Source: Candidatus Kaiserbacteria bacterium RIFCSPHIGHO2_01_FULL_53_31 (GTDB lineage Bacteria > Patescibacteriota > Minisyncoccia > Phycocordibacterales > Phycocordibacteraceae). Taken from it: DNA of 64,000 nt. The stretch is taken from NCBI GenBank assembly GCA_001781095.1, contig MFKU01000010.1, positions 14,254-78,253 of the forward strand, written 5' to 3'. Both the position numbers and the translations under genes were made by a program. Below the pieces are notes generated by a model, which ran no database searches, was not told where the DNA came from, and saw only the letters and a list, made by a program, of their open reading frames with translations. Positions 1-64,000 of this stretch are shown here, one piece after another (positions within the stretch are counted from its first letter, which is position 1; every line of letters begins with the position of its first letter).

Positions 1-517
1 AATTGTACGGCGACCCGAATGCGATAATATTCCCTTGCTTCAGGAATTCTTTCGTCGCACGGTAACCGCTTCTGCCGAAGTCGAGCGCGTGGTTGTTCGA
101 AAGACTGACCGCAGTGATTCCTATGTGCTGCAAAAAAGGTACGGCGGCAGGATTGAAGGTGAACTGTAATTTAGTATGATCAACCTGGGAGATCGAGGGG
201 TTCGTTGTTATCGTGCCTTCGAGATTTGCTACCGTCGCGTCCGCACTTGTGAACATACTCTCCACCTTTGTCGTGAGCGCATCATATCCAACGGCTTTCG
301 CGCGGACGGCTACCGACCGATCAAGCATGATGTCACCTAAAAAGAGAATCCGAACTGGGATGAGCGCCACCGCGCGCGGTTCATGTATATTCGACAATAC
401 CTGCAGTGTTGGAGCACTAACGATGTCAGGCTTGTACAAATATGTACCCGCGAGCGCGACAACGAAGATCGCGCTAACCGAAATCGGATGCAGCAACCGT
501 TTAAACAAAATACCCAT
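1..517 (-). CDS. CapA/PgsA-family (PGA_cap) metallophosphatase-like protein, partial (3' end outside window)
   Basis: Minus-strand translation from ATG at 517: MGILFKRLLHPISVSAIFVVALAG (TM) ...ILFLGDIMLDR...ANLEGTIT...VSLSNNHALDFG, motifs typical of the CapA family. Open to the window edge. Not in the ORF track because no stop lies in the window. Confidence 0.6.
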   Translation of the reverse strand, partial: MGILFKRLLHPISVSAIFVVALAGTYLYKPDIVSAPTLQVLSNIHEPRAVALIPVRILFLGDIMLDRSVAVRAKAVGYDALTTKVESMFTSADATVANLEGTITTNPSISQVDHTKLQFTFNPAAVPFLQHIGITAVSLSNNHALDFGRSGYRATKEFLKQGNIIAFGSPYN

Positions 518-595
518 ATCGGCACGATACCACGGCGAAGCATTGCTCACGTAAACGGATCATCTGGGCGGTACTGCACCGTTTGCTCGACGCAT

Positions 596-622
596 AAAGC
601 AGAAAACCTGCCGTAAGGCAGG
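596..622 (-). terminator. rho-independent terminator downstream of tRNA-Tyr
   Basis: On the minus strand: CCTGCC-TTAC-GGCAGG hairpin followed by TTTTCTGCTTTAT. Confidence 0.55.
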
Positions 623-636
623 ATTTCTCAACTTTG

Positions 637-720
637 TGCGCCGGGTTGGATTCGAACCAACGTAGCCCAATGGGCGACAGGTTTACAGCCTGTTGTAATT
701 GACCACTCTACCACCGACGC
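637..720 (-). tRNA. tRNA-Tyr (anticodon GUA), type II with long variable arm
   Basis: Manual cloverleaf: acceptor GCGTCGG/CCGGCGC (one G-U pair), discriminator A, D-arm GTAG..TTAC, anticodon stem ACAGG/CCTGT, loop CTGTAAA (GUA), variable arm GCCC-ATT-GGGC, T-arm GTTGG-TTCGAAT-CCAAC. No encoded CCA. Confidence 0.85.
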
Positions 721-747
721 GTGGCTCCACTATAGCGGATTTGAATG

Positions 748-2001
748 TTATTTCAAAACGAGAACGAGGACGCCCTGCTTGCCCTTGCGAATGAGGGCGT
801 GACCGCCCGGCAGGTCGCCCGGGAAGATTTTTTGATCTGGGTTCTCGATCGCGAAGTCGTTCAGGAAAATCCCCCTACCTTCGATGAGTCGTCGCACGTC
901 GCTCTTCGAGCTCGCGAGTCCCCCTTTTACCAATATTTCTGAAAGCGGGCTACCACCCTCGATGTCCTGCTTCGTGAGCTCAATTGACGGAGCTTCCGCG
1001 AGCGCGACAGTACGCGCCTCTGCCGAGAGTCCGCTAAATGGCGTACCGCCAAAGAGTGCGTCAGTTGCCGCGGCCACCTGCGCGGCCGCGGCTGGCCCAT
1101 GTACGATCTCAGTCACGAGGCGCGCAAGGGTCTCTTGCGCCTCGCGTTCGGCTGGAGCGGCCTTATGCTTGTCCATCAACACGGTGATCTCCTCGAGCGG
1201 GAGGAAAGTGTACACCTTCAGATATTTCTCGACGTCCTCGTCGGGCAGATTAATCCAGAATTGATAGAACTGAAATGGCGACGTCTTTTTCGTATCAAGC
1301 CACACGGCATTCCCCTCGCTCTTGCCAAACTTCTTCCCGGTTGAGTCAGTTACCAAAGGCACCGTAAACGCATACGCATCTTTACCGAGCTTTTTTCGAA
1401 TCAAATCCACGCCCGAGAGAATGTTTGTCCACTGGTCAGAAGCACCAACCTGCAAATCGCATCTATACTTCTCGTTCAGCGTCAAAAAATCAAGACCTTG
1501 AAGGAGTGCGTACGTAAATTCTGTATACGAAATGCTGTCGTCAGGATTCTCAAGGCGTTTCTTGATAATCTCGCGCTTGATCAAGTTGTTAACGGTGAAG
1601 TGCTTGCCCACGTCGCGAAGGAACGGGATCAATTTCACTTGTCCGAGCCAATCGGCATTGTCTACCATTTCAAATTTAGTCTCGCCAAGAACGCTCTTCA
1701 ATTGTGCCTTGAGCGCTCGTGTGTTTGCCGCAATAGTTTCTTCGTCGAGCATAGTTCGCTCACCTTTCTCCTTTGGGTCCCCGATCATTCCTGTCGCACC
1801 ACCCACAAGGAAAATAAGCTTATGGCCGACGGCACCAAGCCGCTTCATGAGCAAAATAGGAACCAAATGGCCAACGTGCATCGAATCGGCGGTCGGGTCG
1901 ACACCAACGTAGACGGTCCTGTTCTGCGATAGGATCTGCTCGACCGGTGCCGAGAAATCCTCAACCAATCCACGTGCCTTCAATTCTTCAGCAAGAGTCA
2001 T
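748..2001 (-). CDS. tyrS: tyrosyl-tRNA synthetase
   Basis: Class I HIGH motif (HVGH) and KMSKS-type KFGKS motif; C-terminal S4-like domain; 417 aa. Confidence 0.92.
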   Translation of the reverse strand: MTLAEELKARGLVEDFSAPVEQILSQNRTVYVGVDPTADSMHVGHLVPILLMKRLGAVGHKLIFLVGGATGMIGDPKEKGERTMLDEETIAANTRALKAQLKSVLGETKFEMVDNADWLGQVKLIPFLRDVGKHFTVNNLIKREIIKKRLENPDDSISYTEFTYALLQGLDFLTLNEKYRCDLQVGASDQWTNILSGVDLIRKKLGKDAYAFTVPLVTDSTGKKFGKSEGNAVWLDTKKTSPFQFYQFWINLPDEDVEKYLKVYTFLPLEEITVLMDKHKAAPAEREAQETLARLVTEIVHGPAAAAQVAAATDALFGGTPFSGLSAEARTVALAEAPSIELTKQDIEGGSPLSEILVKGGLASSKSDVRRLIEGRGIFLNDFAIENPDQKIFPGDLPGGHALIRKGKQGVLVLVLK

Positions 2002-2016
2002 AGAGAAACTATACCA

Positions 2017-3825
2017 CTACGAATTGCTCGCTATAAAGCCGCCGGCCTGGATTTCCCACAGCTTCTTATAAAGATTGCCCTCCTGAGCGATCAGCTCCGC
2101 GTGCGTGCCTGAGAGTATCGCATTGCCATTTTCCATAACAACGATGCGATCCATCTTCATGATTGTCGAGAGGCGATGCGCGATGACGATAACCGTTTTC
2201 CCTTCCATGAGTTTCGCGAGCGCATCTTGAATAAGCGCTTCTGATTCAGAGTCGAGGCTGGACGTCGCCTCGTCAAGCACCAAGATGGGAGCATTCTTCA
2301 AGATTGCGCGCGCGATAGCGATGCGCTGACGCTCGCCGCCAGAGAGCTTGACTCCGCGCTCACCGACATAAGTATTGTATCCGTCCTGCAGTGCCGAAAT
2401 GAATTCGTGGCAATGCGCACGCCTTGCCGCTTCGACGATTTCTTCTTCACTCGCGTCGCGTCTCCCATAGAGGATGTTGTCGCGCAGCGTCCGATGGAAG
2501 AGTATCGGTTCCTGGGGCACGAAGGCAATCGTCTCGTGCAAACTCTTTTGACTCACTTCACGAATATCCTGCCCGTCGATCATGACACTGCCCCCGCATG
2601 TGTCGTAGAGGCGCAGTAACAGCTTTGTGACCGTTGATTTCCCTGCTCCCGAGGGACCGACGAACGCGATTTTCTCGCCGCCCGAGATGTCCAGATTAAA
2701 TTGCCTGAGAATTGGGCGGTCCTCCGAGAAGTAGAACGCAACATCGTCGAAACGGATGGCACCCTCTTTGTATACGAGCGGACGCGCGGCCAGACTATCC
2801 TTAATGCCGTACGGCAGCTCCATAATATCGATCATTTCAGACGCATCGGCGAAAGAGTCATACAAGCGTCGTATCGTGTTGCCGATATTCCAAACCTGAT
2901 CAACAAGTCCGATAATGTAGATCTGAATGAGTACGAAATCACCCACGGTTACCACTCCTTGCCGCCAGAGCATGATTCCTATCCCGAGAAGACCGACCTC
3001 AATAATGATACCGAGACCCTGCTGTATCGCCTGAATCATGTTGTTTGCACTCCACGCGCGGGCCGTCGCCAGTCGCCACATATCGACGATCTCTGCAAAA
3101 GTTTTCTTCTCATACGATGCTGCTGCGAAAAGTGACACGGCCGAATGATTGCCGATGACGTCCGAGAGTGCCCCCGTCATCTTGCTGTCCTGCGCGACGC
3201 GTGCGACTCGAAGCGGATGGTGCCAGTTCGTCATCACGATCTGTAGCGCGATAAACACGACAACCCACACGAGCAGTGCGAGCCCGAGCCAATGGCTACG
3301 CGAATACAATACGGTGATGCTCCCGATCGAGAAAAGCAATGTCGGCAGAAAATTGAAGGCGACGCTATCGAACACCTGTTCGTACGACCGCGAGTATCGA
3401 GTTACCCGCCGCGTGAGCGTGCCTGCGAAGTTTGAGAGGAAGAAGTCGTGGCTGTGGCCGATCAAATTACTAAAGGCATTATTCGCCAAATCTGCCATGG
3501 CATGCACCTCAATATGATTAACAGAAACTAACAGTATTCTTCGAGCAATCCAATTAAATATCGCGAGACCCGCATACGTTGCGAGAATAACCAGCGATAC
3601 CTGTACCACATGGTCTGACGGAGTGCTCTTCGAGAGAACATCTATCAACTGCTTGAGATAGAGCGGAATGGTGATACTCACAAACTGCGTGCCGATGACG
3701 CCGATGATCACGAGCGCTAGGGCCCTCGGATAGCACAAAGATGCTGCGGTATACGCCCGCAGTACTGGCATGACGCGTGTTTGCTTCCTTTTTTCTTCAA
3801 ACGGCATAACCTGCCATGATAGCAC
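2017..3825 (-). CDS. ABC transporter, fused permease/ATPase (exporter type)
   Basis: N-terminal six-TM region; Walker A GPSGAGKST, signature LSGGERQRIAIARA, Walker B ILVLDEATS. Confidence 0.88.
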   Translation of the reverse strand: MLSWQVMPFEEKRKQTRVMPVLRAYTAASLCYPRALALVIIGVIGTQFVSITIPLYLKQLIDVLSKSTPSDHVVQVSLVILATYAGLAIFNWIARRILLVSVNHIEVHAMADLANNAFSNLIGHSHDFFLSNFAGTLTRRVTRYSRSYEQVFDSVAFNFLPTLLFSIGSITVLYSRSHWLGLALLVWVVVFIALQIVMTNWHHPLRVARVAQDSKMTGALSDVIGNHSAVSLFAAASYEKKTFAEIVDMWRLATARAWSANNMIQAIQQGLGIIIEVGLLGIGIMLWRQGVVTVGDFVLIQIYIIGLVDQVWNIGNTIRRLYDSFADASEMIDIMELPYGIKDSLAARPLVYKEGAIRFDDVAFYFSEDRPILRQFNLDISGGEKIAFVGPSGAGKSTVTKLLLRLYDTCGGSVMIDGQDIREVSQKSLHETIAFVPQEPILFHRTLRDNILYGRRDASEEEIVEAARRAHCHEFISALQDGYNTYVGERGVKLSGGERQRIAIARAILKNAPILVLDEATSSLDSESEALIQDALAKLMEGKTVIVIAHRLSTIMKMDRIVVMENGNAILSGTHAELIAQEGNLYKKLWEIQAGGFIASNS

Positions 3826-3837
3826 CGGATGAAGAAA

Positions 3838-4359
3838 TCACCGAGCGACGAAGAAAAGACCGATGGCGGGAGCGACGAACCACCAGAAGAAATATTCTTT
3901 GGGCAGGAAGAGCAGATCGATCGCAGGCGAGAACTGATAGATGGAGGAGACCGGAAAGACGTGATACGCGAGCGCAATGATAAAGGCCGCGCCGAGGAAC
4001 GCGAGTACGACGAGACCGAAAATTCCTATATACAGGAAGTCCGAGACGACCACGCGCCGCAGGATGATATAAAACGCGATGACAAGCGCGAGATACAGAC
4101 CTATATTTGCGAAAAGCGCGGTGACAGGAGGTTGCGTAGGCAGAAGCGACGTGTAGGGGAAAGCGACATAGAGCGCGTATGCGGCATAAAAAGCGAGCAA
4201 CACCGCGACGAACGGTCCGCGGCCGATGTACGATGCAAACAGGAGCAACACACCGAGCAAAATGAGGATGATGAGAAAATCACCTGCCATGCCCCACGCT
4301 GAAAGCGCGGTGTTTGTTGCAAGCGTACTCACCTCTGCGAGACTTGTGCTAGCGGGCAT
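3838..4359 (-). CDS. hypothetical polytopic membrane protein
   Basis: 173 aa, about five hydrophobic segments; no recognisable motif. Confidence 0.5.
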   Translation of the reverse strand: MPASTSLAEVSTLATNTALSAWGMAGDFLIILILLGVLLLFASYIGRGPFVAVLLAFYAAYALYVAFPYTSLLPTQPPVTALFANIGLYLALVIAFYIILRRVVVSDFLYIGIFGLVVLAFLGAAFIIALAYHVFPVSSIYQFSPAIDLLFLPKEYFFWWFVAPAIGLFFVAR

Positions 4360-4377
4360 GCCGTCAGTATAACAACT

Positions 4378-5493
4378 TTAAAGCCCTTCGCTCTTTAAGT
4401 CCTCAATTGCTTTGTGCGCCTTACTCGAGAGCTTATGCGGAAGCGCCGCTTCGAGACGGATGATAAGATCGCCCCTCGATTCCGCTCGGGGTGAACCACC
4501 AAGAGGAACGCCCTTGCCGCGTATGCGCAGTAATTCCTCCGCGCGTTTCATCGGAGGGATCTTAACCTCGAGTACCTTCCCTTCCAAAGTCTCAATCGGG
4601 ACCGTGGTGCCGAGGAGCGCATCGGTAAGCTTGACCGGCAGATCCATCATGAGATTTGATTCCTCACGACGGAAGACTGGATGCGGCTTCACGTGCACCT
4701 TCACATAGAGATCTCCAGCGATACCGCCTTTCACCGCCTCGCCCTGCTGCGGGAGACGAATCATCTCGCCGTTGTCTATACCAGCCGGAATGGAGATTTG
4801 AATTTCTTGTTCCTGGCGTCTCACACCGCGGCCTTTGCATCCCTCGCACTTCTCCTTCGGGATCCTGCCGCTGCCCTCGCAGACCGTGCAGGCACGAACG
4901 CTGGTGAATTGTCCAAGGAGCGAGTTGCGCGTCTCATGCACGCGACCGCTGCCCGAGCAGGTAGCGCAGGTCTCGAGATCGGTACCGCGCTTCGCGCCGT
5001 TCCCTCCGCACACTTCACAGACCGAGACCTTCGCGATGAGCACTTTGCGCGCGGTGCCAAACACCGCATCCTTAAATGAGATTTCGACATCGATGGAGAT
5101 ATCACGTCCTCGTGCTACGCCTCGAGGTGTACCCCCGCGAGAGCTGCTAAATATGTCGCCGAAAATATCTCCGAAATCGAATTCCATTCCGCCCTGACCG
5201 AATCCCTGCTGGAATTGGCTGAAATCGAATCCGCCGAATCCTTGTCCTGCTTGCCCCGAGTCTGTCGAGGAACCGTGCCCGCCGGCAAATGCCTGACCAT
5301 ACGTGTCATATTCGCGGCGCTTCTTATCGTCGCTCAAGACGGAATACGCCTCCGTAATCTCCTTAAACTTTGACTCGTCGGTACCGCCTTTGTCGGGATG
5401 GTACTTGTGCGCGAGCTTCCGAAACGCTTTCTTAATATCGTCCTGCGACGCTTTCTTATCGACCCCAAGTACTTTGTAGTAATCTTTTGTCAT
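4378..5493 (-). CDS. dnaJ: chaperone DnaJ
   Basis: J domain with HPD (KYHPDK), Gly-rich linker, four CxxCxGxG zinc-finger repeats. Confidence 0.93.
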
Positions 5494-5533
5494 ATGCGCT
5501 CTATAATACGCCGTCTTAGAATTGTATGCAAAA

Positions 5534-5564
5534 AGCGGCGATGGAGGCTCTCCTCCACCGCCGC
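5534..5564 (-). terminator. strong hairpin/terminator immediately after the small ORF stop
   Basis: AGCGGCGATGGAGG-CTCT-CCTCCACCGCCGCT (13/14 bp stem), followed on the minus strand by CTTTTTGC. Confidence 0.55.
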
Positions 5565-5795
5565 TCAGACCTTATAGCTCACGCCTAACTCAAGCATCCA
5601 GTTGCCCTGCTCGTCACATGGATCGATGCACAGTTCCTTGATCACATGCGTCACGGCACCGTTGCAATACGTTATCGTGAGTTCTCCCTTCTCCAGCTGT
5701 TCGCGTTTGAATTCAAGAAATGCCTCATAGTTTGTCCTTGGCACCTTCTCGCTAAAAACGAGAAATCCAGCGCACCATCCTTCGACCGTGTACAT
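5565..5795 (-). CDS. small Cys-containing hypothetical protein (76 aa) with its own SD
   Basis: ORF between dnaK and dnaJ. mRNA upstream reads GGAAGGGGGCACAAAA-ATG. Four Cys residues. No recognised family. Confidence 0.45.
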
Positions 5796-5889
5796 TTTTT
5801 GTGCCCCCTTCCTGCGGCATTCTACTCTTTGGCCAAGATGAGGTCAATCAAAACACCGCGCCCCTCTGGGGCGCGGTGTTTTGAACTAT

Positions 5890-7785
5890 TTAGGGCTTTT
5901 CTTTAAATTCTGCGTCAGTTGGCGCAGCCCCTTCTGGTGGCGGTGAATTGCCAGCATCTTTTTTATCCTCCGTAGCCTTGGCGGAGGAGGACATCATCGC
6001 TTCTCCAATTTTCGAGAGAGTTGTTGAAAGTGCTTCAGTGGCGCTCTTGATAGTTCCCGCGTCTTCGCTATTCTTCGCCGTCTTCAAAGCATCAATCTTG
6101 TCCTGCACTTCTTTCACCAATTCGACGCCGACTTTGTCTCCATTATCCTTGATCGCTTTCTCGGCAGCGTACATCGCTTGGTCAGCGATGTTGCGCACTT
6201 CGACGAGCTCTTTACGTTTCTCGTCGTCTGCGGCATGCGCCTGCGCGTCTGCCTGCATCTTCTCGATGTCGGCCTTCGAGAGGCCGGTGGAGCCCTCGAT
6301 GCGAATGCTCTGCTCCTTGCTTGTGGTCTTCTCCTTCGCCTTCACGGTGAGAATGCCGGACGCATCAACGTCGAAGGTCACTTCGACTTGTGGCATACCG
6401 CGCGGCGCGGGCGGGATACCGTCGAGCATAAATTTGCCGAGTGACTTATTGTCGGCGCTCATCGCGCGCTCGCCCTGCGTGATATGAATCTCCACTGACG
6501 GCTGATTGTCGGCTGCCGTCGAGAAGGTTTGCGAGCGACTAGTCGGGATCGCCGTGTTGCGCTCGACAAGCTTCGTCGCGACGCCGCCCATCGTCTCGAT
6601 GGCGAGCGAGAGCGGGATCACATCGACAAGTAAAATGTCCTTCACATCGCCTTGAAGGATGCCCGCTTGGATCGCTGCACCAATCGCGACTACTTCGTCC
6701 GGGTTCACCGTCATGTTTGGCTTCTTGCCAAAGAACTTTTCGACGGCTGCCTGGATGGCAGGCATGCGCGTCTGGCCGCCGACGAGAATCACTTCTTGAA
6801 TATCTTCCACCTTAAACGGTGACGCTTCCATAGCGCGCTTGCTGATCGCCATCGCACGATCGATAAATTCACTCGACAATTCTTCGAGCTTCGCGCGCGA
6901 CATCTTAATCAACAGGTGCCGGGGACCGGACGCATCACTAGTCAAGAATGGAATATTGATTTCGCTCTCCATAGCGCTCGAGAGCTCGATCTTCGCCTTC
7001 TCTGCCGCCTCGTCGAGACGCTGACGGGCGAGCGCATCGCCGAGCACGTCGATGCCGCTTTCCTTTTTGAATTCAGCCGCGAGCCAGCTGATGATCTTCT
7101 GGTCGATATCCTTCCCGCCCAGGTGCGCGTCGCCGTCGGTACTCTTCACCTCGATAACGTCATCGCCCACTTCAAGCACCGAGATGTCGAAGGTGCCTCC
7201 GCCAAAGTCGAACACGGCGATTTTCTCATCCTTTTTCTTGTTGAAACCGTACGCAAGCGCAGCAGCGGTCGGCTCGTTGATGATGCGCTTTACTTCAAGA
7301 CCCGCGATTTGCCCCGCGGCCTTTGTCGCGCTCCGCTGATCATCGTTAAAGTACGCGGGCACCGTAATCACCGCTTCGGTAATCTTCTCACCGAGCCGCG
7401 CTTCAGCATCGGCCTTTAACTTCCCGAGAATCATCGCAGAGAGCTCTTCGGGGCGGTACCATTTATCATTCATCTTGACCTCGATTCCTCCGTTGTCGGC
7501 CTTGCGCATTTCGAAGGGTACCGACGCTTTATCCTTCTGCACGGCAGACTCGTCGAAAGAATGTCCGATGAAACGCTTGATTTGGAAAATGGTATTCAAG
7601 GGGTTGGTCACCGACTGACGCTTAGCGAGCGTGCCGACGATGCGTTCGCCGTTCTTCCCCACCGCGACGATAGAGGGTGTGGTGCGCGCTCCCTCGGCGT
7701 TCTCGAGAACACGTGGCTCACCACCCTCGACGATCGCCATCGCGCAGTTCGTAGTGCCCAAATCAATACCAAGAATTTTTGCCAT
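5890..7785 (-). CDS. dnaK: chaperone DnaK (Hsp70)
   Basis: MAKILGIDLGTTNCAMAIVEGG..., full Hsp70 ATPase and substrate-binding domains; 631 aa. Confidence 0.95.
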   Translation of the reverse strand: MAKILGIDLGTTNCAMAIVEGGEPRVLENAEGARTTPSIVAVGKNGERIVGTLAKRQSVTNPLNTIFQIKRFIGHSFDESAVQKDKASVPFEMRKADNGGIEVKMNDKWYRPEELSAMILGKLKADAEARLGEKITEAVITVPAYFNDDQRSATKAAGQIAGLEVKRIINEPTAAALAYGFNKKKDEKIAVFDFGGGTFDISVLEVGDDVIEVKSTDGDAHLGGKDIDQKIISWLAAEFKKESGIDVLGDALARQRLDEAAEKAKIELSSAMESEINIPFLTSDASGPRHLLIKMSRAKLEELSSEFIDRAMAISKRAMEASPFKVEDIQEVILVGGQTRMPAIQAAVEKFFGKKPNMTVNPDEVVAIGAAIQAGILQGDVKDILLVDVIPLSLAIETMGGVATKLVERNTAIPTSRSQTFSTAADNQPSVEIHITQGERAMSADNKSLGKFMLDGIPPAPRGMPQVEVTFDVDASGILTVKAKEKTTSKEQSIRIEGSTGLSKADIEKMQADAQAHAADDEKRKELVEVRNIADQAMYAAEKAIKDNGDKVGVELVKEVQDKIDALKTAKNSEDAGTIKSATEALSTTLSKIGEAMMSSSAKATEDKKDAGNSPPPEGAAPTDAEFKEKP

Positions 7786-7834
7786 AATTAAATAGGTTAC
7801 GTAGTAATGATTCTACGGAAATGCAGGGAGGAGT

Positions 7835-7899
7835 GCAAGCAAAACAAAAGAGAGTTGAATTGGCCTAGCGGCCCGAGCGCTCTATTTTGTTTTGCTTGC
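7835..7899. repeat. 20-bp-arm inverted repeat in the grpE-dnaK spacer (candidate operator or RNA stem-loop)
   Basis: GCAAGCAAAACAAAAGAGAG ...33 nt... CTCTATTTTGTTTTGCTTGC (19/20 complementary). Not the canonical CIRCE spacing or sequence. Confidence 0.5.
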
Positions 7900-7907
7900 C
7901 GACGACC

Positions 7908-8450
7908 TTATCCGCCAAAATGTGCAACGCGGACTTTTGCCGGACGTATCACCGAGCCGTTAATGCACCAGCCTTTTTCAAGTACCGCTATGATTTTATT
8001 GTCGTTCTCTGAATCTTGAGTGGCGTCCTGCCCAAACGCTTCGTGCATCGCCGGGTCGAACTGCTCGCCCACCTTCCCCACCTCCTCGAGCCCGAGTGAC
8101 GCGAATGCACTCTCGATCTGCCGCGCGATTGCCGTAAATCCTTCTGGAATCTCTCCATGCTCTTTAGAACGCTCGAGCGCGTCAAACGCCGGTAAGAGAG
8201 TTCCAACAGCCTTCACCTTACCTCTCAATTCCGACGCTTTAGTGTCTCCCTCTATTCGCTTCAAGAGATTCACATAATCCGCCTTGGCCCGCTGCCAGCC
8301 GTCCATATATTCCTGTTTCTCCTTCCGACATGCGCTTAGCTCGTCACGCAATTTTGCGATCTTGTTTCCCTCGAGGGACTCGGGATCTTCGCATCCTTCG
8401 GGTGCCTCAGGATCCTCGACCTCGATTTTTACATAATCTTCCCCATCCAT
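7908..8450 (-). CDS. grpE: nucleotide exchange factor GrpE
   Basis: RAKADYVNLLKRIE and LLPAFDALERS motifs; operon position upstream of dnaK. Confidence 0.85.
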   Translation of the reverse strand: MDGEDYVKIEVEDPEAPEGCEDPESLEGNKIAKLRDELSACRKEKQEYMDGWQRAKADYVNLLKRIEGDTKASELRGKVKAVGTLLPAFDALERSKEHGEIPEGFTAIARQIESAFASLGLEEVGKVGEQFDPAMHEAFGQDATQDSENDNKIIAVLEKGWCINGSVIRPAKVRVAHFGG

Positions 8451-8489
8451 CTCTCCACTATGCCTGAAATTGCGATTTTTTTCAAATGT

Positions 8490-8531
8490 TCAATAAAGAT
8501 ATGCAAGAAATCGCCTAACGGCGATTTCTTG
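8490..8531 (-). terminator. rho-independent terminator after rpsI
   Basis: CAAGAAATCGCC-TAAC-GGCGATTTCTTG (12-bp stem), then CATATCTTTATTG on the minus strand. Confidence 0.6.
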
Positions 8532-8536
8532 TGAGA

Positions 8537-8932
8537 CTAACGTTTGCTCCATTGCTTGCGTTTACGCGCCTTCACGAGGCCCGGTTTCTTTCGTTCCTTG
8601 GCGCGCGGATCGCGCGTGAGGAAGTGCGCAGCCTTTAGCTTCGCACGAGTGCCCGGTTCAGCCTTGATAATCGCGCGAGAGATAGCGTGGCGAAGTGCAT
8701 CCGCTTGTGCCGCGATGCCGCCGCCTTCGACATGTGCGGCCACTGCGTAGTGCTCCGCGCTCTCGGCCATCGCGAGCGCCTCCTCGGCGACCTTCGCGCG
8801 TTCACTGGTCTTAAAATAATCTTTGACGCTCTTGCCGTTGACCATCACCGATGACTTCGACGCGGCAATCATCCGCACGCTCGCGGTAGCGGTCTTGCGG
8901 CGCCCGACTGCGGTAATAAATTTCGTTGCCAT
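8537..8932 (-). CDS. rpsI: 30S ribosomal protein S9
   Basis: C-terminal ...KARKRKQWSKR typical of uS9; 131 aa. Confidence 0.92.
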   Translation of the reverse strand: MATKFITAVGRRKTATASVRMIAASKSSVMVNGKSVKDYFKTSERAKVAEEALAMAESAEHYAVAAHVEGGGIAAQADALRHAISRAIIKAEPGTRAKLKAAHFLTRDPRAKERKKPGLVKARKRKQWSKR

Positions 8933-8935
8933 ATA

Positions 8936-9301
8936 TTATGCGTGCACTATTAAATTCTTCATGCGTGGCGTGCGAAGTTTGTTGCGTGGGATCATTCCAT
9001 CAACCGTCTTCTTCACGACCTCTTCTATTCCCTTCTTCGTGATCATCTCGTCCATGCGGATCGAGCGCTGACCGCCTGGATACCCCGTGTAGTGGAGATA
9101 CACCTTCCCCTCCGTCCGGCGTTTCGGGAGATGCAGTTTGCTCGCGTTCTCGATAACGACCTTCACCGGAAGCGCTTGATTCTTGACGAAGTGCACCGAA
9201 CGCTTCCCGAGAAGCGCGTGCGCCGCCTCGCTCGCCACGCGTCCAAGCGTACGATCAGTCGCATCGATGGTATGAGTTGTCGGTTTCATTAAAGTGCTCA
9301 T
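8936..9301 (-). CDS. rplM: 50S ribosomal protein L13
   Basis: MSTLMKPTTHTIDATDRTLGRVAS... is the uL13 N-terminus. The upstream part of the 247-aa ORF call is a non-coding extension. Confidence 0.88.
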   Translation of the reverse strand: MSTLMKPTTHTIDATDRTLGRVASEAAHALLGKRSVHFVKNQALPVKVVIENASKLHLPKRRTEGKVYLHYTGYPGGQRSIRMDEMITKKGIEEVVKKTVDGMIPRNKLRTPRMKNLIVHA

Positions 9302-9306
9302 AGTAT

Positions 9307-9660
9307 CTACACAAACGCGATATACGCAAGCTTGCGTGCATCGTTCGCGCCGCGCTTCGTGCGCTTCACCACGCGTGTGTACCCGCCCTTCCGATCGGCA
9401 TAGCGCGGACCGATCGTGCCAAAGAGTTTCTTCACCGAGGCCGTGTCGCCGAGCCGCATCTGCGTAAGCCGTCGGCTCGCGAGCGTGTTCTTCTTTGCGT
9501 AGGTCACTAACCGCTCGACGAACGGTCGCAACTCTTTCGCCTTCGCCTCGGTTGTCGAGATGCGCTCGTGCATGACGAGCGAGCGAGCGAGCGAACGCAA
9601 GAGCGCCCGGCGCTGATTCGCCGGCCGACCGAAGACTCTCGCTTTTTTGGTGTATGCCAT
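9307..9660 (-). CDS. rplQ: 50S ribosomal protein L17
   Basis: Internal start MAYTKKARVFGRPANQRRALLRSLA... is the bL17 N-terminus. Confidence 0.9.
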   Translation of the reverse strand: MAYTKKARVFGRPANQRRALLRSLARSLVMHERISTTEAKAKELRPFVERLVTYAKKNTLASRRLTQMRLGDTASVKKLFGTIGPRYADRKGGYTRVVKRTKRGANDARKLAYIAFV

Positions 9661-9682
9661 ACGTGTTCCAACAATCCAATGC

Positions 9683-10633
9683 TTAATCCATCTTGAGCAC
9701 AAGACCGAGGCCGGCGAGCGCCTTGGAGATCTCTTCAATCGCCTTGTCCCCGATGCCGTCAATCTCTTTCAGCGATGAGGCCGACTTGCGTGCGAGACCG
9801 GCTGCACTCTTGATGCCCGCGCCCTCGAGCGCTCCGATTACCCTCGCCGAGAGGCCGAGCTCCGTGACTTTCACCTTGGTCGCGCCAGCACCCGGTGCAT
9901 CGCTTTCTGCAGCAGGAGCAGCCGTCGGCACGCTTACAGGAGCACTCTCCTGGAAACCGATAATCGACTTCAGCTGGTGGATCATTATCTCTATTGATTG
10001 TTCGAGTGCCGTGCGCGGTGAAATCGTGTCGTTCGTCTCGATAAAAATGCGCAGGCGGTTGAAATCGGTCCGGTCCCCGACGCGCATATTTTCCACCTCA
10101 TAGTTCACGCGGCGAATCGGCGTAAAGGTCGCATCGAGCGCGATGGTGCCGATGTCGACCTTTTCCTTCGAGAGCACCTCGCGCGGCACATAGCCGAGGC
10201 CGCGATCGATCGTCGCCTCGAGTTCGAGCGAGGCTTTCCCCGAGAGGTCGGCGATGTGCTGATCAGGATTCTGTATTTCGACCTGGCTTGGAAGCTTGAA
10301 ATCTCTTGCCGTCACTTCATGCGTACCCTTGACCGAGAGCGCAATAGTCTGCGGATCGTCGCCGTGAAGAACGAAATGCACACGCTTCAAATTTAAAAGC
10401 ATCTCCATCACGGTCTCACGCATACCTTCAATGGTCGCGAATTCGTGGGGAACGCCCTCGATCTTCACCTGTGTTACTGCGGCGCCGGGAAGCGACGAGA
10501 GAATAATGCGGCGGAGCGAATTGCCCAGCGTGTGGCCGTAGCCCGGGTAGAGCGAATCAATCTCGTATACGCCTTGTACGCCTTCTTCTGAAACGATACG
10601 AGGCTTACTCGGAAGTGTGATGTGGTATTCCAT
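9683..10633 (-). CDS. rpoA: DNA-directed RNA polymerase subunit alpha
   Basis: N-terminal domain GHTLGNSLRRIILSS, C-terminal HhH domain; 316 aa. Confidence 0.93.
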   Translation of the reverse strand: MEYHITLPSKPRIVSEEGVQGVYEIDSLYPGYGHTLGNSLRRIILSSLPGAAVTQVKIEGVPHEFATIEGMRETVMEMLLNLKRVHFVLHGDDPQTIALSVKGTHEVTARDFKLPSQVEIQNPDQHIADLSGKASLELEATIDRGLGYVPREVLSKEKVDIGTIALDATFTPIRRVNYEVENMRVGDRTDFNRLRIFIETNDTISPRTALEQSIEIMIHQLKSIIGFQESAPVSVPTAAPAAESDAPGAGATKVKVTELGLSARVIGALEGAGIKSAAGLARKSASSLKEIDGIGDKAIEEISKALAGLGLVLKMD

Positions 10634-10660
10634 AACTCAATCGTAATTACCAATAATAAT

Positions 10661-11272
10661 CTAACGTGTGTAGAATGAGAGCACAGTCGTGAGGTCGCCC
10701 GCCGGATCCGCCGAAGCGGCCGTCGGTCGCGCAACTACCGAGCCCTCCATCGCCTTCGGATTCCACGAAAGCCACGAGGGAAGCGGCCGCTCCATAAAGC
10801 GCTCGCCGAAACCGACAAGGACCCCGTGCGATTTCGAACTTTCGCGCACGGCGATCTTCTCTCCCGGCGAAAGCGCGTGCGAAGGAACGCGGATCTTCTT
10901 GTCCCCGACGAGCACGTGGCCATGCGCAACCATCTGGCGTGCCGCACGGCGCGTCGGCGCCAGGCCCAATCGCCAAACTACGTTATCGAGACGCAGTTCC
11001 AGGAGCTCGTGCAAACGGTCCGCCGGCTTCGCGCTATGCGCGGCAAGCGCTTTGTTCACATACCCGCGAAACTGCTTTTCGGGCAGGCCGTAGGTCACGC
11101 GTACCTTCTGCTTCTCGAGCATCTGCTTGCCGTACTCACTTTGGCGGCCGCGGCCACGGCGTTTGTTCTTTGCACTGCGGTCAGCGGAGAGCGCGAACTT
11201 CTGCGTCTGCGCTTTCTCAAATACTGAAACGCCGAGGCGCTTCGCGATCTTATATCGTGGTCCGGTAATCAT
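10661..11272 (-). CDS. rpsD: 30S ribosomal protein S4
   Basis: MITGPRYKIAKRLG...; S4 domain; 203 aa. Confidence 0.92.
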   Translation of the reverse strand: MITGPRYKIAKRLGVSVFEKAQTQKFALSADRSAKNKRRGRGRQSEYGKQMLEKQKVRVTYGLPEKQFRGYVNKALAAHSAKPADRLHELLELRLDNVVWRLGLAPTRRAARQMVAHGHVLVGDKKIRVPSHALSPGEKIAVRESSKSHGVLVGFGERFMERPLPSWLSWNPKAMEGSVVARPTAASADPAGDLTTVLSFYTR

Positions 11273-11281
11273 AAATATATT

Positions 11282-11716
11282 TTACACGCGGCGCGGCTTC
11301 GGCGGGCGCGGCCCGTTATGCGGCACCGGCGTCGCGTCCTTGATGGAGCGAATCTGGATGCCCTTGCTCGAGAATGCACGTAAGACCGACTGGCGCCCCG
11401 CACCGACACCACGAATGACCACCGATGCCTCCTTGAGGCCGATCATCGTTCCCTTCTCGCCGAGGAACTCCCCGACCTTCGCCGCTGCGTAGGGTGTCGA
11501 CTTGCGCGCACCGCTGAAGCCGAGCGCACCAGCCGAGGATGAAATGATCGCATTTCCCTTCTCGTCCGTGAGAATGGCCTTCGTGTTATTGAACGTTGCT
11601 TCGATATGGAGAATACCCTTCTCGAGGTGACGTTTCGTAACTCTCGACATCGCGCGCTCCTTTCTTCCCGCGTCGAGGCCTTTTCCACTTTTCTTGATGA
11701 TTCGTTTCTTTCCCAT
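11282..11716 (-). CDS. rpsK: 30S ribosomal protein S11
   Basis: GILHIEATFNNT...AGALGFSG...TPYAA motifs. Confidence 0.92.
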   Translation of the reverse strand: MGKKRIIKKSGKGLDAGRKERAMSRVTKRHLEKGILHIEATFNNTKAILTDEKGNAIISSSAGALGFSGARKSTPYAAAKVGEFLGEKGTMIGLKEASVVIRGVGAGRQSVLRAFSSKGIQIRSIKDATPVPHNGPRPPKPRRV

Positions 11717-11718
11717 AA

Positions 11719-12099
11719 TTATGTCTTTTCGAGCGTACGTCGGCCTGAGGTCATCGTCTTGCGCACGTTGCCGCGGCGCGTGCGGGAATTCGTCTTTGTG
11801 CGCTGGCCACGGACAGGAAGCCCCCGCTCGTGGCGCGCACCGCGAGCCGACTTGATATCTTTGAGCCGCTTAATATTCTGACCTATCTCACGACGCAGTT
11901 CGCCCTCGATGACAAACGCTTCGGCGAGCGAGCGGATCTTCTGCTCCTGTTCGCTTGTAAGCTCCTTGCCTTTCTTAGTGAAATCAACCTTCGCTTGTAT
12001 CAGGATCTCTCGTGCACGCGTCGGGCCGATGCCGAAGATCTGCGGCAGCGCATACGCGAGCTGTTTATCATCAGGAATCGTGACACCGGCGATACGCAT
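11719..12099 (-). CDS. rpsM: 30S ribosomal protein S13
   Basis: MRIAGVTIPDDKQLAYALPQIFGIG... Confidence 0.92.
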   Translation of the reverse strand: MRIAGVTIPDDKQLAYALPQIFGIGPTRAREILIQAKVDFTKKGKELTSEQEQKIRSLAEAFVIEGELRREIGQNIKRLKDIKSARGARHERGLPVRGQRTKTNSRTRRGNVRKTMTSGRRTLEKT

Positions 12100-12108
12100 A
12101 TAAAATAA

Positions 12109-12225
12109 TTAACCCTGGCGCGCTTTGCGGCGCGGGTTTTTCTTATTGATACGGAAAAGACGTCCGCCACGGCGGACGAGCTGATCTCCCGGCTGCTGCT
12201 TTTTTATAGACGCACGTACTTTCAT
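12109..12225 (-). CDS. rpmJ: 50S ribosomal protein L36, zinc-independent (Cys-less) form
   Basis: Manual translation [38 protein letters not shown]. bL36 framework with all four Zn-ligand Cys replaced. Below the ORF-track length cutoff. Confidence 0.8.
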
Positions 12226-12303
12226 AAGATTTTGTTGTGAACGAAGTGAATTAGAAAATCTTATGCCCGCCGAAGCTTTAGCGTAGGTGGGCCATTTCCA
12301 TTA

Positions 12304-12573
12304 TTAAGTAAGCCTCCGAACAATTCTGGCGCGACCCCCGTAGGGATCGAGCACCATCTCAACCTGATCGCCCACCAGCACGCGAATACGGTGAAGGCGC
12401 ATTTTGCCCGCAAGGTAGGCGAGAACAAGTGCGCCTTCCTCCCCTGTGTCCCCTTTTGTCGAAGTCTCGGGTGACGGGCTCGCTGGCGGAACCAGACGAA
12501 CACGAAAAAGAGAATCAGGCAACACCTCTTCAACGGTGCCTACCGTCGTCTTAGTTTCCCCTCCTTCATTCAT
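12304..12573 (-). CDS. infA: translation initiation factor IF-1 with ~20-aa insertion
   Basis: [14 protein letters not shown] ... [23 protein letters not shown]...RIVRR. The S1-like IF-1 core is interrupted by [20 protein letters not shown]. Confidence 0.85.
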
Positions 12574-12622
12574 GCAGGTACCGTATCAATGTAGCAGGAG
12601 CCCCAAGAATCGTCAACATGCT

Positions 12623-13864
12623 TCAGGGATTCGTCACGACCACCCTGATAGCCGCCGGATCCTCAGGGAACGTCTGCTTCCAGAATGGCCGCAGAATGAT
12701 AATGGCGCGGCTTACCTCGGGGTAGCTGGTGAGGGCGACCTCAGCTGCAGAGCGCGTCTTCCCTGCAACCGCTGCCGCAATGCGGGCAGTATCAACGGTG
12801 TAAACGAGTGGTGCCGAGCCCGAAAGCGTAAACGAAAATGAGGTCGCCTCGGCGTCAGGCATGTGAGACGCAGGAGTGAGAGTGAGCGCGTCCGTTTTTG
12901 AAACAGTCAGAGGTTCGCCCTGATAACTCAGCCCCGGAACAGAAGACGCAATTGCCTTTCCGAGAGCGGTATTGGGGAAGACGACTGCAGTGACAATTCC
13001 CTTTTCCTTCACGTCAGCAGTTCCAGAATTAGCGGACGGCGCGAAGTCCAGTTCCTGGAATGTCGTCGTTGCAGCACCGGGAATGAGGAGATAGCCCGCA
13101 GGGATCTGACTCTGGAGGCTCTTCTCGAGATCAGCGGTCAGAGCGGTCTTCAGCGCTCGCCGCGTCTGCGCTTCAGTCGTGACGTCCACCACGGGTACAG
13201 ACCCCGATGCACCTCCCGTCATAGCCGTAGACGAACGAGCATAGACCTTATCGGCCTGTGGCGTGCTGGCAAACCCTGGAACCGTGAACGACGACGGTCC
13301 GACGTTATACGAGCCGCCCGCCTTATCGGCGAAAACCTTAGCCGTGACTTTACCCGGTACTGCGGTCGTCCCGGAGGGTACAGTCACCGCAGCATGAATG
13401 CGGAAGATGAGCCCCGCCGAGGTCGCGAAGCGCGTGTTCGTGATGAGCTGTTGCGATTTCGACTGTGTATTGTAGATCGTGACGGTCCCGGACGCCGACG
13501 ATGAAACAGTTTTCGTACCGCTCGCCTTCACACTCTGAGATGCAATCTTTTCAGCTGAAATCACTTTGAACGGCAGACCCCCTGCGCTTGAACTCGCCGT
13601 GAACGAGCTCTGGACGGACGCTGAGAGAGTATTCGGCATTACCTCAACGCTCGCATTCGAGAAATAAAAGAGCGCGCCAACGGATGCAGCAATAACGAGT
13701 ATTACAATAGTGATCGTGACGTACGGGAATCGAGGCTGTCGACCGGACGCCCGTTGCGATGCGGTATTAGTAGTAGGAGTCTGACTAAGTGGTTCCATCT
13801 CTCTCCTGCGCGAAGGCGGAATGATATCGTCAAATTTGTTCATGGAATAAAGTATACCCAGCAC
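12623..13864 (-). CDS. Ser/Thr/Ala-rich membrane-anchored surface protein, hypothetical
   Basis: N-terminal TM (VTITIVILVIAASVGALFYF) followed by ~370 aa of low-complexity S/T/A-rich sequence. Confidence 0.5.
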   Translation of the reverse strand: MLGILYSMNKFDDIIPPSRRREMEPLSQTPTTNTASQRASGRQPRFPYVTITIVILVIAASVGALFYFSNASVEVMPNTLSASVQSSFTASSSAGGLPFKVISAEKIASQSVKASGTKTVSSSASGTVTIYNTQSKSQQLITNTRFATSAGLIFRIHAAVTVPSGTTAVPGKVTAKVFADKAGGSYNVGPSSFTVPGFASTPQADKVYARSSTAMTGGASGSVPVVDVTTEAQTRRALKTALTADLEKSLQSQIPAGYLLIPGAATTTFQELDFAPSANSGTADVKEKGIVTAVVFPNTALGKAIASSVPGLSYQGEPLTVSKTDALTLTPASHMPDAEATSFSFTLSGSAPLVYTVDTARIAAAVAGKTRSAAEVALTSYPEVSRAIIILRPFWKQTFPEDPAAIRVVVTNP

Positions 13865-13953
13865 TAACCTGTTGGTAAATAGACGTTAGACTCATAGTCG
13901 GGATTTCGTAGTTACCGCCTGCATGAACATCTGTGACCGCGGTGTGCATTATG

Positions 13954-14994
13954 TCAGAGTGCTCGAATAGTATTTCGATACTGTATAGCCATGAGGAGGA
14001 GCGGGAGGTCGGGAGCAATAGTTGTCATCTGGCGAACGTAACTTGTGAGATGCGTCGCAAGGACAGGAATGATTTTCGGCGGGTTATCAGAAAGCCAAAA
14101 TGGTCTCGTGTCCATTGACTGCAGTACTTCCGTAAGAGCGGCAGCCTCTGAATCCCGTGTAAGCATGAAGATGGTTCGCGGCAGAGGATGTTCTTTGGCG
14201 ATTTCTCCAAGACCGCGCATGAGCTCTGCTGCGCCTGGTTTATCCCCCGAAGCGCGCGTCAATGCTTCGGAAACTGCAACGAGAAGCCCCTTACGTATGA
14301 GAGAGATCGTAACGAGTGGTCCCGACGCATCGACAATGATCGCGTCGCGCTCGTGCGGAAACGCGACGCGCATCGCCTGCGAGCGTACCGCACTGCCGGC
14401 CACGAGGAAAATGCGTTTGGTGTGATACAGCTTCTGCATGACCGAGAGAATGATACTGGAGACTTTTTCGGCAATAAGCGACGCAAGAATAATGATCGTC
14501 GCCTGACGCACACGTTTACCGTACGGATCGTGAACCTCGTATCCGTTCAGGATTGTGCCCAGTACGCTCATGTGGGAAATACTCTTCCCGGGGACTGCCG
14601 GGTTCATCTTGCGCAAAGTCTCGGCGACGATGCGTTTCGTAAATACGAACTCTTTCCTCTGCATAATGCGCTCGACGCGTATCTTCGTTTCCTGCCAGGG
14701 CGCATCGATCGACACAAGAACGGCATCAACACCGTTCGTACCTGTCGCGCGCACGAGCGCGGGAATACCATCGATAATCAGCGCTGTGCCGAGCAACTCG
14801 AGTGCGCGAAACATCGCGCGCTCGTGCGGTTCATTCTCTTGGATCTCGATAGGTAGACGTCGCGTATAGAGCAACACCGGCAACTCACTCTCGGAATATC
14901 GTGCGTACGCGCCCACGACTGAGCTCGCACCGATGTCGATGAGTGCCACAGACTCGCTCCGCCCGCCGCGGAAGAAATCTTTTAAAAGACCCAT
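13954..14994 (-). CDS. actin-like ASKHA ATPase (PilM/FtsA-like)
   Basis: N-terminal phosphate-1 motif VALIDIGASSV; ~350 aa as for PilM/FtsA; followed by a TM protein. Confidence 0.4.
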   Translation of the reverse strand: MGLLKDFFRGGRSESVALIDIGASSVVGAYARYSESELPVLLYTRRLPIEIQENEPHERAMFRALELLGTALIIDGIPALVRATGTNGVDAVLVSIDAPWQETKIRVERIMQRKEFVFTKRIVAETLRKMNPAVPGKSISHMSVLGTILNGYEVHDPYGKRVRQATIIILASLIAEKVSSIILSVMQKLYHTKRIFLVAGSAVRSQAMRVAFPHERDAIIVDASGPLVTISLIRKGLLVAVSEALTRASGDKPGAAELMRGLGEIAKEHPLPRTIFMLTRDSEAAALTEVLQSMDTRPFWLSDNPPKIIPVLATHLTSYVRQMTTIAPDLPLLLMAIQYRNTIRAL

Positions 14995-14998
14995 GTAT

Positions 14999-16840
14999 TT
15001 ATTCTATCACTGCTTTGATGCGCCGAACGCCACCAGACGATGCTTCTTCTTTTAATATCTTAAAGGTGCCGATGAGTTCGCTGGTATTCGAGATGTGCGG
15101 GCCGCCGCAGAATTCGATTGAGAACGCTTCCGAGAACTTCGGGTCGGCTTCGGTCGCATCCTTTGGTCCTATCGAGTACACGCTCACCTGCTCTGGATAG
15201 TTTGCGCCGAATTCGTGTTCAGCATTCAACCTTTCTGCTTCTTCTTTATTCATAACCGTGCGAATGACCGGTAATGCTTCTGCAATCTTCTCGTTTACAA
15301 TCTCTTCCACCTCAGCTTTCTGCTCTGGCATCATCTTGGTGCCGCACGAGAAGTCGATGCGCAGCCGCTCGCTCGTAATATTGCTTCCCCGCTGGTGGAC
15401 ATCGCTCCCGAGCACTTTTTGGAGTGCCTTTAAGAGCAAGTGATGCGCCGTATGATAGCGTATCGTCTGCTCTGCCTGATCGGCGAGGCCGCCCGTGAAT
15501 TTCTGTTCGGCACCCGCACGCGAGAGCGCCTGATGATCTTCCAGCTTCTTCTGAACTTCTTCCTTACTGATCAAAATTCCCTTCTCTTTCGCAATCTCTT
15601 CAGTAAGTTCAATTGGGAACCCGTAGGTGGTGAACAACATAAAGGCATCAATGTCCTTTCCCGACTTCTCGAGTTCGCGCATGCCATGCGTCAAAGTTTT
15701 TCGAAATTGCGCTTCTTCTTTTTCGAGTTCTTCGCGAATGGCAGATGCCGACTTCATAATAAATGAGTACGCGTCTGCATACGTCGCGCAATACGTCTCC
15801 GCGACCTTGCCAAGTACGGCGTCAGTGCTGCCAAGTTTATCCGCCTCGCGAATCGATCGACGAATCAGACGACGAAGTACATACCCTTGCTCAGTATTCG
15901 AGGGACGAATGCCGCTCGCTATCATAAAGGCCGCCGCGCGAATATGGTCCAGCACAATCCTGAAAGAACGAGTAGCATTTTGGTCGCCGTACATTTTCCC
16001 CGATCGATTTTCGAGCAATTCACGTGCCCCATCAAAGGTATCAATGAGGAAAATATCCGCGTTATCACGAGTCGCCGCTGTTAAGCGTTCGAGCCCGCCA
16101 CCAAAATCGACATTTCTGTTTGGTAACTCTTTGAAACTTCCATCTTCCTGTTTCGCGAACTGCATGAAGACAGAATTGCCGATCTCAATGAAGCGGCCGC
16201 AATCGCAATTTGGATGGCACGTCTTGCCATATTTCTCGTCGTGCGGAATATCGAAGTCATAAAAGATCTCAGAATCCGGACCTCCGATTTCCCCCGGCGG
16301 CATCTTGCTCGGTACCCCTGCCCTACTCCACCAATTCTTCTCGGCACCATACGAGTAGATATGGTCATCGGCGACACCAATTTCCTTCCAGATTTCCTTC
16401 GATTCTGAATCTGCTTCCATGCCGCTCGCCGCGTAGCCCGAAAACGTCGTTACGTACAGTCGCTCCGGATCAAGCCCGAGACTATCCTCTTTATTCGTAA
16501 GAAATTCATATATCCACGGCAGTTGCTCTGCCTTGAAATAATCTCCGAGCGACCAGTTACCAAGCATTTCGAAGAAGGTCGTGTGGCGGTTGTCACCCAC
16601 ATCCTCAATGTCTTCCGCTCGGAACGAGAGCTGAGAGTTAGCGAGCCGTGTGCCCGCCGGATGCGGCTGGCCCATAAGGAATGGAACCAAGGGCTGCATC
16701 CCGCTGCTTGTGAAGAGGGTCGTCGGATCGTTCTCGGGTACGATAGGTGCCGAGGGAATAATCACGTGTCCCCGTTTCGCGAAGAAATCCAGATACCGTT
16801 TCCGTACTTCCGCGACGGTCATATTGGGAAAAGATAACAC
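14999..16840 (-). CDS. alaS: alanyl-tRNA synthetase, short form lacking C-Ala domain
   Basis: Class II core (FTSSGMQPL, RHTTFFEMLGNWSLGDYFK) and editing domain HxxxH motifs (HTAHHLL); ends after the editing domain at 613 aa. Confidence 0.88.
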   Translation of the reverse strand: MLSFPNMTVAEVRKRYLDFFAKRGHVIIPSAPIVPENDPTTLFTSSGMQPLVPFLMGQPHPAGTRLANSQLSFRAEDIEDVGDNRHTTFFEMLGNWSLGDYFKAEQLPWIYEFLTNKEDSLGLDPERLYVTTFSGYAASGMEADSESKEIWKEIGVADDHIYSYGAEKNWWSRAGVPSKMPPGEIGGPDSEIFYDFDIPHDEKYGKTCHPNCDCGRFIEIGNSVFMQFAKQEDGSFKELPNRNVDFGGGLERLTAATRDNADIFLIDTFDGARELLENRSGKMYGDQNATRSFRIVLDHIRAAAFMIASGIRPSNTEQGYVLRRLIRRSIREADKLGSTDAVLGKVAETYCATYADAYSFIMKSASAIREELEKEEAQFRKTLTHGMRELEKSGKDIDAFMLFTTYGFPIELTEEIAKEKGILISKEEVQKKLEDHQALSRAGAEQKFTGGLADQAEQTIRYHTAHHLLLKALQKVLGSDVHQRGSNITSERLRIDFSCGTKMMPEQKAEVEEIVNEKIAEALPVIRTVMNKEEAERLNAEHEFGANYPEQVSVYSIGPKDATEADPKFSEAFSIEFCGGPHISNTSELIGTFKILKEEASSGGVRRIKAVIE

Positions 16841-18588
16841 TATTTCACCAGCCGTTCGAGCTCAGCGACATCGTTTTCGATACTCGAAAGCCCCTCAAGG
16901 AAGATTTCCTGCTTCTTCGTATCAAGGCCGCACGACTTGAATATGTCATACGGTGATTTGCTTTCTCCGGCAGAAAGAAAACCGTCGACTTTTTCAATAA
17001 ACTTCGGATCCTTCTTCACCTTCCCGTAGAGCGCCTTCGAAATAAGTTGTCCGTACGCATAGGAATAGACATAAAAGAATCGGCGAATATGGCTCCAATG
17101 CACGAAGAAATAGCCGTCCGAACGCTCGAGCTGTACTGCGGGCCCAAGATACGCGCACATATGCGTATTCATAAGATCGGCAATGCGCTCCTTCGGCACA
17201 TACCCTTCCTTACGAATCGCTTCGTGCAGTGATTGCTCAAAACGGAAACAAGCGATTTGCCGAAAGACGGTGGCAACGTTATCTTGCGCAGCATCGTGCA
17301 GAGCGATGATGCGCTCCTCGGCGGGAAGCATATCGATAATGCGATAGAGCGCCGCTGTTTCAAAAAAGGTACTCGCCGTTTCGGCCGTTGATATCGGATG
17401 GCCTTGATACAGCGGGCGCTGGTTCTTCGTGCGTTCGGCGTGAACAGCGTGTCCCATTTCATGTGCAAGCGTCTTTAATGACTCGAAATTATCGATGTGG
17501 TTTAGTAGTACGTACGTCGGGACCGTAACGCCCGAAGAGCAGAATGCGCCGCCCGATTTCCCTCTTTTCGGCGAAACATCTACTTGTCCATTTACAAGCA
17601 GCCGATCAAAAATATCCGCATACTGAGCACTCAATGAGCCAAACGTCTCGCGTACGATTTCAACTGCCTTTTCAAACGGCACTTTCGTCTTTATTTCGCC
17701 GACATGAGCAGCTCGGTCGGCATACGTGAGTATTTTCTCCTTTAGCAATTTACGCTTGACCTCATAGAAGCGGTGCGCGATAGGTGCGCTTCGCATGACG
17801 GCGTCAACCATCGCGAGAATGCTTTTCGGATCATTCTGATAGCCGCGAATCGTGGCTTCGAAGGGCGTCTTGAATCCGCGCAATTCGTCCTCGATTTTCT
17901 TCGTCGTATAGACTGCATTAATTTCGCTTTCAGCGACATCGCCCATACCCTCATAGATGTCACGAACGCTTCGATAGAGCTGTCGCCGCTTCACAGTTGA
18001 GAGTGTTTGGACCATGGCCTCGGCCTCAGGAAGCGGTAATGTTTTACCATCGTGTATGACCGTTTTCTTATTCAAGATATTCTCCGTTGCTTGGAGCCAT
18101 CGGCCAAAAGACACATCGCTTACGAGCGAGAGGATCTTTTCTTCCGGTTCCGAGAGGTCGTATTTTGCATTATCAAAAAGTTGCCGGAGCCAATACCCAT
18201 ATGGAGTGAGCACGGAAGCCTCGAGAAATTTCTTCTGCACGGCTTTCGAGACCTTGCCTAGCTTTAGTGTGAAGAAGAGAATCTTATTGCCACGTTTTGT
18301 GGCTCGCTCGTCGAGCTTCGCGCTCAGTGCTTCAGCCGCCTTGTCTTCGACGTCGAGCGACTTGCGGTAGGCTGTGTAGTAGCCGGCGCGGCTTGCTCTA
18401 AGCTCGATAAGCTTTTCATACTCGACAAGCGCCTTCGCGAGCGCGACGGGATTCTTTAGATAATCCTCTCGAGAACAATATTTTTTTACGAAGGCAGAAA
18501 TCGCTTTATCGGCTTGCTTCTGATCACGCTCGATTTGCGGGTCATCGAGGCTTTTATAGAGGAGCTCGAGGTCCCACGTTGTTTTCAT
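16840..18588 (-). CDS. pepF: oligoendopeptidase F (M3 family)
   Basis: HEMGHAVH zinc-binding HExxH; start taken at MKTTWDLELLYK to remove overlap with the downstream HD gene. Confidence 0.85.
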   Translation of the reverse strand: MKTTWDLELLYKSLDDPQIERDQKQADKAISAFVKKYCSREDYLKNPVALAKALVEYEKLIELRASRAGYYTAYRKSLDVEDKAAEALSAKLDERATKRGNKILFFTLKLGKVSKAVQKKFLEASVLTPYGYWLRQLFDNAKYDLSEPEEKILSLVSDVSFGRWLQATENILNKKTVIHDGKTLPLPEAEAMVQTLSTVKRRQLYRSVRDIYEGMGDVAESEINAVYTTKKIEDELRGFKTPFEATIRGYQNDPKSILAMVDAVMRSAPIAHRFYEVKRKLLKEKILTYADRAAHVGEIKTKVPFEKAVEIVRETFGSLSAQYADIFDRLLVNGQVDVSPKRGKSGGAFCSSGVTVPTYVLLNHIDNFESLKTLAHEMGHAVHAERTKNQRPLYQGHPISTAETASTFFETAALYRIIDMLPAEERIIALHDAAQDNVATVFRQIACFRFEQSLHEAIRKEGYVPKERIADLMNTHMCAYLGPAVQLERSDGYFFVHWSHIRRFFYVYSYAYGQLISKALYGKVKKDPKFIEKVDGFLSAGESKSPYDIFKSCGLDTKKQEIFLEGLSSIENDVAELERLVK

Positions 18589-18625
18589 GCCTTGTACAAT
18601 ATCAGTGTCGACTAGTAGCTGCAAA

Positions 18626-19201
18626 TTATTGCGTAGAAATTGCCTTTTCTTGCGCATGTACCTCGGCGAGACGCTTCGTGAGTCGGTGATCGGGAAGCCG
18701 CTCCTCCGCTATCTTCAGCACCTCGCCATGGAACCAGAGATACTCCTCGTTTGGTTGTCCCCAATGCTTCAAAAGTGATTCGCCTTCCTGTTCGTATTCC
18801 TCAAGTCTACTTTCGGTGTTATCTATTTTGTCGGCGATAGCAATCAACAGTGCGTCATCGCTCGCGCGTTCGACGAGCGCAATGTACTCGTTCTTTCGCT
18901 CATGCCACGATAACGTATGTTCATTTTTTTCTTTAATCTCGCTCACGGACTCGACAAGCACAGCGACGTCTTCGTTAAATACTTTCGCTATCTCCTCGCG
19001 CGTAGTGTCAGTGTCTTCGAGCGTGTCGTGCAAGAGCGCCGCCGTGACAACGTCATCGGACGCGCCGTCTTCAGCAACGAGAATTGCGACTGAAAACGGA
19101 TGGACAATATAGGGAAGCTTCCCACGAACGATGCGCATCTGGCCATGGTGCTTTCGCGCTGCGAATTGTATGGCCTTCTTAATTTGTGGAGTGTGATTCA
19201 T
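18626..19201 (-). CDS. HD-domain hydrolase of RelA/SpoT type (small alarmone hydrolase-like)
   Basis: HGQMRIVRGKLPYIVHP...LLHDTLEDT signature of the SpoT/Mesh1 HD domain; 191 aa with no synthetase domain. Confidence 0.7.
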   Translation of the reverse strand: MNHTPQIKKAIQFAARKHHGQMRIVRGKLPYIVHPFSVAILVAEDGASDDVVTAALLHDTLEDTDTTREEIAKVFNEDVAVLVESVSEIKEKNEHTLSWHERKNEYIALVERASDDALLIAIADKIDNTESRLEEYEQEGESLLKHWGQPNEEYLWFHGEVLKIAEERLPDHRLTKRLAEVHAQEKAISTQ

Positions 19202-19228
19202 AGAGCGATTGTAACACTCGAGAAATAT

Positions 19229-19903
19229 TTATAGCCAATCGATCGGAATTTCGCCGTGTTCAATTAAATATTCGTTGACTTTACTGAAGTGCTTGCAGCC
19301 GAAGAAGCCAGAAGCGGCAGAGAAGGGCGAGGGGTGTGTCGCTTCGAGCACGAGATGTTTGCTGCGGTCGATGTGCGCACCTTTCGCCTTCGCATAATTG
19401 CCCCACAGTATAAAAACGAGATTCTCGCGCTGTTCGGACAAGGCGCGTATAACTGCGTCAGTAAAAAGCTCCCAGCCGCGGCCCTGATGCGAGCCGGCGT
19501 TATGCGCACGCACGGTCAGTGTCGCGTTGAGTAACAGGACGCCCTGCTCCGCCCAACGGGTAAGATCCCCTTTCTTCGCCGAAGCTACGCAGGGCATGCC
19601 AGTATCGCTTTCGACTTCTTTGAAGATATTTTGTAATGACGGTGGAATCGTTACCCCTTCATCTACGGCGAAGGCAAGCCCGTTTGCCTGTCGTGGGCCG
19701 TGATACGGATCTTGTCCAAGGATCACGACCTTTACCTTTTCAAACGGACACAGATCGAACGCGCGGAAAATGTTCTTCGGTGCTGGATACACTGTTCCCT
19801 CTTTGTATTCCTTTTTAACAAACTCCGTAAGCTCTTCGAAGTATTTCTGCGAGAACTCATCTGCGAGATGCGCCTTCCAGCTCTGATTAATTTTCACTTC
19901 CAT
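19229..19903 (-). CDS. ung: uracil-DNA glycosylase, family 1
   Basis: GQDPYH water-activating motif and HPSPFS motif; start at MEVKINQSW (ATG). Confidence 0.9.
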   Translation of the reverse strand: MEVKINQSWKAHLADEFSQKYFEELTEFVKKEYKEGTVYPAPKNIFRAFDLCPFEKVKVVILGQDPYHGPRQANGLAFAVDEGVTIPPSLQNIFKEVESDTGMPCVASAKKGDLTRWAEQGVLLLNATLTVRAHNAGSHQGRGWELFTDAVIRALSEQRENLVFILWGNYAKAKGAHIDRSKHLVLEATHPSPFSAASGFFGCKHFSKVNEYLIEHGEIPIDWL

Positions 19904-19906
19904 ATA

Positions 19907-19924
19907 TTGATTCTGCAGAATCAA
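19907..19924. promoter_or_regulatory. perfect 18-bp palindrome abutting the ung start codon
   Basis: TTGATTCTG/CAGAATCAA, 4 nt upstream of the ung ATG. Confidence 0.35.
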
Positions 19925-19940
19925 GCCGCGCAATTGTCCA

Positions 19941-20726
19941 TTACGACGCGGCCTTCCTTACTTTTTTATGTGCGACGAGAAGTTGCTTACCAGCGTTTTC
20001 TCGATACGTGCAGTAGTCGCAGGGTCCTCCACCAAAGGCGGTACCCATCGGCGGGATTTCATCGCTCACGAGCATTTCTTTCATCGCGAGGATCGTCTGT
20101 TCAACCCAGGTATCACTGCCCGCGTACGGGATAAGCACGATATCGAACTCCAGTTTACCGTCAAAGGCCTTCGCGTCTGACTTGCCGTTTGCGTATACGA
20201 AATAACCCGTTGGCGAGACATTGAACCCATTTCTGCGGAAGAGCCATTGGTAAATCTCCATCTGCCGTTTGTAGGAATCGTAGAGATCATCTTCGGACGA
20301 CGGGCCTTCTTTTTTGCTCGTCGCTTTGTAGTCAACGATGATGAGTTCGCCTGCCGGATTGACCCAAACGTCGTCGATACCGCCGCGTATGAAGAGATTT
20401 GTCGGTTTGTGCAGATAGTTGATACCGCGACGCAGCGCATCGCGCCACCCGTCGAGACGATCGTCCGCCAGTGGCACTGCATCAACGTCATACTGTGACA
20501 TGAGAGGATGCGCCGTGCCATTTGCCCGATGCACATCGAACTCACGCTTAAAGAGTTCGTCAACCGCGTTGTTCAGCGTGAATGCGGGACCGGACGGTCG
20601 TTTGACCCCATAGCGCAGATCGAGAAACGCGCAGCGCGGGCATTCTGAAAAGAGATCGATCTTTGATCGACTTACTTTAAACGGTTCTTTTGAAGCAGGA
20701 TCAAACGCCATATGATTCAGCGGCAA
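19941..20726 (-). CDS. Cas4/RecB-like PD-(D/E)XK nuclease with 4-Cys Fe-S cluster
   Basis: N-terminal CPRC, motifs GIDDV ... IVDYK ... QMEIYQW, C-terminal CDYC; standalone, with no cas1/cas2 or repeat array nearby. Confidence 0.7.
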   Translation of the reverse strand: MPLNHMAFDPASKEPFKVSRSKIDLFSECPRCAFLDLRYGVKRPSGPAFTLNNAVDELFKREFDVHRANGTAHPLMSQYDVDAVPLADDRLDGWRDALRRGINYLHKPTNLFIRGGIDDVWVNPAGELIIVDYKATSKKEGPSSEDDLYDSYKRQMEIYQWLFRRNGFNVSPTGYFVYANGKSDAKAFDGKLEFDIVLIPYAGSDTWVEQTILAMKEMLVSDEIPPMGTAFGGGPCDYCTYRENAGKQLLVAHKKVRKAAS

Positions 20727-21585
20727 CGACGTCAGCAGTTACGTGTGGGAGAGCGAGCAGACCGTCGGCCTCGGCGAGCAGTTCACCCGTGCGCTCGCCC
20801 GAAAGATGTAATGCATCCAGCGTACGGCGATCACGTAAAACTTCATCGACTGCGATCGTGCCCTGCTCGATGAGAATGCGTTTCTCTGCGCGCGTGAGAC
20901 CGGTGAGCGCCGTCACGGGATACACGCTTGCACGGCTCATGCGCATGAAGAGACTATCTTGCATTGGATAGCCCCAGCCGAGGAGCTCAACACCGGCGCA
21001 TTCGGCGTACGCGATTGCTTCTGTTGTAAATTTTGTATTCGTGACGAGGAGGCCGCGATCGATTGGACAGGCGCGAGCAGTGGCATCACAATTGAAAATG
21101 TCGTCGAACCGGCTCTTCACATATAACGCAACTTTCAGATCTGTTTTGTAGCCGGGATCATTGTGATATTTGAGTTCGGCAGCGAGATGTACGCCCTGAT
21201 CCTTGTGCGATGCGTAGAAGTCGACCTCGTGCGAGACGCAATGTCCTTTTATTATCTTGCGCGTCTCGACCTGCCACCCGTCTGCACGATAGAGATGGGA
21301 GATGAAATCCTCAAACGGGTGCCCCGTGGGGCCAAGTTCGAAGAGCGCGCGGCGAAGCGCATATCGCGCGGCAATCGGTCGCGCTTCTCTGCGCAGCAGT
21401 GTGAACGCACGTGTGTACACCTCACGCGAAGAAGCTCCTTGCGTGACTGTATTGGAGATGGTTTCAGCGATTCGCTCTGCCGTATGCGCTCCTGCGCCGG
21501 CCCGCTTGAGTGACGAGACGAGCCGTATCGGGTCGAAAGTTTCTGTTGTTCCGTCGGCTTTGCGTATGGCAGGCAAAGGCGTCAT
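20701..21585 (-). CDS. ATP-cone domain fused to Mrr-like restriction-endonuclease domain, with C-terminal HhH-like tail
   Basis: N-terminal IRKADGTTETFDPIRLVSSLKRAG (ATP-cone pattern), then HLYRADGWQVE...DFYASH...LKVALYVKS...LLVTNTKFTTEA (Mrr_cat-like). Confidence 0.55.
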   Translation of the reverse strand: MTPLPAIRKADGTTETFDPIRLVSSLKRAGAGAHTAERIAETISNTVTQGASSREVYTRAFTLLRREARPIAARYALRRALFELGPTGHPFEDFISHLYRADGWQVETRKIIKGHCVSHEVDFYASHKDQGVHLAAELKYHNDPGYKTDLKVALYVKSRFDDIFNCDATARACPIDRGLLVTNTKFTTEAIAYAECAGVELLGWGYPMQDSLFMRMSRASVYPVTALTGLTRAEKRILIEQGTIAVDEVLRDRRTLDALHLSGERTGELLAEADGLLALPHVTADVVAAESYGV

Positions 21586-21995
21586 AGAACGGTCGTCGTC
21601 GCATCCATACCGTTCACGGTCGCTGTTATAGGGAGACCAGCTTGTCCGGTCACGGTCGTTGAGAAATCCAGAGACGTCGGCACCTGTAGACAGATGCCCT
21701 CGTCGACAGAAAGCGTAATCGCAACATGAATTCTCTCAGTACTGGACGCATCGCCGGTGAGTGTCGCATTCGAGCTAGCTCGACTGCAGACATTCGGCGC
21801 ATCAACAGAGCCAGTGATGGTATGCACGCCTTTCTTAAACGTGTCCCGAAGCGTGACGGTGGGTACCGTTGTCGCGGTGGCCGCTTGCTTGGCAACGCTC
21901 GCGCCGTCGCGCACGCTCGGAACCGAGATGATGAATCCGACGATCACAATGCTCGCAATAATAGCTGCAGCCGCCCAAAGACGCGTATGACTCAT
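21582..21995 (-). CDS. small membrane-anchored/secreted protein, hypothetical
   Basis: N-terminal TM (AAAAIIASIVIVGFIISV), Thr/Ser-rich; ATGA-type 4-nt overlaps with both neighbours. Confidence 0.45.
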   Translation of the reverse strand: MSHTRLWAAAAIIASIVIVGFIISVPSVRDGASVAKQAATATTVPTVTLRDTFKKGVHTITGSVDAPNVCSRASSNATLTGDASSTERIHVAITLSVDEGICLQVPTSLDFSTTVTGQAGLPITATVNGMDATTTVL

Positions 21996-22993
21996 GCGGC
22001 AATAATACCACCACCGATGAGATTGCCGCTATGGTAGAAAACCATCGATTGACCGGGCGCAGGGATCTCCGGCAATTCATCCGAAGAAACAAACACATTA
22101 TTCCTGATTTCGCCGCGAATATGGGGACCGCGGTAACGATACTGAGCTTCTATCGCGCCCTTAGGTCTTGCGAACCAGTTCTCATGAACAATCAGTATTT
22201 CTTTTTTTGTACGGATGCCTCCCGAAATGCGTTCTTTCCCCACCATCAGCTGATTCAGTGAAATATTCTTCGCATGGACAAACCATGGGCCGGGCTCTGT
22301 TGCCCCGACGAGCACGACACGCTCGCCAAGTGTATGCAATAAAACTCCGTTATGCGTGCCGACCATGCGACCACTCTGATCAATCGCTTCGCCCGGAGCC
22401 TCTCCGAATTCAGCTCGCAAGAATTCTTCAATAGAAATTGAACCCAAGAAGCACACTCCCTGGCTGTCTCGCTTTTCCGCAACCGGCAGTTTGAACGTAT
22501 GTGCGAGCGCACGTACCGTGTCTTTTTCGAAATCGCCAACGGGAAAAATCGTTTTCTCCAGAATGTCTTTTGGTACCGCCCAGAGGAAATAGCTCTGATC
22601 TTTCTCGCCCGAGCGGTAATGACCCATTGCGATAGCGTCGGCGCCGGCCGCCTTCGCGTACCGATAGAACGCGCCAAACTTCACTTCCCTGTTGCACATC
22701 ACATCGGGATTCGGCGTTCGACCGGCGCGGTATTCCGATAGCAAATAATCAATAACACCACTCTTGTACTCTGCGCTCGCGTCCAGTGTCCGGAAAGGGA
22801 TCTGGAGTCGCGCCGCTGTACGCATCGCGTCGCGGCGGTCCTCTGTCCATGTGCATGGCATCCCGGGCGGATACCAGCCCTTAATAAACACCCCCGTCAC
22901 CTGCGCTCCCGCCTCTCTCAACAGCGCAGCCGACACGGCCGAGTCCACGCCCCCCGAGAGTCCCGCAAACACATTCTTCCCTTTCACGTTCAT
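21992..22993 (-). CDS. mnmA: tRNA-specific 2-thiouridylase MnmA
   Basis: PP-loop SGGVDSAV; 333 aa. Confidence 0.9.
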   Translation of the reverse strand: MNVKGKNVFAGLSGGVDSAVSAALLREAGAQVTGVFIKGWYPPGMPCTWTEDRRDAMRTAARLQIPFRTLDASAEYKSGVIDYLLSEYRAGRTPNPDVMCNREVKFGAFYRYAKAAGADAIAMGHYRSGEKDQSYFLWAVPKDILEKTIFPVGDFEKDTVRALAHTFKLPVAEKRDSQGVCFLGSISIEEFLRAEFGEAPGEAIDQSGRMVGTHNGVLLHTLGERVVLVGATEPGPWFVHAKNISLNQLMVGKERISGGIRTKKEILIVHENWFARPKGAIEAQYRYRGPHIRGEIRNNVFVSSDELPEIPAPGQSMVFYHSGNLIGGGIIAA

Positions 22994-22995
22994 AT

Positions 22996-23937
22996 TTATT
23001 TCAAATACTTATTTCGATTGGCTTGATGGCCGGCGAAGGTCGTTGCGTAATGCATCAAGGTATCACTGCCAGTGAGGTAGTACAAATAATTAGTTTCTGC
23101 TGGATGCAATGCCGCGTTGATTGATTCGATGCCCGGGTTCGCGATGGGGCCGGGCGGCAATCCTTTGTGCGTGTAGGTGTTGTACGGCGAATTAACGCGG
23201 AGATCCGTAAGTGATGGTGAATACGTATCGCGCTCAAAAATATAACCGAAAACGGCATCGACTTGGAGCGGCATGCCCCTCTCGAGACGATTCCATAGAA
23301 TACCCGCCACCATGCGCTTGCTCTCTTCCGTGCGCGCTTCCTTCTCGATAAGCGACGCCATAATGACAATGTCAGAAAGTGGGCGATGCGACGCAGTAAT
23401 CTCTTCACTGATGAGTGCAGTGTTCATGTCGAAATTCGCGCGCATGACCGCAACGATAGCTGCCGCATCCGCAGATGGCGAGAAGAAATACGTGTCGGGG
23501 AACAAATACCCTTCATACTGTTTCGCCACCGTGAGGAATTCTTCCGCCGATATTCCGGGCAGGGCGGCTGCTACCTGCTTTGCCGTCTCGCGTACGGTTG
23601 TTCCCTCTTCAAAGGTGATGCGCGTGAGCGGCAACCCATAATCGGCCGCAAGCAATCGGCGGATGATTCTGAAGAGACTCTCGGGGGTATTGAAGCGGTA
23701 GGTCCCCGCATGCACTGCCCCGTCATATCCTGCGACGCGTAATATGATCCGAAGCGGCGTGGCGTAGGCGATGACGTCTGCACGCGCGAGTTTTTCGGCA
23801 ATGGCAGACGCGGACGATCCCTTTTCAATACTGACCGTGCCCGGGACGAAATCAGGCGGCAATGAAATAACGATGCTGCCACCCACTAATACGAGTGCAA
23901 CGCCAACAGCCGTCATCCGCCGCGTAAAGAATTCCAT
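22996..23937 (-). CDS. mltG: endolytic murein transglycosylase MltG (YceG family)
   Basis: N-terminal TM, YceG-like core GLPPGPIANPG...YLYYL; start taken at MEFFTRR. Confidence 0.8.
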   Translation of the reverse strand: MEFFTRRMTAVGVALVLVGGSIVISLPPDFVPGTVSIEKGSSASAIAEKLARADVIAYATPLRIILRVAGYDGAVHAGTYRFNTPESLFRIIRRLLAADYGLPLTRITFEEGTTVRETAKQVAAALPGISAEEFLTVAKQYEGYLFPDTYFFSPSADAAAIVAVMRANFDMNTALISEEITASHRPLSDIVIMASLIEKEARTEESKRMVAGILWNRLERGMPLQVDAVFGYIFERDTYSPSLTDLRVNSPYNTYTHKGLPPGPIANPGIESINAALHPAETNYLYYLTGSDTLMHYATTFAGHQANRNKYLK

Positions 23938-23944
23938 GCAATGG

Positions 23945-25291
23945 TTAGAGAGGCAGATTCGCCGGAGCTTCACTCGTGGCCGACTGAATGCGTTCGAGAC
24001 TCGGTGTCTCAACCGCACGCGACGGTATGTGGAAGATGGTCGCGAGTTCTTCGGTGCTCATCACCATTTCCTTGCCCACTGCCGGCTCATAGAAAAATTG
24101 GCGACGCCGATACGCGTCAATAATCCCGCGACGAAAATGATCTTTAAGCTTCGCGGCACCGATTTCCCAGGGATAATCGTCGAACTTTGCGAGCCAACCA
24201 GTGTGCTTCATGCCATTCCACCCCTCAGACGAGAATTGTTTAAAGAGGCCCGTCATGCCCGCGATGACGGTAACATCAAACTTCCCTTGCTCGACGATAT
24301 ATACCGCACGTGCGCCGACATCAAAAGCGAGTTTCGAAACGTTGCGCTCGATGGCGGCAATCTTTTCCGACTGGCCCTTCGTCGGGTTCGGGAATCCCGG
24401 GCGCTCTTCGCCGGTCACGGGATCGACGTACGGATCGCGAGTCTCCTTCCGAATGTTCGCAACAAGTTCTAACGCTTCATCCTTCCAGGTATAGGGCTTA
24501 CCCGCTTTATTAAGCTTGTTGTATTTCTCGCCCTTATGCATGCGGATGACGAGTTGGAGCCAGAGATATTCGCCCTTCCGCATCGATCCCATGAATTCGA
24601 CTAGGTTCGCGAGCGGGTCGACTTGTTCGGGCTCCTTCTGGACTTTATCGAGTCCATACTCGACATACGTTTTAATCGGTATTGGATCTTTCTCCGTGTA
24701 TTTGAAATCGCAGCCCCAGATACTCCACTCTTCGGGAGTCGCGGTCAGAAACCGTGTGTAATCCTGCGCTTCGACAATCTGCGTCCCCGGGTACTGCGCA
24801 TACATCTGTGCTTCGATGAGACGACGGAAGTTTGCCCGCGTCCAAATATAGAAATGCACCTGGCCCTCGAACGAAGCTATCTCAAGAGAGAACCACGGGC
24901 GCGTCGCGCCCTTCCAATATTTGATATACCACGTGCCCTCGCCGCCCCCGATATGCAGGCCAGAGAGAAACGCCTCCATGGCGAGCGGCGTCTTCACGAG
25001 ATTGCGTGGCGGTTTGATCTCGAGCAGGACATGCTTCTGTTTCGCGGTAAATTCTGAACGGCGGAAAATGACCCAGATTGTCCACGCGCTACCGATAATG
25101 AGCACCGGCAGCCAGAGGGGTGCGAGGAAGAGCGCCATCGAGAGAGCAAGCGAAACGACCTTCGGCATGAACACAGCCGCCATAAAGAGAAGTGCGAGAC
25201 CGAGAATAAAAAGAGGCCATGGCTGGAGCCGTACGCCGAATGTATCTTTCAGTTCGTCCGCTTTCTCATCAATTTTCGAAAACAACCCCAT
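23945..25291 (-). CDS. hypothetical membrane protein (two N-terminal TM segments, ~350-aa soluble domain)
   Basis: 448 aa; no motif recognised. Confidence 0.5.
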   Translation of the reverse strand: MGLFSKIDEKADELKDTFGVRLQPWPLFILGLALLFMAAVFMPKVVSLALSMALFLAPLWLPVLIIGSAWTIWVIFRRSEFTAKQKHVLLEIKPPRNLVKTPLAMEAFLSGLHIGGGEGTWYIKYWKGATRPWFSLEIASFEGQVHFYIWTRANFRRLIEAQMYAQYPGTQIVEAQDYTRFLTATPEEWSIWGCDFKYTEKDPIPIKTYVEYGLDKVQKEPEQVDPLANLVEFMGSMRKGEYLWLQLVIRMHKGEKYNKLNKAGKPYTWKDEALELVANIRKETRDPYVDPVTGEERPGFPNPTKGQSEKIAAIERNVSKLAFDVGARAVYIVEQGKFDVTVIAGMTGLFKQFSSEGWNGMKHTGWLAKFDDYPWEIGAAKLKDHFRRGIIDAYRRRQFFYEPAVGKEMVMSTEELATIFHIPSRAVETPSLERIQSATSEAPANLPL

Positions 25292-25426
25292 GGTTATGTC
25301 ATACAGTATACCCGAGCACTAACCGTAATCGAAGCGCTCGCGTGCACAACCAGTAATGATGCAACCATAGAAATAATCGGTTAGTGCTGGGTATACCAAC
25401 AAAAACGGCGCTGCCAGCGCCGTTTT

Positions 25427-26500
25427 CTACACAACCGAGTAGCGGCCGTCCTTCAGGCGCTTGAAATGTCGAGGGTCGTTCAGATTAACGAGAATGGTGT
25501 TGTCCTTGACGAAGCGCGCGCGTCGCACATGCTTGATGATCTCGTCTTTCTTCAACGGGCCATTCTTCTCGAGCACTTCGTGGATAACGTCGCGCACGAC
25601 GCCAGGAGTGTAGCCCCATTCGGTAAGTGCATAAAGGCCGCGGCCAACGAGTACAAAGCGAGGATCCTTGATGAGCTCGTTATGTGTCGTCGCGATGTGC
25701 GCCTTCTTAGAGAAGAGTGCGCTGATTGCCTTCGAGACTTCAGAGAAGTGCATCGGGGAGCCGTGGCGCTTGATAGCAAGATAGGCGTAGTCGCGGATGC
25801 CTTTTATGCGGATGGCCGGTGCAGTCGCGCGACCCCACTCGGCGAGCGGGTTGCTGCCGATGTGCTTGGAGAGCGTGAGCCAACGTTTCAGAACCTCCTC
25901 ATTCTTATACGCATCGTTGACTCCCTTGAGTTCGTCGAGGAAGCGATCAAGAAGCTCTCCCTCTGGGAACACATCGTCATCTTTGAGCGAGGAATAGAGC
26001 CTAGTGAGCGCCTCGTGGATCTTCTTTGCAGTCGCGGCGTCCACGTGCCAGCGCGCGAGGAACTCGTCAGTCTCACGTTCGCGAATAAATGCAGAGCCGA
26101 CGACGAGCAAGAAACGGAATCGGTTGCGCGTCTTGTCATCTTTCCCGAGCATGTTGAGAAGCGTATCTTCGGCCACGATGGCGCCAAGGGATTCGATGTA
26201 GCGCGCGAGCTCGCCAAACGCTGCGCCTGACTCCTTAAACACCTTGCTTCCGCGGATGGCAGAGAGTCCGGCGGCCTCAATCTGTCGAACGCGCTCGCGA
26301 GTAATATTCAAACGATCCCCGATGGCTTCAAGCGTCTCGCTCTTGGGGCTCGTGCCGAGGCCAAAACGCTGGATCAGCACCTTGCGCGAACGCTCGGACG
26401 CTGCGGCCAGGAGCCGCTTAACGAGGGCGGTGCTGTCGAACGAGAAAGAGGCGGTATTTGCGGCCTTTCCGTTCTTCTTTTTGTTAGTTATGACAGCCAT
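25427..26500 (-). CDS. sigma-70 region-4 HTH domain protein
   Basis: RFGLGTSPKSETLEAIGDRLNITRERVRQIEAAGLSAIR is a near-consensus sigma70_r4; the remaining ~250 aa are unassigned. Confidence 0.55.
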   Translation of the reverse strand: MAVITNKKKNGKAANTASFSFDSTALVKRLLAAASERSRKVLIQRFGLGTSPKSETLEAIGDRLNITRERVRQIEAAGLSAIRGSKVFKESGAAFGELARYIESLGAIVAEDTLLNMLGKDDKTRNRFRFLLVVGSAFIRERETDEFLARWHVDAATAKKIHEALTRLYSSLKDDDVFPEGELLDRFLDELKGVNDAYKNEEVLKRWLTLSKHIGSNPLAEWGRATAPAIRIKGIRDYAYLAIKRHGSPMHFSEVSKAISALFSKKAHIATTHNELIKDPRFVLVGRGLYALTEWGYTPGVVRDVIHEVLEKNGPLKKDEIIKHVRRARFVKDNTILVNLNDPRHFKRLKDGRYSVV

Positions 26501-26546
26501 GTGTTGTAATTTATAGCAAACAGCTAATAGAAAGTCAATGCAACCC

Positions 26547-29384
26547 CTACCGGACTACTAGATTGATAATTTCCCCCGCCACATACACGATCCGCGTTGG
26601 CTCTTTACCCCCGAGTGCCATCGCTACGGCAGCAATTTTACGGGCCGCGGACACGGCATCAGCCTCGGGCGCATCTGGTGCGAGTGTTATCGAGCCGCGG
26701 CGTTTGCCGTTGACCTGCACCACAACCTCGATTTTAGTCGATACAAGAAGCTTCTCATCAAATTCTGGCCAGAGAGCGGTATGTATTGACTCTGTGTTTC
26801 CAAGCACTTCCCAAAGTTCTTCGGTAACATGCGGCGCAAACGGTGCTAACAATCGAAGATATTTGCTCCATTGTTCTTCTCCGATTGCCCCCTCCTTTTC
26901 CACGGCATTCAAGAAGATCATCATCTGGCTAACCGCCGTATTAAACTTGAAAGCCTCAATATCACTGCCGACCTTACGGATAGTCTCGTGCAAAAGAGTC
27001 TCGAAGCCCTTAACTGGCTCTTTGCGTACACGCTCGCGTAGATTCCAAAGCCGCTCGATGAATCGCGCAGTGCCCGCGATGGAGCTTGTGCTCCAAGCAG
27101 TCGTATTCTCGAACGGGCCCATGAACATCTCGTACATGCGGAAAGCATCAGCGCCATATTCCTCTACGACGTCATCCGGATTAATGACATTGCCGAGGCG
27201 CTTGCTCATTTTGCGTCCATCCTCAGCAAGGATGAATCCAAGGAATTCGAGTCGTGCAAAAGGTTCTGACGTACTCACCACACCAATGTCATAGAGGAAT
27301 TTGTGCCAGAACCGTGCATAAATAAGGTGACGAACCGCGTGGTCACCTCCGACGTACACATCCACCGGCGCCCAATACTTCTCTTTTTTCGATGACACGA
27401 GTTGATGTGCCTCGTGTGGGTCCATAAAGCGCAAGTAATACCAGGATGAACCAGCCCACTGCGGCATTGTATTGGTCTCGCGCTTCGCTGACCCACCGCA
27501 CTTAGGACACTTTACATTTACCCAGGCATCTATCTCTGCGAGTGGTGACTCTCCCGTCCCGGTCGGTTCGTAGGATTCAACTTCAGGTAGTACCACGGGC
27601 AAGTCTTCATAGGGTACGGGCACGACACCATCTTTAGGGCAGTGGACCACTGGAATCGGTTCGCCCCAGTAGCGCTGACGCGAGAAAACCCAATCGCGGA
27701 GCTTGTATCGAGTCACCTTCTTCCCTCCTACGGCTGCAACAATCTCGTCTTTAGCCTTTTCACTCTCCTGTCCATTAAACTGGTCTGAATTAGTAAGTAT
27801 TCCAGGTTCTGTCCAGACAAAATCATTATTATCGAGCAGATTGCGAGTGAAATCTCCCTCAAAAACGGTGAAGAAATCTTTTAGCTCATCTCTTTTCTTC
27901 CAGACGACCTCATGTAATGCTGCTTCCTTTTCATCCACAAGATCTCTCTCTTCGTTTTCAAGTTCAAAAAAGACGTAATGGAAATGCGCCCATCGGTTCT
28001 GTTTCTTCACGCGGTGGTAGAAGAATGTATTTATCATGACCTCTGGACGCTCGATATGTTTGAGATTCTTGTACCCTGTTTCTTCCCTTATCTCACGCCG
28101 CGCCGTCTCGACGTGATCTTCGCCATCATCAATGCCGCCAGTCACGAGCCCATGCATGAGTACATTTTTCCAGCTGATACAGAGATACGAATCGTCTTTA
28201 GGGTTCCGAACAATTGCACAGACTGCTTCGCGCTTCACGATCTCTTCGTCAGGTCGCAGTCTGGCATCACTTTCCTCCACTGCAACAAACTTAGGCTCCA
28301 CGACATGACGTACGGGTAGATTAAATTTCTGCGCGAATTCGAAATCGCGTTCGTCGTGTGCCGGCACGGCCATAATGGCGCCCGTGCCGTATGAGCCAAG
28401 AACGTAGTCAGCAACGAAGACAGGAATCTCTTCTTTTGTTGCTGGATTGATCGCCGTAACACCTTCTAGTTTAACCCCTGTCTTCTCCTTCCCTTCTGAA
28501 CCACGTTCAATTTCAGTTTTAGAAAACGCTGCCGTAACATACTCGCTCACTTCATGTGCATTCGTGATGTGCCCGCTAGTAGAGAGTTTCTCAATGAGCG
28601 CGTGTTCGGGCGCAAGTACTAGATACGTTGCACCAAATATCGTATCCGGACGCGTCGTGAATACCGATACTGTCTCCTCCCCCACTGCGAAGTTAATTTC
28701 TGCACCCTCTGAACGTCCAATCCAGTTGCGCTGTGCTTCTTTAATATGCTCTGGCCAGTTAAGTTGATCTAGGTCTTTGAGCATCCGGTCAGCATAATCA
28801 GTGATCTTCAGCACCCACTGCGGTAACTTCTTTTTTATTACCGGCGTTCCACAACGTTCACAGACGTTTCCATCAAGGTCCTCATTAGCGAGTCCCGTCA
28901 TGCACGAAGGACACCAGTTGATCGGCTCATCTGATTGGAATGCGAGCCCGTGTTCGAGCATCTTGAGGAAGATCCATTGTGTCCAATGGTAGTAGCTTGG
29001 ATCGGTCGTATTGATCTCTCGCGACCAATCATAGTTAAAGCCAATCTTCTCGAGTTGCGCTTTGAACGTCGCAATGTTCTGCTCGACTGCCTTTCGCGGA
29101 TGCGTCTTGTTCTTCAAGGCGAAGTTCTCGGCAGGGAGACCGAAGGCATCCCATCCCATAGGGTGCAGTACCGAGAAGCCGCGCATCTTTGAGAATCTTG
29201 AATAGATGTCAGTTGCGATATACCCCTTTGGGTGACCAACATGAAGTCCCTCACCAGACGGGTACGGGAACATGTCGAGCACATACTTCTTCTCTTTCTT
29301 TGAATCCTCTTCTGTTTTGTATAGATCGAGCTTCGCCCATTTTTCTTGAGCTTTTTTCTCTATTTCTGAATGGTCGTACGCCAT
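26547..29384 (-). CDS. leuS: leucyl-tRNA synthetase with embedded Nudix hydrolase domain
   Basis: HVGH and KMSKR motifs, editing domain. After VPAHDERDFEFAQKFNLPV a ~120-aa insertion carries a canonical Nudix box GGIDDGEDHVETARREIREETGY; 945 aa. Confidence 0.9.
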   Translation of the reverse strand: MAYDHSEIEKKAQEKWAKLDLYKTEEDSKKEKKYVLDMFPYPSGEGLHVGHPKGYIATDIYSRFSKMRGFSVLHPMGWDAFGLPAENFALKNKTHPRKAVEQNIATFKAQLEKIGFNYDWSREINTTDPSYYHWTQWIFLKMLEHGLAFQSDEPINWCPSCMTGLANEDLDGNVCERCGTPVIKKKLPQWVLKITDYADRMLKDLDQLNWPEHIKEAQRNWIGRSEGAEINFAVGEETVSVFTTRPDTIFGATYLVLAPEHALIEKLSTSGHITNAHEVSEYVTAAFSKTEIERGSEGKEKTGVKLEGVTAINPATKEEIPVFVADYVLGSYGTGAIMAVPAHDERDFEFAQKFNLPVRHVVEPKFVAVEESDARLRPDEEIVKREAVCAIVRNPKDDSYLCISWKNVLMHGLVTGGIDDGEDHVETARREIREETGYKNLKHIERPEVMINTFFYHRVKKQNRWAHFHYVFFELENEERDLVDEKEAALHEVVWKKRDELKDFFTVFEGDFTRNLLDNNDFVWTEPGILTNSDQFNGQESEKAKDEIVAAVGGKKVTRYKLRDWVFSRQRYWGEPIPVVHCPKDGVVPVPYEDLPVVLPEVESYEPTGTGESPLAEIDAWVNVKCPKCGGSAKRETNTMPQWAGSSWYYLRFMDPHEAHQLVSSKKEKYWAPVDVYVGGDHAVRHLIYARFWHKFLYDIGVVSTSEPFARLEFLGFILAEDGRKMSKRLGNVINPDDVVEEYGADAFRMYEMFMGPFENTTAWSTSSIAGTARFIERLWNLRERVRKEPVKGFETLLHETIRKVGSDIEAFKFNTAVSQMMIFLNAVEKEGAIGEEQWSKYLRLLAPFAPHVTEELWEVLGNTESIHTALWPEFDEKLLVSTKIEVVVQVNGKRRGSITLAPDAPEADAVSAARKIAAVAMALGGKEPTRIVYVAGEIINLVVR

Positions 29385-29419
29385 GACTTAGTACAGAGTT
29401 CAACCTTGGAATTCAGAAT

Positions 29420-30370
29420 CTAGAGCTGGACCTTGCTAAGTGGTGGGTAGAAGCTAGGATCAATCGTGCGCTCAAAGCAATAGTTCCCAGTCGGGTGCTG
29501 CCAATTGTCTACACCCTTAATACCTGCTGGCCGTGGAACCATATCGCCAGCAACAGAAGACTGGGTGCCGCGACTTTGACTGTTGAAGTCCGCGCAAATC
29601 TTAAACGTTAACGAGCCAGTCGCTTCATATCCGTACGCTGCTTGAGTTTGAGGATCATTCGGTACGGGGCCATACATAAGAGGATTATTAAGATCTTCTA
29701 TATTTGCCGGCAAAGCTCGCTTGGCCTGATAATAACTCACGACTTGCGACTGGATATTTTGCAGATCGTTTACCTTTTGCGCGTCGAAGCGGGCGAGTCG
29801 CGCTTGTGCCGGCGTACCGACGATAAAGAATCCCGAGACGATCGCCGCCGCAAGGATACCAGCGACACCAATACTCACATATCGCTTACGCATCGGGAAC
29901 GCCATCCAGTACCCGCGCAGGTCAGCGATGAAGTGCATAAACACACCGGCTGCAACCAAGAAGATGACGAGAATCTTGAGCAGGAATGATGTTGTGAGCT
30001 CTTCGCCATTTAAGAAGGTTGTGAGAAGCGTGACCAAGTCACCAGCGATCGCGAGACCTGCGACAAAGAGTGTGAAGATGATTGCCCAGCGGCGCACCCA
30101 GATCTCGCCGCGCGAAGGATCGCGCGCGATGTCGCCTCGGATAACGCGCATGAGGGCGAGATATACTGGGAACAGAATAATGATTGATGCCATCTGGAAG
30201 CTTATACCGCTTTGATATGGATCGACGGGATAATAGGTGAGCGCGTTCGGAAACGTGTAGTCAATGTAACTAAAGAGAAGAAAGATGAACGCGATGATAC
30301 TCCAATAGAAGGCGATGATCGCACCCGCCCACAAGAAGAAATCTTTTGGTGTTGTGTGTGGTTTGTCCAT
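29420..30370 (-). CDS. hypothetical polytopic membrane protein with extracytoplasmic C-terminal domain
   Basis: About seven TM segments, then a ~130-aa Pro/Gln-rich domain. Confidence 0.5.
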   Translation of the reverse strand: MDKPHTTPKDFFLWAGAIIAFYWSIIAFIFLLFSYIDYTFPNALTYYPVDPYQSGISFQMASIIILFPVYLALMRVIRGDIARDPSRGEIWVRRWAIIFTLFVAGLAIAGDLVTLLTTFLNGEELTTSFLLKILVIFLVAAGVFMHFIADLRGYWMAFPMRKRYVSIGVAGILAAAIVSGFFIVGTPAQARLARFDAQKVNDLQNIQSQVVSYYQAKRALPANIEDLNNPLMYGPVPNDPQTQAAYGYEATGSLTFKICADFNSQSRGTQSSVAGDMVPRPAGIKGVDNWQHPTGNYCFERTIDPSFYPPLSKVQL

Positions 30371-30417
30371 AGGGCGAGATTATACCATGCAAACCAAGCC
30401 CTGAACATATAAAAATG

Positions 30418-30450
30418 AATCCCCGACGCGGCGTTGCCGCGTCGGGGATT
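30418..30450 (-). terminator. rho-independent terminator for the two-gene SD-led cassette
   Basis: AATCCCCGACGCGGC-GTTG-CCGCGTCGGGGATT, followed on the minus strand by TCATTTTTATATG. Confidence 0.6.
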
Positions 30451-30485
30451 TGTCCATCGTAGCTCGCAGAGCAGATGTTATCTCT

Positions 30486-30695
30486 TTATCGTTCTCCGCT
30501 GGTCAGACGGAAACCCGATGGCAAACTGCTTGCATGTTGAACGACGTGTGCCGCGCACCGGGGACACATCGGTGTCATGATTGGCAACGTATCGTGCGTC
30601 ACTCCGACTGCGCTCTCGTGGCTGAGTGGCGTACCACAACGACATGCCTTTAGGCGCGTTACCGCCTCAGTGACACTCTCACGTCCGATATTCAT
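30486..30695 (-). CDS. small Cys-rich (zinc-ribbon-like) hypothetical protein with SD
   Basis: CRCG...H...CPRC; mRNA upstream reads AAGGAAAGGAGCTGACTA-ATG. Confidence 0.45.
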   Translation of the reverse strand: MNIGRESVTEAVTRLKACRCGTPLSHESAVGVTHDTLPIMTPMCPRCAAHVVQHASSLPSGFRLTSGER

Positions 30696-30732
30696 AGTCA
30701 GCTCCTTTCCTTAGTTGCGATCAAGTGAAGTG

Positions 30733-31119
30733 TTATCGATGCGGATCGCCTCTTATCTCGTCCGTCACCTCTACGAGTTTCTGGAGGCGTACGCCGCTGA
30801 CGATAATGACTTCGTCAACCCCGAAACTGAAATTGGTAAGGAACGAAAGCGGAAATCCGTGATCGTTCCACCATCTTGCAGCTGCCGGATGGCTGTCTGC
30901 TAGGATTTTCAGGGCCTCTTTTTGAGGGACGATTACACACTCCCTTCTGTCCTTTCTCACTCGTCCCGATTCAAGACCAATCTCGGCACCCGTAATGTAG
31001 CCGGCCGTTGGATAGCATGGAAGCACCAGCCCTACCCACGCAGCGCGTATTTCTTCGGGGGCCTCTCCTCTTGGGATCTTAGTTACTTTCACTCGTCCTG
31101 TTGCTCCTGATGATTTCAT
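30733..31119 (-). CDS. hypothetical protein (128 aa) with strong SD
   Basis: Start placed at MKSSGATG because GAAAGGAG lies 6 nt upstream; the annotated longer ORF uses TTG. Confidence 0.5.
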   Translation of the reverse strand: MKSSGATGRVKVTKIPRGEAPEEIRAAWVGLVLPCYPTAGYITGAEIGLESGRVRKDRRECVIVPQKEALKILADSHPAAARWWNDHGFPLSFLTNFSFGVDEVIIVSGVRLQKLVEVTDEIRGDPHR

Positions 31120-31175
31120 CACAACTCCTTTCTCCGGTATCAAAATAAGCTTTCTGTGGAAACTGTCAACTTCAT

Positions 31176-32273
31176 TTATCCATGCAGGAATACGATAACG
31201 TCGCTGTCTTGGACGATATATTCTTTGCCTTCAGTGCGGACTTTGGCGGCTTCTCGCGCGGCGGCGTAGCCACCGAGCGCGAGAAGATCTTTTGCCGGCA
31301 CCACTTCAGCACGGATAAACTTCGTTAGGAAATCAGTGTGAATAGCGGCGCCCGCGACGGGCGCCGCGCTACCCCGCGTTATCGTCCACGCCCGCGTCTC
31401 GTCTGGGCCCGTCGTGAAGAATGAAATCAAGTCGAGTGTTCGATATGCTTCTGTAATAAGCGCAGCGAGACCGTCTTCTGGCACGCCCAATTCTTGACGA
31501 AATGTCGAACGATCTTCATCGGCAACATCATTCAATTCGCGTTCAGTCGCGGCGTCGAAGAACATATAGTGAGACCCGAGTGATTTGATGAGCTCATAGG
31601 CACGCTCAGCGCGCCCGTCAGCGAGCTCGTCGAGATTGTGCCCGCCGCTCTTCTTGTTAAGTGCATAGAGAATCGGCTTCATCGTGAGAAGGTTCAACGG
31701 CTGCACGCGCTTCTTCTCGTCGTCAGTGAGACCCGCATGGAACGCGAGCTTTCCGGCCGCGAACCCTTGCTCGAGCTTCGCGAGTGCTGCCTCCTCGGCG
31801 ACTGCGTCCTTCAGTCCCGCCTTTATATCCCGCACGAGCTTGTCGCGACGTTTACGCACCTGTTCTGAATCAGCGAGCACAAGCTCGAGATTAATCACCT
31901 CGATATCTTTATAGGGCTCAACATCTTGATCGACATGCAATATGTTCGGGTCGTCAAAGAATCGCACTACCTGCAAAATTGCATCCGTCTCGCGGATGTT
32001 CGCGAGGAACTGGTTCCCGAGCCCCTGCCCTTCTGCGGCACCCTTCACGAGCCCTGCGATATCGACAAACTCAATCGCCGCGGGAATTATTTTCTTGCTC
32101 TTCGACAGAGCGGCGAGCGCTTCCAATCGCGGGTCAGGCACACCCACGACACCGACCGCAGGGTCGATGGTGCAAAAGGGATAATTCTCACAGGGCACGG
32201 ACGCCTTGGTGAGCGCATTAAAAAGCGTGGACTTCCCGACGTTCGGCAGGCCTACGATCCCTATCTTCAACAT
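31176..32273 (-). CDS. ychF: ribosome-binding ATPase YchF (Obg-family GTPase)
   Basis: [19 protein letters not shown]1 motif; C-terminal TGS domain. Confidence 0.92.
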
Positions 32274-32428
32274 TAGTAGTATTTATAGCGTAGTTTCCAA
32301 AATACTCCAGAAATTGACACCGGGGCCGCGCTACGCGCGGCCTCGCTTCTGTTGAGATTCCGAGATGCACACGGTATAGTGCGAGCGGACTTGCTTCTAC
32401 TACTGCACAGAATGTCGGGGGAGGACGT

Positions 32429-32680
32429 ATGAAAATTGACAAGTCGTTGAGGGCTGCTATTAGGGAAATCGGTCGGAAAGAATTTCTCCGTTGCATTGTC
32501 GAGTTCGTGCGTGATGCTCGGTTCTGCCTTACGGCCACCGGTCTAGACGAGGAGACCATGCGTGCCGTGATTGAGGCAGAAGCACTGGGCGCTTTCGATG
32601 ACATTCGTATTCCTCAGATAGTAAAAAGGGCCCTACAAAAGCACCCGAATCAGCCTTGCCTCGACGAGTGCGAATCATGA
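32429..32680 (+). CDS. small hypothetical protein (83 aa) with SD
   Basis: GGGGGAGG 5 nt upstream of the ATG; followed by a terminator. Confidence 0.45.
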   Translation: MKIDKSLRAAIREIGRKEFLRCIVEFVRDARFCLTATGLDEETMRAVIEAEALGAFDDIRIPQIVKRALQKHPNQPCLDECES

Positions 32681-32693
32681 TAAGCACAAGAGA

Positions 32694-32730
32694 AGGCCGA
32701 CGCGCTCCGCGCGTCGGCCTAATCTTTTAT
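32694..32730 (+). terminator. rho-independent terminator
   Basis: AGGCCGACGCGC-TCC-GCGCGTCGGCCT, then AATCTTTTAT. Confidence 0.6.
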
Positions 32731-32910
32731 ACAGCATTGTATACAAATACTTTGTAATATGTAGAGACCGTATACGGCCTCATGGAGTGCCTCAGGGGTC
32801 AGGTATTGAAACGTCATAGGATTCTGAGAATATCCTGAACCTACGGAAGTCTCCGTCCCGCGATTCTTGGAAATCTAGAACGAGCGATAACCGAGACGTT
32901 CTGTGGAAGT

Positions 32911-32940
32911 GGAAACACCCTCAAGGGGTGTTTCCATTTT
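32911..32940 (+). terminator. second plus-strand terminator-like hairpin, ~180 nt downstream of the first
   Basis: GGAAACACCC-TCAA-GGGGTGTTTCC, then ATTTT. Confidence 0.45.
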
Positions 32941-32959
32941 AAACACAAACAAAAACCTC

Positions 32960-33712
32960 TTATTGCGCGATTGTCCACGTCGTTCCTCGTATCGGGAACT
33001 GCCCTTGTACTGCGGCGGCAGTCTCAATTGAGGTCACGTCAATCACAAGCTGCATCCCAATATACGAATCAACGACACGAGTTATGGTGGCCTTTATTGT
33101 GAAGAGGCGCATTTGTCCTGGAGCAAAGTATGCATCGGTGGGCGCAAGGGCTACTCCATTTTGAAAAGGAGTTGAACCTTCAGCGCCGCCGGCTGAGCTG
33201 CGCGAGCCGCCTCTATCGTCTACGGTAGAGAGCCCAATGACAGACTCAGTAGGCGAAGAACCGTTTTGTTCGACCCAAAAGCCTTTGAGTAACGCCCCTT
33301 CTCCCCCGACGTTCGTAATCTGTAGATAAGAAATGGGGACTGATTGACCCGCATGTGCGGTCCCTCCAGTGAGGAGCGGCACACTCGCAATTGCGAGCGT
33401 CGTCGTCCCTACCGCAGTACTCAGAGTGGTGGTGGCTTCGACTGGTGGCGGAGGGATTATTCTAGGAACTGGTTTCGGGACGACGATTGGTACCGTGACC
33501 GCTTTTTTATGGACGGGAGGAGATACCAGCGCAGGTACTGGAGCAAGTGGCGAGGATGTCGCGATTTCTACACTGACTTCCGGAGTTGACGTTGCGATCC
33601 TGGTCGGTTGTGCGTATCCGAAGAAAGAGATAATTGGAATAAAGATCACGAGAAATATCGCTCCAATGGCGTGAAGGGTTGTTGAGGCTAACGAAAATAA
33701 AGTTGTGATCAT
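32960..33712 (-). CDS. secreted/membrane-anchored hypothetical protein, Pro-rich linker
   Basis: N-terminal TM, PIVVPKPVPRIIPPPP linker, beta-rich C-terminal domain. Confidence 0.5.
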   Translation of the reverse strand: MITTLFSLASTTLHAIGAIFLVIFIPIISFFGYAQPTRIATSTPEVSVEIATSSPLAPVPALVSPPVHKKAVTVPIVVPKPVPRIIPPPPVEATTTLSTAVGTTTLAIASVPLLTGGTAHAGQSVPISYLQITNVGGEGALLKGFWVEQNGSSPTESVIGLSTVDDRGGSRSSAGGAEGSTPFQNGVALAPTDAYFAPGQMRLFTIKATITRVVDSYIGMQLVIDVTSIETAAAVQGQFPIRGTTWTIAQ

Positions 33713-33785
33713 TTTTAGTATAGCTTACATAGGAATAAGGACACCCGGCGAAGAGCGTCCCTATTCCACTCGCGTGACTCGATGC

Positions 33786-34037
33786 TTAAATGTGCTTGCC
33801 AACAATATTATTGTATTGGCTGGTGAGCAGAAGAACTCCACTGTGTTCATCGATGTTGAACGCGGTCGCGATTGCCGACATCCAGTCGTTCGCCGTGACG
33901 GTGCTGACCTCCATATTTTGAGTCACGTACGCATAGGTTGCAGCGTGAGCAAAGCTCGGAAGCGCCAGCGCGAAGACACTTGAAGCAGCGATACCTGCGA
34001 CGAGAAGAGATGCGGAAAAACGATTAAAAGTAGTCAT
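33786..34037 (-). CDS. small secreted hypothetical protein
   Basis: Signal peptide ending AHA-AT; 83 aa. Confidence 0.4.
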   Translation of the reverse strand: MTTFNRFSASLLVAGIAASSVFALALPSFAHAATYAYVTQNMEVSTVTANDWMSAIATAFNIDEHSGVLLLTSQYNNIVGKHI

Positions 34038-34143
34038 ACATTTGTAGTTAATTTGATTTGCAGAAAGAGCGCTAGTAGAAATAATGTCGACCTCACTGGA
34101 ACCTACTTACTATGCCGTACACGCGCGTCTTGCATTACAGGGA

Positions 34144-34500
34144 TCAACCTTCTTGGTTGTTCAATTTGACCGCAGCCTCAGACGTTGACACCGTCTTTCC
34201 CATCAAGAACAATTTGACAATGCCGATGGCAATCATCCAGTACACAAGCATCGCGAGAAGTGTCGTCCACTCAAAGACATTGTAGGCCACCTGCGAGACC
34301 TGAAATACGCTGAGAAATGGAGCGGCAAACGGATAGGTGATCCCATAGATGAAACTACTGAATCCGGCACCAGCATTTGCTCCAAAGAGCTTCAATGCAA
34401 GGCGGAATGCGAGCAGTACTTCTAGGAGACCGAGTATGTACCAGACAATTTGTGTACCCCGATAGAGAGGCTTCGTACTAGGAGAATTATATGAATCCAT
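34144..34500 (-). CDS. YggT-family membrane protein
   Basis: Two-TM repeat architecture and size typical of YggT/Ycf19. Confidence 0.4.
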   Translation of the reverse strand: MDSYNSPSTKPLYRGTQIVWYILGLLEVLLAFRLALKLFGANAGAGFSSFIYGITYPFAAPFLSVFQVSQVAYNVFEWTTLLAMLVYWMIAIGIVKLFLMGKTVSTSEAAVKLNNQEG

Positions 34501-34511
34501 AATATTTTTTA

Positions 34512-34643
34512 TTAACTCAGCAGTTGAATAATAACTATGATAAGAGCAATGACGAGTAACGTATGAATTACGTTCCCACCGAGGTGAAAGCTAAATCCAA
34601 GAAGCCACAGAATGACCAAGATGACGACAATTGTCCAAAGCAT
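34512..34643 (-). CDS. 43-aa two-TM small membrane protein
   Basis: Manual translation MLWTIVVILVILWLLGFSFHLGGNVIHTLLVIALIIVIIQLLS. Confidence 0.4.
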   Translation of the reverse strand: MLWTIVVILVILWLLGFSFHLGGNVIHTLLVIALIIVIIQLLS

Positions 34644-34722
34644 ACTGTGTGAATAATGGGTAAAAGAGGGTTCAGCTCTTATGTCTGGAGCCGTCCATCT
34701 ACGCGTTCGGTGACACTGTCTT

Positions 34723-35265
34723 TTATGAGTGCTTGTATAACTGCTTCAGCTTCGCGAGCCCCCGGTGCAGTTGCACTGCAATCGTATTCTTCGATTTGCC
34801 CGTGATAAGCGACATTTCTTTTAAGGAAAGATCTTGCACGTATCGCATACGCATGACAGTCTGATACTGCGGAGGCAAGCGAGCGATTAAGAGCAGAGCC
34901 GCCTTCCCATCGAATATATTTACTAGTTGCTCTCGAGAATCGACACTTGGTTCATACCCCTTTTCAAGAAGTGAATCCAAGGAAGCGTTTCTGCGCTTAC
35001 GATATTCGTCCACGATGAGATCATTCAGAACGTGGTAGAGGAAGGACTTCATCACGTCAATTTTCCCTTCTCTCACAAGATACTTCCAAGCTTTCATAAA
35101 CGTATCCTGAACTAAATCATCACTCATTGCGCGGTCGTGGAGTTTAAAAAATGCACGCGTAGAAAGTCCGCTCGAATAGGCGTGATGAGCTTCAGTTAGT
35201 ATGTCCTGCTGCTGTTTCTCCTTTTGAGGAGTCATATAAAGACATGCCGGGGCGAGCGACACCAC
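34723..35265 (-). CDS. ECF-type RNA polymerase sigma factor
   Basis: Region 2 (DLVQDTFMKAWKYL) and region 4 (LSLKEMSLITGKSKNTIAVQLHRGLAKLK). Confidence 0.8.
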   Translation of the reverse strand: MVSLAPACLYMTPQKEKQQQDILTEAHHAYSSGLSTRAFFKLHDRAMSDDLVQDTFMKAWKYLVREGKIDVMKSFLYHVLNDLIVDEYRKRRNASLDSLLEKGYEPSVDSREQLVNIFDGKAALLLIARLPPQYQTVMRMRYVQDLSLKEMSLITGKSKNTIAVQLHRGLAKLKQLYKHS

Positions 35266-35382
35266 ATTACAGAGGTATTACAGTCTTGACAGATTGAGGA
35301 GAAGTTACACACCGATAGTATAGCATATTGTGCAAACATCATCTTTCTGTAATAAGCGCCGCCTCCTCACGGCTCTAAGTAT

Positions 35383-35976
35383 ATGAACAAAAATAGTGGA
35401 GATAGGGTGAAGACGTTTGTCGCGATTCCCCCCGAATTTGTTGAGAGGGTGTGGGAAGAAAGTTGGACATATATCAAGACGGTAGTAGATATCGTGCGAG
35501 AACCAATCCTGATTCTCGATAAGGACCTGCGTGTCATGGCGGCTAATGATTGCTTTTATCAGACCTTTCAGGTGGAACGCAAGGATACTGAAGGGAAAAT
35601 TGTATACGACCTCGGGAACGGCCAATGGGATATCCCTGCCCTTCGGAAACTCCTTGAAGATATTTTGCCGAAGAACTCCTTTTTTAAGGGTTTTGAAGTA
35701 GAGCACAACTTCCCATTCATTGGTCGTAAGGTGATGATTTTAAATGCTCGCCAAATTCACTTTAAAGAAGACGCTGCCGCAAAACTCTTCCCGCCCACAA
35801 TTTTTCTCGCAATGGAAGATGTTACCGACATGATGGCCGTCGCCGAGACGCTTGCGGGACATGCTAAACAGTTTGAAGCAAAGCTCACGGAACGAACCCA
35901 ACGGCTCGAAGCGCAAATCAGTATATTATCAAGGGAATTGAATCTGCTTAAAGAGAAGACTTTACGTACTCACTAA
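35383..35976 (+). CDS. PAS-domain protein with C-terminal coiled coil
   Basis: REPILILDKDLRVMAANDCFYQTFQV...GKIVYDL PAS-like fold; no output domain. Confidence 0.5.
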   Translation: MNKNSGDRVKTFVAIPPEFVERVWEESWTYIKTVVDIVREPILILDKDLRVMAANDCFYQTFQVERKDTEGKIVYDLGNGQWDIPALRKLLEDILPKNSFFKGFEVEHNFPFIGRKVMILNARQIHFKEDAAAKLFPPTIFLAMEDVTDMMAVAETLAGHAKQFEAKLTERTQRLEAQISILSRELNLLKEKTLRTH

Positions 35977-36052
35977 AAACCCCGGCCGTATGGCTCCGGG
36001 GAAATCAAGGTCAAAGGTTGATAAAAAAGTCCGTCCGCAGAATTGCATAATC

Positions 36053-36080
36053 TTGTTATTTCCCAAATGAAAGCTATAGT
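36053..36080 (+). promoter_or_regulatory. candidate sigma70-type promoter for the small-ORF cassette
   Basis: TTGTTA-16 nt-TATAGT, about 45 nt upstream of the first SD. Confidence 0.3.
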
Positions 36081-36125
36081 ACACACGGATCCAGATCCCA
36101 TAGATTACGAGAAAGGAGGTTCGCG

Positions 36126-36380
36126 ATGAAGAGACCTATGCGACGCCGGCGAATGGCAAGAGGAGCTCTCAAGAAATATCTTGAAGGACGATTGACTCCG
36201 TACATTAACAGGATATGCAAGACCGTTGTCGAGAACGGAAAGGCTTCTACCCAGGCGACGCTGGCGGTCACACAGCTCGTGCACGATAGCATCGCTCAAA
36301 TCAGGGTCTATAGCATGGTGACCAAAGGGATGCGGCGCGCGACCCGCGAACAGAAGCGCCTGAAGGAAGCACTCCACTAA
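36126..36380 (+). CDS. small basic hypothetical protein (84 aa), SD-led
   Basis: AAAGGAGGT 6 nt upstream of the ATG. Confidence 0.5.
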   Translation: MKRPMRRRRMARGALKKYLEGRLTPYINRICKTVVENGKASTQATLAVTQLVHDSIAQIRVYSMVTKGMRRATREQKRLKEALH

Positions 36381-36404
36381 CAGAAGCGATAGAGGAGGTG
36401 TGGC

Positions 36405-36470
36405 ATGTGGCGATTACTCGTTGTGTTGCTTCTGGGAATATTGTGGCTTCTGCATGTCCCGGAAGCGTGA
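36405..36470 (+). CDS. 21-aa hydrophobic peptide, SD-led
   Basis: AGGAGGTG then ATG: MWRLLVVLLLGILWLLHVPEA. Confidence 0.3.
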   Translation: MWRLLVVLLLGILWLLHVPEA

Positions 36471-36604
36471 GCTATTCGCTCGGCAGGTGAACCCTGCCGA
36501 GCGAATTCTGTCATTGTTGTTGAAGCTTGCTATTTCACACGTGAAAGATATAGTGCTGAACGGACCGCGTTCACAAAAAACAGACCAGAACCGAGGAGGT
36601 GGTC

Positions 36605-36895
36605 ATGTGTGAGGAAATGGGCAACAAGAATAACGGGTACACGCGAGATCTCGCGACAGAGATCGCGCAGGATCTCGACATTCCCGTAGATAGCGTGCTG
36701 ACAGCGCTTGGACTGAAATACGATGTCGAGGATGTCATCATCAGACGGAATCTCGACCGAGCGACGACGAAAGAAAAGGTGCGAGCGCTGCACGAGAGTT
36801 GTCGGCGCGGTAGCGAGACCGAATCAGTCGCTATCCGCAGATTCGCCGATGTCGTCCTAAAACAAGAGGCCGCGCTTCGAGGCGCATGTCTCTGA
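36605..36895 (+). CDS. small hypothetical protein (96 aa), SD-led
   Basis: GAGGAGGTGG 5 nt upstream of ATG (MCEEMGNKNNGY...). Confidence 0.5.
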   Translation: MCEEMGNKNNGYTRDLATEIAQDLDIPVDSVLTALGLKYDVEDVIIRRNLDRATTKEKVRALHESCRRGSETESVAIRRFADVVLKQEAALRGACL

Positions 36896-36911
36896 AAGGA
36901 GGGTTAGGGGA

Positions 36912-37097
36912 ATGTACCAAACACACGAAGATACGAAACGGCGGATTCTCAGAGGCAAGCTAGCGCTTGCGCGTAGCGTCCGAAAGGCTGCGTATGAGGC
37001 AAGTTCGGGCATTATCTACAACCTCGAGGTCGAGCTACGGCTACTCGGAAACGGTCTGACGAGACCGCGTGCACGAAACAAACGGAAAACGGACTAG
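36912..37097 (+). CDS. small basic hypothetical protein (61 aa), SD-led
   Basis: AAAGGAGGG upstream of the ATG. Confidence 0.45.
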   Translation: MYQTHEDTKRRILRGKLALARSVRKAAYEASSGIIYNLEVELRLLGNGLTRPRARNKRKTD

Positions 37098-37154
37098 AAC
37101 CGGATCGGCGTTCGTATCACTGCGTACGCCGACCCTCACCATTTTATCGGCGGG

Positions 37155-37379
37155 GTGGTGTATGATCACATCTGGAGGAAAATTGCTATGATTCTGACAC
37201 GAACAGAGCGAAGACCATTCATCAAACCCAGCAATCGGTTCTCCCGGCGTCACCAGCTGCTCATTCTCAATCTGCCAAAGGTCCCACTCCAGGATCGTTT
37301 GCGCGCAGTAGGCATCGTAGTCTGGAACAAGCTTCGCGTTCGTTGGGACAGCCTCATGTGCGCGCTCGGTTGGAGTTGA
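37155..37379 (+). CDS. small hypothetical protein (74 aa)
   Basis: Last ORF before the cassette terminator; weaker SD (GGGGTGGTG). Confidence 0.35.
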   Translation: MVYDHIWRKIAMILTRTERRPFIKPSNRFSRRHQLLILNLPKVPLQDRLRAVGIVVWNKLRVRWDSLMCALGWS

Positions 37380-37395
37380 ACCGGTATAGGCTCAC

Positions 37396-37433
37396 GGAAG
37401 GCCCTCGGGACACCGTGGGCTTTCCTTTTTTGT
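37396..37433 (+). terminator. strong rho-independent terminator ending the small-ORF cassette
   Basis: GGAAGGCCC...GGGCTTTCC followed by TTTTTTGTT. Confidence 0.65.
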
Positions 37434-37580
37434 TGGCAACAATAATTATCCCCACCCAACTTGCGTCTTATCGGCATTTCTGTCATACTAATCTCACTCG
37501 CAGAGTATTAGAGCTTCGCAGCGTCCACAAGACCTCAAAGTGTTCAGTTTCGGCGAGGTTAATTAAGTTAAATCCAATTC

Positions 37581-37940
37581 ATGGACACAGCATCAGTACA
37601 GGGAAACAAGCTTTACGTAGGCGGTATTCCCTATCGCTCGACAGAAGACGATATGAAAAAGGCCTTTAGCGAGGCTGGTACAGTCGTTTCTGCGAGCATT
37701 ATTAGCGATCGTATGACCGGCCGCTCACGCGGTTTCGGCTTCGTCGAGATGGCCTCCGAAGCAGAGGCGCAAGCGGCGATCGATCGTTGGGACGGCAAGG
37801 AGATGGACGGGCGGACGCTCTCAGTATCCTTCGCTCGCCCGCAGGGTGATAGACCTCCTCGTCGCGAAGGCGGCTTTGGTGGTAGTGATCGCGGCGGCTA
37901 CGGCGGTGGCAACGGCGGATACGGTCGCGGCGGATATTAA
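37581..37940 (+). CDS. RRM-type RNA-binding protein with Gly/Arg-rich tail
   Basis: RNP2 LYVGGI, RNP1 RGFGFVEM, C-terminal GGYGGGNGGYGRGGY. Confidence 0.85.
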   Translation: MDTASVQGNKLYVGGIPYRSTEDDMKKAFSEAGTVVSASIISDRMTGRSRGFGFVEMASEAEAQAAIDRWDGKEMDGRTLSVSFARPQGDRPPRREGGFGGSDRGGYGGGNGGYGRGGY

Positions 37941-38011
37941 TCTCTCGTCGAGATAGCACAATGCTCGCTCCGAAAGGGGCGGGCGTTTTGCATATATGCT
38001 AGCGTCTGCAC

Positions 38012-38746
38012 ATGACTCGTGATGAGAAGTGGCTGCTCGATGAAAAATATCTCGGCAGAGAAACGCCGGAATATTTTGGGGACAAGAGGCGGCTCGCCAC
38101 GGGCGAGCCGCTCGCCTACGTCATCGGCTGGCAACCATTTCTAGGTCTTAAAATCTACCTCGACTCCCGTCCGCTCATCCCCCGCCCCGAGACCGAATGG
38201 TGGACTGAAGGACTTCTGAAGAAAATGTCGGGGAGTGAACGACCAACTGTGTTTCTTGATCTTTGCGCTGGTTCGGGCGCGATTGGGTGTGCTGTGTTGA
38301 AAAATATTCAGGACGCGCAGGTCTACTTCGGTGAGATTGACCCCGCACATGAGGCAACTATTTTTAAAAACATACGAGGAAATAATCTCGATGAGTCCCG
38401 CGCTCATTTCGGCATCGGCGATCTCTTTCAACCGTTGAAGGATTTGAGATTTGACGTTATAGCCGTCAATCCTCCCTATATCCCGATAAATCGCGAGCTG
38501 CCTGCGAGCGTAACTGACTACGAACCGGCGCGCGCGCTCTACGCCGGAACTGACGGACTAGATATCATCCGCAAAATTGCCACGGAACTTCGCGCCTATC
38601 TTACACGCGGTGGCACCGCATGGATTGAATGCGACAGCGCTCACGCTGAAGCCGCTCGCGCTCTGTTTCTGAAACAAGAATTCCGCGCCGTCATAAAGGA
38701 CGACCAGTTCGGCGTACCACGAGTCGTGGAAGTGAGTTACTCATGA
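38012..38746 (+). CDS. prmC: HemK/PrmC-family protein-(glutamine-N5) methyltransferase
   Basis: NPPY motif (VNPPYIP); SAM-binding fold. Confidence 0.7.
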   Translation: MTRDEKWLLDEKYLGRETPEYFGDKRRLATGEPLAYVIGWQPFLGLKIYLDSRPLIPRPETEWWTEGLLKKMSGSERPTVFLDLCAGSGAIGCAVLKNIQDAQVYFGEIDPAHEATIFKNIRGNNLDESRAHFGIGDLFQPLKDLRFDVIAVNPPYIPINRELPASVTDYEPARALYAGTDGLDIIRKIATELRAYLTRGGTAWIECDSAHAEAARALFLKQEFRAVIKDDQFGVPRVVEVSYS

Positions 38747-38758
38747 TAAAATCTCAGC

Positions 38759-39994
38759 ATGTCTGAACCGCTTTCAACTGAACCCTATAAAGGCGTCCGC
38801 GATTTTTATCCCACCGACTGGGCACGGCTTCAGACGATATTCACTCGCATTCGCGAGACGCTCGCCCTCTGGGGGTATGAGGAATACAACGCTTCCCCGC
38901 TCGAGCGCGCCGAGCTCTATGGGGCGAAGACTTCGGAGGAAATTGTAAGCGAGCAGACCTATACCTTTACCGATCGCGGCGACCGCCGTGTTACGCTCCG
39001 CCCGGAGATGACTCCGACCTTGGCCCGCATGGTCGCCGCGAAGCGCCGAGAGATGCCCTTCCCGCTTCGCTGGTTCTCGATTCCAAATATCTTCCGCTAT
39101 GAACGCCCTCAGAAGGGCCGCCTGCGCGAGCACTATCAGCTCAATGTCGACCTCGTCGGTATCGCGAGTAGTGAAGTAGATATCGAGATCGTCAAGATCG
39201 CTTCTGAAATAGTGCGGGCGTTCGGTGCGAAGGAGAGTGACTTCACCATTCGCGTTAATTCTCGTGCACTCCTCACCGCCGCCTGTACTGCCGCTCTGCT
39301 CGACGCCGATGCGACGCGCGCATACCTGCACCTGCTCGACAAGAAATCGAAGATGCCGGCCGAAGAATTCAATGCGGCGCGTGAGGCTATCACGACGACT
39401 GACCCGCTTCCACTCATCGATTCCACCGAGATAGAATCATTCGTCGCGACGCTTAAGGAACACGGAATCGGTAATGCCGTTTTCGATTCGACACTCACGC
39501 GCGGGTTCGATTACTACACGGGCGTCGTGTTCGAAATTTTTGATACTGATCCAGCGAATCCCCGCTCCATATTCGGAGGCGGTCGCTTCGACAAGCTGGT
39601 TGCCCTTTTCGGCGGCGATCCTATTCCCGCAGTCGGATTCGGCATGGGCGATGTGACGTTTGCTGATTTCCTCGAGACGCATGGGCTCACGCCGAGCGAA
39701 GCCGGCAAACGACCGCAGCTCTACATTGGTACTCCCAATTTAAGCAATATACCTGCTGCACAAGCATTCGCCGATATGCTGCGTGCGCAAGGCGTGCGAG
39801 TATTCGTCAATCTAAGCGAGCGCGCTCTCGGCGACCAGATTAAAGATGCCGTGAAGCGCAACATTCCACTCTTCATAGCCTATGGTGCTGACGAGGTCGC
39901 GAGTGGCACCGTAAAATTGAAAACACTCGCGATGAGCGAAGAAATTTCTATTCCGATGTCAGAACTCGCCTCGAAAATCCAAAGTAGCAATTGA
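38759..39994 (+). CDS. hisS: histidyl-tRNA synthetase
   Basis: KGVRDFYP, FRYERPQKGRLREHYQLNVDLVG; class II with anticodon-binding domain. Confidence 0.92.
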   Translation: MSEPLSTEPYKGVRDFYPTDWARLQTIFTRIRETLALWGYEEYNASPLERAELYGAKTSEEIVSEQTYTFTDRGDRRVTLRPEMTPTLARMVAAKRREMPFPLRWFSIPNIFRYERPQKGRLREHYQLNVDLVGIASSEVDIEIVKIASEIVRAFGAKESDFTIRVNSRALLTAACTAALLDADATRAYLHLLDKKSKMPAEEFNAAREAITTTDPLPLIDSTEIESFVATLKEHGIGNAVFDSTLTRGFDYYTGVVFEIFDTDPANPRSIFGGGRFDKLVALFGGDPIPAVGFGMGDVTFADFLETHGLTPSEAGKRPQLYIGTPNLSNIPAAQAFADMLRAQGVRVFVNLSERALGDQIKDAVKRNIPLFIAYGADEVASGTVKLKTLAMSEEISIPMSELASKIQSSN

Positions 39995-39996
39995 AC

Positions 39997-40578
39997 ATGC
40001 GTGCTATCACCTTCGACATCGAATCCATTTCAAACTCGTCCGTGCGGGGGCATGTCGATGTCAACGAGCAAGAGCTCACCGTCGTGGCAATTCACGATTC
40101 TCTCACCAACGAATATTCTTCGTATTTTAAAGAACAACTGCACCTCCTGTGGCCAACGCTTGAACGAGCCGACCTCTTGATTGGATTCAATTCCAACACA
40201 TTCGATATTCCGCTTCTGAATCGATATTACCCGGGTGACCTCACTCACTTCCCCTCACTCGACCTGCTCCTTGAGGTGCAGAAAGTTCTTGGTCGTCGCA
40301 TTCGGCTACAATCCCTCGCCGAAGCAACCCTCGGACGCGGGAAGAAGGGCGACGGGCTCAAGGCGGGCGAATGGTGGAAGGGGGGGGAAAGAGACAAGGT
40401 ACGCGAATATTGCATCGAAGACGTGCGCCTCACGCACGATCTCTACGACTACGCACTTAAACACGGAGTCCTCAAGTATAAAGATCTGCGCGATATTCGT
40501 GACATCAAGCTCGACACCTCCGGATGGGATACGGCGGCCGCGACATCCCCGACAATGACCCATGCCCTTCCCTTATGA
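39997..40578 (+). CDS. DEDDy-type 3'-5' exonuclease domain protein
   Basis: Exo I FDIES, Exo II FNSNTFDIP, Exo III YCIEDVRLTHDLY. Confidence 0.65.
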   Translation: MRAITFDIESISNSSVRGHVDVNEQELTVVAIHDSLTNEYSSYFKEQLHLLWPTLERADLLIGFNSNTFDIPLLNRYYPGDLTHFPSLDLLLEVQKVLGRRIRLQSLAEATLGRGKKGDGLKAGEWWKGGERDKVREYCIEDVRLTHDLYDYALKHGVLKYKDLRDIRDIKLDTSGWDTAAATSPTMTHALPL

Positions 40579-41249
40579 GATCGACTTACACCATTCCGGT
40601 CGCAATTGTACTCGGCGGCGTTATCGTTGCGGTAGCAGTCTATTTCTCCATTGCGCGTCCTTTCCCTAAAACCAGCTCCGGCACCGGTAATCCGGCGCTG
40701 GTGCGTCCGGTCGGTACGAGCGATCACATTCTCGGGAGCCCCACCGCGCCCGTGATGATTGTCGAATATTCTGACTTCGACTGCGACTATTGCAAAGGTT
40801 TCCACGCCGTACTGCACCAGATCATTGCGAACGAGGGTGCGCAGGGGCAAGTCGCGTGGGTGTTTCGTGAATTCCCGCTAACTGAAATTCATGCGAATGC
40901 GATGAAACATGCCGAAGCGGCCGAGTGCGTCGCGAAGGTTAGCGGCAATGATGCATTTTGGAAATTCGCGGATGTACTCTTCGCGAATCAGCCGGTTGAT
41001 CCCTCGCGCTACTGGGAGTTCGCAGCGAGAGCGGGCGTTTCGGGAGATGCATTCGCCACCTGCTTCGCGGAGGCTGCAACAAGAGTCGACATGCGCATCA
41101 CTGCCGATCGTCAGAATGCACTTGATACCGGTGCCATCGGCACCCCTTACTCCCTTATTCTCGTGCAAGGTAAAGTACCGATAGTTATTGACCAAGCGTT
41201 CTCCTACGACGACCTGAAGCTCCTCATCGATCAAACTCTCGGCAAATAA
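40575..41249 (+). CDS. DsbA-like thiol:disulfide oxidoreductase, membrane-anchored
   Basis: N-terminal TM, CDYC active site in a thioredoxin fold; ATGA overlap with the upstream gene. Confidence 0.7.
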   Translation: MRSTYTIPVAIVLGGVIVAVAVYFSIARPFPKTSSGTGNPALVRPVGTSDHILGSPTAPVMIVEYSDFDCDYCKGFHAVLHQIIANEGAQGQVAWVFREFPLTEIHANAMKHAEAAECVAKVSGNDAFWKFADVLFANQPVDPSRYWEFAARAGVSGDAFATCFAEAATRVDMRITADRQNALDTGAIGTPYSLILVQGKVPIVIDQAFSYDDLKLLIDQTLGK

Positions 41250-42095
41250 CTATTCTTCCACGAGACGCAAGCGATACATATTAAAAGAGTCCTCGCCTTC
41301 GAACATGTCAGAAGGGTTTGGCAGGAACACGCGACGGCTCGAGAGCTCCTTCGTGGCGTCATTCACGAGTCGGCGAAATACTTCAAACTCCTCCTTTACA
41401 TTTTCGTACTCAAGCACATAGCGTCGCATCTGTGACGAGCCATCAGCATTCCTCCTCTTCTTGCATTCATAGACAATGAACCGCCGAACCGGTCGGTCGA
41501 ACATCTCGCGCACGGTGTAATAGTTGAAAATAGCCTGCAGGATAAATAGCGGCTTCCCTGCGCCACTTTTACTAAACGCATCGACGAATTTGTGGTCCAC
41601 GATGTCGACCGCACTCGAGTCCCCGCGCGACTCCACTACTAAATCCGAAATAGCCTTTATTGGCAGCGCAAGCCCTTCAACCGATACGACTCCCGATATC
41701 TCGACACCCAACACCTTGTGCTTCGGAGCCCGCATTAAGTAAAAGCCGACAGCCTGCAAATAATCCTTCTCCATCGCTGCACGCTTCGTTTTCTTCGCTC
41801 TTACCGACTTCGCCTTGCCGAAATTGATTTCAAAATCCGCAACCGAACGCAGGTATTCAAGCCCGAGGCGTTTAGCCATCTCTTTATCCGCGCCACTATA
41901 GAAATGCTGGAGAGCGATGTGGCCGGCGCGCCCAATAATCCCAGCTGGTCCAGACGGCGTGTCGTAAATCTTCTCTACGTACCGCTTGTACCACGCTAAG
42001 GGATTTCTCAGAAACGCCATCAATGACGAATGGCTCCAATGCTCGATTGGAAGTTTTGACTTTCTCTTGCCATGCTTTCTTTTTGCGGTAGCCAT
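41250..42095 (-). CDS. RecB-family PD-(D/E)XK nuclease (no Fe-S cluster)
   Basis: ISDLVVES ... VDIVDHK ... QAIFNYY motifs. Confidence 0.55.
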   Translation of the reverse strand: MATAKRKHGKRKSKLPIEHWSHSSLMAFLRNPLAWYKRYVEKIYDTPSGPAGIIGRAGHIALQHFYSGADKEMAKRLGLEYLRSVADFEINFGKAKSVRAKKTKRAAMEKDYLQAVGFYLMRAPKHKVLGVEISGVVSVEGLALPIKAISDLVVESRGDSSAVDIVDHKFVDAFSKSGAGKPLFILQAIFNYYTVREMFDRPVRRFIVYECKKRRNADGSSQMRRYVLEYENVKEEFEVFRRLVNDATKELSSRRVFLPNPSDMFEGEDSFNMYRLRLVEE

Positions 42096-42205
42096 ACCGC
42101 TCTATTGTACGTGAAAACTAATACGGCTTCAGGTGGCTGGCTTTGTCGTGGACGACATTGTTTGATTATGAAGCACGAATTAGAAAACAAGAAGTACTGA
42201 GAAAG

Positions 42206-43414
<1,209 letters not shown>

Positions 43415-43444
43415 ATGGAATGCTATGTATTAGAAAAATGTGAA

Positions 43445-45139
43445 TTAAGTTCCGATGAAGGAGAGTCGAACTGATAGCGCCGCACACACCGCTTGTGCAC
43501 CGGCGACTGCGGCCGCATCTCCCGCGGCTTCTGCTCTGCGTAAATCCTCTACTGCTTTTTGATACGCCTCGCGGATAACCGCTGATTCAAAGGCGTGCAG
43601 AAGTTCGTCCGCCGCCGTCTCTAACGGGTCCTCGCCGCATGCTTGTTCCGCCTCAAATACGGCAGACTCGGGGAGGGTCTCGAGAGGAGGCACCTGAACT
43701 CCAGTAATTCGAGCGTACTCTGCTTCTATACGTCTGGCAAGGGGGGTATCGGGATAAGCGCAGAGTGCACCAAGGAGTTGCAGCTCGCGCGTCTCACGTG
43801 CAGAGGTGCGAGGTGTGAGGTTTGAAATGCGAGAAGACGTGCCATCATCCCTCATGCCTCGCACCTCATGCCTCGTATGTGAAAGCGTTTCGCGAACCGC
43901 TTCGGTCGAGAGTCCGAGCGAGCGAGCCGCAACCTGCAAGAAATGTTCGCGCTCCATCGGGCTCTTCATCGCGGCGATGAGAGGCAACACGACCGTCTCG
44001 GCCGTGCGCACCAATCGATGAGGATCAGCTTCTTTTTCAGAAAGTACCGAAAGAAAAAATTCGACAATGGGTTTCGCCGCTTTCACTCGTGCTGAAAAAT
44101 CATTGTGATCTTCAGAAATTAGATCTGCCGGATCTTTTCCTTGTGGGAGTCGTACCGCCTTGACTCGCAATCCTTCGCGAAGTGCGAGTTGCGCCGACTT
44201 CGCCGTCGCGGCGAGCCCCGCGGTATCGGCGTCGAGCACGAGCATCAAGTTCTCGCTGTAGCGCTTCATGAGCGCCACATGCTTCTCCGTGAGTGCCGTA
44301 CCAGAGAGTGCCACAGCATTCTCAAAGCCAGCTTGGTGCGCGTGGAGCACATCCATCTGACCCTCGACAAGGAGTGTGAATCCCCGCGTGCGAATCGCAT
44401 CCTTCGCTCGATCAAGTGCGAAAAGAATTTCAGACTTATGATAGAGCGCGGTCTCAGGACTATTTAAATATTTCGCTGGTTCGTCTGCCGACAAAGCTCT
44501 GCCAGTAAAGGCGACGACACGCCCGACAACATCACGTATCGGGAACATCAGCCGATTGCGAAAGCGATCATAATAGGTGCCCTTTTTCCCATCGGCCTCT
44601 TTAATTAATCCTGCAGCGAGCAATTCTTCAATAGTGAAATTCTCCGCCGTCATTGCTTCAAGCAATGCGCGCCACGCATCGGGCGCATAGCCAAGACCCC
44701 AGATCGTACGCGTATCATCCGCGAGTCCGCGACTCTTTGCATATGCCTTAGCAATACTCTCGGGAAAATTTCCCTCATACCACCTCGCCGCCCGTTGCAT
44801 TACCTCTCGCAGCCGTTCTTTCTTCGACGTCGCCTCGTCGCCCGCTTTACCCCGAGCGAAGTCGAGGAGCACTCCCGCCTTTTCTGCGAGAATCTTCAGT
44901 GCACCTTTAAAGTCAACCCCATCAATTTTCTGAACAAACGAAAATATGTCGCCGCCCTCGTCACAGCCGAAGCAATGCCACGACCCGCGCTCCACGCTCA
45001 CGTGGAAACTGGGCGTCTTCTCTTTATGAAAGGGGCACAATCCCATCATCGACTTCCCTGCCCGCACGAGCTTCACGTGCGGACTGACGATATCGATAAT
45101 CGAGAGACGGTCTTTAATCTCGGAAACAGAGTCAGTCAT
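43445..45139 (-). CDS. dnaG: DNA primase
   Basis: Zinc ribbon CPFHKEKTPSFHV...CFGC, TOPRIM domain. Confidence 0.92.
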   Translation of the reverse strand: MTDSVSEIKDRLSIIDIVSPHVKLVRAGKSMMGLCPFHKEKTPSFHVSVERGSWHCFGCDEGGDIFSFVQKIDGVDFKGALKILAEKAGVLLDFARGKAGDEATSKKERLREVMQRAARWYEGNFPESIAKAYAKSRGLADDTRTIWGLGYAPDAWRALLEAMTAENFTIEELLAAGLIKEADGKKGTYYDRFRNRLMFPIRDVVGRVVAFTGRALSADEPAKYLNSPETALYHKSEILFALDRAKDAIRTRGFTLLVEGQMDVLHAHQAGFENAVALSGTALTEKHVALMKRYSENLMLVLDADTAGLAATAKSAQLALREGLRVKAVRLPQGKDPADLISEDHNDFSARVKAAKPIVEFFLSVLSEKEADPHRLVRTAETVVLPLIAAMKSPMEREHFLQVAARSLGLSTEAVRETLSHTRHEVRGMRDDGTSSRISNLTPRTSARETRELQLLGALCAYPDTPLARRIEAEYARITGVQVPPLETLPESAVFEAEQACGEDPLETAADELLHAFESAVIREAYQKAVEDLRRAEAAGDAAAVAGAQAVCAALSVRLSFIGT

Positions 45140-45230
45140 GCAGCCAGTCTACCGCGCCGCAAAAGCATTTGACAACAGCCGTCCGTATGTTAATGTGCTT
45201 GCGGGGTTGAGATCCTAAAGGAGGTTACAT

Positions 45231-45413
45231 ATGATGAGTAGAAGAAAACGTTTTATGCTCGTTTCTGGCGCACTGCTTGTTGGTGCGACCATCGGCATCG
45301 CACTCGACACCGTGACTGGGACTGACACTAGTCAGTTGGGATGGAGGTGGCTTGTTCATGACCTCTATCTCATGACGTGGGGTTCTGTCATCATGGCTGT
45401 GGTTCTCCGGTAA
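45231..45413 (+). CDS. small membrane hypothetical protein (60 aa), SD-led
   Basis: AAAGGAGGT 7 nt upstream of the ATG; two hydrophobic segments. Confidence 0.4.
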   Translation: MMSRRKRFMLVSGALLVGATIGIALDTVTGTDTSQLGWRWLVHDLYLMTWGSVIMAVVLR

Positions 45414-45437
45414 CCGGGGCTCTATCAACGAAACAGC

Positions 45438-45473
45438 AGGGCGAGAGGCCAGCGGGTCCCTCGCCCTTTTCCT
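45438..45473 (+). terminator. terminator hairpin followed by a separate perfect 19-bp palindrome (45473-45491)
   Basis: GGGCGAGAGG...CCTCGCCC then TTTTCCTG; then GAGGATATC-TGA-GATATCCTC. Confidence 0.45.
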
Positions 45474-45520
45474 GAGGATATCTGATATCCTCAAATAACT
45501 CCGAGTTTCCGCGTTGTTTA

Positions 45521-45583
45521 CTTTTTGTAATGAATTGTTAGAGCGTCCGGCTTGGACGGAAGCTGTAGCTCGTGCGTTCGGCG
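45521..45583. repeat. degenerate duplicate of the rpoC 3' end (direct repeat, copy A)
   Basis: 24/24 identity to 46334-46357 (spanning stop plus 16 nt of 3' UTR), then ~80 percent identity for ~40 nt; reads ...AERTSYSFRPSRTL* against the true rpoC ...AERTSFNIRPSRTL*. Confidence 0.75.
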
Positions 45584-45597
45584 GGAATACCGTGGCA

Positions 45598-45993
45598 TTA
45601 TCGCTTCTTAGCGTTTCTGGAGTGTGACTTGAGCCAGGTAGCAATTACCGCGGCCTCAATCTTATCGGTTGTCACAGACAATACAAACGTCTCAACTGCC
45701 TTGTTCGTCGCGGTCAATACATGTCCATTTACAAAGAGAAACCGCGCGCACGCGGCAATACCCGTTCTCTTATTTCCATCCACAAATACGTGATAATTAA
45801 CGACGGCTTCGAGATAGACTGCCGCCTTTATAAATAGGTCGGGGTAGAGGTCTCGCCCGCCGAACGTAGCGCGCGGCTTGTTGGCGGCTGCAGCCAGGAG
45901 ATGCGGATCACGGACGCCATGGGAGCCGCCGGTCGCATCGATAACCTCAGAGTGGATAACGAGAATCGACTCTGCGGTAAGATACCGAATCAT
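45598..45993 (-). CDS. doc: Doc-family (Fic fold) toxin
   Basis: Fic/Doc motif HVFVDGNKRTG. Confidence 0.8.
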   Translation of the reverse strand: MIRYLTAESILVIHSEVIDATGGSHGVRDPHLLAAAANKPRATFGGRDLYPDLFIKAAVYLEAVVNYHVFVDGNKRTGIAACARFLFVNGHVLTATNKAVETFVLSVTTDKIEAAVIATWLKSHSRNAKKR

Positions 45994-46229
45994 TTTTTTG
46001 CAAGTGCTTCAAGCGCAGGACGATATCGTTTAATGAAACGACTCGTCCAGTCGAGCAGCTCAGTATCGATCATAGGCGCAGGATGCGACACTAAAAACCG
46101 TCGATGCTTTTCATCAATATCAAGCGCAAGCGGAGTCCCATGCCTGATGCCGAGAGCCTTTAGGGACCGCCTCGGAATCACAACAGCAATTGACGAACCG
46201 ACCTTAATTGCTTTTTGAAATGTTGCCAT
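45990..46229 (-). CDS. AbrB/MazE-fold antitoxin (Phd-equivalent)
   Basis: KVGSSIAVVIPRRSLKALGI swapped-hairpin signature; 4-nt overlap with doc. Confidence 0.65.
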   Translation of the reverse strand: MATFQKAIKVGSSIAVVIPRRSLKALGIRHGTPLALDIDEKHRRFLVSHPAPMIDTELLDWTSRFIKRYRPALEALAKK

Positions 46230-46349
46230 TTTCGTAAAGATTATTGATTATAACGCCATTATAATCGTTTGGACTGAGATGTCAACCGCTTCTTAATCTC
46301 CTGTACCGTATCCCGCTCCTGCGATGTTGATCTTTTTTGTAATGAATTG

Positions 46350-49300
46350 TTAGAGCGTTCTGCTTGGGCGGATGTTGAAGCTCGTGCGCTCTGCAGGGAT
46401 CGGCGCGGGGCGCTCGGCCTGAAGCTTCGCGATGTGTGCGAACTTTTTGCTTCCTGAGAATCCTGTGCCCGCAGGGATCAAGCGTCCGAGAATCACGTTC
46501 TCCTTGAGGCCGCGGAGACGATCCACACTGCCACGGAGCGCGGCATTGATGAGGATCTTCGTGGTCTGTTCGAACGAGGCGGCCGAGAGGAAGGATCGGC
46601 GAGAAAGCGCACTCTCCTTGATACCGAGCACAATCTCTTCGCTCTTCGGCGGCAGCTTGTTTGCTACATCCATTTCCTTCACCGCCTTTTCAAATTCCCA
46701 ATCCTCGACGACATCGCCGACTGAGTAGTCCGTGTCACCAGTGTTTGTAATCTTCACACGCGAGAACATCTGCTTCACCACCACTTCGAGGTGTTTGCGC
46801 GAGACGGACGCGCCCTGAAGCTCGTAGATCTTTGACGCTTCGGCGATGATATATTCCTGCACCACGGAGCGTCCCGCATACTCGAAGAGATCATCGAGAT
46901 CTGCCGAACCGTCGGTAAGGACCTGTCCCTTCACCACCGCATCACCCGCCCTCACCAAAGGCACACGTGGATACGGCGCGAGATATTCGTAGACTGAGCC
47001 GTCCTTCTTCCCTTGTCCGGCTGATGGTGCGACTACGACCACTTTCTCACGGCCTGCCTCTTTGATCTCGGTCACGAGACCATCGGATTTCGAGATAACT
47101 GCCGGATTTTTTGGTGAGCGTTTCTCAAAGACTTCTTCGACGCGCGGCAAACCGCTCGTGATATCGCCGCCGATCGACGCCACGCCGCCAGCATGGAAGG
47201 TGCGCATCGTGAGTTGCGTGCCCGGCTCGCCGATCGCTTGTGCGGCCACGGTGCCGACCGCTTCGCCCAAGTCGACAAGTTCTTGCGTCGTGAGGTCCAT
47301 ACCGTAACACGTCTGGCAGACGCCATACCTCGTCTCGCACGACATCGGTGAACGAGCAACGACCGATGACACCGACGCTGCGGCAGAAAGCGCCTCAGCA
47401 TCACCTGCCGAGAGGTATTGTCCGCGCTTGAAGAGCACCGTTCCATCGGCATCTTTTACATCATCTGCGAGCACGCGTCCGCGCAAGACTTCAGCGTAGT
47501 CGATCTGAATACCCGAGAAACTGGTACGATTGATATTCACGCCACGCTTCGTGCCGCAATCTTTTTCTGTCACGATAGAATCCTGCGCTACATCGAAGAG
47601 ACGGCGCGTGAGATATCCGGCCTTCGCGGTGCCAAGCGCCGTGTCGGTGAGGCCTTTGCGCGCGCCGTGTGTGGACATGAAGTATTCAATCGGGTTAAGG
47701 CCTTCAGAGAAGGAGGACGCGATCGGCACTTCGATAGTTTCTCCAGCGGTGTTCTGGATGAGACCTTTCATACCAGCCATCTGTGTCAAGTTGCCCATCG
47801 AGCCGCGAGCACCACTTCTCACCATGTCGGCGACCGAACCCATTGGATTCAACTCGAGAGCGACTTGCTCCTCGACTTCCTGCTTGGCGCCCTGCCAGAT
47901 CTCGATCGCCATGCGGCGTTTTTCCTCCGGCGCGAGAAGACCATTCTGGAAATCTTCTTCAATCTTCGCGACTTTAGCATTGGCCGCTGCGATGATGCGC
48001 GGCTTCTCCTTAGGCACAGCAACATCGTCGATAGCCCAGGAGACGCCGGATTTCGTTGCATACTCGAAACCGAATCGCTTGACCTTGTTCACAATATTCG
48101 GGACGGCATCGATGCCGTAGCGAAAGATGCAGTCATTCACGATGCGTGCGAGCACTTTCTTGGTAATCGTGTCGCCGATAAAAGGATAGTCAGACGGGAG
48201 TACGGTGTTGAAGAGCAGTTTCCCGACGGTCGTCTCGAAGACATGTCCCTCGAAGGCCGCGTACTTCTCCTTCCCCGCTACCGGCAGCACCTTGATCTTC
48301 GCCCGTCGGTCGATGGCCCCGTATTCGGACGCGAGAATAGCGGCATTCGGTGAGGCGAAATATTCGCCTTCGCCCTTTGCGCCATCCACCGCCTTGGTGA
48401 GCCAGTAGACGCCGAGAATAATATCGAGCGGCTTTCCGGTAAGCACGATGATGTCGCCCGAGCCCGGTTTCAAGATATTTTTATTTGCACTCATCACGTT
48501 CTTTGCTTCCCACTGCGCTTCTTCTGAGAGCGGAAGATGCACGGCCATCTGGTCGCCATCGAAGTCCGCGTTGAATGCGTTACAGACGAGCGGGTGCAGC
48601 TGGATAGCATCGCCCTCGATGAGCCGCGGGCGGAATGCTTGGATACCCTGGCGGTGAAGCGTTGGCGCGCGGTTTAGGAGCACGTATTTCCCCGCAATAG
48701 CCTCTTCGAGAATTTCCCACACTTCAGACACGCCGTCTTCGATGAGGCGTCCTGCACCGCGGATATTGAAGGCCAGTTCGCGTGAGAGGAGTCCCGCGAT
48801 GACGAACGGACGGAAGAGCTCGAGCGCCATGTGCTTCGGCAGACCGCATTCGTCGAGCTCGAGATCAGGACCGACGACGATCACCGATCGGCCCGAGTAG
48901 TCGACACGCTTACCGAGCAAGTTCTGGCGGAAGTAGCCCTGCTTCCCTTTCAGATAGTCAGCGAGCGACTTGAGCGGTCGGCGCTGCGCCGCCGTGAGCG
49001 CACCTCCCGAGGCGCTGCCCTTGCGAATAGAGTTGTCGAGGAGCGCATCCACCGCTTCCTGCAAAATGCGTTTCTCATTGCGCAGGATGACTTCCGGCGC
49101 GTGGATGTCGAGCAGCTTCTTAAGACGATTATTGCGATTGATGACGCGGCGATACAAGTCGTTCACGTCTGAGGTCGCGTGGCGGCCGCCTTCGAGTGCG
49201 ACCATCGGGCGGAGCGCCGGCGGGATGATCGGGATGCGCGTGAGGAAGAGCCATTCGGGTCGAATATGCGACGCGATAAGACCGGCGATGAGCGAGAGAC

Positions 49301-50069
49301 GCTTCGCGAGCTTTTCGCGCTCTGCGGCACCTGCCTTTTCATAGCGAGCAAGCAACGTCTTCTCGAGCTCCTTGATATCAAGCGCGCGGAAAATATCATA
49401 AATGGCCTCCGCGCCGATACGCGCTTCGAAGAGGCCTCCGTACTTGACCGAGTAGCGATGATACTCGAGCTCATCGAGCACCTTGCCGATGACGACGCCT
49501 TCGATCTCGGCCTTTGCGAGCGTCATCTTCACCTTCAGTGCATCGCGCTCCTTATCGCCAGTAATGGATTTGTACTTGGACTTGTATTCGCTCTCCAGTT
49601 CGGCGAGGAGACGTTTCTTCTCCTCCTCGGCAATTTTAGTAATGATATAGCCCGCGAAATAGATGACTTTCTCAACGTCCGCTGCTGAAGCACCAAGAAT
49701 AAGCGCCATGCGCGACGGCACACTGCGGAGGAACCAGATATGCGCGACGGGCGTACAGAGCTCGATATGCCCCATGCGCTCACGACGCACGATCGAGCGC
49801 GTTATCTCGACACCGCATTTATCGCAGACGATCCCTTTATAGCGGATACCTTTGTACTTGCCGCAGTAACATTCGTAGTCCTTCTCGGGGCCGAATATCT
49901 TTTCGTCGAAGAGCCCGTGTTTCTCGGAGCGTTGCGTGCGGTAATTGATGGTCTCCGGCTTGGTGACCTCGCCGCTCGACCACGCGAGAATGCGTTCCGG
50001 CGATGCGAGCGCGAGACGCAGACCATTCCAGGTGTCTCGTAGCGGAAGTTTTCGGGGAGTGAATGCCAT
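46350..50069 (-). CDS. rpoC: DNA-directed RNA polymerase subunit beta'
   Basis: Zn-binding CxxC, NADFDGD catalytic motif; 1239 aa. Confidence 0.95.
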   Translation of the reverse strand: MAFTPRKLPLRDTWNGLRLALASPERILAWSSGEVTKPETINYRTQRSEKHGLFDEKIFGPEKDYECYCGKYKGIRYKGIVCDKCGVEITRSIVRRERMGHIELCTPVAHIWFLRSVPSRMALILGASAADVEKVIYFAGYIITKIAEEEKKRLLAELESEYKSKYKSITGDKERDALKVKMTLAKAEIEGVVIGKVLDELEYHRYSVKYGGLFEARIGAEAIYDIFRALDIKELEKTLLARYEKAGAAEREKLAKRLSLIAGLIASHIRPEWLFLTRIPIIPPALRPMVALEGGRHATSDVNDLYRRVINRNNRLKKLLDIHAPEVILRNEKRILQEAVDALLDNSIRKGSASGGALTAAQRRPLKSLADYLKGKQGYFRQNLLGKRVDYSGRSVIVVGPDLELDECGLPKHMALELFRPFVIAGLLSRELAFNIRGAGRLIEDGVSEVWEILEEAIAGKYVLLNRAPTLHRQGIQAFRPRLIEGDAIQLHPLVCNAFNADFDGDQMAVHLPLSEEAQWEAKNVMSANKNILKPGSGDIIVLTGKPLDIILGVYWLTKAVDGAKGEGEYFASPNAAILASEYGAIDRRAKIKVLPVAGKEKYAAFEGHVFETTVGKLLFNTVLPSDYPFIGDTITKKVLARIVNDCIFRYGIDAVPNIVNKVKRFGFEYATKSGVSWAIDDVAVPKEKPRIIAAANAKVAKIEEDFQNGLLAPEEKRRMAIEIWQGAKQEVEEQVALELNPMGSVADMVRSGARGSMGNLTQMAGMKGLIQNTAGETIEVPIASSFSEGLNPIEYFMSTHGARKGLTDTALGTAKAGYLTRRLFDVAQDSIVTEKDCGTKRGVNINRTSFSGIQIDYAEVLRGRVLADDVKDADGTVLFKRGQYLSAGDAEALSAAASVSSVVARSPMSCETRYGVCQTCYGMDLTTQELVDLGEAVGTVAAQAIGEPGTQLTMRTFHAGGVASIGGDITSGLPRVEEVFEKRSPKNPAVISKSDGLVTEIKEAGREKVVVVAPSAGQGKKDGSVYEYLAPYPRVPLVRAGDAVVKGQVLTDGSADLDDLFEYAGRSVVQEYIIAEASKIYELQGASVSRKHLEVVVKQMFSRVKITNTGDTDYSVGDVVEDWEFEKAVKEMDVANKLPPKSEEIVLGIKESALSRRSFLSAASFEQTTKILINAALRGSVDRLRGLKENVILGRLIPAGTGFSGSKKFAHIAKLQAERPAPIPAERTSFNIRPSRTL

Positions 50070-50113
50070 AAATAATTAAGAGGTTACAGATGGTAGGTTT
50101 TAATAAATTGCAA

Positions 50114-53100
50114 TCACTCCTCCGGCGCGGGCGGAAGATTCAGAGGTTCGACGTCAAGTCCGAGACCGCGGATCTGATTAGTAAGGACCGAGAATGATGC
50201 TGGTGTGCCGGTATGCAATATCGCTTCGCCGCGAACAATCGCGTCGAAGGCCGCTGAACGACCCTGGATATCATCCGACTTGATTGTAAGCATCTCGCGC
50301 AGCGTGTATGCAGCGCCATAGCCGAGGAGCGCCCAGACCTCCATTTCGCCAAAGCGCTGGCCGCCGTTCTGCGCCTTGCCGCCCAAAGGTTGCTGCGTAA
50401 TGAGACTGTAGGGACCGATCGAACGCATGTGGATTTTGTCCTCCACCATGTGATGGAGCTTGAGGATATACATGTAGCCGACGGCGATAGTCTGCGCGAA
50501 TGGCTCGCCGCTGCAACCATCGTAGAGCTGCATCTTTCCTGAACGCGAGAAGCCGGCGGTCTCGAGCTCGTCGCGTATTTCGTCAGCGGTCGCGCCGGCA
50601 AACGGAGGGACGACTGCCTGATACCCGAGTGTGTTCGCGGCGAGTCCGAGGTGCAATTCAAGAATTTGTCCGAGGTTCATACGGCTCGGCACGCCGAGTG
50701 GCGTGAGAATAATATCGACCGGATTGCCGTCTTTGTCATACGGCATGTCTTCGACCGGCAGTACGCGGCTGATGACACCCTTGTTGCCATGACGTCCCGC
50801 AAGTTTATCGCCGACGGATACATTGCGTACTTGCGCGACAGTGATGACGATTTTCTTGATGATGCCGCTCTCGAGCTGATCGCCTTTCTCACGCGAAAAT
50901 ACCCTCACGCCGATGATGCGTCCACGCTTCCCGCCTTCCATGCGCAGCGAGGTGTCCTTCACATCCTTTGCCTTATCGCCGAAAATGCTGCGTAAGAGAC
51001 GCTCTTCAGGCGTGAGCTGCGTCTCGCCCTTTGGCGTCACTTTGCCGACGAGAATATCCCCCGAGCGCACTTCGGCACCGATGCGAATAACGCCCTCTTC
51101 GTCGAGGTTCTTCAATCGCAGTTCGCCCACGTTCGGGATGTCATGTGTCGTTGTCTCCGGGCCAAGCTTCGTGTCTCGCACGACGCACTCGAAGTCTTCA
51201 GTGTGCACCGTGGTGAATTTCGCTTCCTCAACGAGACGTTCGGAAATGATGATGGCGTCTTCGTAGTTCGCCCCGTTCCAACTCATAAACGCCACACGCA
51301 CGTTCTGGCCGAGCGCGAGTTGACCCTGATCGGTCGATGAGTTATCCGCAAGCACATCACCTTTCTTCACTTTGTCGCCCATGCGGACAGACGGCCGTTG
51401 GAGGAACGCCGAGTTCTGATTGGTCTGTGTGAGTCCCTGGAGGCGATACTCCCGCTTCTTTCCCTCTTTGTTGGTTACGATAATCTTGCGCGCATCAACA
51501 TAGGTGACATCGCCCGATTCAAGAGCGAGCACGAGGCGGCCCGTGCTGCGCGCAGCATGCGTCTCGATACCTGTTGAAACGACAGGCGCCTCTGGGATGA
51601 GGACCGGCGTCGCCTGCTTTTGCATGTTCGAACCCATGAGCGCGCGGTTCGCGTCGTCGTGGTCGACGAAAGGAATCATCGAGGTCGCGATGGAGAACAT
51701 TTGATACGTGGAAGCGTCCATTAAGGTCACCGCGTCGCGCGGTACGATAATGGGATCTCCCTTGTGACGGGCCTCGACCGATTCAAGCGAGATACGGTCA
51801 TGCTCGTCGATCTTCGTGGCGCCATGCGCGATCATCTCGAGCTCTTCATCGAGCGCGTTCAAATACACAATCTCATCAGTGACTTTCCCTTTATGCACGC
51901 GAACATACGGCGTTTCAATAACACCGAAGTCATTGGTTCGTGCATGCGTTGCGAGACGGAGAATAAGACCAATGTTCTGACCTTCAGGAGTGTGGATTGG
52001 ACAAAGGCGGCCGTAGTGCGAAGGATGCACGTCGCGCACTTCGAAGCCTGCTCGCTCGCGGGTGAGCCCGCCGGGACCGAGCGCGGAGAGGGTGCGCATG
52101 TTCTCGAGCTCTGCGAGAATGTTCTGTTGATCCATAAATTGCGAGAGCTGGTTCGCCGTGAAGAACTCATGCACCGATGCCTGGAACGGACGAGGGTTCA
52201 CAAGTGCGAGCGGTAGAGTCGTCTCGCTCTCGATGGTCGACATGCGGTCCTGAATATTGCGTTTCATGCGACTCATGCCGACACGCATGCGCGCCTGCAA
52301 TAGTTCGCCGACAAAACGGACGCGGCGAAAACCGAGATGATCGATATCGTCCGGGCGTGCGTTCGGATCAGTATTCAACTTTGTAATTTCTGAAATGATT
52401 CGCACGAAATCCGCAAGCGTGAGTGTGCGCTTATCGAGCGTCTTCTCGGTTACCGGGAGGCCGAAACGCGCATTCAAGCGGTGGCGACCCACTTTCCCGA
52501 GATCGTAGCGCTCTGCCCCGAAGAGCGACTGTACGAAGTTCTTCGCGTTCTCAGACGTGACGAGGTCTCCGTCCCGCATGCGGCGATGGATCTCGATATA
52601 GGCCTCCTCGACTGAGGTGGCCTCATTGTGCTCGAGTGTCGCCTGCATCGCCGCGAGCGCGAGTGGCTCATTCACAAAATGCTTCAACGTTTCCTTCCCT
52701 ACTCCGCCGCCAAAAACCGTGAGGAGCTCCGTGATCGGGAACTTGCGCTTCCGGTCAATCTTCACGAAGATCGCGCCGTCCGCTTCTGAATCTATCTCTA
52801 TCCAGACACCGCGCAGTGGAATAATCTTCGCACCGAAAAAAGGTTTCCCCCGAATGAGTTCAGAGACGAAGAACGCGCCAAACGAGCGTGCGAGTTGCGG
52901 GACGATAGCACGCTCCACGCCAGAGACGATGAACGAACCATGCGGCGTCATAATAGGCATGTCCGCGAGAAAAAGTTCCTGCGACTTCTCGGATCCCAAT
53001 GTCTTGTTGACGAGCTTCACAGTCGCCTTGATTGGCGCCTCGTAAGTGCGCATGTTCTCACGTGCAAATTCCTCGTCATACTTCGGTTCGCCTATTTCAA

Positions 53101-53290
53101 AACTTTCAAACTGCAGTTCAAACTTCTTCCCCGAATAGTCGGCGATCGGTGAAAATTCCTTAAAGAGCTCGGTGAGGCCGTTCGTGAGAAGCCAGTCGAA
53201 TGACCCACGCTGGTGCCCGACGAGATCTGGGAACGGCACGTGCGGCGCTCGATATGCACCGAAGGTCTTCTGGGGGAGGTTCTTACGCAT
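50114..53290 (-). CDS. rpoB: DNA-directed RNA polymerase subunit beta
   Basis: Start taken at MRKNLPQKTF; conserved rpoB blocks throughout. Confidence 0.95.
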   Translation of the reverse strand: MRKNLPQKTFGAYRAPHVPFPDLVGHQRGSFDWLLTNGLTELFKEFSPIADYSGKKFELQFESFEIGEPKYDEEFARENMRTYEAPIKATVKLVNKTLGSEKSQELFLADMPIMTPHGSFIVSGVERAIVPQLARSFGAFFVSELIRGKPFFGAKIIPLRGVWIEIDSEADGAIFVKIDRKRKFPITELLTVFGGGVGKETLKHFVNEPLALAAMQATLEHNEATSVEEAYIEIHRRMRDGDLVTSENAKNFVQSLFGAERYDLGKVGRHRLNARFGLPVTEKTLDKRTLTLADFVRIISEITKLNTDPNARPDDIDHLGFRRVRFVGELLQARMRVGMSRMKRNIQDRMSTIESETTLPLALVNPRPFQASVHEFFTANQLSQFMDQQNILAELENMRTLSALGPGGLTRERAGFEVRDVHPSHYGRLCPIHTPEGQNIGLILRLATHARTNDFGVIETPYVRVHKGKVTDEIVYLNALDEELEMIAHGATKIDEHDRISLESVEARHKGDPIIVPRDAVTLMDASTYQMFSIATSMIPFVDHDDANRALMGSNMQKQATPVLIPEAPVVSTGIETHAARSTGRLVLALESGDVTYVDARKIIVTNKEGKKREYRLQGLTQTNQNSAFLQRPSVRMGDKVKKGDVLADNSSTDQGQLALGQNVRVAFMSWNGANYEDAIIISERLVEEAKFTTVHTEDFECVVRDTKLGPETTTHDIPNVGELRLKNLDEEGVIRIGAEVRSGDILVGKVTPKGETQLTPEERLLRSIFGDKAKDVKDTSLRMEGGKRGRIIGVRVFSREKGDQLESGIIKKIVITVAQVRNVSVGDKLAGRHGNKGVISRVLPVEDMPYDKDGNPVDIILTPLGVPSRMNLGQILELHLGLAANTLGYQAVVPPFAGATADEIRDELETAGFSRSGKMQLYDGCSGEPFAQTIAVGYMYILKLHHMVEDKIHMRSIGPYSLITQQPLGGKAQNGGQRFGEMEVWALLGYGAAYTLREMLTIKSDDIQGRSAAFDAIVRGEAILHTGTPASFSVLTNQIRGLGLDVEPLNLPPAPEE

Positions 53291-53603
53291 GTGATTGGGG
53301 TGAATTAATAGAAGTTTGAACGTATACAAACAGAAGCACACAAACAAAAGCGCGCTCTCGCTTTGCGTTTCTTCTGTGCCCGTATGAATCTGGCGCCCCG
53401 CCCTCCGCTACTCACCCGTATCTCAATTTCTAATGTATCAGCCCCCGTATTTTTGTGCAAGTGGGTGTGGGGATAAAGAGAAAGGCGGCCTGTTGTTCAG
53501 GTCGCCCGGGCCGGGGGTCTCTGGAAGCCTAAGCTTCTTTGTAGGCGTGCCGCAAACGCCTCGTTGTTCGGCCCGAAAGCCTACACCACCCGATAGCTAT
53601 AAT

Positions 53604-54257
53604 TTATTTCTTGCTACGCCAGTTGTCAATGTTTGCGTGATGGCCGGTTTGAAGAACTTTCGGGACCCGATAATTCTTCTTTTTGTATGAAATGGTTTCG
53701 GGGCGGGTGTAGACCGCCGAGGAGGCGATGCGACGCTCCTCGACGGACGCATCCTTGCCGAGCACGCCCGGGAGACGGCGCGTGACTGCATCCACGATCG
53801 CGAGTGCAGGTATCTCGCCGCCGGTGTATACAGCCTCGCCAACTGCAAATTCCTTTACGGTTGCAAGTGTTTTTAGAATCTTCTTCGCGCGTTCATCAAT
53901 GCCTTCATAGCGACCGCAGACGAGCACTACATCATCATACTTAGTGAGTTTGTCGGCATCTTTATTCGTGAACTGCTTCCCGCTTGGGCTGAACCAAACA
54001 ATGACCGTAAGGCGTTGCCTTACGGTTTTGCCCAAGGCTGCCTGAACAGCCTTAACTATAGGCAGCGCTGACATCACCATCCCTGGCCCCCCGCCATACG
54101 GGCGCTCGTCCACCTTGCCCCATTTGTTGTCGACAAAATCGCGTGGGTTCTGATACTTCACTACCATCTTCTTCTCTTTCCGCGCGCGCCCGATGATCGA
54201 TGCATTTAAATAAGCATCGCAGGCTTCTGGAAACAGTGTGATGAGATGAAATTTCAC
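53604..54257 (-). CDS. trmD: tRNA (guanine37-N1)-methyltransferase
   Basis: SPOUT fold; PYGGGPGMVM motif. Confidence 0.9.
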   Translation of the reverse strand: MKFHLITLFPEACDAYLNASIIGRARKEKKMVVKYQNPRDFVDNKWGKVDERPYGGGPGMVMSALPIVKAVQAALGKTVRQRLTVIVWFSPSGKQFTNKDADKLTKYDDVVLVCGRYEGIDERAKKILKTLATVKEFAVGEAVYTGGEIPALAIVDAVTRRLPGVLGKDASVEERRIASSAVYTRPETISYKKKNYRVPKVLQTGHHANIDNWRSKK

Positions 54258-54259
54258 TT

Positions 54260-54559
54260 TTACAACTCCTCAACAACTTGGTCGACGGTTTTTGATTCGG
54301 TATCGCGTTTGCCACCGACGGGCTCATTGATTTTTAGATTTACCCGTGCATTCCCTTTCATACCAACCACGCGAAGCAGAATGCGCAATGCCTCGGCGGT
54401 CTTGCCGCTCTTGCCGATAATCTTACCCATGTCATCGGGGTGCACGGTGAGAGTGAGGAGTACTCCCATTTGATCAATGGTGCGCGTTGTTTCTACAGAT
54501 TCCGGATGATCGACAAGCGCTTTAACTGCGTATTCGAGAAATGTTTGGTCTGGTTCCAT
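54260..54559 (-). CDS. khpA: KH-domain RNA-binding protein (KhpA/YlqC)
   Basis: GKIIGKSGKTAEALR KH GxxG loop; position rpsP-khpA-trmD. Confidence 0.8.
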   Translation of the reverse strand: MEPDQTFLEYAVKALVDHPESVETTRTIDQMGVLLTLTVHPDDMGKIIGKSGKTAEALRILLRVVGMKGNARVNLKINEPVGGKRDTESKTVDQVVEEL

Positions 54560-54594
54560 AGGGATATGTTAGCTATTCCGCCAAAGGCGGCAGG

Positions 54595-55119
54595 TTAGGT
54601 GGCAGGAGTTTCTTCTGTAGCCGGAGTTCCCTCGACAGGAACTTCTTCGGCTGGCGTTTCCGCTGGGGCTTCTTCGGCTGCTGGCTCTGCTTCTGCCACT
54701 ACCTCTGCCTCAGTCGGCATGGGAGATACCTCATCTGCTGCGGGAGCCGCTAGTGCAGTTTCGCTTTCGGTCTTTACTGCCTCGGCCTCTGCGGCAGTTT
54801 TCTTTTCTGCTTCAGCCGCTGCCGCAACCGCCTCCTCATCTACTTGCGGCGTTTTCTTCGGAAGGACATTCACCTTTTTACCGGTGAGTACGCCTTTATT
54901 AATCAAGAGATTGCGAATAGAATCAGTCGGTTGAGCACCCTTAGCGATCCATTCCTTCACTTTTGCCTCGTTCAAAGTGAGCGCCTTACTGCGAGGATTA
55001 TACGTGCCAAGCTGTTCGACTATATTGCCGGTCTTAGCAGCACGCTCCTTTTCCAAAACGGCAATGCGAAATGCCGGATCATTGGTCCGGCCGATGCGCT
55101 GAAATCGAATCATCAACAT
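54595..55119 (-). CDS. rpsP: 30S ribosomal protein S16 with Ala/Glu/Pro-rich C-terminal extension
   Basis: MLMIRFQRIGRTNDPAFRIAVLEK... bS16 core (~85 aa) plus a ~90-aa acidic low-complexity tail. Confidence 0.88.
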   Translation of the reverse strand: MLMIRFQRIGRTNDPAFRIAVLEKERAAKTGNIVEQLGTYNPRSKALTLNEAKVKEWIAKGAQPTDSIRNLLINKGVLTGKKVNVLPKKTPQVDEEAVAAAAEAEKKTAAEAEAVKTESETALAAPAADEVSPMPTEAEVVAEAEPAAEEAPAETPAEEVPVEGTPATEETPAT

Positions 55120-55167
55120 GAGTGCGACTATAGCAGAAGGACGCAGATATTGCTAGAGTAGAGCTAA

Positions 55168-57120
55168 ATGGCTGGTTCTGAACTCTATGAAGGCCCGATA
55201 GCGATGACCCGCAAGGGTTTCGGCTTTTTTTCGATTGGCGAAGATAAAGAGGATCTCCTTATACCGCCTGAATCAACAAACCATGCCCTCTCGGGCGATA
55301 TCGTAAAGGTGACCCCCGCGGGAACATATCGCGACCCAATGGGAAAAATGCCGCCGCGAGAGGCTGGCACAGTAGTCGAGATCGTCTCGCGCGCCCGCGA
55401 GTCCTTCGTCGGTACACTCGTCCCATCTGAGGAACGGCCCGGAATCATTCTCCTCCAGCCTGACTACAAGCGGATGCATGTGCCACTCGAAGTGAGAGAT
55501 GCCCAAGATGCTCCTCTAGGCTATAAAGTCCTCGTTGAAATGAAGGGTTGGGACGACGATATTGCCTACCCATGGGGTGTCGTCACCGAGAAGATCGGCG
55601 AGGCTGGCGTGCATGAGACCGAGATGCGCGCGCTTGTCCTCGGCCAAGGATTCTCGAGTGACTTCCCTCCCGGTGTGATGAGTGACGCACACGACCTCGA
55701 GTTGAATGGCCGAACCCAAATCAAAGAAGAAGTTGCCAAAGGAACGCGTAGAGATTTCCGCGCTATCCCGACCTGCACCATCGACCCTTTTGATGCAAAA
55801 GATTTTGACGATGCACTCTCGGTGCGAAAGCTCGACGATGGGAATAGCGAAATTGGCGTGCATATCGCCGACGTCTCATTCTTCGTGAAGCCAAGCACAA
55901 ACCTCGACAAAGAGGCCTATGCCCGAGCAACAAGTGTGTACCTCGTCGACCGCACGGTGCCGATGCTCCCTGAGATTCTTTCAAATGACCTCTGTTCACT
56001 AAAGCAGGGTGAGGATCGCCTCTCCGTCTCTGCAGTTTTTACACTCGACAAAGACGCCAACATTGTGGACACGTGGTTTGGCGAGACTGTGATTCACTCT
56101 GCGAAGCGCTTTGTCTATGAAGAAGCTCAGGATGTCCTCGATAACGGCGAAGGGACGCTGCATGAAGAGCTCGCGCTCATGCTCGATCTATCGAAGAAGA
56201 TTCGCACCCGTCGTCAGGCGAAGGGTGCGATCGAATTCGACACCGTCGAAGTTAAGGTCGAGCTCGACCAAACCGGTAAGCCGATCGCGATTCGCTTGAA
56301 GGAGCGCAAAGCGACTAATCTCATGATCGAGGACTTCATGCTTCTCGCGAACGAGGCCGTGGCGAAGCATCTCTCAGATCTCACGAGTAATGGCGGCCCT
56401 CACTTCGCTTCGCTTTACCGCATCCACGATGAGCCAGACGCCGACCGGATCGAGAATCTAGCGAACCTTCTTAGGATTATGGGTTATCAACTTAAGACAA
56501 AAGCTGGAAAAGTCTCGGGCGCTGAATTAAATAAACTGCTCGATGCGGTGAAAGGCAAACCTGAAGAGTACCTCGTAAAGACAGCTACGCTTCGCTCGAT
56601 GAGTAAGGCAGTGTACGCGACACAGAACATCGGTCATTTCGGTCTCGCCTTTGATTTTTATACTCATTTCACTTCCCCGATCCGGCGCTACCCTGACCTC
56701 ATCATCCATCGCCTCATCAAAGCGCACGCCGGCGGCGACCTGATCACACCTACAGAAATGCAGGAGTTCGACAAACTCGCACTGCACGCATCAGAGCGCG
56801 AGGTGGCGGCATCCGACGCCGAGCGCGACTCAGTCAAGATGAAGCAGGTAGAATTTCTCTCGACAAAAATTGGCGAGACCTTTGACGCCGTTATCTCGGG
56901 TGTGACCGAGCGCGGTCTCTATGTCGAGGAGCAAACAACCCACGCTGACGGGATGATCATGATCCGTAATGTCGGTGATGACTATTTTGAATTTGACGAA
57001 AAGCATTACCGCCTCGTCGGCCGCCGCACGCACAAAGCCTTCCAACTTGGCGATCCTATCCGCGTCAAATTGATGGCCGCCCGCATCCCCGAAAAAGAAT
57101 TGGATTTTGTTCCCGCCTAA
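55168..57120 (+). CDS. rnr: ribonuclease R
   Basis: Cold-shock domains, RNB catalytic domain (IDPFDAKDFDDALS, HFGLAFDFYTHFTSPIRRYPD), S1 domain. Confidence 0.9.
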   Translation: MAGSELYEGPIAMTRKGFGFFSIGEDKEDLLIPPESTNHALSGDIVKVTPAGTYRDPMGKMPPREAGTVVEIVSRARESFVGTLVPSEERPGIILLQPDYKRMHVPLEVRDAQDAPLGYKVLVEMKGWDDDIAYPWGVVTEKIGEAGVHETEMRALVLGQGFSSDFPPGVMSDAHDLELNGRTQIKEEVAKGTRRDFRAIPTCTIDPFDAKDFDDALSVRKLDDGNSEIGVHIADVSFFVKPSTNLDKEAYARATSVYLVDRTVPMLPEILSNDLCSLKQGEDRLSVSAVFTLDKDANIVDTWFGETVIHSAKRFVYEEAQDVLDNGEGTLHEELALMLDLSKKIRTRRQAKGAIEFDTVEVKVELDQTGKPIAIRLKERKATNLMIEDFMLLANEAVAKHLSDLTSNGGPHFASLYRIHDEPDADRIENLANLLRIMGYQLKTKAGKVSGAELNKLLDAVKGKPEEYLVKTATLRSMSKAVYATQNIGHFGLAFDFYTHFTSPIRRYPDLIIHRLIKAHAGGDLITPTEMQEFDKLALHASEREVAASDAERDSVKMKQVEFLSTKIGETFDAVISGVTERGLYVEEQTTHADGMIMIRNVGDDYFEFDEKHYRLVGRRTHKAFQLGDPIRVKLMAARIPEKELDFVPA

Positions 57121-57191
57121 GTTAGGCGACACATCAATATTTCTATCCAGTCCATACTATATAGCGTACTACAAGTAAAACAACCACCGGG

Positions 57192-57220
57192 AAAGTTAGG
57201 ACATCGGATGTCCTAACTTT
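57192..57220. repeat. REP-like palindromic hairpin (left)
   Basis: AAAGTTAGGACATCGGATGTCCTAACTTT; overlaps the transposase stop codon. Confidence 0.7.
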
Positions 57221-57863
57221 TGTATTCCAGATAGTCGCTTTCTTGAGCAAGGCTTGGGTCATGAATAACTTCAACGATTGTCCGCTCATACTCTGACCGC
57301 GTCCCGAGCATTGGATTAAGCACATCGGTCCTAATAATTGACGGGAAATTTCGCACGCCCAAATAATCGAGATGACTGCTCCAGCGATAGTCGAGTAATG
57401 CTTCGAGAGCCTTTTTAGTATTTCTAACCTCGCCCGCGCGCCATTCTGGATGCACATAATCGAGAGGATTGAGATGTATATAAAATGGAATATAGAGAAA
57501 ATGCGCATCACGTTTTATTTGCACCTTGCGATATTTACCCTGCCAGAGAGCACCCGAGCGTTTATGCCGATTATTGAAATATTTTGTATAGCCCATATTA
57601 ATCTTTTGCATAAACAGAGAAATCCCATTCTCGATACGTTCTGTAACGAGCAGATGATAGTGATTCTTCATTAAGCAATACGAATGGATATCGACGAGTT
57701 GTTCACGAGCATGATCTTCGCGCCGCTCATTCAGAATGTAATTCGGCGTCGTGTTGCGATCATTTAAGGCATACAGGTTGTGAATGAAGCGGAGACGGTC
57801 GTGCTTGTCTGTAACGATATCTCGTTTCTCCACCCCACGCCCAATAAGGTGCCAGAATTCCAT
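57213..57863 (-). CDS. Y1 HUH transposase (REP-associated tyrosine transposase / IS200-like)
   Basis: HUH motif NHYHLLV; catalytic tyrosine region GYTKYFN; 216 aa. Confidence 0.7.
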   Translation of the reverse strand: MEFWHLIGRGVEKRDIVTDKHDRLRFIHNLYALNDRNTTPNYILNERREDHAREQLVDIHSYCLMKNHYHLLVTERIENGISLFMQKINMGYTKYFNNRHKRSGALWQGKYRKVQIKRDAHFLYIPFYIHLNPLDYVHPEWRAGEVRNTKKALEALLDYRWSSHLDYLGVRNFPSIIRTDVLNPMLGTRSEYERTIVEVIHDPSLAQESDYLEYKS

Positions 57864-57878
57864 TGCGTCATTATAGCT

Positions 57879-57908
57879 AAAGTTAGGACATCCGATGTCC
57901 TAACTTGT
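57879..57908. repeat. REP-like palindromic hairpin (right, inverted relative to left)
   Basis: AAAGTTAGGACATCCGATGTCCTAACTT; exact reverse complement of the left hairpin, 16 nt upstream of the transposase start. Confidence 0.7.
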
Positions 57909-57978
57909 GCATAATTCATGAGCTGGACAATCCTATCGAGGTCAGACTTACTGTTGCTTGCATCACTGAAAAAGAAAT

Positions 57979-58021
57979 GGATTTTATTCCTGCATAAAAT
58001 TAGAACACCGGAGGTCCAACT
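57979..58021. repeat. degenerate duplicate of the rnr 3' end plus a degenerate REP copy
   Basis: GAAAAAGAAATGGATTTTATTCCTGCATAA reads KEMDFIPA* against rnr KELDFVPA* (26/30 nt); followed by AATTAGAACACCGGAGGTCCAACTTT. Confidence 0.6.
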
Positions 58022-58351
58022 TTACTTTTGCAGTTTTCTTATGAGCATAATCATTTTCTGAATTACCCAAGATAGTCCCCCTGTAGCGCAGGTTACGAAT
58101 ATGAGCATCAACCATTGTATGGAACTAATTGTTTTAATTTCTGATCGGATTGTTCCATTACGCAACGTGTAGGTACAGAGCGTGCCATGCGGCCAAATCG
58201 ACAATTCCATTTTTGCACATCCGCCTTCCTCAAAAAATGAAGATCCGCTATATAGGCAGCGATGCTCCGATATCGGCGTAGCTAATCCCCAAAACATCGC
58301 GAGACCTACGATAAATGCTAACCCACTAATAATTAGACTTAAGCGTGTCAT
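58022..58351 (-). CDS. hypothetical membrane protein (109 aa), low-GC
   Basis: Two TM segments; AT-rich codon usage unlike its neighbours. Confidence 0.4.
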   Translation of the reverse strand: MTRLSLIISGLAFIVGLAMFWGLATPISEHRCLYSGSSFFEEGGCAKMELSIWPHGTLCTYTLRNGTIRSEIKTISSIQWLMLIFVTCATGGLSWVIQKMIMLIRKLQK

Positions 58352-58403
58352 CCGTTGAACATTGTGATGTTCATATTAATTAACTTCAGAGCGACCGTTT
58401 AAG

Positions 58404-60650
58404 TTACTTCGCAACAGCGACCGCTTCGTCGAACTTTACACTTAGGAGTTTTGAGACGCCATCCCCACCCATAGTGACGCCATAGAGGATCCCGGCGCGG
58501 CTCATAGTCTCGCGATTGTGCGTGATCACGATAAGCTGCGACTTCTTCGCGAGGTTTCCGATCATGTCGCCGTAGCGACGGCTGTTCGCTTCATCGAGCG
58601 AAGCATCGGTCTCGTCGAGGATGAGGAACGGTGGTGGGTTCACCTGACTCATGGCAAAGATGAGCGCAATGCTGGTAAGCGCTCGCTCGCCGCCCGAGAG
58701 CTGCATCAGGGAGCGCACCTTCTTCCGAGGAAGATTCACTGAGATTTCAATGCCGGCCTTACCCTTCGTAGCATTGGCGGAGAAGGGGTCGCTTGATTCT
58801 TCCAACTCTTCAGATTCGTCCAATTCCTCAACTTCGGGCTCTTCCAAAGTCAAACGTGCATTGCCACCGCCGAACATAAGCGCGAAATATTCGTTAAATG
58901 ATTCATTTACTTTCGAGAGACCCTCAGTGAAATGTTTAGCGAGTTCAGTATCCAAATCTTGAATGAGTGCACCCAAGCTCTCGGCCGATTTCGCGAGGTC
59001 GTCGAGCTCCCGCGCGAGAAATGTCTCACGCTCCGACACCTCTTTGTGCTCGTGACGGATCTCTTCGCCCGCACCGCCAGCTTCTTCGAGGCGAATCTTG
59101 ATTCGCTCAAGTTGCCGCGCGCGATCTTCCTGGCCGCTATGCTCGTCCTCAGATATCGACCCACGCGGTTCGTACGAGATCCCTTGAGTACCGACGAGCG
59201 CTACCACTTCCGCCTTATCGGTATCTAGCCGCCCCGTCAACAGTTTCAATTCGCGCTCGCGCGCATCCGCGTGCGTTACCTCACTTTCTTCATGCGCTTT
59301 CGTCTGGGCAAATTCGAGAATGTGCCGACGCAACTCCCTACCCGTCTCGTCGTATGCCGTAAGTTCTTCCCTCGCACGCAGGAGCGCAAGTTTCGCTTCT
59401 TCAAGATTCTTGGAGAGCATAGTTTCTTTTTCTCCTAATTTCTTCTGCTCTTCTTCGAGCGCATACACCGACTGCTCCTCATCGGTGAGCCGATCATCGC
59501 CGACGATAAACCTGTCGACGAATGCTTTTATCGTCGTATGTAACGACTTCAGCGCTGACAAAATGGCGTCCGATGTACTCGTCTGCCGGACTTGCCGTTC
59601 TGCTTCTTCAGCGAGCGCGACGAGCTCTTCTCGAGAGATGCGCGCATAGGGATCGGTGCCGATCTTCGTGCTGCGCTCCTTCGCCGCCGCCAACGCTCCC
59701 TCGATTCTCCCGAGCTCGCGTGCGAGCGCGCCCCGCTCGCTCGATAGGCGATCCGCCGTCGCCTCTGCCTTACGCACTACCTCGAGACGCTTAGCGCCCT
59801 CCGCATCGGTCGTGGCACGCTCCTCAATCGCCGAGAGCTCGGCACTTGCGGCGGCGAGCCGTCCCGTGGCCAAACGTTTCTCTTCGGCGACCTTCACCTT
59901 CTCTTCCGCTATGCGCGTGTCCTCGATCGAGAAGTACATCTGCGCGAGCGTTATAAGTTTCTTCCGTAAACTGTCGGCGCGTTCAAGCTTCTCAACTTGT
60001 CGCTCGAGGAAACGCAGATGCGGCGCGAGTTCGCGTCGAAGTGAATTCACCTGTGCGATGTTCACTTCAGTCTTCTCAAGCTTCCGTTGTGCTTCAGTCT
60101 TTTTGAATTCATAGACCTTGAGCCCGAGCGCGTCTTCGAGCATCGTACGTCGCTCGCGCGCATTCGCCAGAAGAATCCTATCAGCTTCACCCTGCGAGAT
60201 GATGTGGTGGCTCGTCTCGCCGATGTTGGCACCCGCCAGCAGTTCTTCGATATCGCGCAAGCGGACCTTCGACCCATTGATCGAGTACTCGCTCGTCCCA
60301 TCACGGTGTACTACACGCTCAATCACCACTTCATCAAAATCGATATTGAACGTGCGCTTCCCATCCGTTCCGCCATCCGCCAGCCGGCGGATTGGATTAT
60401 CAAAAACAATCGCGACCGCAGCGCGATTCGAACGAGGCACGGAATGCGACCCGTTGAAAATAAGATCTTCAGCGCGTTTGCCGCGCATGCTCTTCATCGA
60501 CTGCTCGCCGAGCGCAAATCGGAAGGCCTCGGCAACATTACTCTTGCCCGACCCGTTCGGCCCCACAATCGCCGTCGTGGCCGATGAGAAATCAAGTACG
60601 GTCTTCCGTACAAAAGATTTAAACCCGACGATCTCCAGTCGCTTCAACAT
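58404..60650 (-). CDS. smc: chromosome partition protein SMC, minimal 748-aa form without recognisable hinge
   Basis: Canonical SMC N-terminus (RLEIVGFKSF...GPNGSGKSN...DLIFNGS) and C-terminus (LSGGERALTSIALIFA...LILDETDASLD...ITHNRETM). Conserved rnc-smc synteny. Only ~450 aa of coiled coil between the heads. Confidence 0.8.
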   Translation of the reverse strand: MLKRLEIVGFKSFVRKTVLDFSSATTAIVGPNGSGKSNVAEAFRFALGEQSMKSMRGKRAEDLIFNGSHSVPRSNRAAVAIVFDNPIRRLADGGTDGKRTFNIDFDEVVIERVVHRDGTSEYSINGSKVRLRDIEELLAGANIGETSHHIISQGEADRILLANARERRTMLEDALGLKVYEFKKTEAQRKLEKTEVNIAQVNSLRRELAPHLRFLERQVEKLERADSLRKKLITLAQMYFSIEDTRIAEEKVKVAEEKRLATGRLAAASAELSAIEERATTDAEGAKRLEVVRKAEATADRLSSERGALARELGRIEGALAAAKERSTKIGTDPYARISREELVALAEEAERQVRQTSTSDAILSALKSLHTTIKAFVDRFIVGDDRLTDEEQSVYALEEEQKKLGEKETMLSKNLEEAKLALLRAREELTAYDETGRELRRHILEFAQTKAHEESEVTHADARERELKLLTGRLDTDKAEVVALVGTQGISYEPRGSISEDEHSGQEDRARQLERIKIRLEEAGGAGEEIRHEHKEVSERETFLARELDDLAKSAESLGALIQDLDTELAKHFTEGLSKVNESFNEYFALMFGGGNARLTLEEPEVEELDESEELEESSDPFSANATKGKAGIEISVNLPRKKVRSLMQLSGGERALTSIALIFAMSQVNPPPFLILDETDASLDEANSRRYGDMIGNLAKKSQLIVITHNRETMSRAGILYGVTMGGDGVSKLLSVKFDEAVAVAK

Positions 60651-60708
60651 TGCTCTCTATTGTATCAAACAAAACTGTGCTAAAAGAGTATTCAGAAGGA
60701 GGGTAAGT

Positions 60709-60903
60709 ATGCGTCTTGAATCGAATAGGAAGCGCCCGCGACTGGCTCCCGTTTTCTTCCTGGCTGCTGTCGCGGGGGCAACGTGGTTAATCTTCACAAC
60801 TCCCGAAACGAATGCTCGTCAAAAGAGCCCTGCACGTTTCGAGTCACTCGGGCCGGTTTCAGAGCAACGACCCAATCGCCACGAGTGTTCTCCGGTTCCA
60901 TAA
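60709..60903 (+). CDS. small secreted/membrane peptide (64 aa), SD-led
   Basis: AAGGAGGG 5 nt upstream of ATG: MRLESNRKRPRLAPVFFLAAVAGATWLIF...; followed by a terminator. Confidence 0.4.
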   Translation: MRLESNRKRPRLAPVFFLAAVAGATWLIFTTPETNARQKSPARFESLGPVSEQRPNRHECSPVP

Positions 60904-60924
60904 TGTGTCCCCTGCAAAAGATCA

Positions 60925-60966
60925 CGGGCGCGACATCCTTCGAGGATGCCGCGCCCGGTTTTGTAA
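60925..60966 (+). terminator. rho-independent terminator
   Basis: CGGGCGCGACATCC-TTCGA-GGATGCCGCGCCCG then GTTTTGTAAT. Confidence 0.6.
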
Positions 60967-61016
60967 TAAACGAAATGATTTAGCACCGCTACCCACTTGG
61001 GGGTTTCGCCGCCAAG

Positions 61017-61709
61017 TTACTCCCAGTGCATCGATGCCAAACCGGCCTGAGCGGCGGCCTGTTCTGCCTCCTGCTTACTCTGCCCTTCGCCGTGGGCGAT
61101 TTCTTCGGAGCCGATAAAGACACCAATAGTGAAGCGCTTGTCGTGATCGGGGCCGACTTCGCCGAGTGTTTTATAATTCGGTGTCACCCCACGCTTCTCC
61201 TGAGCGAGTTCCTGGAAATGGCTCTTAGCGTCTTGGTACGCACGCTTCGCGATGACGTCATCGATTTTTCCGTACAGATTCGCGGCAATAAATTTCTCTG
61301 CGCTCTCGTAGCCCAAGTCAAGATAGATTGCACCAATAATCGCTTCAAAGGTGTCTGCGAGTATCACGTCGCGTGCGCGGCCAGTATCGCGCGCTTCACC
61401 CTTTGACAGCAATAAAAAATCATTGACCCCGAGCTTCTGCGCACTCCCGGCGAGCGAGACGGTATTCACAAGCGCAGCACGAAAATTCGTCAATTCCCCT
61501 TCGGGCTTGGTGGGAAATTTCTTGAAAAGGAAATCGGTAACGGCGAGCTCCAGCACCGCGTCTCCGAGGAACTCGAGACGTTCATTATGATTCCCTGCAT
61601 AGTCTCGATGTTCATTCAGGTATGAACGATGCGTGAACGCCTCGATAAGGAGGTCGAGCTTATTGAAAGACAAACCGATACGGCTCGCGAAGCTGGAGAA
61701 ATCAGGCAT
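61017..61709 (-). CDS. rnc: ribonuclease III
   Basis: ERLEFLGDAVLELAV signature; C-terminal dsRBD. Confidence 0.92.
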   Translation of the reverse strand: MPDFSSFASRIGLSFNKLDLLIEAFTHRSYLNEHRDYAGNHNERLEFLGDAVLELAVTDFLFKKFPTKPEGELTNFRAALVNTVSLAGSAQKLGVNDFLLLSKGEARDTGRARDVILADTFEAIIGAIYLDLGYESAEKFIAANLYGKIDDVIAKRAYQDAKSHFQELAQEKRGVTPNYKTLGEVGPDHDKRFTIGVFIGSEEIAHGEGQSKQEAEQAAAQAGLASMHWE

Positions 61710-61768
61710 GCAACGTAGTGGTAACCATTAGGGTATAGCGCGTTTAGAGAAAATGTACAAACTGGCGA

Positions 61769-62695
61769 CTAAATCCTCGTGGCCTGTGGCTGACTAGCCT
61801 TGGTGGCGCTCGCGTGATCGAGAAGCTTCTGGACAGCCGATGTCACGATGGGGAGCATGTCATCATAGAAATTGAGATCAATGATGTCCTGCAGACGGAA
61901 CCATTTTGCATCGTCGAGCCCACCGCTCTTCTTGAGCACGAGCGGCTCGAAGTCGCATGCCGCGAGGAAGAACCATACGTGCTTGCACACTCTCCCCTTC
62001 TCCGGATGTGAAGCGACATACTCATTCTCGCCGATCTGACTCTCGATTTTCCCATCGAGACCGAGCTCTTCTTTCAGCACACGCGCCACCCCGACCTCGG
62101 GCGATGGATCCTTATCGATATGTCCTTTCGAGAGTGTCCAGTGACCGAACACGTCGTGCACGAGCGCGAGATAGTATTGCCCGTCGTGCTTGGCATACGC
62201 GATAGCTCCCGCCATTTTCTCGAGCGGCAGTTCTTCACGCTTTACTTTCTTTTTGCCTTGTTCGTCCTTGCCTGGTTCGCCGAGCTCCTTATAGACGGCA
62301 CCGAGGACACCATTCACGAACCTGCCTGAAGAATCGCCACCAAAGGTCTTGGCGAGTTCGATTGCCTCATTGATCGCAACCTTCGCTGGCACTTGTGCGC
62401 GATCGGCGAACAATAATTCAAAGAGTCCGAGGCGCAGGATATTGCGATCGATGGGCGCGATGCGCTCGAGTGGCCAGTCAGGGGCGGCCTTCGCAATAAC
62501 TAAATCAAGATCCTCGCGCTTCGCGAGCACGCCTGAAAGGAGATTTTGTATAAATGGCTGATCGATGTCATCACCACCGAACTCAGCGACATTGCGCGCG
62601 AGAATCGCCGATGCTTCCTTCTCTGATGCGTGTGTCGTATCCCACTCGAAAAGTGTTTGAAGAACAACGGAACGCGCTAAGTGACGATTCGCCAT
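61769..62695 (-). CDS. nusB: NusB antitermination factor fused to a C-terminal Nudix-like domain
   Basis: N-terminal NusB (ARSVVLQTLFEWD ... AINEAIELAKTFGGDSSGRFVNGVLG). C-terminal ~140 aa has a Nudix fold with a degenerate box GHIDKDPSPEVGVARVLKEELGL; start taken at MANRHL. Confidence 0.75.
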   Translation of the reverse strand: MANRHLARSVVLQTLFEWDTTHASEKEASAILARNVAEFGGDDIDQPFIQNLLSGVLAKREDLDLVIAKAAPDWPLERIAPIDRNILRLGLFELLFADRAQVPAKVAINEAIELAKTFGGDSSGRFVNGVLGAVYKELGEPGKDEQGKKKVKREELPLEKMAGAIAYAKHDGQYYLALVHDVFGHWTLSKGHIDKDPSPEVGVARVLKEELGLDGKIESQIGENEYVASHPEKGRVCKHVWFFLAACDFEPLVLKKSGGLDDAKWFRLQDIIDLNFYDDMLPIVTSAVQKLLDHASATKASQPQATRI

Positions 62696-62771
62696 GGAAA
62701 GATCTATGTGCCTAGTATAGCAAATCGAACGCTTGCACAAGCGTCAATTGTGCAAAAACGTTTCCTTGTGC

Positions 62772-63122
62772 CTACGCGCCTCCACCGAAGCCGCTACGCG
62801 CCTTCGGTCGGCCGCCGATACCAACTATTTTCCCAAGGATACCCTTTGAACTCTTCGCCTCTGCATTCGCGTGTTCGTGTGCGTGGTCGTGACCGTGTTC
62901 GCCTATCGGTTCAGCCTTCGTGACCTTCTTGGAAACTGTCGCACCTTTTGCTTTAACTATAAAAATTTGCTTGCCGCGATACATGCCGGTCGACTCGTCG
63001 ACACGATGTGGGAGGCGGAGATTCCCGCTTTCCTTATCAACGACGGATTTCGTCGCCGAGAGCGCGTGGTGCGACCGGCGGTTGCCAGTGTGACCTCGGG
63101 TATGACGCATGCGTACTGACAT
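62772..63122 (-). CDS. rpmF: 50S ribosomal protein L32 with His-rich C-terminal extension
   Basis: MSVRMRHTRGHTGNRRSHHALSA...SGNLRLPHRV..YRGKQI is bL32; extension EPIGEHGHDHAHEHANAEAK. Confidence 0.75.
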   Translation of the reverse strand: MSVRMRHTRGHTGNRRSHHALSATKSVVDKESGNLRLPHRVDESTGMYRGKQIFIVKAKGATVSKKVTKAEPIGEHGHDHAHEHANAEAKSSKGILGKIVGIGGRPKARSGFGGGA

Positions 63123-63150
63123 GCGTGGCACTCTAGCACATGCGTAGGAT

Positions 63151-63190
63151 AAATACAAAAAGGGGTCGTAGCGCGTTCGCTACGACCCCC
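63151..63190 (-). terminator. rho-independent terminator upstream of rpmF
   Basis: GGGGTCGTAGCG-CGTT-CGCTACGACCCC then TTTTTGTATTT on the minus strand. Confidence 0.55.
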
Positions 63191-63206
63191 ACCTGGCGGC
63201 TACTGT

Positions 63207-63425
63207 CTATCGGCCACTGACGCGTCTCTGCTGATTGCAACACTGAGAGACGTGAGAACTCACGTACTTTCCCTGCACCCAACAGTAGAGCACGTCATAC
63301 GGCTTTGTCTCTACGTGTGCGCCTGCTCCCGTACAAACTGCACAGAGCGGATACCCAGCCAGTGCGAGCTCCGGCCGATATTTCGCCACAAACGGAATTT
63401 CTGCTGCGGCCCCCTGCTGCTGCAT
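63207..63425 (-). CDS. small Cys-containing hypothetical protein (possibly a YceD/DUF177 remnant)
   Basis: Position upstream of rpmF, where DUF177 usually sits; sequence match is weak. Confidence 0.25.
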   Translation of the reverse strand: MQQQGAAAEIPFVAKYRPELALAGYPLCAVCTGAGAHVETKPYDVLYCWVQGKYVSSHVSQCCNQQRRVSGR

Positions 63426-63515
63426 TCCAACAACCTCCGTTGCGTTGCGCTCGAGTCACCCCGAGACCCCCGTTTTGAAACACCTTGTTTCAACCGTCCG
63501 CTAAGATTTATACCA

Positions 63516-64000
63516 CTAATTACGTGAACTCTCAATGTGCAAAAAAGAACGCCGGTGAATAGCTGAGGGGCCATGGAGTTTGAGTGCTTCATAATGTGCA
63601 CGCGTACCATAGCCTTTGTGTTTCTCGAGACCATAGGCCGGATACTGCTTCGCAAGTTTGGTCATAAGCCGATCCCTCGTTACCTTCGCGGCAATCGAGG
63701 CGAGAGAAATGATCGGTACTAAATCGTCCCCGTTGATGATCGTCTTTTGTTTATATTCTGGCGGAGCTTTGAGTGATCCGTCGAGCACTATCTCGACGAG
63801 AGCTGCATCCGGCGCGAGCGCATTCACGCCGCGGTTGAGTGCCTCGCGTACTGCATGACTGATTCCCCGCTCATCAATAATAGCCGCGCTCGAGAACTCG
63901 ACCACAAATCGCGCGTCGCCTCCGGCGACGCGCGATTCAAGCATTCCAAAAATCTTTTCGCGCTTTTTCTCACTCAGTTTCTTTGAATCCTTCACGCCCG
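63516..64000 (-). CDS. rnhB: ribonuclease HII, partial (5' end outside window)
   Basis: KDSKKLSEKKREKIF, ISLASIAAK and HKGYGT motifs; reading frame open to the window edge, so the catalytic N-terminus is missing. Confidence 0.8.
   Translation of the reverse strand, partial: GVKDSKKLSEKKREKIFGMLESRVAGGDARFVVEFSSAAIIDERGISHAVREALNRGVNALAPDAALVEIVLDGSLKAPPEYKQKTIINGDDLVPIISLASIAAKVTRDRLMTKLAKQYPAYGLEKHKGYGTRAHYEALKLHGPSAIHRRSFLHIESSRN

Follow-up and report, generated by a model that had tools for sequence, protein, structure and literature searches.

Two expression architectures appear to coexist in the stretch of DNA analysed here (the window, 64,000 nucleotides), which comes from a groundwater Candidatus Kaiserbacteria, a CPR bacterium of the Paceibacteria. 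In this reading, to which we assign a probability of roughly 0.6, an SD-free or leaderless core would stand beside SD-led mini-genes of the flexible genome, and the SD would thus mark the flexible gene pool of the lineage. The underlying SD dichotomy between core genes and small ORFs is real and strong and is confirmed by the data presented below. CPR bacteria have reduced ribosomes. To our knowledge there is hardly any experimental work on their translation initiation, and a search of the accessible literature yielded no account of leaderless or SD usage in CPR.

SD sites were scored as the duplex energy with ACCUCCUUU, the canonical 16S tail, which may not be that of the host, and a value of -8 kcal/mol or better was taken as a strong SD. 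The gene-class statistics cover 81 genes of the window and its 10-kb flanks (84 kb, a part of the genome), divided into 57 Pfam genes and 24 Pfam-less genes, with 1076 internal ATGs as chance control. A strong SD is found for 13 of the 24 Pfam-less genes versus 2 of the 57 Pfam genes (Fisher P = 5e-7). Core genes reach the cut-off in 3.5% of cases compared to 3.8% for internal ATGs, and the median energy is -2.8 kcal/mol for both; the SD signal of the core thus equals chance. The initial annotation had described a number of housekeeping genes as devoid of an SD and seven small-ORF sites as carrying one, and both descriptions hold. None of the former has an SD, and each of the latter has an SD rich in purines, located 3-8 nt upstream of the ATG, with duplex energies of -8.2 to -12.9 kcal/mol. 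The CCUCC-like sequences reported upstream of core genes could not be substantiated, as there is no enrichment (CCTCC, 0 observed versus 1.15 expected; CCTC, 3 observed versus 6.7 expected). Two core genes, TrmD and S11, score at about -8 kcal/mol. TrmD shows GAGGAG ahead of a GTG start that is backed by the protein N-terminus. The S11 match probably sits inside the gene, because other gene calls as well as the relative L093 place the start of S11 2 nt downstream of S13.

The SD-led set in the window comprises 12 ORFs of 21-128 aa in seven self-contained units (Table 1), with duplexes of 7-11 nt, energies of -8.2 to -13.1 kcal/mol and spacers of 3-8 nt. Two further SD-led Pfam-less genes, missed in the initial annotation, lie in the flanks. 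The units are laid out as a sigma70-like -35/-10 promoter, a leader of 16-75 nt, an SD of 7-11 nt, one or more ORFs and a hairpin terminator. Strong intrinsic terminators, already recognised earlier behind most of the small ORFs, are present in 7/7 units (hairpins of -21 to -30 kcal/mol with a T-run, each beginning between 2 nt upstream and 35 nt downstream of the stop codon), while hairpins of this strength follow only 2/56 other genes. We also considered the hairpins as a REP/MITE family of an IS200-like transposase, which was rejected since their sequences are mutually unrelated. SD-led ORFs lie on the strand opposite to core genes more often than other genes do (8/12 versus 7/56, P = 3e-4), and their terminators may shield core operons against transcripts that are antisense or read through.

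The conserved genes show a -10 signal close to the start codon. TANNNT boxes ending 6-8 nt before the ATG were found for 26 genes (4.3 expected, P = 1e-12), and the extended form TGnTANNNT, which peaks sharply at 6 nt, at the same gap for 15 genes (0.43 expected, P = 1.5e-18). This box was absent from the initial annotation and is the main feature of the window. About 45% of genes possess a -10 box at leaderless distance, which at the level of sequence prediction agrees with the earlier guess that the core is translated from leaderless mRNA. Many of these promoters lie within the final part of the upstream gene, such as the hisS -10 box in a methyltransferase gene, and the tyrS promoter is placed within a 15-nt gap after an ABC-transporter gene. 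Several gene starts in the window differ between assemblies, and the alternative starts fit the leaderless promoter. According to the GeneMarkS-2 study (PMC6028130), the Pribnow box of leaderless genomes has the geometry found here, 6-8 nt before the start codon. Such a box would place the transcription start at or beside the start codon, and the resulting leaderless mRNA would be initiated without an SD. Judged by promoter geometry, about half of the conserved genes look leaderless; the other conserved genes would rely either on tight coupling to the upstream gene or on short AT-rich SD-less leaders, the latter subgroup including rpsM, rpoB, rpoC, an RRM gene and ychF. No gene shares both signals, with a leaderless-type -10 box in 0/15 of the SD-led set versus 29/66 of the others. 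Across 29 CPR loci, leaderless-type -10 boxes occur at 25-50% versus 2-5% in controls, and strong SDs near the starts of long ORFs are at the control rate (5%); Bacillota loci show 28% SD.

Table 1. Positions of the seven SD-led units and of the core genes with leaderless-type promoters in the window.
Feature	Position	Strand	Details
Unit 1, between dnaK and dnaJ	5525..5847	-	SD-led
Unit 1 promoter	5819-5847	-	TTGACC-17-TAGAAT
Unit 1 SD	5803-5812	-	GGAAGGGGG
hyp76 (unit 1)	5565-5795	-	76 aa, orphan
Unit 1 terminator	5525-5566	-	-29.6 kcal/mol
Unit 2, variable gap ychF/DUF5671 gene	30410..31169	-	SD-led
Unit 2 promoter	31142-31169	-	TTGACA-16-TATTTT
hyp128 (unit 2)	30733-31119	-	128 aa, SD 31124-31132
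hyp69 (unit 2)	30486-30695	-	69 aa, Cys-rich, weak coding score, SD 30701-30709
Unit 2 terminator	30410-30450	-	-28.9 kcal/mol
Unit 3, divergent from ychF	32352..32733	+	SD-led
Unit 3 promoter	32352-32380	+	TTGAGA-17-TATAGT
Unit 3 SD	32416-32425	+	GGGGGAGG
hyp83 (unit 3)	32429-32680	+	83 aa, orphan
Unit 3 terminator, bidirectional	32689-32733		-27.8 kcal/mol
Unit 4, five-ORF cluster	36053..37433	+	SD-led
Unit 4 promoters	36053-36080 and (second) 36527-36554	+	
hyp84 (unit 4)	36126-36380	+	SD 36111-36121
21-aa hydrophobic ORF (unit 4)	36405-36470	+	SD 36390-36400; missed in initial annotation
hyp96 (unit 4)	36605-36895	+	orphan, SD 36592-36601
hyp61 (unit 4)	36912-37097	+	SD 36894-36903
hyp63 (unit 4)	37188-37379	+	63 aa, SD 37173-37179; missed in initial annotation
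Unit 4 terminator	37396-37433	+	-22 kcal/mol
Unit 5, divergent from dnaG	45169..45475	+	SD-led
Unit 5 promoter	45169-45196	+	TTGACA-16-TAATGT
Unit 5 SD	45216-45226	+	AAAGGAGGT
hyp60 (unit 5)	45231-45413	+	60 aa, two hydrophobic segments
Unit 5 terminator	45438-45475	+	-21.3 kcal/mol
Unit 6, antisense between SMC-like gene and rnc	60694..60965	+	SD-led
Unit 6 SD	60694-60703	+	GAAGGAGGG
hyp64 (unit 6)	60709-60903	+	64 aa, weak coding score
Unit 6 terminator, bidirectional	60917-60965		shared with rnc
Unit 7, upstream of rpmF (L32)	63148..63515	-	SD-led
Unit 7 extended -10	63507-63515	-	TGgTATAAT, leader about 75 nt
Unit 7 SD	63432-63439	-	CGGAGGT
hyp72 (unit 7)	63207-63425	-	72 aa; missed in initial annotation
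Unit 7 terminator	63148-63195	-	-27.7 kcal/mol
Core gene set, after start revision	748..63122	both	55 genes
Core subgroup a			-10 box 5-9 nt before ATG; 30 genes
Core subgroup b			gap <=30 nt or overlap with upstream gene, no SD; 13 genes
Core subgroup c			SD-less AT-rich leaders, 67% AT vs 47% in window; 13 genes
tyrS leaderless-type promoter	2008..2013	-	TGgTATAGT, hexamer ends 6 nt before ATG (2001)
HD-domain gene leaderless-type -10	19208..19213	-	TGtTACAAT, 6 nt before ATG (19201)
hisS leaderless-type -10	38747..38752	+	TGaTAAAAT, 6 nt before ATG (38759)
dnaG leaderless-type promoter	45146..45151	-	TTGTCA-18-TAGACT, -10 ends 6 nt before ATG (45139)
Divergent leaderless-type promoters, rpsP/RNase R	55127..55159	both	48-nt intergenic gap
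rpsP (S16) promoter	ATG 55119		TGcTATAGT, 7-nt gap
RNase R gene promoter	ATG 55168		TGcTAGAGT, 8-nt gap

By hexamer coding score, 9/11 of the small ORFs rank above the 94th percentile of spurious ORFs, and hyp69 and hyp64 have scores typical of non-coding frames. An energy of -11 kcal/mol or better is reached by 7/11 small ORFs versus 0.4% of internal ATGs. Of 16 intergenic GGAGG motifs, 9 have a downstream ATG at a distance suited to an SD; window-wide an ATG lies 3-9 nt after 18/101, and after roughly one in ten of those in coding regions. The GC content of the small ORFs is that of the core (0.539 versus 0.541; the GC3 difference is not significant), and their synonymous codon usage is poorer (P = 2e-5). 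Their proteins are mutually unrelated and mostly species-specific, Pfam and PHROGs profiles gave no match, and no known RNA in Rfam overlaps any of the ORFs. The AlphaFold model of hyp128 shows a confident fold (pLDDT 81.5) with no significant match in the PDB. The available strain contigs are at least 99.85% identical, hence strain-level dN/dS is uninformative.

Protein collections were searched for homologues of four small ORFs (hyp76, hyp83, hyp96 and hyp128). For the first three, none was found in 5.8 billion clusters or 1.8 billion representatives. The fourth, hyp128, is part of a small family whose members were all found on CPR-type contigs, at 44-75% protein identity and in hosts of 36-56% GC. 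Most of its members keep the SD, with -7.4 kcal/mol or better in at least 8 of 12 distinct genes (the window's own counted), although their leaders cannot be aligned; one SD-kept member occurs in L093, which shares 77-91% identity with the window in its ribosomal proteins. A tblastn search with the seven small ORFs near ychF gave no match in syntenic relatives (YchF 71-82% identical), whose ychF-centred loci keep the flanking synteny. The units occupy positions of variable content between conserved genes, in many cases on the strand opposite to these. In the ychF/DUF5671 slot, L013, L015, L017, L024 and L025 each contain a different inserted gene, all SD-led, and the slot is empty in relatives without an insert. 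In L101, a hyp128-family gene preceded by AAAGGAGGTGATC occupies the position ahead of rpmF, and an antisense ORF of 78 aa whose SD reaches -13.2 kcal/mol is found in the rnc/smc slot. Some lineage-specific genes of the window are not SD-led, namely hyp250, hyp83b, hyp118, an ECF sigma gene and a PAS gene (33-36 kb). SD-led genes of other CPR loci include larger annotated ones for PPDK, transketolase, a pilin and a binding protein, and the small size of those in the window may therefore be a trait specific to this genome. The share of SD-led genes in the CPR loci, about 4%, was obtained with a greedy length-based gene map, which misses most small ORFs in relatives because spurious antisense ORFs win.

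No integrase or tRNA target accompanies the small ORFs, and a search for flanking repeats found none. The neighbouring MazE-Fic module is the only element with a flanking duplication (67 nt). IMG/VR contained no viral relatives of hyp128 or hyp96, and a phage origin of the small ORFs was rejected, as just a weak PAS-domain match for a neighbouring gene was obtained there. The initial annotation had interpreted the small ORFs as recent acquisitions from SD-using donors, which is only partly supported. Their phylogenetic distribution (lineage-specific where tested), their orphan status, their variable slots and their poor synonymous codons favour recent acquisition. SD-using donors are less well borne out, considering the core-like GC, the lack of a donor homologue and a hyp128 family that mostly keeps its SD within CPR-type contigs.

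Neither the window, nor its 10-kb flanks, nor 1.8 Mb of relatives' loci contain a 16S gene. In one survey, about 52% of Parcubacteria yielded no anti-SD motif (PMC9297842), and published absence may partly reflect truncated 16S annotation (PMC12641178). The extended SD matches AAAGGAGGT in the window and AAAGGAGGTGATC in L101 fit the canonical 16S tail, with which the SDs of the small ORFs would pair. The retention of near-perfect, well-spaced SDs across divergence argues that at least this lineage probably still uses an anti-SD, and it bears on the published claim that many Parcubacteria lack one. GGAGG is depleted in coding regions (O/E 0.57 versus synonymous shuffles, z = -5.5). Avoidance of internal SDs as a proxy for an active anti-SD was nevertheless rejected, since the depletion is limited to frame 2, is common to GGCGG, GGTGG and CCTCC, and is due to a general G|G and C|C codon-junction bias.

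In the favoured reading of two architectures, SD, promoter and terminator would travel or arise together with accessory genes, presumably because such a cassette would work wherever it landed. Alternatively, the SDs could be fossils, i.e. non-functional motifs that have not yet decayed, brought in by recent imports from SD-users or their mobile elements into a host whose ribosome has no usable anti-SD. This would be in line with a core SD signal not above chance, with about half of the 16S genes of Parcubacteria yielding no anti-SD motif (PMC9297842), and with ORFs that are missing from relatives, sit in variable slots and use poor codons. However, no donor homologue was found for three of the ORFs among billions of proteins, the GC of the small ORFs is identical to the host's, and the number of contigs carrying them is similar to that for core genes, so that they look fixed in the sampled population. 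Moreover, an unselected relic would soon lose the optimal spacing and the energies of -11 kcal/mol or better seen in 7/11 ORFs, and the hyp128 family has kept its SD at 44-75% identity, including in a second Kaiserbacteria-like genome. Given also that truncated 16S annotation may account for part of the published motif absence (PMC12641178), we consider fossil SDs unlikely. If the 16S were truly without an anti-SD, the genome would be full of perfect SD sites without a partner.

A dedicated channel, in which SD-dependent 30S initiation serves condition-specific small proteins (host-interaction, stress or toxin-like) and is switched as a block against leaderless 70S-type core initiation, e.g. 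via IF3 or YchF, seems improbable to us. The mutual exclusion of the two signals (0/15 versus 29/66), the insulated and autonomous units, the small hydrophobic peptides encoded by two of them and YchF, which is retained in CPR and linked to leaderless translation (PMC12641178), would fit such a switch. Yet reading the upstream regions of the units revealed no shared regulatory, promoter or operator motif but ordinary -35/-10 promoters, and the mutually unrelated, mostly species-specific proteins do not resemble a conserved regulon. The far-reaching version of the favoured reading, namely that initiation in Kaiserbacteria and related Paceibacteria is split by gene age or class, that the ancient core proteome depends on leaderless and SD-free initiation and that the SD survives only as entry channel for young, orphan or mobile genes, is at present doubtful. 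Finally, it is very improbable, and largely refuted, that the small ORFs are no genes and their SD-ATG pairs chance products picked by SD-aware gene callers: callers may, as we assume, weight SD-like motifs in choosing starts, hyp69 and hyp64 score as non-coding and most of the ORFs lack homologues, but the frequencies of ATGs behind intergenic GGAGG and of energies of -11 kcal/mol, the coding scores, the conserved and confidently modelled hyp128 family, the lack of Rfam overlap and the fact that each ATG opens an ORF of 60-128 codons ending within 35 nt of a strong terminator all argue against chance.

Among known systems, GeneMarkS-2 group C (Actinobacteria, Deinococcus-Thermus) resembles the window in promoter geometry (PMC6028130): a Pribnow box lies 6-8 nt before many starts, ATG starts dominate and a large share of transcription units is predicted to be leaderless. 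Leadered and operon-internal genes of group C use an SD, whereas the remaining conserved genes of the window have none, and only small accessory genes possess one. The window further differs in that leaderless-type promoters often occur within operons and at the ends of genes. In the passages of that study considered here, CPR does not appear among the lineages of group C (PMC6028130). In mycobacteria, as in the window, two initiation modes occur in one genome with many small ORFs (PMC4633059, PMC3898074). There, a tendency towards leaderless mRNAs is seen for small proteins and for toxin-antitoxin genes (PMC4633059, PMC3898074), which is the reverse of the window, where the small orphans are SD-led and the housekeeping genes are predicted to be leaderless. 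Bacteroidota and Cyanobacteria (GeneMarkS-2 group B, SD-poor with the anti-SD retained) share with the window SD-less core initiation and A/T-rich sequence before the start, but they lack its leaderless -10 signal, which in their loci occurs at 10-15%, equal to controls. The anti-SD of Flavobacteria is sequestered, and an SD is retained at rpsU. The SD-bearing gene there encodes a ribosomal protein, in contrast to the orphans of the window. ORFan or accessory genomic islets are comparable to the SD-led units in being lineage-specific, placed between syntenic blocks, poor in codon usage and variable in slot content. The units differ from them as single tiny genes with their own promoter, SD and terminator, and in having no integrase, repeat or tRNA target.

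If the leaderless, SD-free core were lineage-wide, gene calling would be affected in thousands of CPR MAGs, and ribosome reduction would be tied to the mode of initiation. The split of initiation, if true, would permit translation-level control of the flexible genome separately from the core. Restriction of the SD to orphan and accessory mini-genes would provide a simple sequence marker of the flexible genome, and the small ORFs are testable candidates for small, possibly host-interaction proteins.

The scored gene set comprised 67 genes from public gene calls and 14 from the 10-kb flanks (tyrS, dnaJ, dnaK, grpE, a ribosomal-protein/rpoA block, alaS, leuS, ychF, hisS, rpoD, dnaG, rpoC, rpoB, trmD, rpsP, rnr, rnc, a nusB fusion, rpmF and others in the window); the window belongs to a 75-kb groundwater metagenome contig, assigned by cluster names and nearest GTDB genomes to Candidatus Kaiserbacteria (CPR, Paceibacteria), and near-identical contigs are present in about 20-30 assemblies, including the NCBI MAG GCA_001781835.1. 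The Shine-Dalgarno (SD) signal was scored as the duplex of positions -22 to -3 with ACCUCCUUU, a canonical 16S tail which may not be that of the host. The pairing energies of the 81 genes are bimodally distributed. All small ORFs singled out in the initial annotation possess a strong SD (-8.2 to -12.9 kcal/mol, spacer 3-8 nt) and none of the housekeeping genes described there as SD-free does, core (Pfam-positive) genes being indistinguishable from internal ATGs (3.5% versus 3.8% of 1076 at ≤ -8 kcal/mol; median -2.8 for both). SD-led starts belong to 13 of 24 Pfam-less genes versus 2 of 57 Pfam genes (P = 5e-7); of these 15 genes, 13 encode ≤130 aa. Members of the SD-led class that had not been listed before are two further ORFs (see table), a 21-aa ORF and two Pfam-less flank genes. 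An ATG follows 9 of 16 intergenic GGAGG sites at SD-appropriate spacing; across the whole window, 18 of 101 are followed by an ATG at 3-9 nt, which implies a rate of roughly one in ten in coding regions. The sole core gene with a believable, moderate SD is trmD (GAGGAG before a GTG start with which the N-terminus agrees), and the SD match of S11 probably lies inside the gene. CCUCC-like sequences 5' of core genes, also proposed initially, were not supported on counting.

In each of the seven units formed by the SD-led ORFs, a sigma70-like promoter, in most cases with a -35 as well as a -10 element (for example TTGACC-17-TAGAAT, TTGACA-16-TATTTT, TTGAGA-17-TATAGT, TTGTTA-16-TATAGT, TTGCTA-16-TATAGT and TTGACA-16-TAATGT), precedes a predicted leader of 16-75 nt. 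Eight of the 12 ORFs, versus 7 of 56 other genes, lie on the + strand (P = 3e-4). They are often antisense to core genes, which would explain the need for strong, sometimes bidirectional terminators. Scanning the 110 nt past each stop for hairpins of ≤ -20 kcal/mol with a T-rich tail yielded nine, of which seven close the seven SD-led units and two follow dnaK and rnc, the rnc hairpin serving hyp64 as well (hypN denotes a Pfam-less ORF of N aa). Since every unit is closed in this way, the suspected private terminators are real. The 21-aa ORF, directly 3' of hyp84 and unannotated everywhere, is very hydrophobic and recalls type I toxins or small membrane peptides.

Core upstream regions are rich in TATAAT-like hexamers, often with an extended TG, that end exactly 6 nt, in some cases 7-8 nt, short of the ATG. 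Of the 81 genes, 26 have TANNNT at a gap of 6-8 nt versus 4.3 expected (P = 1e-12), and 15 have TGnTANNNT versus 0.43 (P = 1.5e-18). This spacing is the defining mark of leaderless transcription in Actinobacteria and Deinococcus (PMC6028130). Such a leaderless-type -10 is present even at intergenic gaps of 4-30 nt, which places promoters within the end of the upstream gene. Alternative starts, which differ between assemblies, become leaderless-type for an ABC transporter, hyp391, alaS, an M3 peptidase and a PD-(D/E)XK gene. Once starts are revised, 30 genes of the window are leaderless-type, 13 are coupled, 13 have AT-rich, SD-less leaders and 11 are SD-led, the mini-ORF being counted in addition. 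Leaderless-type -10 and SD are mutually exclusive (0 of 15 SD-led versus 29 of 66 other genes). The annotated TTG start of rpoB is probably wrong, and the long leader before the ATG may hold an uncharacterised regulatory RNA. A TTAATT-like AT-rich element, preceded by GTAACCT in both dnaK and rpoC, abuts the ATG in four SD-less leaders and is a candidate for an operator or for an enhancer of SD-independent translation.

In a hexamer model trained on core genes only, nine of 11 small ORFs exceed the 94th percentile of scores for spurious ORFs; hyp69 and hyp64 fall below. The small ORFs match nothing in Pfam or PHROGs, no Rfam family overlaps them, and their GC equals that of core genes with poorer synonymous codon choice (P = 2e-5). 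Against 5.8 billion clusters and 1.8 billion representatives, hyp76, hyp83 and hyp96 gave no homologue outside the species; available strains are ≥99.85% identical. The hyp128 family is small and well conserved (15 proteins, 44-75% identity, CPR-type contigs only), and the confident AlphaFold model of hyp128 (pLDDT 81.5) matched no PDB fold. No relatives of hyp128 or hyp96 were found on viral contigs.

At the ychF locus, the downstream order ychF, DUF5671, leuS, sigma-like, DUF8128, yceG, mnmA and onward is kept in many CPR genomes; the small ORFs are not kept. The ychF-DUF5671 gap is empty in some genomes and holds a different insert in each of five related loci (L013, L015, L017, L024, L025), all SD-led (-8.3 to -13.2 kcal/mol). 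In a further locus, L101, a hyp128-family gene stands before rpmF behind AAAGGAGGTGATC, which matches the canonical 16S tail over 13 nt, and an antisense 78-aa ORF (SD -13.2) occupies the rnc/smc slot, mirroring hyp72 and hyp64 of the window. Twelve distinct hyp128-family genes were examined, counting that of the window; at least 8 retain an SD of ≤ -7.4, one of them in a locus (L093) with ribosomal proteins 77-91% identical to the window's; most keep the terminator, and the leaders are not alignable. Three further Pfam-less genes of 128-168 aa on other CPR contigs that carry hyp128 homologues, two with a strong SD (-11.5 and -11.7 kcal/mol), suggest the same accessory-cassette pattern elsewhere. 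In 29 CPR loci, strong SDs near long-ORF starts are as frequent as in controls (5%), and a leaderless-type -10 is seen at 25-50% versus 2-5% in controls; Bacillota loci in the same pipeline gave 28% SD and no -10 excess. SD-led genes are rare in other CPR genomes, some being larger and of accessory type (PPDK, transketolase, pilin, binding protein).

Other features of the window were also recorded. The right repeat copy flanking a toxin-antitoxin module overlaps the rpoC 3' end, so the module looks inserted, duplicating that end. A tblastn gap over the NUDIX segment in L012, L015, L018 and L024 indicates that the leucyl-tRNA synthetase insertion is not universal. The Y1 transposase and its hairpins may form an IS200/IS605-type element, or the enzyme may be of the REP-associated kind. 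The sigma-like protein adjoining leuS has an unusual architecture and is conserved across CPR relatives.

Coordinates of individual features (window positions unless a related locus is named)
Feature	Coordinates	Strand	Remarks
Further SD-led ORFs	37188-37379; 63207-63425		
21-aa ORF	36405-36470	+	MWRLLVVLLLGILWLLHVPEA; perfect SD GAGGAGGTG
rpoB starts	53347; 53290		TTG, annotated; ATG, typical N-terminus
rpoB leader	53291-53603		~313 nt from ATG 53290; no SD, no Rfam match
TTAATT-like elements	7786-7810; 50070-50095; 12100-12125; 53291-53315		dnaK; rpoC; rpsM; rpoB
67-nt direct repeat	45522-45588; 46334-46400		85% identity, 812 nt apart
MazE-like antitoxin/Fic-Doc toxin pair	45598-46229		bracketed by the repeat
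Leucyl-tRNA synthetase	26547-29384	-	NUDIX domain, residues 384-511, E = 2.4e-13, just after editing domain
NUDIX-NusB fusion	61769-62695		second NUDIX domain
IS200-like Y1 transposase gene	57213-57863		
Flanking hairpins	57192-57225; 57879-57912		near-identical, 28-34 nt
Third hairpin	57996-58029		degenerate; 117 nt beyond flanking copy
Sigma-like protein	25427-26500	-	357 aa; N-terminal sigma-70 region 4 and HARE-HTH domain
Pfam-less genes, L092	4187-4573; 10466-10852		strand opposite to neighbours
Pfam-less gene, L093	6545-7051		

In a published survey, the CCTCCT motif went undetected in roughly half of Parcubacteria (PMC9297842), and annotation of the 16S 3' end is frequently incomplete in CPR (PMC12641178). 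Given how well the SDs pair, how they are spaced and that they persist in evolution, a functional anti-SD is the likelier case, and we consider it fairly probable. Internal SD avoidance gives no indication either way of anti-SD activity, the apparent depletion being a codon-junction effect. As to origin, recent acquisition from SD-using donors, the initial proposal, holds for the accessory nature of the ORFs and is weakened by the missing donor, the host-like GC and the fact that hyp128 relatives keep their SD. A translational channel of regulon type is less likely, as no shared motif was seen and the proteins are unrelated. Leaderless-rich and SD-poor genomes are both already known; our literature search returned no paper on a leaderless or SD-free core combined with confinement of SD to small orphan cassettes, nor on CPR initiation signals, and in mycobacteria the association is opposite. 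In conclusion, the evidence best fits a split across the lineage, in which conserved genes would initiate leaderless or SD-free and the genes of a flexible pool would occupy recurrent slots as self-contained cassettes, each with its own promoter, SD, ORF and terminator.

Follow-up and report, generated by a model that had tools for sequence, protein, structure and literature searches.

Results

The locus and its gene content

The window analysed here is a stretch of 64,000 nt from Candidatus Kaiserbacteria bacterium RIFCSPHIGHO2_01_FULL_53_31 (assembly GCA_001781095.1, contig MFKU01000010.1, positions 14,254-78,253, forward strand). All five open reading frames of the original prediction were found at their predicted positions on the minus strand, and the features of the locus, in window coordinates, are as follows.

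18626-21995, minus strand: five-gene stretch (HD, ung, Cas4-like, ATP-cone/Mrr fusion, 137-aa protein)
18626..19201, minus strand: standalone RelA/SpoT-type HD hydrolase domain, 191 aa, small-alarmone-hydrolase-like, from profile matches
19229..19903, minus strand: family-1 uracil-DNA glycosylase ung, from ATG 19903 (ORF reaches 19933), by NCBIfam equivalogs
19907..19924: perfect palindrome of 18 bp, TTGATTCTGCAGAATCAA, within the 37 nt that separate the Cas4-like stop codon from the ung ATG
19941..20711, minus strand: standalone Cas4-like RecB-family PD-(D/E)XK nuclease, 256 aa from ATG 20711 (ORF reaches 20726)
20701..21585, minus strand: fusion of ATP-cone, Mrr-type PD-(D/E)XK nuclease and AF1548-like C-terminal helix-hairpin-helix, 294 aa
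20704..20955, minus strand: helical, helix-hairpin-helix-like C-terminal domain of the fusion (AF1548-like_C), approximately residues 211-294
20956..21330, minus strand: PD-(D/E)XK (Mrr_cat) nuclease core of the fusion, approximately residues 86-210, aligned to AF1548
21331..21585, minus strand: ATP-cone domain of the fusion, approximately residues 1-85
21582..21995, minus strand: 137-aa protein with an N-terminal hydrophobic membrane anchor and without a known domain

Calculated on the longest ORFs, the distances between successive genes are -4, -26, +7 and +27 nt, as predicted, and the 137-aa ORF shares 4 nt with mnmA on one side and 4 nt with the fusion gene on the other; the HD ORF overlaps the start of pepF by 32 nt. 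The true starts of two genes probably lie slightly 3' of their longest-ORF starts: ATG 20711 is the probable start of the Cas4-like gene because a 100% identical database protein is 256 aa long, and ATG 19903 that of ung, since residue 11 is where the alignment to the ung models begins. With these starts the fusion and Cas4-like genes overlap by 11 nt, and a gap of 37 nt, with the palindrome inside it, separates the Cas4-like gene from ung. The idea that this spacing marks one tightly coupled operon or module is not supported, as close spacing is usual in this genome (a gap of 30 nt or less in 25 of the 51 same-strand gene pairs of the window, 10 of which overlap), the minus-strand array around the five genes spans about 34 kb, and no promoter or terminator signals bounding the five genes were found at the locus. 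In streamlined genomes gene overlap and co-direction are no evidence of a functional module.

The ATP-cone/Mrr fusion protein

Profile searches, and for the fusion also the AlphaFold fold, bear out the assignment of ATP-cone, Mrr_cat, Cas4-like, UDG and HD domains. The window protein scores 24.8 bits for the ATP-cone (PF03477), slightly under the Pfam cutoff of 25.8, and 24.1 bits for Mrr_cat against a cutoff of 21; among 40 diverse homologues of the fusion the ATP-cone is matched in 38 (E<=0.01; best 1.3e-10), Mrr_cat likewise in 38 and AF1548-like_C (PF22357) in 30. Against AF1548 of Archaeoglobus fulgidus, phmmer gives an E-value of 2.9e-21 over residues 94-275 and the family profile one of 5.9e-51. 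The catalytic residues of the fusion, taken from the alignment, are D122, E137 and K139, which correspond to the D-x12-ExK stretch of AF1548 whose D38/E51/K53 are predicted to be catalytic (PMC1821046). The invariant positions of the nuclease are H119, E120, D122, E137, K139, T182, N183 and T184; 70 sequences of 33-83% identity all keep the D-ExK triad together with H119, E120 and the TNT motif, and the fusion is under strong purifying selection. In the cone K9 is invariant, G12, F17 and S25 vary little or not at all, and the R/K21 position is conserved family-wide. The classical R10 next to the invariant Lys is replaced by Ala in this family, so the ligand of this cone could differ from ATP or dATP.

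The AlphaFold model (pLDDT 94.3; above 90 in the cone) contains the ATP-cone fold, a beta-hairpin and a four-helix bundle, and structure comparison matches it to 1Y88 (AF1548) and to the ATP-cones of NrdR and ribonucleotide reductases (RNR), with the cone superposing on NrdR at 2.1-2.4 A. Structure matches of the nuclease core include the nuclease domains of MspJI, AspBHI, Card1, Can2, Cdn1, NucC and Avs. Among its closest characterised neighbours are CRISPR ancillary nucleases as well as type IV restriction enzymes; the C-terminal domain is similar in structure to helix-hairpin-helix domains found in RuvA, RAD51 and Pol X. By its similarity over core and C-terminal domain, its fold and its D...ExK triad, the fusion is a member of the AF1548-like nuclease family. 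A literature search found no paper on an ATP-cone/Mrr nuclease fusion, in line with its description as uncharacterised.

The neighbouring genes

The Cas4-like protein matches PDDEXK_1 in Pfam (6.7e-12) and carries, in the 256-aa numbering, the invariant motifs D113/D114, D127-Y-K129 and Q150xxxY154. It shares RecB motifs II and III, QxxxY and four conserved Cys with the Cas4/AddB/RecB family. Its description as a four-Cys Cas4-like Fe-S nuclease stands as far as the four invariant Cys are concerned. Their arrangement is not that of Cas4, which has C...CxxCx5C, with one N-terminal and three C-terminal Cys that hold an Fe-S cluster, whereas here the pattern is C24xxC27...C231xxC234. The score against the Cas4 equivalog TIGR00372 is 30.8 bits where the cutoff is 65, true Cas4 proteins are only 26-27% identical, the 64-kb window holds no tandem repeat (CRISPR) arrays, and the neighbours are housekeeping genes with no cas gene nearby. 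The gene also occurs alone in other genomic contexts.

Ung exceeds the cutoffs of both equivalog models, with 326.7 bits against 223 for NF003589 and 287 against 186 for TIGR00628. The palindrome TTGATTCTGCAGAATCAA in front of it is indeed perfect over 18 bp, and one palindrome of this length was observed in the window where shuffles give 0.23. Its proposed role as an operator is not supported, given its absence from 80 out of 80 related loci, the presence of any 12-bp palindrome upstream of ung in only 3 of 62, and an RNA fold z-score of -1.26, which is not significant. The HD protein matches HD_4 (9.3e-18) and, over positions 1-121 of the model only, the RelA/SpoT N-terminal region (TIGR00691; 4e-26); it carries LHDTLED, which fits the H...HD...ED motif, it has no synthetase domain, and from its sequence it is predicted to be a hydrolase. 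In some relatives only is this gene found downstream of ung. The 137-aa protein has no match in Pfam, NCBIfam or PADLOC, and its gene is syntenic at position -1 in 44 loci with about 53% identity.

Conservation in close relatives

Conservation was analysed across 80 related Paceibacteria/Kaiserbacteria species-level genomes, all of which share an entire 12-gene block in synteny. The order of the array is sigma-like, an unknown 448-aa protein, MltG, MnmA, the 137-aa protein, the ATP-cone nuclease, Cas4-like, Ung, HD, PepF and AlaRS. Median identities are 75% for the fusion, 76% for the Cas4-like protein, 76% for Ung, 69% for AlaRS, 64% for MnmA and 56% for MltG; it should be noted that resemblance to the fusion was the basis on which the loci were picked, so that the fusion looks slightly more conserved than it is. 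Judged by these sequence comparisons the fusion, Cas4-like and Ung genes behave as conserved core genes, more conserved than AlaRS. Between the fusion and the Cas4-like gene the relatives often carry a DUF7282 gene, or a Mur ligase and AsnB on the opposite strand. An MGMT-domain gene (87 aa, PCHR motif) is present in 37 of the 80 loci, in the order cone, Cas4-like, MGMT, family-1 Ung. MnmA is a steadier neighbour of the fusion than any repair gene.

Distribution of the fusion family

Clustering at 50% identity divides the family into 1,024 clusters, of which 377 have E-values below 1e-30; members occur in Patescibacteria, Bacteroidota and Chlamydiota. The fusion is the one new element of the locus, and belongs to a broad uncharacterised family that combines an ATP-cone, an AF1548/Mrr-type PD-(D/E)XK domain and a C-terminal helix-hairpin-helix. 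At 40-50% identity the Cas4-like gene adjoins it in 9 out of 20 Patescibacteria-type loci and in none of the 31 other loci; near the Cas4-like gene of 14 additional loci there is no fusion gene either. The expected co-occurrence of the pair, judged by adjacency, was seen in one Patescibacteria lineage only, and even there it is often interrupted.

Neighbours in the distant loci were assigned by Pfam and NCBIfam. In Patescibacteria the fusion adjoins MgtC or base-damage repair genes (Cas4-like, MGMT domain, UDG): MgtC lies directly downstream of it in distant loci, others have the cone gene followed by Cas4-like and a family-4-type UDG or by the UDG directly, so that a different UDG family stands in Ung's place, and in one locus MGMT follows the cone gene directly. 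Outside the candidate phyla radiation (CPR) the fusion gene lies in operons, and its neighbours include a beta-CASP RNase (14 of 31 loci), an AMP/thymidine-phosphorylase (TP)-family gene (8 of 31) and PRPP synthetase, and PPK2, MgtC with DUF4010, a P-type ATPase (Mg/Ca-type), USP and PFK are recurrent. Two copies of the fusion are on plasmids, both inside metabolic operons.

Search for links to defence

In PADLOC-DB v2 there was no match for the fusion, Ung, the HD protein or the 137-aa protein, and the Cas4-like gene obtained weak Cas4 matches only, at about 30 bits and below threshold. No homologue of the fusion was found in 50,697 phage records and 2.9 million viral contigs, and its surroundings contain neither a methyltransferase nor a CRISPR array nor any other gene of defence. 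Its distribution is not variable and island-like, its position being stable in the 80 genomes at about 75% identity. The suggestion of a defence system thus finds no backing in PADLOC, in phages or in viral contigs, the genes behave as conserved core genes, and a self-contained anti-phage module of five genes is not supported.

Discussion

On balance we regard it as probable, though far from certain, that the five genes are not one system but a stretch of the vertically inherited, co-directional housekeeping array typical of Paceibacteria/Kaiserbacteria, in which the fusion represents a new, putatively nucleotide-gated nuclease family with a housekeeping role in turnover or repair. ATP-cones are allosteric switches of ribonucleotide reductases and NrdR that act via the oligomeric state. 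With the cone fold and K9, G12, F17 and R/K21 kept in sequence and model, cleavage gated by the nucleotide state is a reasonable expectation for a cone fused to a PD-(D/E)XK domain. By this analogy the cone would bind ATP or dATP, and the bound cone would switch the nuclease, probably through its oligomeric state; nucleic-acid cleavage would therefore be coupled to the adenylate or dNTP state of the cell. The cellular role would be nucleic-acid turnover or repair tied to the nucleotide economy rather than immunity; which nucleic acid is cut (DNA or RNA), what the cone binds and whether binding activates or represses the enzyme are all inferred. Conservation above that of alanyl-tRNA synthetase in the lineage points to an important housekeeping role.

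A competing explanation, which we take seriously but consider unlikely, is a lineage-specific DNA-repair operon of Patescibacteria, where the fusion would work with a Cas4-like 5'-3' exonuclease, the MGMT-domain protein and UDG, perhaps as a structure-specific or an AP-site/mismatch endonuclease whose cone licenses incision only when dNTP or ATP pools support repair synthesis. The recurrence of repair genes beside the fusion in several arrangements (MGMT, Ung, family-4-type UDG), with MGMT in 37 of 80 close loci and a swapped UDG family at the Ung position, is consistent with such an operon, as is the resemblance of the C-terminal domain to those of RuvA, RAD51 and Pol X. However, roughly half of the more distant Patescibacteria loci lack the pairing, as do 31 out of 31 non-CPR loci, in which genes of RNA and nucleotide metabolism are found as partners instead, opposite-strand insertions split the genes in some genomes, and MnmA is steadier than the repair genes, so adjacency here is largely frozen synteny. 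Design and fold would also suit an anti-phage or abortive-infection module, in which the cone senses the collapse of nucleotide pools on infection and releases the Mrr-type nuclease, helped by Cas4-like, Ung and the (p)ppGpp hydrolase: the catalytic domain is Mrr_cat, several of the structural neighbours listed above are ligand-gated immune nucleases, and a sensor joined to a nuclease is common among defence effectors. Yet very high conservation and stable housekeeping synteny over 80 species are the opposite of defence islands, the fusion is without a PADLOC match (the Cas4-like gene remaining sub-threshold) and without defence genes nearby, it is missing from phage and viral collections while its plasmid copies sit in metabolic operons, and beyond one lineage the four or five genes are not found as a set; we hold this to be the least probable of the explanations. 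Hardly more credible is a catalytically or regulatorily degenerate fusion, which would bind DNA or serve a structural role, keep its cone as a mere relic and lie in a cluster without nucleotide sensing. The sub-threshold cone score of the window protein and the Arg-to-Ala change are what such decay might leave, but the invariance of the nuclease motifs over 70 sequences, that of the cone positions K9, G12, F17 and S25, and the confident cone model with its fit to NrdR all argue for an intact protein.

For the housekeeping nuclease that we favour, a more specific and decidedly tentative proposal, which we rate slightly below the repair operon, is that the fusion is an adenylate- (possibly Mg2+-) gated nuclease that starts rRNA or DNA breakdown under energy or Mg2+ stress, with the products feeding the beta-CASP RNase, the TP-family enzyme, PRPP synthetase and PPK2. 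This would be a hitherto undescribed starvation and nucleotide-economy pathway common to Bacteroidota, Chlamydiota and Patescibacteria, with the fusion kept as a core gene in the auxotrophic Patescibacteria; Patescibacteria of this lineage are unable to synthesise nucleotides themselves. The association across phyla with the beta-CASP RNase, an AMP-phosphorylase-like enzyme, PRPP synthetase, PPK2, MgtC and the P-type ATPase makes this a concrete hypothesis, open to testing in hosts that can be cultured, for example Pontibacter actiniarum. The remaining novelty is an unstudied, widespread nuclease family with ATP-cone gating predicted from sequence.

Comparison with known systems

Ligand-gated restriction-fold nucleases are familiar from CRISPR and CBASS immunity. 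Can2, Card1, Cdn1 and CBASS NucC are ligand-gated PD-(D/E)XK nucleases, as the fusion would be, but they sense cyclic oligoadenylates via a CARF or allosteric pocket whereas the putative sensor of the fusion is an ATP-cone, and they are defence-island genes, in contrast to a conserved gene syntenic with housekeeping genes and lacking a PADLOC match. The Mrr_cat-type catalytic domain is shared with the type IV restriction enzymes Mrr, MspJI and AspBHI; Pfam scans gave no Mrr_N, SRA-like or other modified-DNA reader domain in the fusion, the N-terminus of which is the ATP-cone, and its distribution and genomic context differ from the pattern of these defence genes. The mismatch endonuclease NucS/EndoMS differs by an N-terminal DNA-binding domain of its own and a PCNA/beta-clamp motif, and at sequence level the fusion is not in the NucS family. 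AF1548 (PDB 1Y88; Mrr_cat with AF1548-like_C) has the same fold but neither an ATP-cone nor the insertion that bears C166 and C173 of the fusion; it is a structural-genomics protein and a predicted restriction-type endonuclease, for which we found no biochemical characterisation in the literature searched. Finally, the cones of NrdR and of the reductases NrdA, NrdB and NrdD have an Arg beside the invariant Lys where the fusion has Ala, and their output is a zinc-ribbon repressor or a reductase whereas that of the fusion is a nuclease domain; a nuclease switched by an ATP-cone would, if true, be a new output for this sensor.

Gene organization

Five ORFs follow one another on the minus strand at window 18626-21995, where the original prediction had placed them, and the overlaps and gaps it gave were reproduced when the longest ORFs were used:

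18626-19201, minus: RelA/SpoT-type HD domain, 191 aa (HD_4 9e-18; N-terminal 121 positions of TIGR00691, 4e-26)
19229-19933, minus: family-1 uracil-DNA glycosylase, Ung (327 bits, cutoff 223)
19941-20726, minus: Cas4-like PDDEXK_1 nuclease (PDDEXK_1 6.7e-12; Cas4 model 30.8 bits, cutoff 65)
20701-21585, minus: ATP-cone + Mrr_cat protein, 294 aa, hereafter the fusion (ATP-cone 24.8 bits, cutoff 25.8; Mrr_cat 24.1 bits, cutoff 21)
21582-21995, minus: 137-aa protein with a hydrophobic N-terminus, without any family match

The true start of the Cas4-like gene is likely the ATG at 20711, because the identical database protein has 256 aa, and that of ung is likely the ATG at 19903, because ung models align from residue 11. 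The description of these genes as a tightly coupled operon is not borne out, since close spacing is no distinguishing feature of this DNA: the gap is at most 30 nt in 25 of the 51 same-strand neighbour pairs of the window, and 10 of the 51 overlap. From position 1 to ~34.5 kb essentially all genes lie on the minus strand, in an array whose members include DnaK/DnaJ/GrpE-type genes, ribosomal proteins, RpoA, AlaRS and PepF. A scan of the window gave promoter-like and terminator-like matches at or below shuffle expectation, none of which brackets the five genes.

Other genes of the window may be mentioned here. The gene at 23945-25291 (minus), whose 448-aa product has no Pfam or NCBIfam match, shares 74 nt with the start of mltG and keeps its syntenic position in more than 50 loci. 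Its neighbour (25427-26500, minus) encodes a 357-aa protein that combines Sigma70 region 4 with a HARE-HTH domain and is ~79% identical among relatives. The alanyl-tRNA synthetase (AlaRS) ORF (14999-16840, minus) has 613 aa, well below the typical bacterial enzyme, and AlaRS-like ORFs are similarly short in related loci (548-600 aa in L085, L086, L088 and L093; 581 aa in L180). The only toxin-like or mobile-element genes noticed in the window, encoding a 131-aa Fic/Doc-family protein (45598-45993, minus) and an IS200-like Y1 transposase-family protein (57213-57863, minus), are both distant from the five genes.

The ATP-cone nuclease

Because the single-sequence ATP-cone score is marginal, the cone call was checked at the level of the family and of the structure. 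Among 40 diverse homologues of the fusion, Pfam models matched 38 for the ATP-cone (best 1e-10), 38 for Mrr_cat and 30 for AF1548-like_C. Residues 94-275 match AF1548 (PDB 1Y88), an Archaeoglobus fulgidus structural-genomics protein, with an E value of 3e-21, and a profile of the 40 homologues matches it at 6e-51 over the nuclease core and the C-terminal helical domain. An AlphaFold model built on a diverse alignment (70 sequences, 33-83% identity) reached a pLDDT of 94.3 and a pTM of 0.90; a first model, from a shallow alignment of 75-85% identity, had a pLDDT of 64 and was left unused. H119, E120, D122, E137-x-K139 and T182-N183-T184 are invariant family-wide, as is K9 of the cone, with G12 and F17 nearly so, and the D/E/K triad aligns to the AF1548 residues predicted to be catalytic (PMC1821046). 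The family-level Pfam matches, the AF1548 match and the structure model thus agree with the original identification of an ATP-cone and Mrr-type fusion; judged by sequence and predicted fold, it is a genuine ATP-cone nuclease. The cone carries an alanine where classical cones have an arginine after the lysine, so the exact ligand could differ.

The domain architecture is already in databases, annotated for example as 'ATP cone domain-containing protein' or 'restriction endonuclease'. No study of the fusion was found in literature searches that paired the ATP-cone with endonucleases, Mrr, thymidine phosphorylase, Patescibacteria or defence; the only relevant published text found was the prediction of AF1548 as an endonuclease in the 2007 GOS paper (PMC1821046).

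Four cysteines of the fusion (C116, C166, C173 and C196) are invariant within the close clade and only C116 and C196 family-wide, C166 and C173 sitting in an insertion that AF1548 is without. A metal site or a disulfide at these residues is possible.

The Cas4-like protein

The call of a Cas4-like nuclease with four cysteines held in part. RecB motifs (D113/D114, D127-x-K129 and QxxxY) and four invariant cysteines are present, but the latter are arranged as CxxC...CxxC, a layout that differs from the Cas4/AddB pattern, and identity between this protein and true Cas4 genes is only 26-27%. An Fe-S cluster is possible. Single-sequence and profile searches gave no significant match to solved structures, no CRISPR array or cas genes were found in the 64-kb window, and 14 further loci carry homologues of the Cas4-like protein with neither the fusion nor Ung.

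The window encodes another standalone PDDEXK_1 nuclease, of 281 aa and without a Cys cluster (41250-42095, minus), which adjoins rpoD (42206-43414) and dnaG (43445-45139) and lies beside an RNase_H_2/PolB-exonuclease-like protein (39991-40578, plus); L180 has the same pair upstream of its fusion gene. The two PDDEXK_1 nucleases of the window were considered as paralogues and rejected, having no significant similarity to each other.

Conservation in close relatives

Database relatives of the fusion number more than 1,800. Among the best 120, identity is 74-85% throughout, and all stem from assemblies of Paceibacterota, Kaiserbacteria and Taylorbacteria. The whole block is syntenic in 80 species-representative genomes, in the order sigma-like, unknown 448-aa, MltG, MnmA, 137-aa, fusion, Cas4-like, Ung, (HD), ..., AlaRS. 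Median identities to the window proteins are 75% for the fusion (the only figure biased by the choice of these loci via the fusion), 76% for both the Cas4-like protein and Ung, 69% for AlaRS, 64% for MnmA and 56% for MltG. Such high values indicate strongly constrained housekeeping genes and not arms-race genes.

The fusion and Cas4-like genes are usually non-adjacent in these 80 genomes. A gene for a 158-aa membrane-anchored DUF7282 protein lies between them in 57 of the 80 (e.g., L006 8867-9343), and several have a Mur ligase gene on the opposite strand there, in some cases together with an asparagine synthase. Between the Cas4-like gene and ung, 37 of the 80 encode an 87-aa stand-alone MGMT C-terminal domain protein (DNA_binding_1, with the PCHR active-site motif; e.g., L053 10162-10425), at the place of the 37-nt spacer at window 19904-19940; tblastn found no copy of this gene in the 64-kb window. 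By this comparison the window has lost both inserts, the loss of the DUF7282 gene leaving the fusion and Cas4-like genes overlapping (around 20701-20726). Compared with each other, the DUF7282 and 137-aa proteins are not paralogous.

Within the same spacer, immediately upstream of the ung ATG, lies the 18-bp palindrome that had been proposed as an operator. It is indeed perfect and located at 19907-19924 (one observed, against 0.23 expected per window), but an operator role is not upheld, as the element is not conserved: all 80 related loci lack it, and a perfect palindrome of at least 12 bp within 60 nt upstream of ung is present in only 3 of 62 relatives. It was likewise rejected as an RNA element, being unconserved and with an unremarkable fold (a 7-bp hairpin, stability z -1.26, no better than shuffles). 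It may mark a deletion junction, because the site is where relatives have the MGMT-domain gene.

Genomic context of distant relatives

At 50% identity the fusion family falls into 1,024 clusters (377 below 1e-30), most of them full length, and it reaches Bacteroidota and Chlamydiota. Context was surveyed in 80 metagenomic loci of 40-57% identity, with counts taken from loci having at least 2.5 kb downstream.

Two context classes among distant relatives of the fusion
Patescibacteria-type (MnmA upstream), 20 loci: Cas4-like gene within four genes in 9, immediately adjacent in 5; other recurrent neighbours are a small MgtC gene, a family-4-type UDG, an MGMT domain and AlaRS
Outside the candidate phyla radiation (non-CPR), 31 loci: Cas4-like gene within four genes in 0, beta-CASP RNase in 14, TP-family gene in 8

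The original prediction was to count as refuted if the gene pair did not co-occur in other genomes, and beyond one lineage's frozen gene order the fusion and the Cas4-like gene do not co-occur. The non-CPR RNase is similar to aCPSF1, with both Beta-Casp and RMMBL domains, and the product of the TP-family gene is a thymidine/AMP-phosphorylase-family enzyme of archaeal type. Loci of this class also frequently have a PRK07199-type PRPP synthetase, and the string often includes PPK2, MgtC+DUF4010, a Mg/Ca-type P-type ATPase, tandem USP, PFK and a 2-hydroxyacid dehydrogenase. MgtC is the sole neighbour common to both classes.

With the ATP-cone nuclease at its head, this string of beta-CASP RNase, TP-family and PRPP synthetase genes recurs in Bacteroidota and Chlamydiota (L081 1972-6597; L082 5995-10602; L177 5387-14735; L179 7001-13452; L181 7001-13087); no published description of it was found. 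In distant Patescibacteria loci a small MgtC-family membrane protein (161-182 aa) is encoded directly downstream of the fusion gene (L083, L085, L086, L088, L090, L100, L102; L180 4700-5215), a position at which the window and its close relatives are without MgtC. Where the window clade has family-1 ung, other loci (L089 9626-10243; L093, L104, L105, L118, L136, L149, L150) encode a 200-aa member of the UDG superfamily whose GEAPG motif is of the family-4 type; this looks like a non-orthologous replacement of ung at the same site.

Discussion

The proposed multi-gene module is not real. The reading we favour, with some reserve, is that the five genes do not form a system but lie side by side in a conserved housekeeping array, and that the fusion is an uncharacterised AF1548-family nuclease, probably gated by ATP/dATP. 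The analysis shows its predicted fold, an intact active site, a conserved cone, strong constraint and a non-mobile distribution. In NrdR and ribonucleotide reductases, nucleotide binding by the ATP-cone alters the oligomeric state. Because ATP-cones work in this way there, nucleotide binding by the cone would change the oligomeric state of the fusion, which in turn would switch its cleavage on or off. The neighbours of the fusion in the non-CPR operons suggest a role in turning over nucleic acids, linked to adenylate, Mg2+ and nucleotide economy.

The main alternative, that in Patescibacteria the fusion acts in DNA repair with its downstream neighbours, deserves consideration but is the less probable account. 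Base-damage repair genes recur beside the fusion in several arrangements, the family-4-type UDG takes the place of family-1 Ung at the same position, and the fusion itself has a NucS-like core and a RuvA/RAD51-like helix-hairpin-helix domain. That the fusion is a degenerate protein is improbable. An anti-phage defence module is very unlikely. PADLOC returned no model match for the five proteins except weak Cas4 matches for the Cas4-like gene, relatives of the fusion were found in none of 50,697 phage genomes or 2.9 million viral contigs (IMG/VR), and no methyltransferase or other defence gene was found flanking it; two copies are on plasmids, both in the non-CPR metabolic operon. Together with the housekeeping-type conservation, these results do not sustain the defence claim.

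As a conserved, probably ATP/dATP-gated nuclease, the fusion is a worthwhile but not startling lead, given its conservation in Paceibacteria and its cross-phylum operon. It is best described as a putative ligand-gated restriction-fold nuclease whose predicted sensor is an ATP-cone.

Follow-up and report, generated by a model that had tools for sequence, protein, structure and literature searches.

The leuS gene and its Nudix insert

The window, the 64-kb stretch of DNA analysed here, carries on its minus strand a leuS gene whose product, a bacterial-type leucyl-tRNA synthetase (LeuRS), has a Nudix domain inserted in its CP1 editing domain (Table 1). The identity of the host protein is supported by the model TIGR00396 leuS_bact (990.5 bits; cut-off 548.4), which matches in two stretches with the insert between them, and by alignment to the T. 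thermophilus (Tth) LeuRS 1H3N (E = 3.9e-222). The AF2 model of the whole LeuRS has a mean pLDDT of 85.5 and a pTM of 0.76. In the public record (UniProt A0A1F6CID0 / OGG48612.1), the protein is labelled 'leucine--tRNA ligase' and nothing more.

Table 1. Features of the leuS gene and its insert, in window coordinates
Feature	Residues (aa)	Position	Strand	Basis or remark
leuS ORF, bacterial-type LeuRS	945 aa in all	26547..29384	minus	ORF list and TIGR00396
HIGH-type motif HVGH	48-51	29232..29243	minus	invariant in A1
CP1 editing domain before the insert	219-366	28287..28730	minus	PF13603, 204.2 bits, profile positions 1-144/185
Left (N-terminal side) recombination breakpoint interval	~353-365	28290..28328	minus	fine identity map
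Nudix module	365-522	27819..28292	minus	delimited against Tth LeuRS 1H3N
Signature residues outside the box	R385, W405, K460, N463, R464, L475, E487, H491, W495	27900..28232	minus	
Nudix box GGIDDGEDHVETARREIREETGY	416-438	28071..28139	minus	exact regex match, GX5EX7REUXEEXGU
Right (C-terminal side) recombination breakpoint interval	~520-550	27735..27827	minus	fine identity map
CP1 remainder after the insert, leading back into the catalytic core	523-560	27705..27818	minus	aligns with Tth 376 onward
Leucine-specific domain slot (Tth ~580-637), domain absent		27207..27227	minus	HMMER alignment gap
KMSKS-type motif KMSKR	725-729	27198..27212	minus	K725, M726, S727 and K728 invariant in A1

The initial annotation had reported a canonical Nudix domain within LeuRS. 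The domain is inserted in-frame, and a Pfam search bears the observation out: PF00293 (NUDIX) matches aa 384-511 (27852-28235) at E = 2.4e-13, with a score of 50.7 bits where the gathering threshold is 21.1, a match well outside the range of chance. The Nudix box is perfect, as had been claimed, and includes the predicted catalytic residues E431, E434 and E435. All of the sequence strings quoted in that annotation were located in the ORF, including VPAHDERDFEFAQKF (aa 340-354, 28323-28367) and YKLRDWVFSRQRYWG (aa 560-574, 27663-27707). The extent of the insert needed correction. Its length had been put at about 120 aa, and alignment to 1H3N gives about 158 aa; the coordinates 27827-28200 cover most of it and miss about 90 nt at the N-terminal (high-coordinate) end.

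The Nudix module, of about 155-158 aa, consists of an N-terminal beta-strand and loop, a Nudix alpha/beta/alpha core and two C-terminal helices. In the AF2 model it folds as an autonomous excursion (pLDDT 93.9), an alpha/beta/alpha sandwich with the box on a loop-helix-loop, that is, a Nudix fold. The sequence and the model together indicate that the module is a self-contained Nudix pyrophosphohydrolase, predicted to be catalytically competent.

The module replaces a loop of ~11 residues in CP1 (Tth 365-375). The part of CP1 before the insert holds the T-rich motif TTRPDT (aa 243-248) and AHDERD (D344), which align with the Tth editing motifs, and T243, T244, T248, D344, R346 and D347 are invariant among 50 LeuRS, both Nudix-bearing and Nudix-free. 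The remainder of CP1 is modelled by AF2 with strands at 528-530 and 555-560 and a helix at 541-551. Apart from the insert, LeuRS is complete, with its HIGH and KMSKS motifs and its editing residues intact.

The module had been suggested to stand in for the leucine-specific domain, a reading that the alignment to 1H3N rejects, since it puts the insert in CP1 and the missing domain elsewhere. A leucine-specific domain before KMSKS is found in T. thermophilus LeuRS and is not universal. In the HMMER alignment of the window's LeuRS, query 720 pairs with Tth 579 and the next pair is query 726 with Tth 638, so the domain is missing there. It is also missing from Nudix-free relatives, and thus its absence is unrelated to the Nudix insert.

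The Nudix subfamily, its hosts and its exchange

We assign the module to a sharply bounded, undescribed Nudix subfamily recognizable by 15 signature residues (R..W..GG..E..EE.G..K..NR..L..E...H...W). Conservation across 257 domain copies is at least 95% for G416, G417, E431, E434, E435 and G437. The signature residues outside the box are 80-98% conserved over LeuRS sites A, B1 and C and the free copies, and all are present in the copies from prolyl-tRNA synthetase (ProRS). The window holds no further copy of the subfamily. The LeuRS-Nudix architecture had been thought to be undescribed, and our literature search likewise yielded no paper describing it.

In the LeuRS of Patescibacteria, the subfamily occupies about five surface-loop sites, and a single protein has between one and three copies; within a large clade of Patescibacteria, most members have the CP1-nested module. 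A survey of related LeuRS, as the initial annotation had proposed, found the architecture in 12 independent GTDB species genomes, at 18 metagenome loci (in a scan with a single module as query) and in 91 of the 120 LeuRS clusters closest to the window's, drawn from NCBI, JGI, ENA and Logan. One Nudix-bearing LeuRS (L001) comes from a long-read contig. A class II synthetase, ProRS, also hosts the subfamily; the nearest relatives of that ProRS are annotated as DPANN archaea, and this host is apparently archaeal. The top 150 matches include no multidomain host other than an aminoacyl-tRNA synthetase (aaRS); further hosts may exist among 217 weaker matches. Free-standing members are proteins of ~160 aa, and they sit in unrelated gene neighbourhoods that are uninformative about function.

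Other small enzymes are found in the LeuRS of relatives. Loops that Nudix uses hold a HAD_2 domain (52.9 bits) in the long-read LeuRS, which combines Nudix and HAD in one protein, and in other relatives a Ser_hydrolase/alpha-beta hydrolase (P0173), a Ham1/ITPase domain (P0249, 54 bits) or a DUF559 domain (L005, 111 bits). The presence of unrelated hydrolase domains in the same loops suggests that LeuRS is simply a permissive carrier.

The Nudix cassettes and the LeuRS backbones have decoupled histories. Their identities are uncorrelated (r = 0.08), and the cassette type found in the window is 58-75% identical between LeuRS backbones that are only 44-62% identical. Rapid divergence or saturation was rejected as the cause of the decoupling on this ground and because there are 215 pairs in which the Nudix identity exceeds that of the core. 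The cassettes comprise 27 divergent types, and the Nudix-domain tree by site is star-like and poorly resolved, suited to qualitative use only. A fine map of identity to 'near-core' and 'near-Nudix' groups places mosaic breakpoints at the edges of the insert; the right breakpoint could be mapped only to its interval because aa 521-555 are variable in both groups.

The Nudix module has also been lost repeatedly at syntenic orthologous leuS loci. Three Nudix-free relatives share the synteny of the window (YchF, DUF5671, leuS, Sigma70_r4, DUF8128, YceG, MnmA), and thus Nudix-plus and Nudix-minus LeuRS are not paralogues. Gene fission that left Nudix beside leuS was also rejected, as the ±10 kb around leuS contain no PF00293 gene in any of these three. 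The cores of Nudix-plus and Nudix-minus orthologues are about 87% identical, and the editing residues are kept where the insert is lost. Repeated loss means that LeuRS does not need the Nudix module. These patterns show that the module is replaced horizontally like a cassette, swapped between genes and repeatedly lost.

This behaviour resembles that of inteins and homing endonucleases, which are also in-frame in conserved regions of essential genes, present or absent at orthologous sites, discordant in phylogeny with the host gene and recurrent at specific sites. Unlike an intein, the Nudix module is not spliced out of the protein, and it retains an enzymatic active site. Pfam gives aaRS domains and NUDIX only in the ORF, with no Hint, intein or homing endonuclease domain, and the insert has no Cys/Ser/Thr...His-Asn pattern of splice-junction residues. 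Searches around the insert for flanking repeats or target-site duplications gave short, chance-like matches only, and no mobility mechanism is evident.

Several aaRSs are known to have extra modules, for example CP1 itself, the N-acetyltransferase domain of NF040702 ('isoleucine--tRNA ligase, N-acetyltransferase domain-containing') and the appended domains of eukaryotic enzymes. As in these, an autonomous catalytic domain is part of a synthetase, and the loops of class I aaRSs serve as insertion hosts. In contrast to these, the Nudix guest is inside CP1, which is itself an inserted domain, and Nudix can be found in any of several loops, in differing copy number, and undergoes exchange and loss.

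Possible roles of the module

We tentatively favour, as somewhat short of probable, a role for the module as a tethered accessory enzyme, predicted to hydrolyse Ap4A-type adenylate by-products and to act outside aminoacylation and editing. When aminoacyl-adenylate reacts with ATP, aaRSs produce dinucleoside polyphosphates (Ap4A-type, NpnN), as LeuRS and ProRS may do here; Ap4A was among the substrates proposed in the initial annotation. The Nudix module would hydrolyse a nucleoside-polyphosphate-linked compound, most plausibly NpnN, and its tethering to the synthetase would allow Ap4A-type by-products to be destroyed at their source. Any coupling of the module to the LeuRS reaction is inferred, as are its catalytic activity and its substrate.

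Sequence and fold comparisons place the module only loosely among characterized Nudix enzymes. The insert falls below all curated Nudix family thresholds. Against RppH/NudH equivalogs (PRK00714), it scores 24.9-25.4 bits and a free-standing member (P0004) 33.6 bits, with cut-offs of 116-118; against NudI (NF012016), it scores 23.5 bits, with a cut-off of 95. NudI is also the top Foldseek match of the module (TM 0.56-0.64), among fold matches that are generic overall (TM 0.55-0.69, 13-25% identity). The best matches, all weak, are RppH and ApnA-hydrolase or decapping-type Nudix enzymes, and they include the Nudix effector AvrM14, an mRNA-decapping enzyme. With scores under every family threshold and only generic fold matches, any substrate assignment is a guess, and Ap4A-type compounds are the guess that fits best. 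These low scores, the unrelated domains in the same LeuRS loops and the repeated loss of the insert weigh against the role that we favour.

RppH/NudH and the asymmetric Ap4A/ApnA hydrolases (E. coli RppH, the lupin and C. elegans enzymes, T. thermophilus Ndx1 and M. tuberculosis Rv2985) are 12-23% identical to the module. They differ from the subfamily in its signature (K-x2-N-R, E-x3-H-x3-W), and they are free-standing, whereas the subfamily domain is nested here in aaRSs. The Enterococcus faecalis 'MutT/nudix family protein' of PDB 2AZW, which has no specific functional name, is a stand-alone protein with 14% identity.

It is also possible, though not likely, that the module is a passive hitch-hiker, a general house-cleaning Nudix enzyme acting on compounds such as aberrant NTPs or NDP-sugars with no mechanistic tie to aminoacylation. 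On this view, LeuRS loops tolerate insertions, and residence in an essential, constitutive gene secures expression where the genome is small. Nudix, Ham1 and HAD all belong to the classical families that sanitise the nucleotide pool, and the finding of HAD_2, alpha/beta-hydrolase, Ham1/ITPase and DUF559 domains in the same LeuRS loops fits such a role, as do the repeated loss and replacement of the Nudix insert and the unrelated gene contexts of its free-standing copies. However, the same subfamily is also found in the structurally unrelated class II ProRS, apparently from a different domain of life, and non-aaRS multidomain hosts are absent among the top 150 matches. It would also be odd to secure mere expression with as many as three intact copies in one LeuRS.

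We consider it unlikely that the module, tethered to a tRNA-binding enzyme, acts on RNA or tRNA ends in a conflict setting, either by taking a polyphosphate-linked group off an RNA end (for example, RppH-like removal of 5'-pyrophosphates or Np4N caps), or by repair of tRNA 3'-CCA ends pyrophosphorylated by toxSAS-type toxins, with HAD or alpha/beta-hydrolase inserts finishing the repair. During LeuRS editing, the tRNA 3' end docks at CP1, RppH and AvrM14 are the best sub-threshold matches, and one LeuRS has Nudix and HAD together. In addition, the swapping, the 27 divergent types, the variable copy number and the frequent loss resemble conflict-driven turnover, but neutral gene conversion confined to the conserved flanks could also yield the cassette pattern. 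The insertion sites, including that in ProRS, are scattered, with no evident convergence on the tRNA path. Membership in a defence system was ruled out by a search of PADLOC-DB defence models with the insert, two free-standing relatives and the ProRS fusion, which gave no match at E <= 0.01. A scan of viral contigs gave box-level matches only and found no members there, and a phage origin was rejected; matches to PHROGs were to generic Nudix families.

A broader form of this idea seems to us slightly more doubtful still. The module could be a mobile, conflict-driven aaRS 'plug-in' of ultra-small symbionts (CPR bacteria and DPANN archaea), in which interchangeable cassettes swapped horizontally into defined loops would act on nucleotide-modified ends of RNA or tRNA (for example, Np4N caps or the 3'-pyrophosphate added to tRNA by toxSAS), or, at the synthetase, on nucleotides derived from toxins or alarmones. 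The HAD, alpha/beta-hydrolase and Ham1 inserts would then be sister parts of the same built-in toolkit for repairing tRNA and nucleotides.

Pre-transfer editing, in which Nudix would hydrolyse non-cognate aminoacyl-adenylates leaving LeuRS or ProRS, is very unlikely; action on mischarged or adenylated intermediates had been suggested in the initial annotation. The module is inside the editing domain and both host synthetases are error-prone, but aminoacyl-AMP is an acyl-phosphate and does not have the pyrophosphate linkage of a nucleoside diphosphate-X compound, and we know of no Nudix enzyme that hydrolyses it. Hydrolysis of aminoacyl-adenylates or mischarged tRNA by a Nudix enzyme is chemically unlikely. 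Furthermore, the post-transfer editing residues are all retained, close orthologues work without the insert, and free-standing forms of the subfamily exist.

Just as improbable is a non-catalytic role, in which the Nudix fold would sense nucleotides by binding them, mediate dimerisation or scaffolding, or act as a structural spacer; such a role is hard to reconcile with metal-binding glutamates (E431, E434 and E435) that are 97-100% conserved in 257 copies otherwise about 35% identical. Finally, a chimeric contig or annotation artefact fusing a Nudix gene into leuS, a concern raised at the outset, has practically no chance of being correct: a modest dip in GC over the insert is all that favours it, and it is excluded by the unbroken reading frame and by the agreement of the many independent assemblies listed above (GTDB species genomes, metagenome contigs, nearest LeuRS clusters and the long-read contig).

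Implications for synthetase evolution

The architecture of bacterial aaRSs is held to be largely fixed, and CP1 is seen as a guest that, according to a 2026 survey, never serves as a host domain (PMC13114784). An enzymatic domain nested in CP1 in most of a large Patescibacteria clade runs against this view. Together with the occupation of about five LeuRS sites by up to three copies and with the class II ProRS host, apparently from DPANN archaea, it suggests that selection has repeatedly tied a specific Nudix activity to aminoacylation in organisms with minimal genomes. Were the substrate of the Ap4A type, as in the reading that we favour, this would be the first case of a synthetase with its own enzyme for disposing of a side-product. 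Orthologous loci from which the module has been cleanly lost, with cores ~87% identical, offer a natural experiment on the role of the module, and cassette replacement provides a tractable case of domain-level horizontal exchange within an essential gene.

The Nudix insert in the editing domain of LeuRS

The open reading frame that contains the Nudix box encodes a bacterial LeuRS (TIGR00396, 990.5 bits against a cut-off of 548.4; phmmer E = 3.9e-222 against Tth, the T. thermophilus LeuRS of PDB 1H3N). The initial annotation had described a perfect Nudix box within this protein; a regular-expression search finds it exactly, and all strings quoted there are present in the ORF. The proposed Pfam check also succeeds, with NUDIX (PF00293) matching aa 384-511 (50.7 bits, E = 2.4e-13, gathering cut-off 21.1). 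Residues 3-364 align with Tth 4-364, 523-720 with Tth 376-579, and 726-945 with Tth 638-877. Because of these breaks, we place the insert in the CP1 editing domain, where ~158 aa replace a loop of ~11 residues (Tth 365-375); PF13603 profile positions 1-144 of 185 are matched N-terminal to it. The insert is therefore present as first described, but somewhat larger. It does not take the place of the leucine-specific domain, as had been claimed, because that domain (Tth ~580-637) is absent at a separate place, immediately ahead of KMSKR.

The insert is predicted to form an autonomous Nudix fold. In an alignment of 50 relatives, some with and some without the insert, no variation is seen in HVGH, KMSKR, the T-rich editing motif (T243, T244, T248) or the editing Asp D344. 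The host LeuRS retains all of its own functional motifs, and apart from the missing leucine-specific domain the window synthetase is, judged from its sequence, otherwise intact. In its second zinc module the first knuckle has HCPKD instead of CxxC, while the intact second knuckle reads CPKCGG; the module may have altered metal binding. GC content is 0.41 over part of the insert (window 27750-28050) versus ~0.50-0.56 in flanking leuS.

Features of the window LeuRS and of Nudix-bearing relatives (aa, window LeuRS numbering)
Feature	Location	Strand	Comment
leuS ORF, 945 aa	26547..29384	minus	bacterial leucyl-tRNA synthetase; long ORF hosting the insert
Nudix module	aa 365-522; 27819-28292	minus	from alignment to 1H3N
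Nudix box GGIDDGEDHVETARREIREETGY	aa 416-438; 28071-28139	minus	exact GX5EX7REUXEEXGU match
Second zinc module knuckles	aa 581-584 and 626-629; 27632-27643 and 27498-27509		window LeuRS
leuS neighbourhood	23945-26500 and 29420-30370		conserved in relatives
tRNA-Tyr (GTA)	636-720		only RNA gene detected in the window
Site A	after aa 364		insertion place in window LeuRS
Site B1	after aa ~208		other LeuRS loop
Site B2	after aa ~236		other LeuRS loop
Site D	aa ~585		other LeuRS loop
Site C	aa ~627-635		other LeuRS loop; second zinc module
P0008, P0009, P0272, P0275			LeuRS clusters, 941-1309 aa; three Nudix copies, tandem two at B1 and one at A
Archaeal-type ProRS with Nudix	L021:5593-7524 (relative's contig)		Nudix between anticodon-binding and C-terminal zinc domains

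Hosts of the Nudix subfamily and other guests of LeuRS

The insertion is widespread among related LeuRS. In 12 of 13 GTDB species-representative loci with the insert, it lies inside a full LeuRS ORF (944-1411 aa) with the box intact, and these genomes are all Patescibacteria/Paceibacterota-type MAGs. Among the 120 best LeuRS matches in 5.8 billion protein clusters, 91 carry the module (one site-A Nudix in 88, two in 1, three in 2) and 29 have none. The same architecture in the 12 GTDB loci and in many LeuRS clusters rules out an assembly artefact. The 90%-identity cluster of the window protein holds A0A1F6CID0 / OGG48612.1, labelled 'leucine--tRNA ligase' (Candidatus Kaiserbacteria, Rifle aquifer MAGs). 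The component parts are already known and the sequences are public, but, in agreement with the initial annotation, our literature searches revealed no account of a LeuRS-Nudix or other aaRS-Nudix architecture, of the subfamily or of its cassette dynamics. A 2026 domain-insertion survey (PMC13114784) classes the editing domain of LeuRS as insertion-exclusive and gives it 'zero instances of host function'.

When the insert alone was used as query, an exhaustive phmmer search of 1.84 billion representatives yielded 367 proteins at E <= 0.001; the best 150 were classed by comparison with the halves of the window LeuRS. The majority of these 150 are LeuRS, whole or fragmentary. Some 35-40 are short proteins (< ~260 aa) in which no LeuRS part could be detected, and these were classed as free-standing; one such member, inspected on its contig, is a stand-alone gene. 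Another (P0130) is a class II ProRS (PF00587, PF03129, PF09180) with the Nudix between its anticodon-binding and C-terminal domains. There are five ProRS-Nudix clusters (P0130, P0294-P0297), one of them on an intact 11.9-kb contig. Their closest Nudix-free relatives are annotated Nanoarchaeota/Woesearchaeota, and solely by those annotations they apparently come from DPANN archaea. The ProRS-Nudix gene of L021 has a tRNA_bind (PF01588) protein as upstream neighbour. The module is recurrently associated with aaRSs of two protein classes and, apparently, of two domains of life.

Its active-site residues are under strong constraint. Across 257 aligned copies, box residues are >= 95% conserved and R385, W405, K460, N463, R464, L475, E487, H491 and W495 are 80-98% conserved; all 15 signature residues are retained in ProRS copies, free copies and copies at sites A, B1 and C. 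Tandem pairs exist among LeuRS relatives (at site A in P0044), and in P0008, aligned in detail, each of the three copies has 15/15 signature residues.

LeuRS relatives carry other insertions as well. The second zinc module is an insertion hotspot in relatives (sites C and D); P0052, P0078, P0117, P0129 and P0143 carry ~130-200 aa insertions at its first knuckle, after the equivalent of aa ~585. In a relative's C-terminal leuS piece (L001:6955-8835), a HAD_2 phosphatase-like domain (PF13419, 52.9 bits) lies in the second zinc module, in place of the CPKCGG knuckle; this protein also bears a site-A Nudix, and thus one synthetase can hold two different hydrolase guests. That leuS (L001:4900-8840), on a 124-kb contig whose name style suggests a long-read assembly, is split by frameshifts into ~6 gene calls, which accounts for the short 'editing domain + NUDIX' proteins P0001-P0003 of the first protein search. 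Site B2 holds an alpha/beta-hydrolase (Ser_hydrolase PF06821 and related) or Ham1/ITPase (PF01725, 54 bits) in P0173, P0197, P0259, P0274 and P0249. These guests mostly co-occur with a Nudix; P0274 has an alpha/beta-hydrolase without one. The leuS of an Uhrbacteria-labelled MAG (L005:4378-8679, 1411-1434 aa) contains, besides the Nudix, a DUF559 / Vsr-like endonuclease (PF04480, 111 bits) at site B2, near the CP1 entry.

The insert is modular, exchangeable and dispensable

Pairwise comparison of 108 LeuRS that have just one Nudix, at site A, shows no correlation between Nudix and core identity (Pearson 0.08, Spearman ~0), and mean Nudix identity is 35% in 70-80%-identical cores and the same in 40-50%-identical cores. 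The 27 Nudix types defined at 50% identity are intermixed on the core tree (NJ without support values, from metagenome cluster representatives), with 67 Fitch changes, where strict vertical descent would need 26 and shuffling gives 80 ± 2. The 25 cores closest to the window protein (76-81% identical) carry Nudix only 24-44% identical to its own, and its closest Nudix (59-75%) reside in cores 47-72% identical. With identities binned at 20 aa, the closer relative is the 'near-core' group outside aa 361-520 and the 'near-Nudix' group inside (0.46-0.77 vs 0.11-0.54); we therefore place breakpoints at aa ~353-365 and ~520-550, the module edges. The window's cassette type was found at 18 metagenome loci, each encoding a LeuRS in which it occupies site A. 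In most of them Nudix identity (58-75%) exceeds backbone identity (44-62%), which excludes simple rapid divergence of the Nudix. GC and GC3 are lower in the insert than in the rest of leuS in 12/12 genes, and insert GC follows host composition. No notable repeats flank the insert.

The site-A Nudix has been lost repeatedly in the crown clade. The 29 Nudix-free LeuRS are scattered over ~15 or more of its tips, the module being universal elsewhere in the clade, and the nearest neighbour of several bears a Nudix (core identity 83-89%). Where the module is absent, the site consists of a short variable loop (…VVE-x3-10-YTGxGxLxNSGEF…), and filled sites bear the module exactly there. The leuS block is syntenic across Nudix-plus and Nudix-minus genomes; three Nudix-free leuS share the block of the window gene, and none of the three has a Nudix gene within ±10 kb. 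In the window, a DUF5671 membrane protein lies upstream of leuS, and a Sigma70_r4 + HARE-HTH protein and a 448-aa protein lie downstream; the latter has no Pfam match there and corresponds by synteny to DUF8128 of relatives. No rRNA or other Rfam family scores above threshold in the 64 kb.

Possible functions of the module

We postulate that the module would be an active hydrolase beside the synthetase, outside its reaction cycle. In family-model scoring the subfamily matched no curated Nudix family, falling short of RppH (25-34 bits, cut-offs 116-118) and NudI (23.5 bits, cut-off 95). The top PDB profile matches are AvrM14 (34.8 bits), presumably an mRNA-decapping effector, and lupin Ap4A hydrolase (32 bits). 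Because aaRSs are the established enzymatic source of Ap4A and these weak nearest neighbours all belong to the RppH / ApnA-hydrolase / decapping group, we tentatively suggest ApnA-type dinucleoside polyphosphates or related 5'-polyphosphate-linked nucleotides as substrates.

The main alternative, that LeuRS is merely a permissive carrier of house-cleaning enzymes, is supported by the HAD, alpha/beta-hydrolase, Ham1/ITPase and DUF559 domains that occupy the same loops in relatives; we think it somewhat less likely. A conflict-driven function directed at RNA or tRNA ends would be more exciting and is improbable: cassette turnover weakly suggests it, but the subfamily has no PADLOC match and no members in viral contigs. 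It is unlikely that the module hydrolyses adenylates or that its role is non-catalytic. The endonuclease nested in the synthetase of the Uhrbacteria-labelled MAG might hint at a mechanism of mobility.
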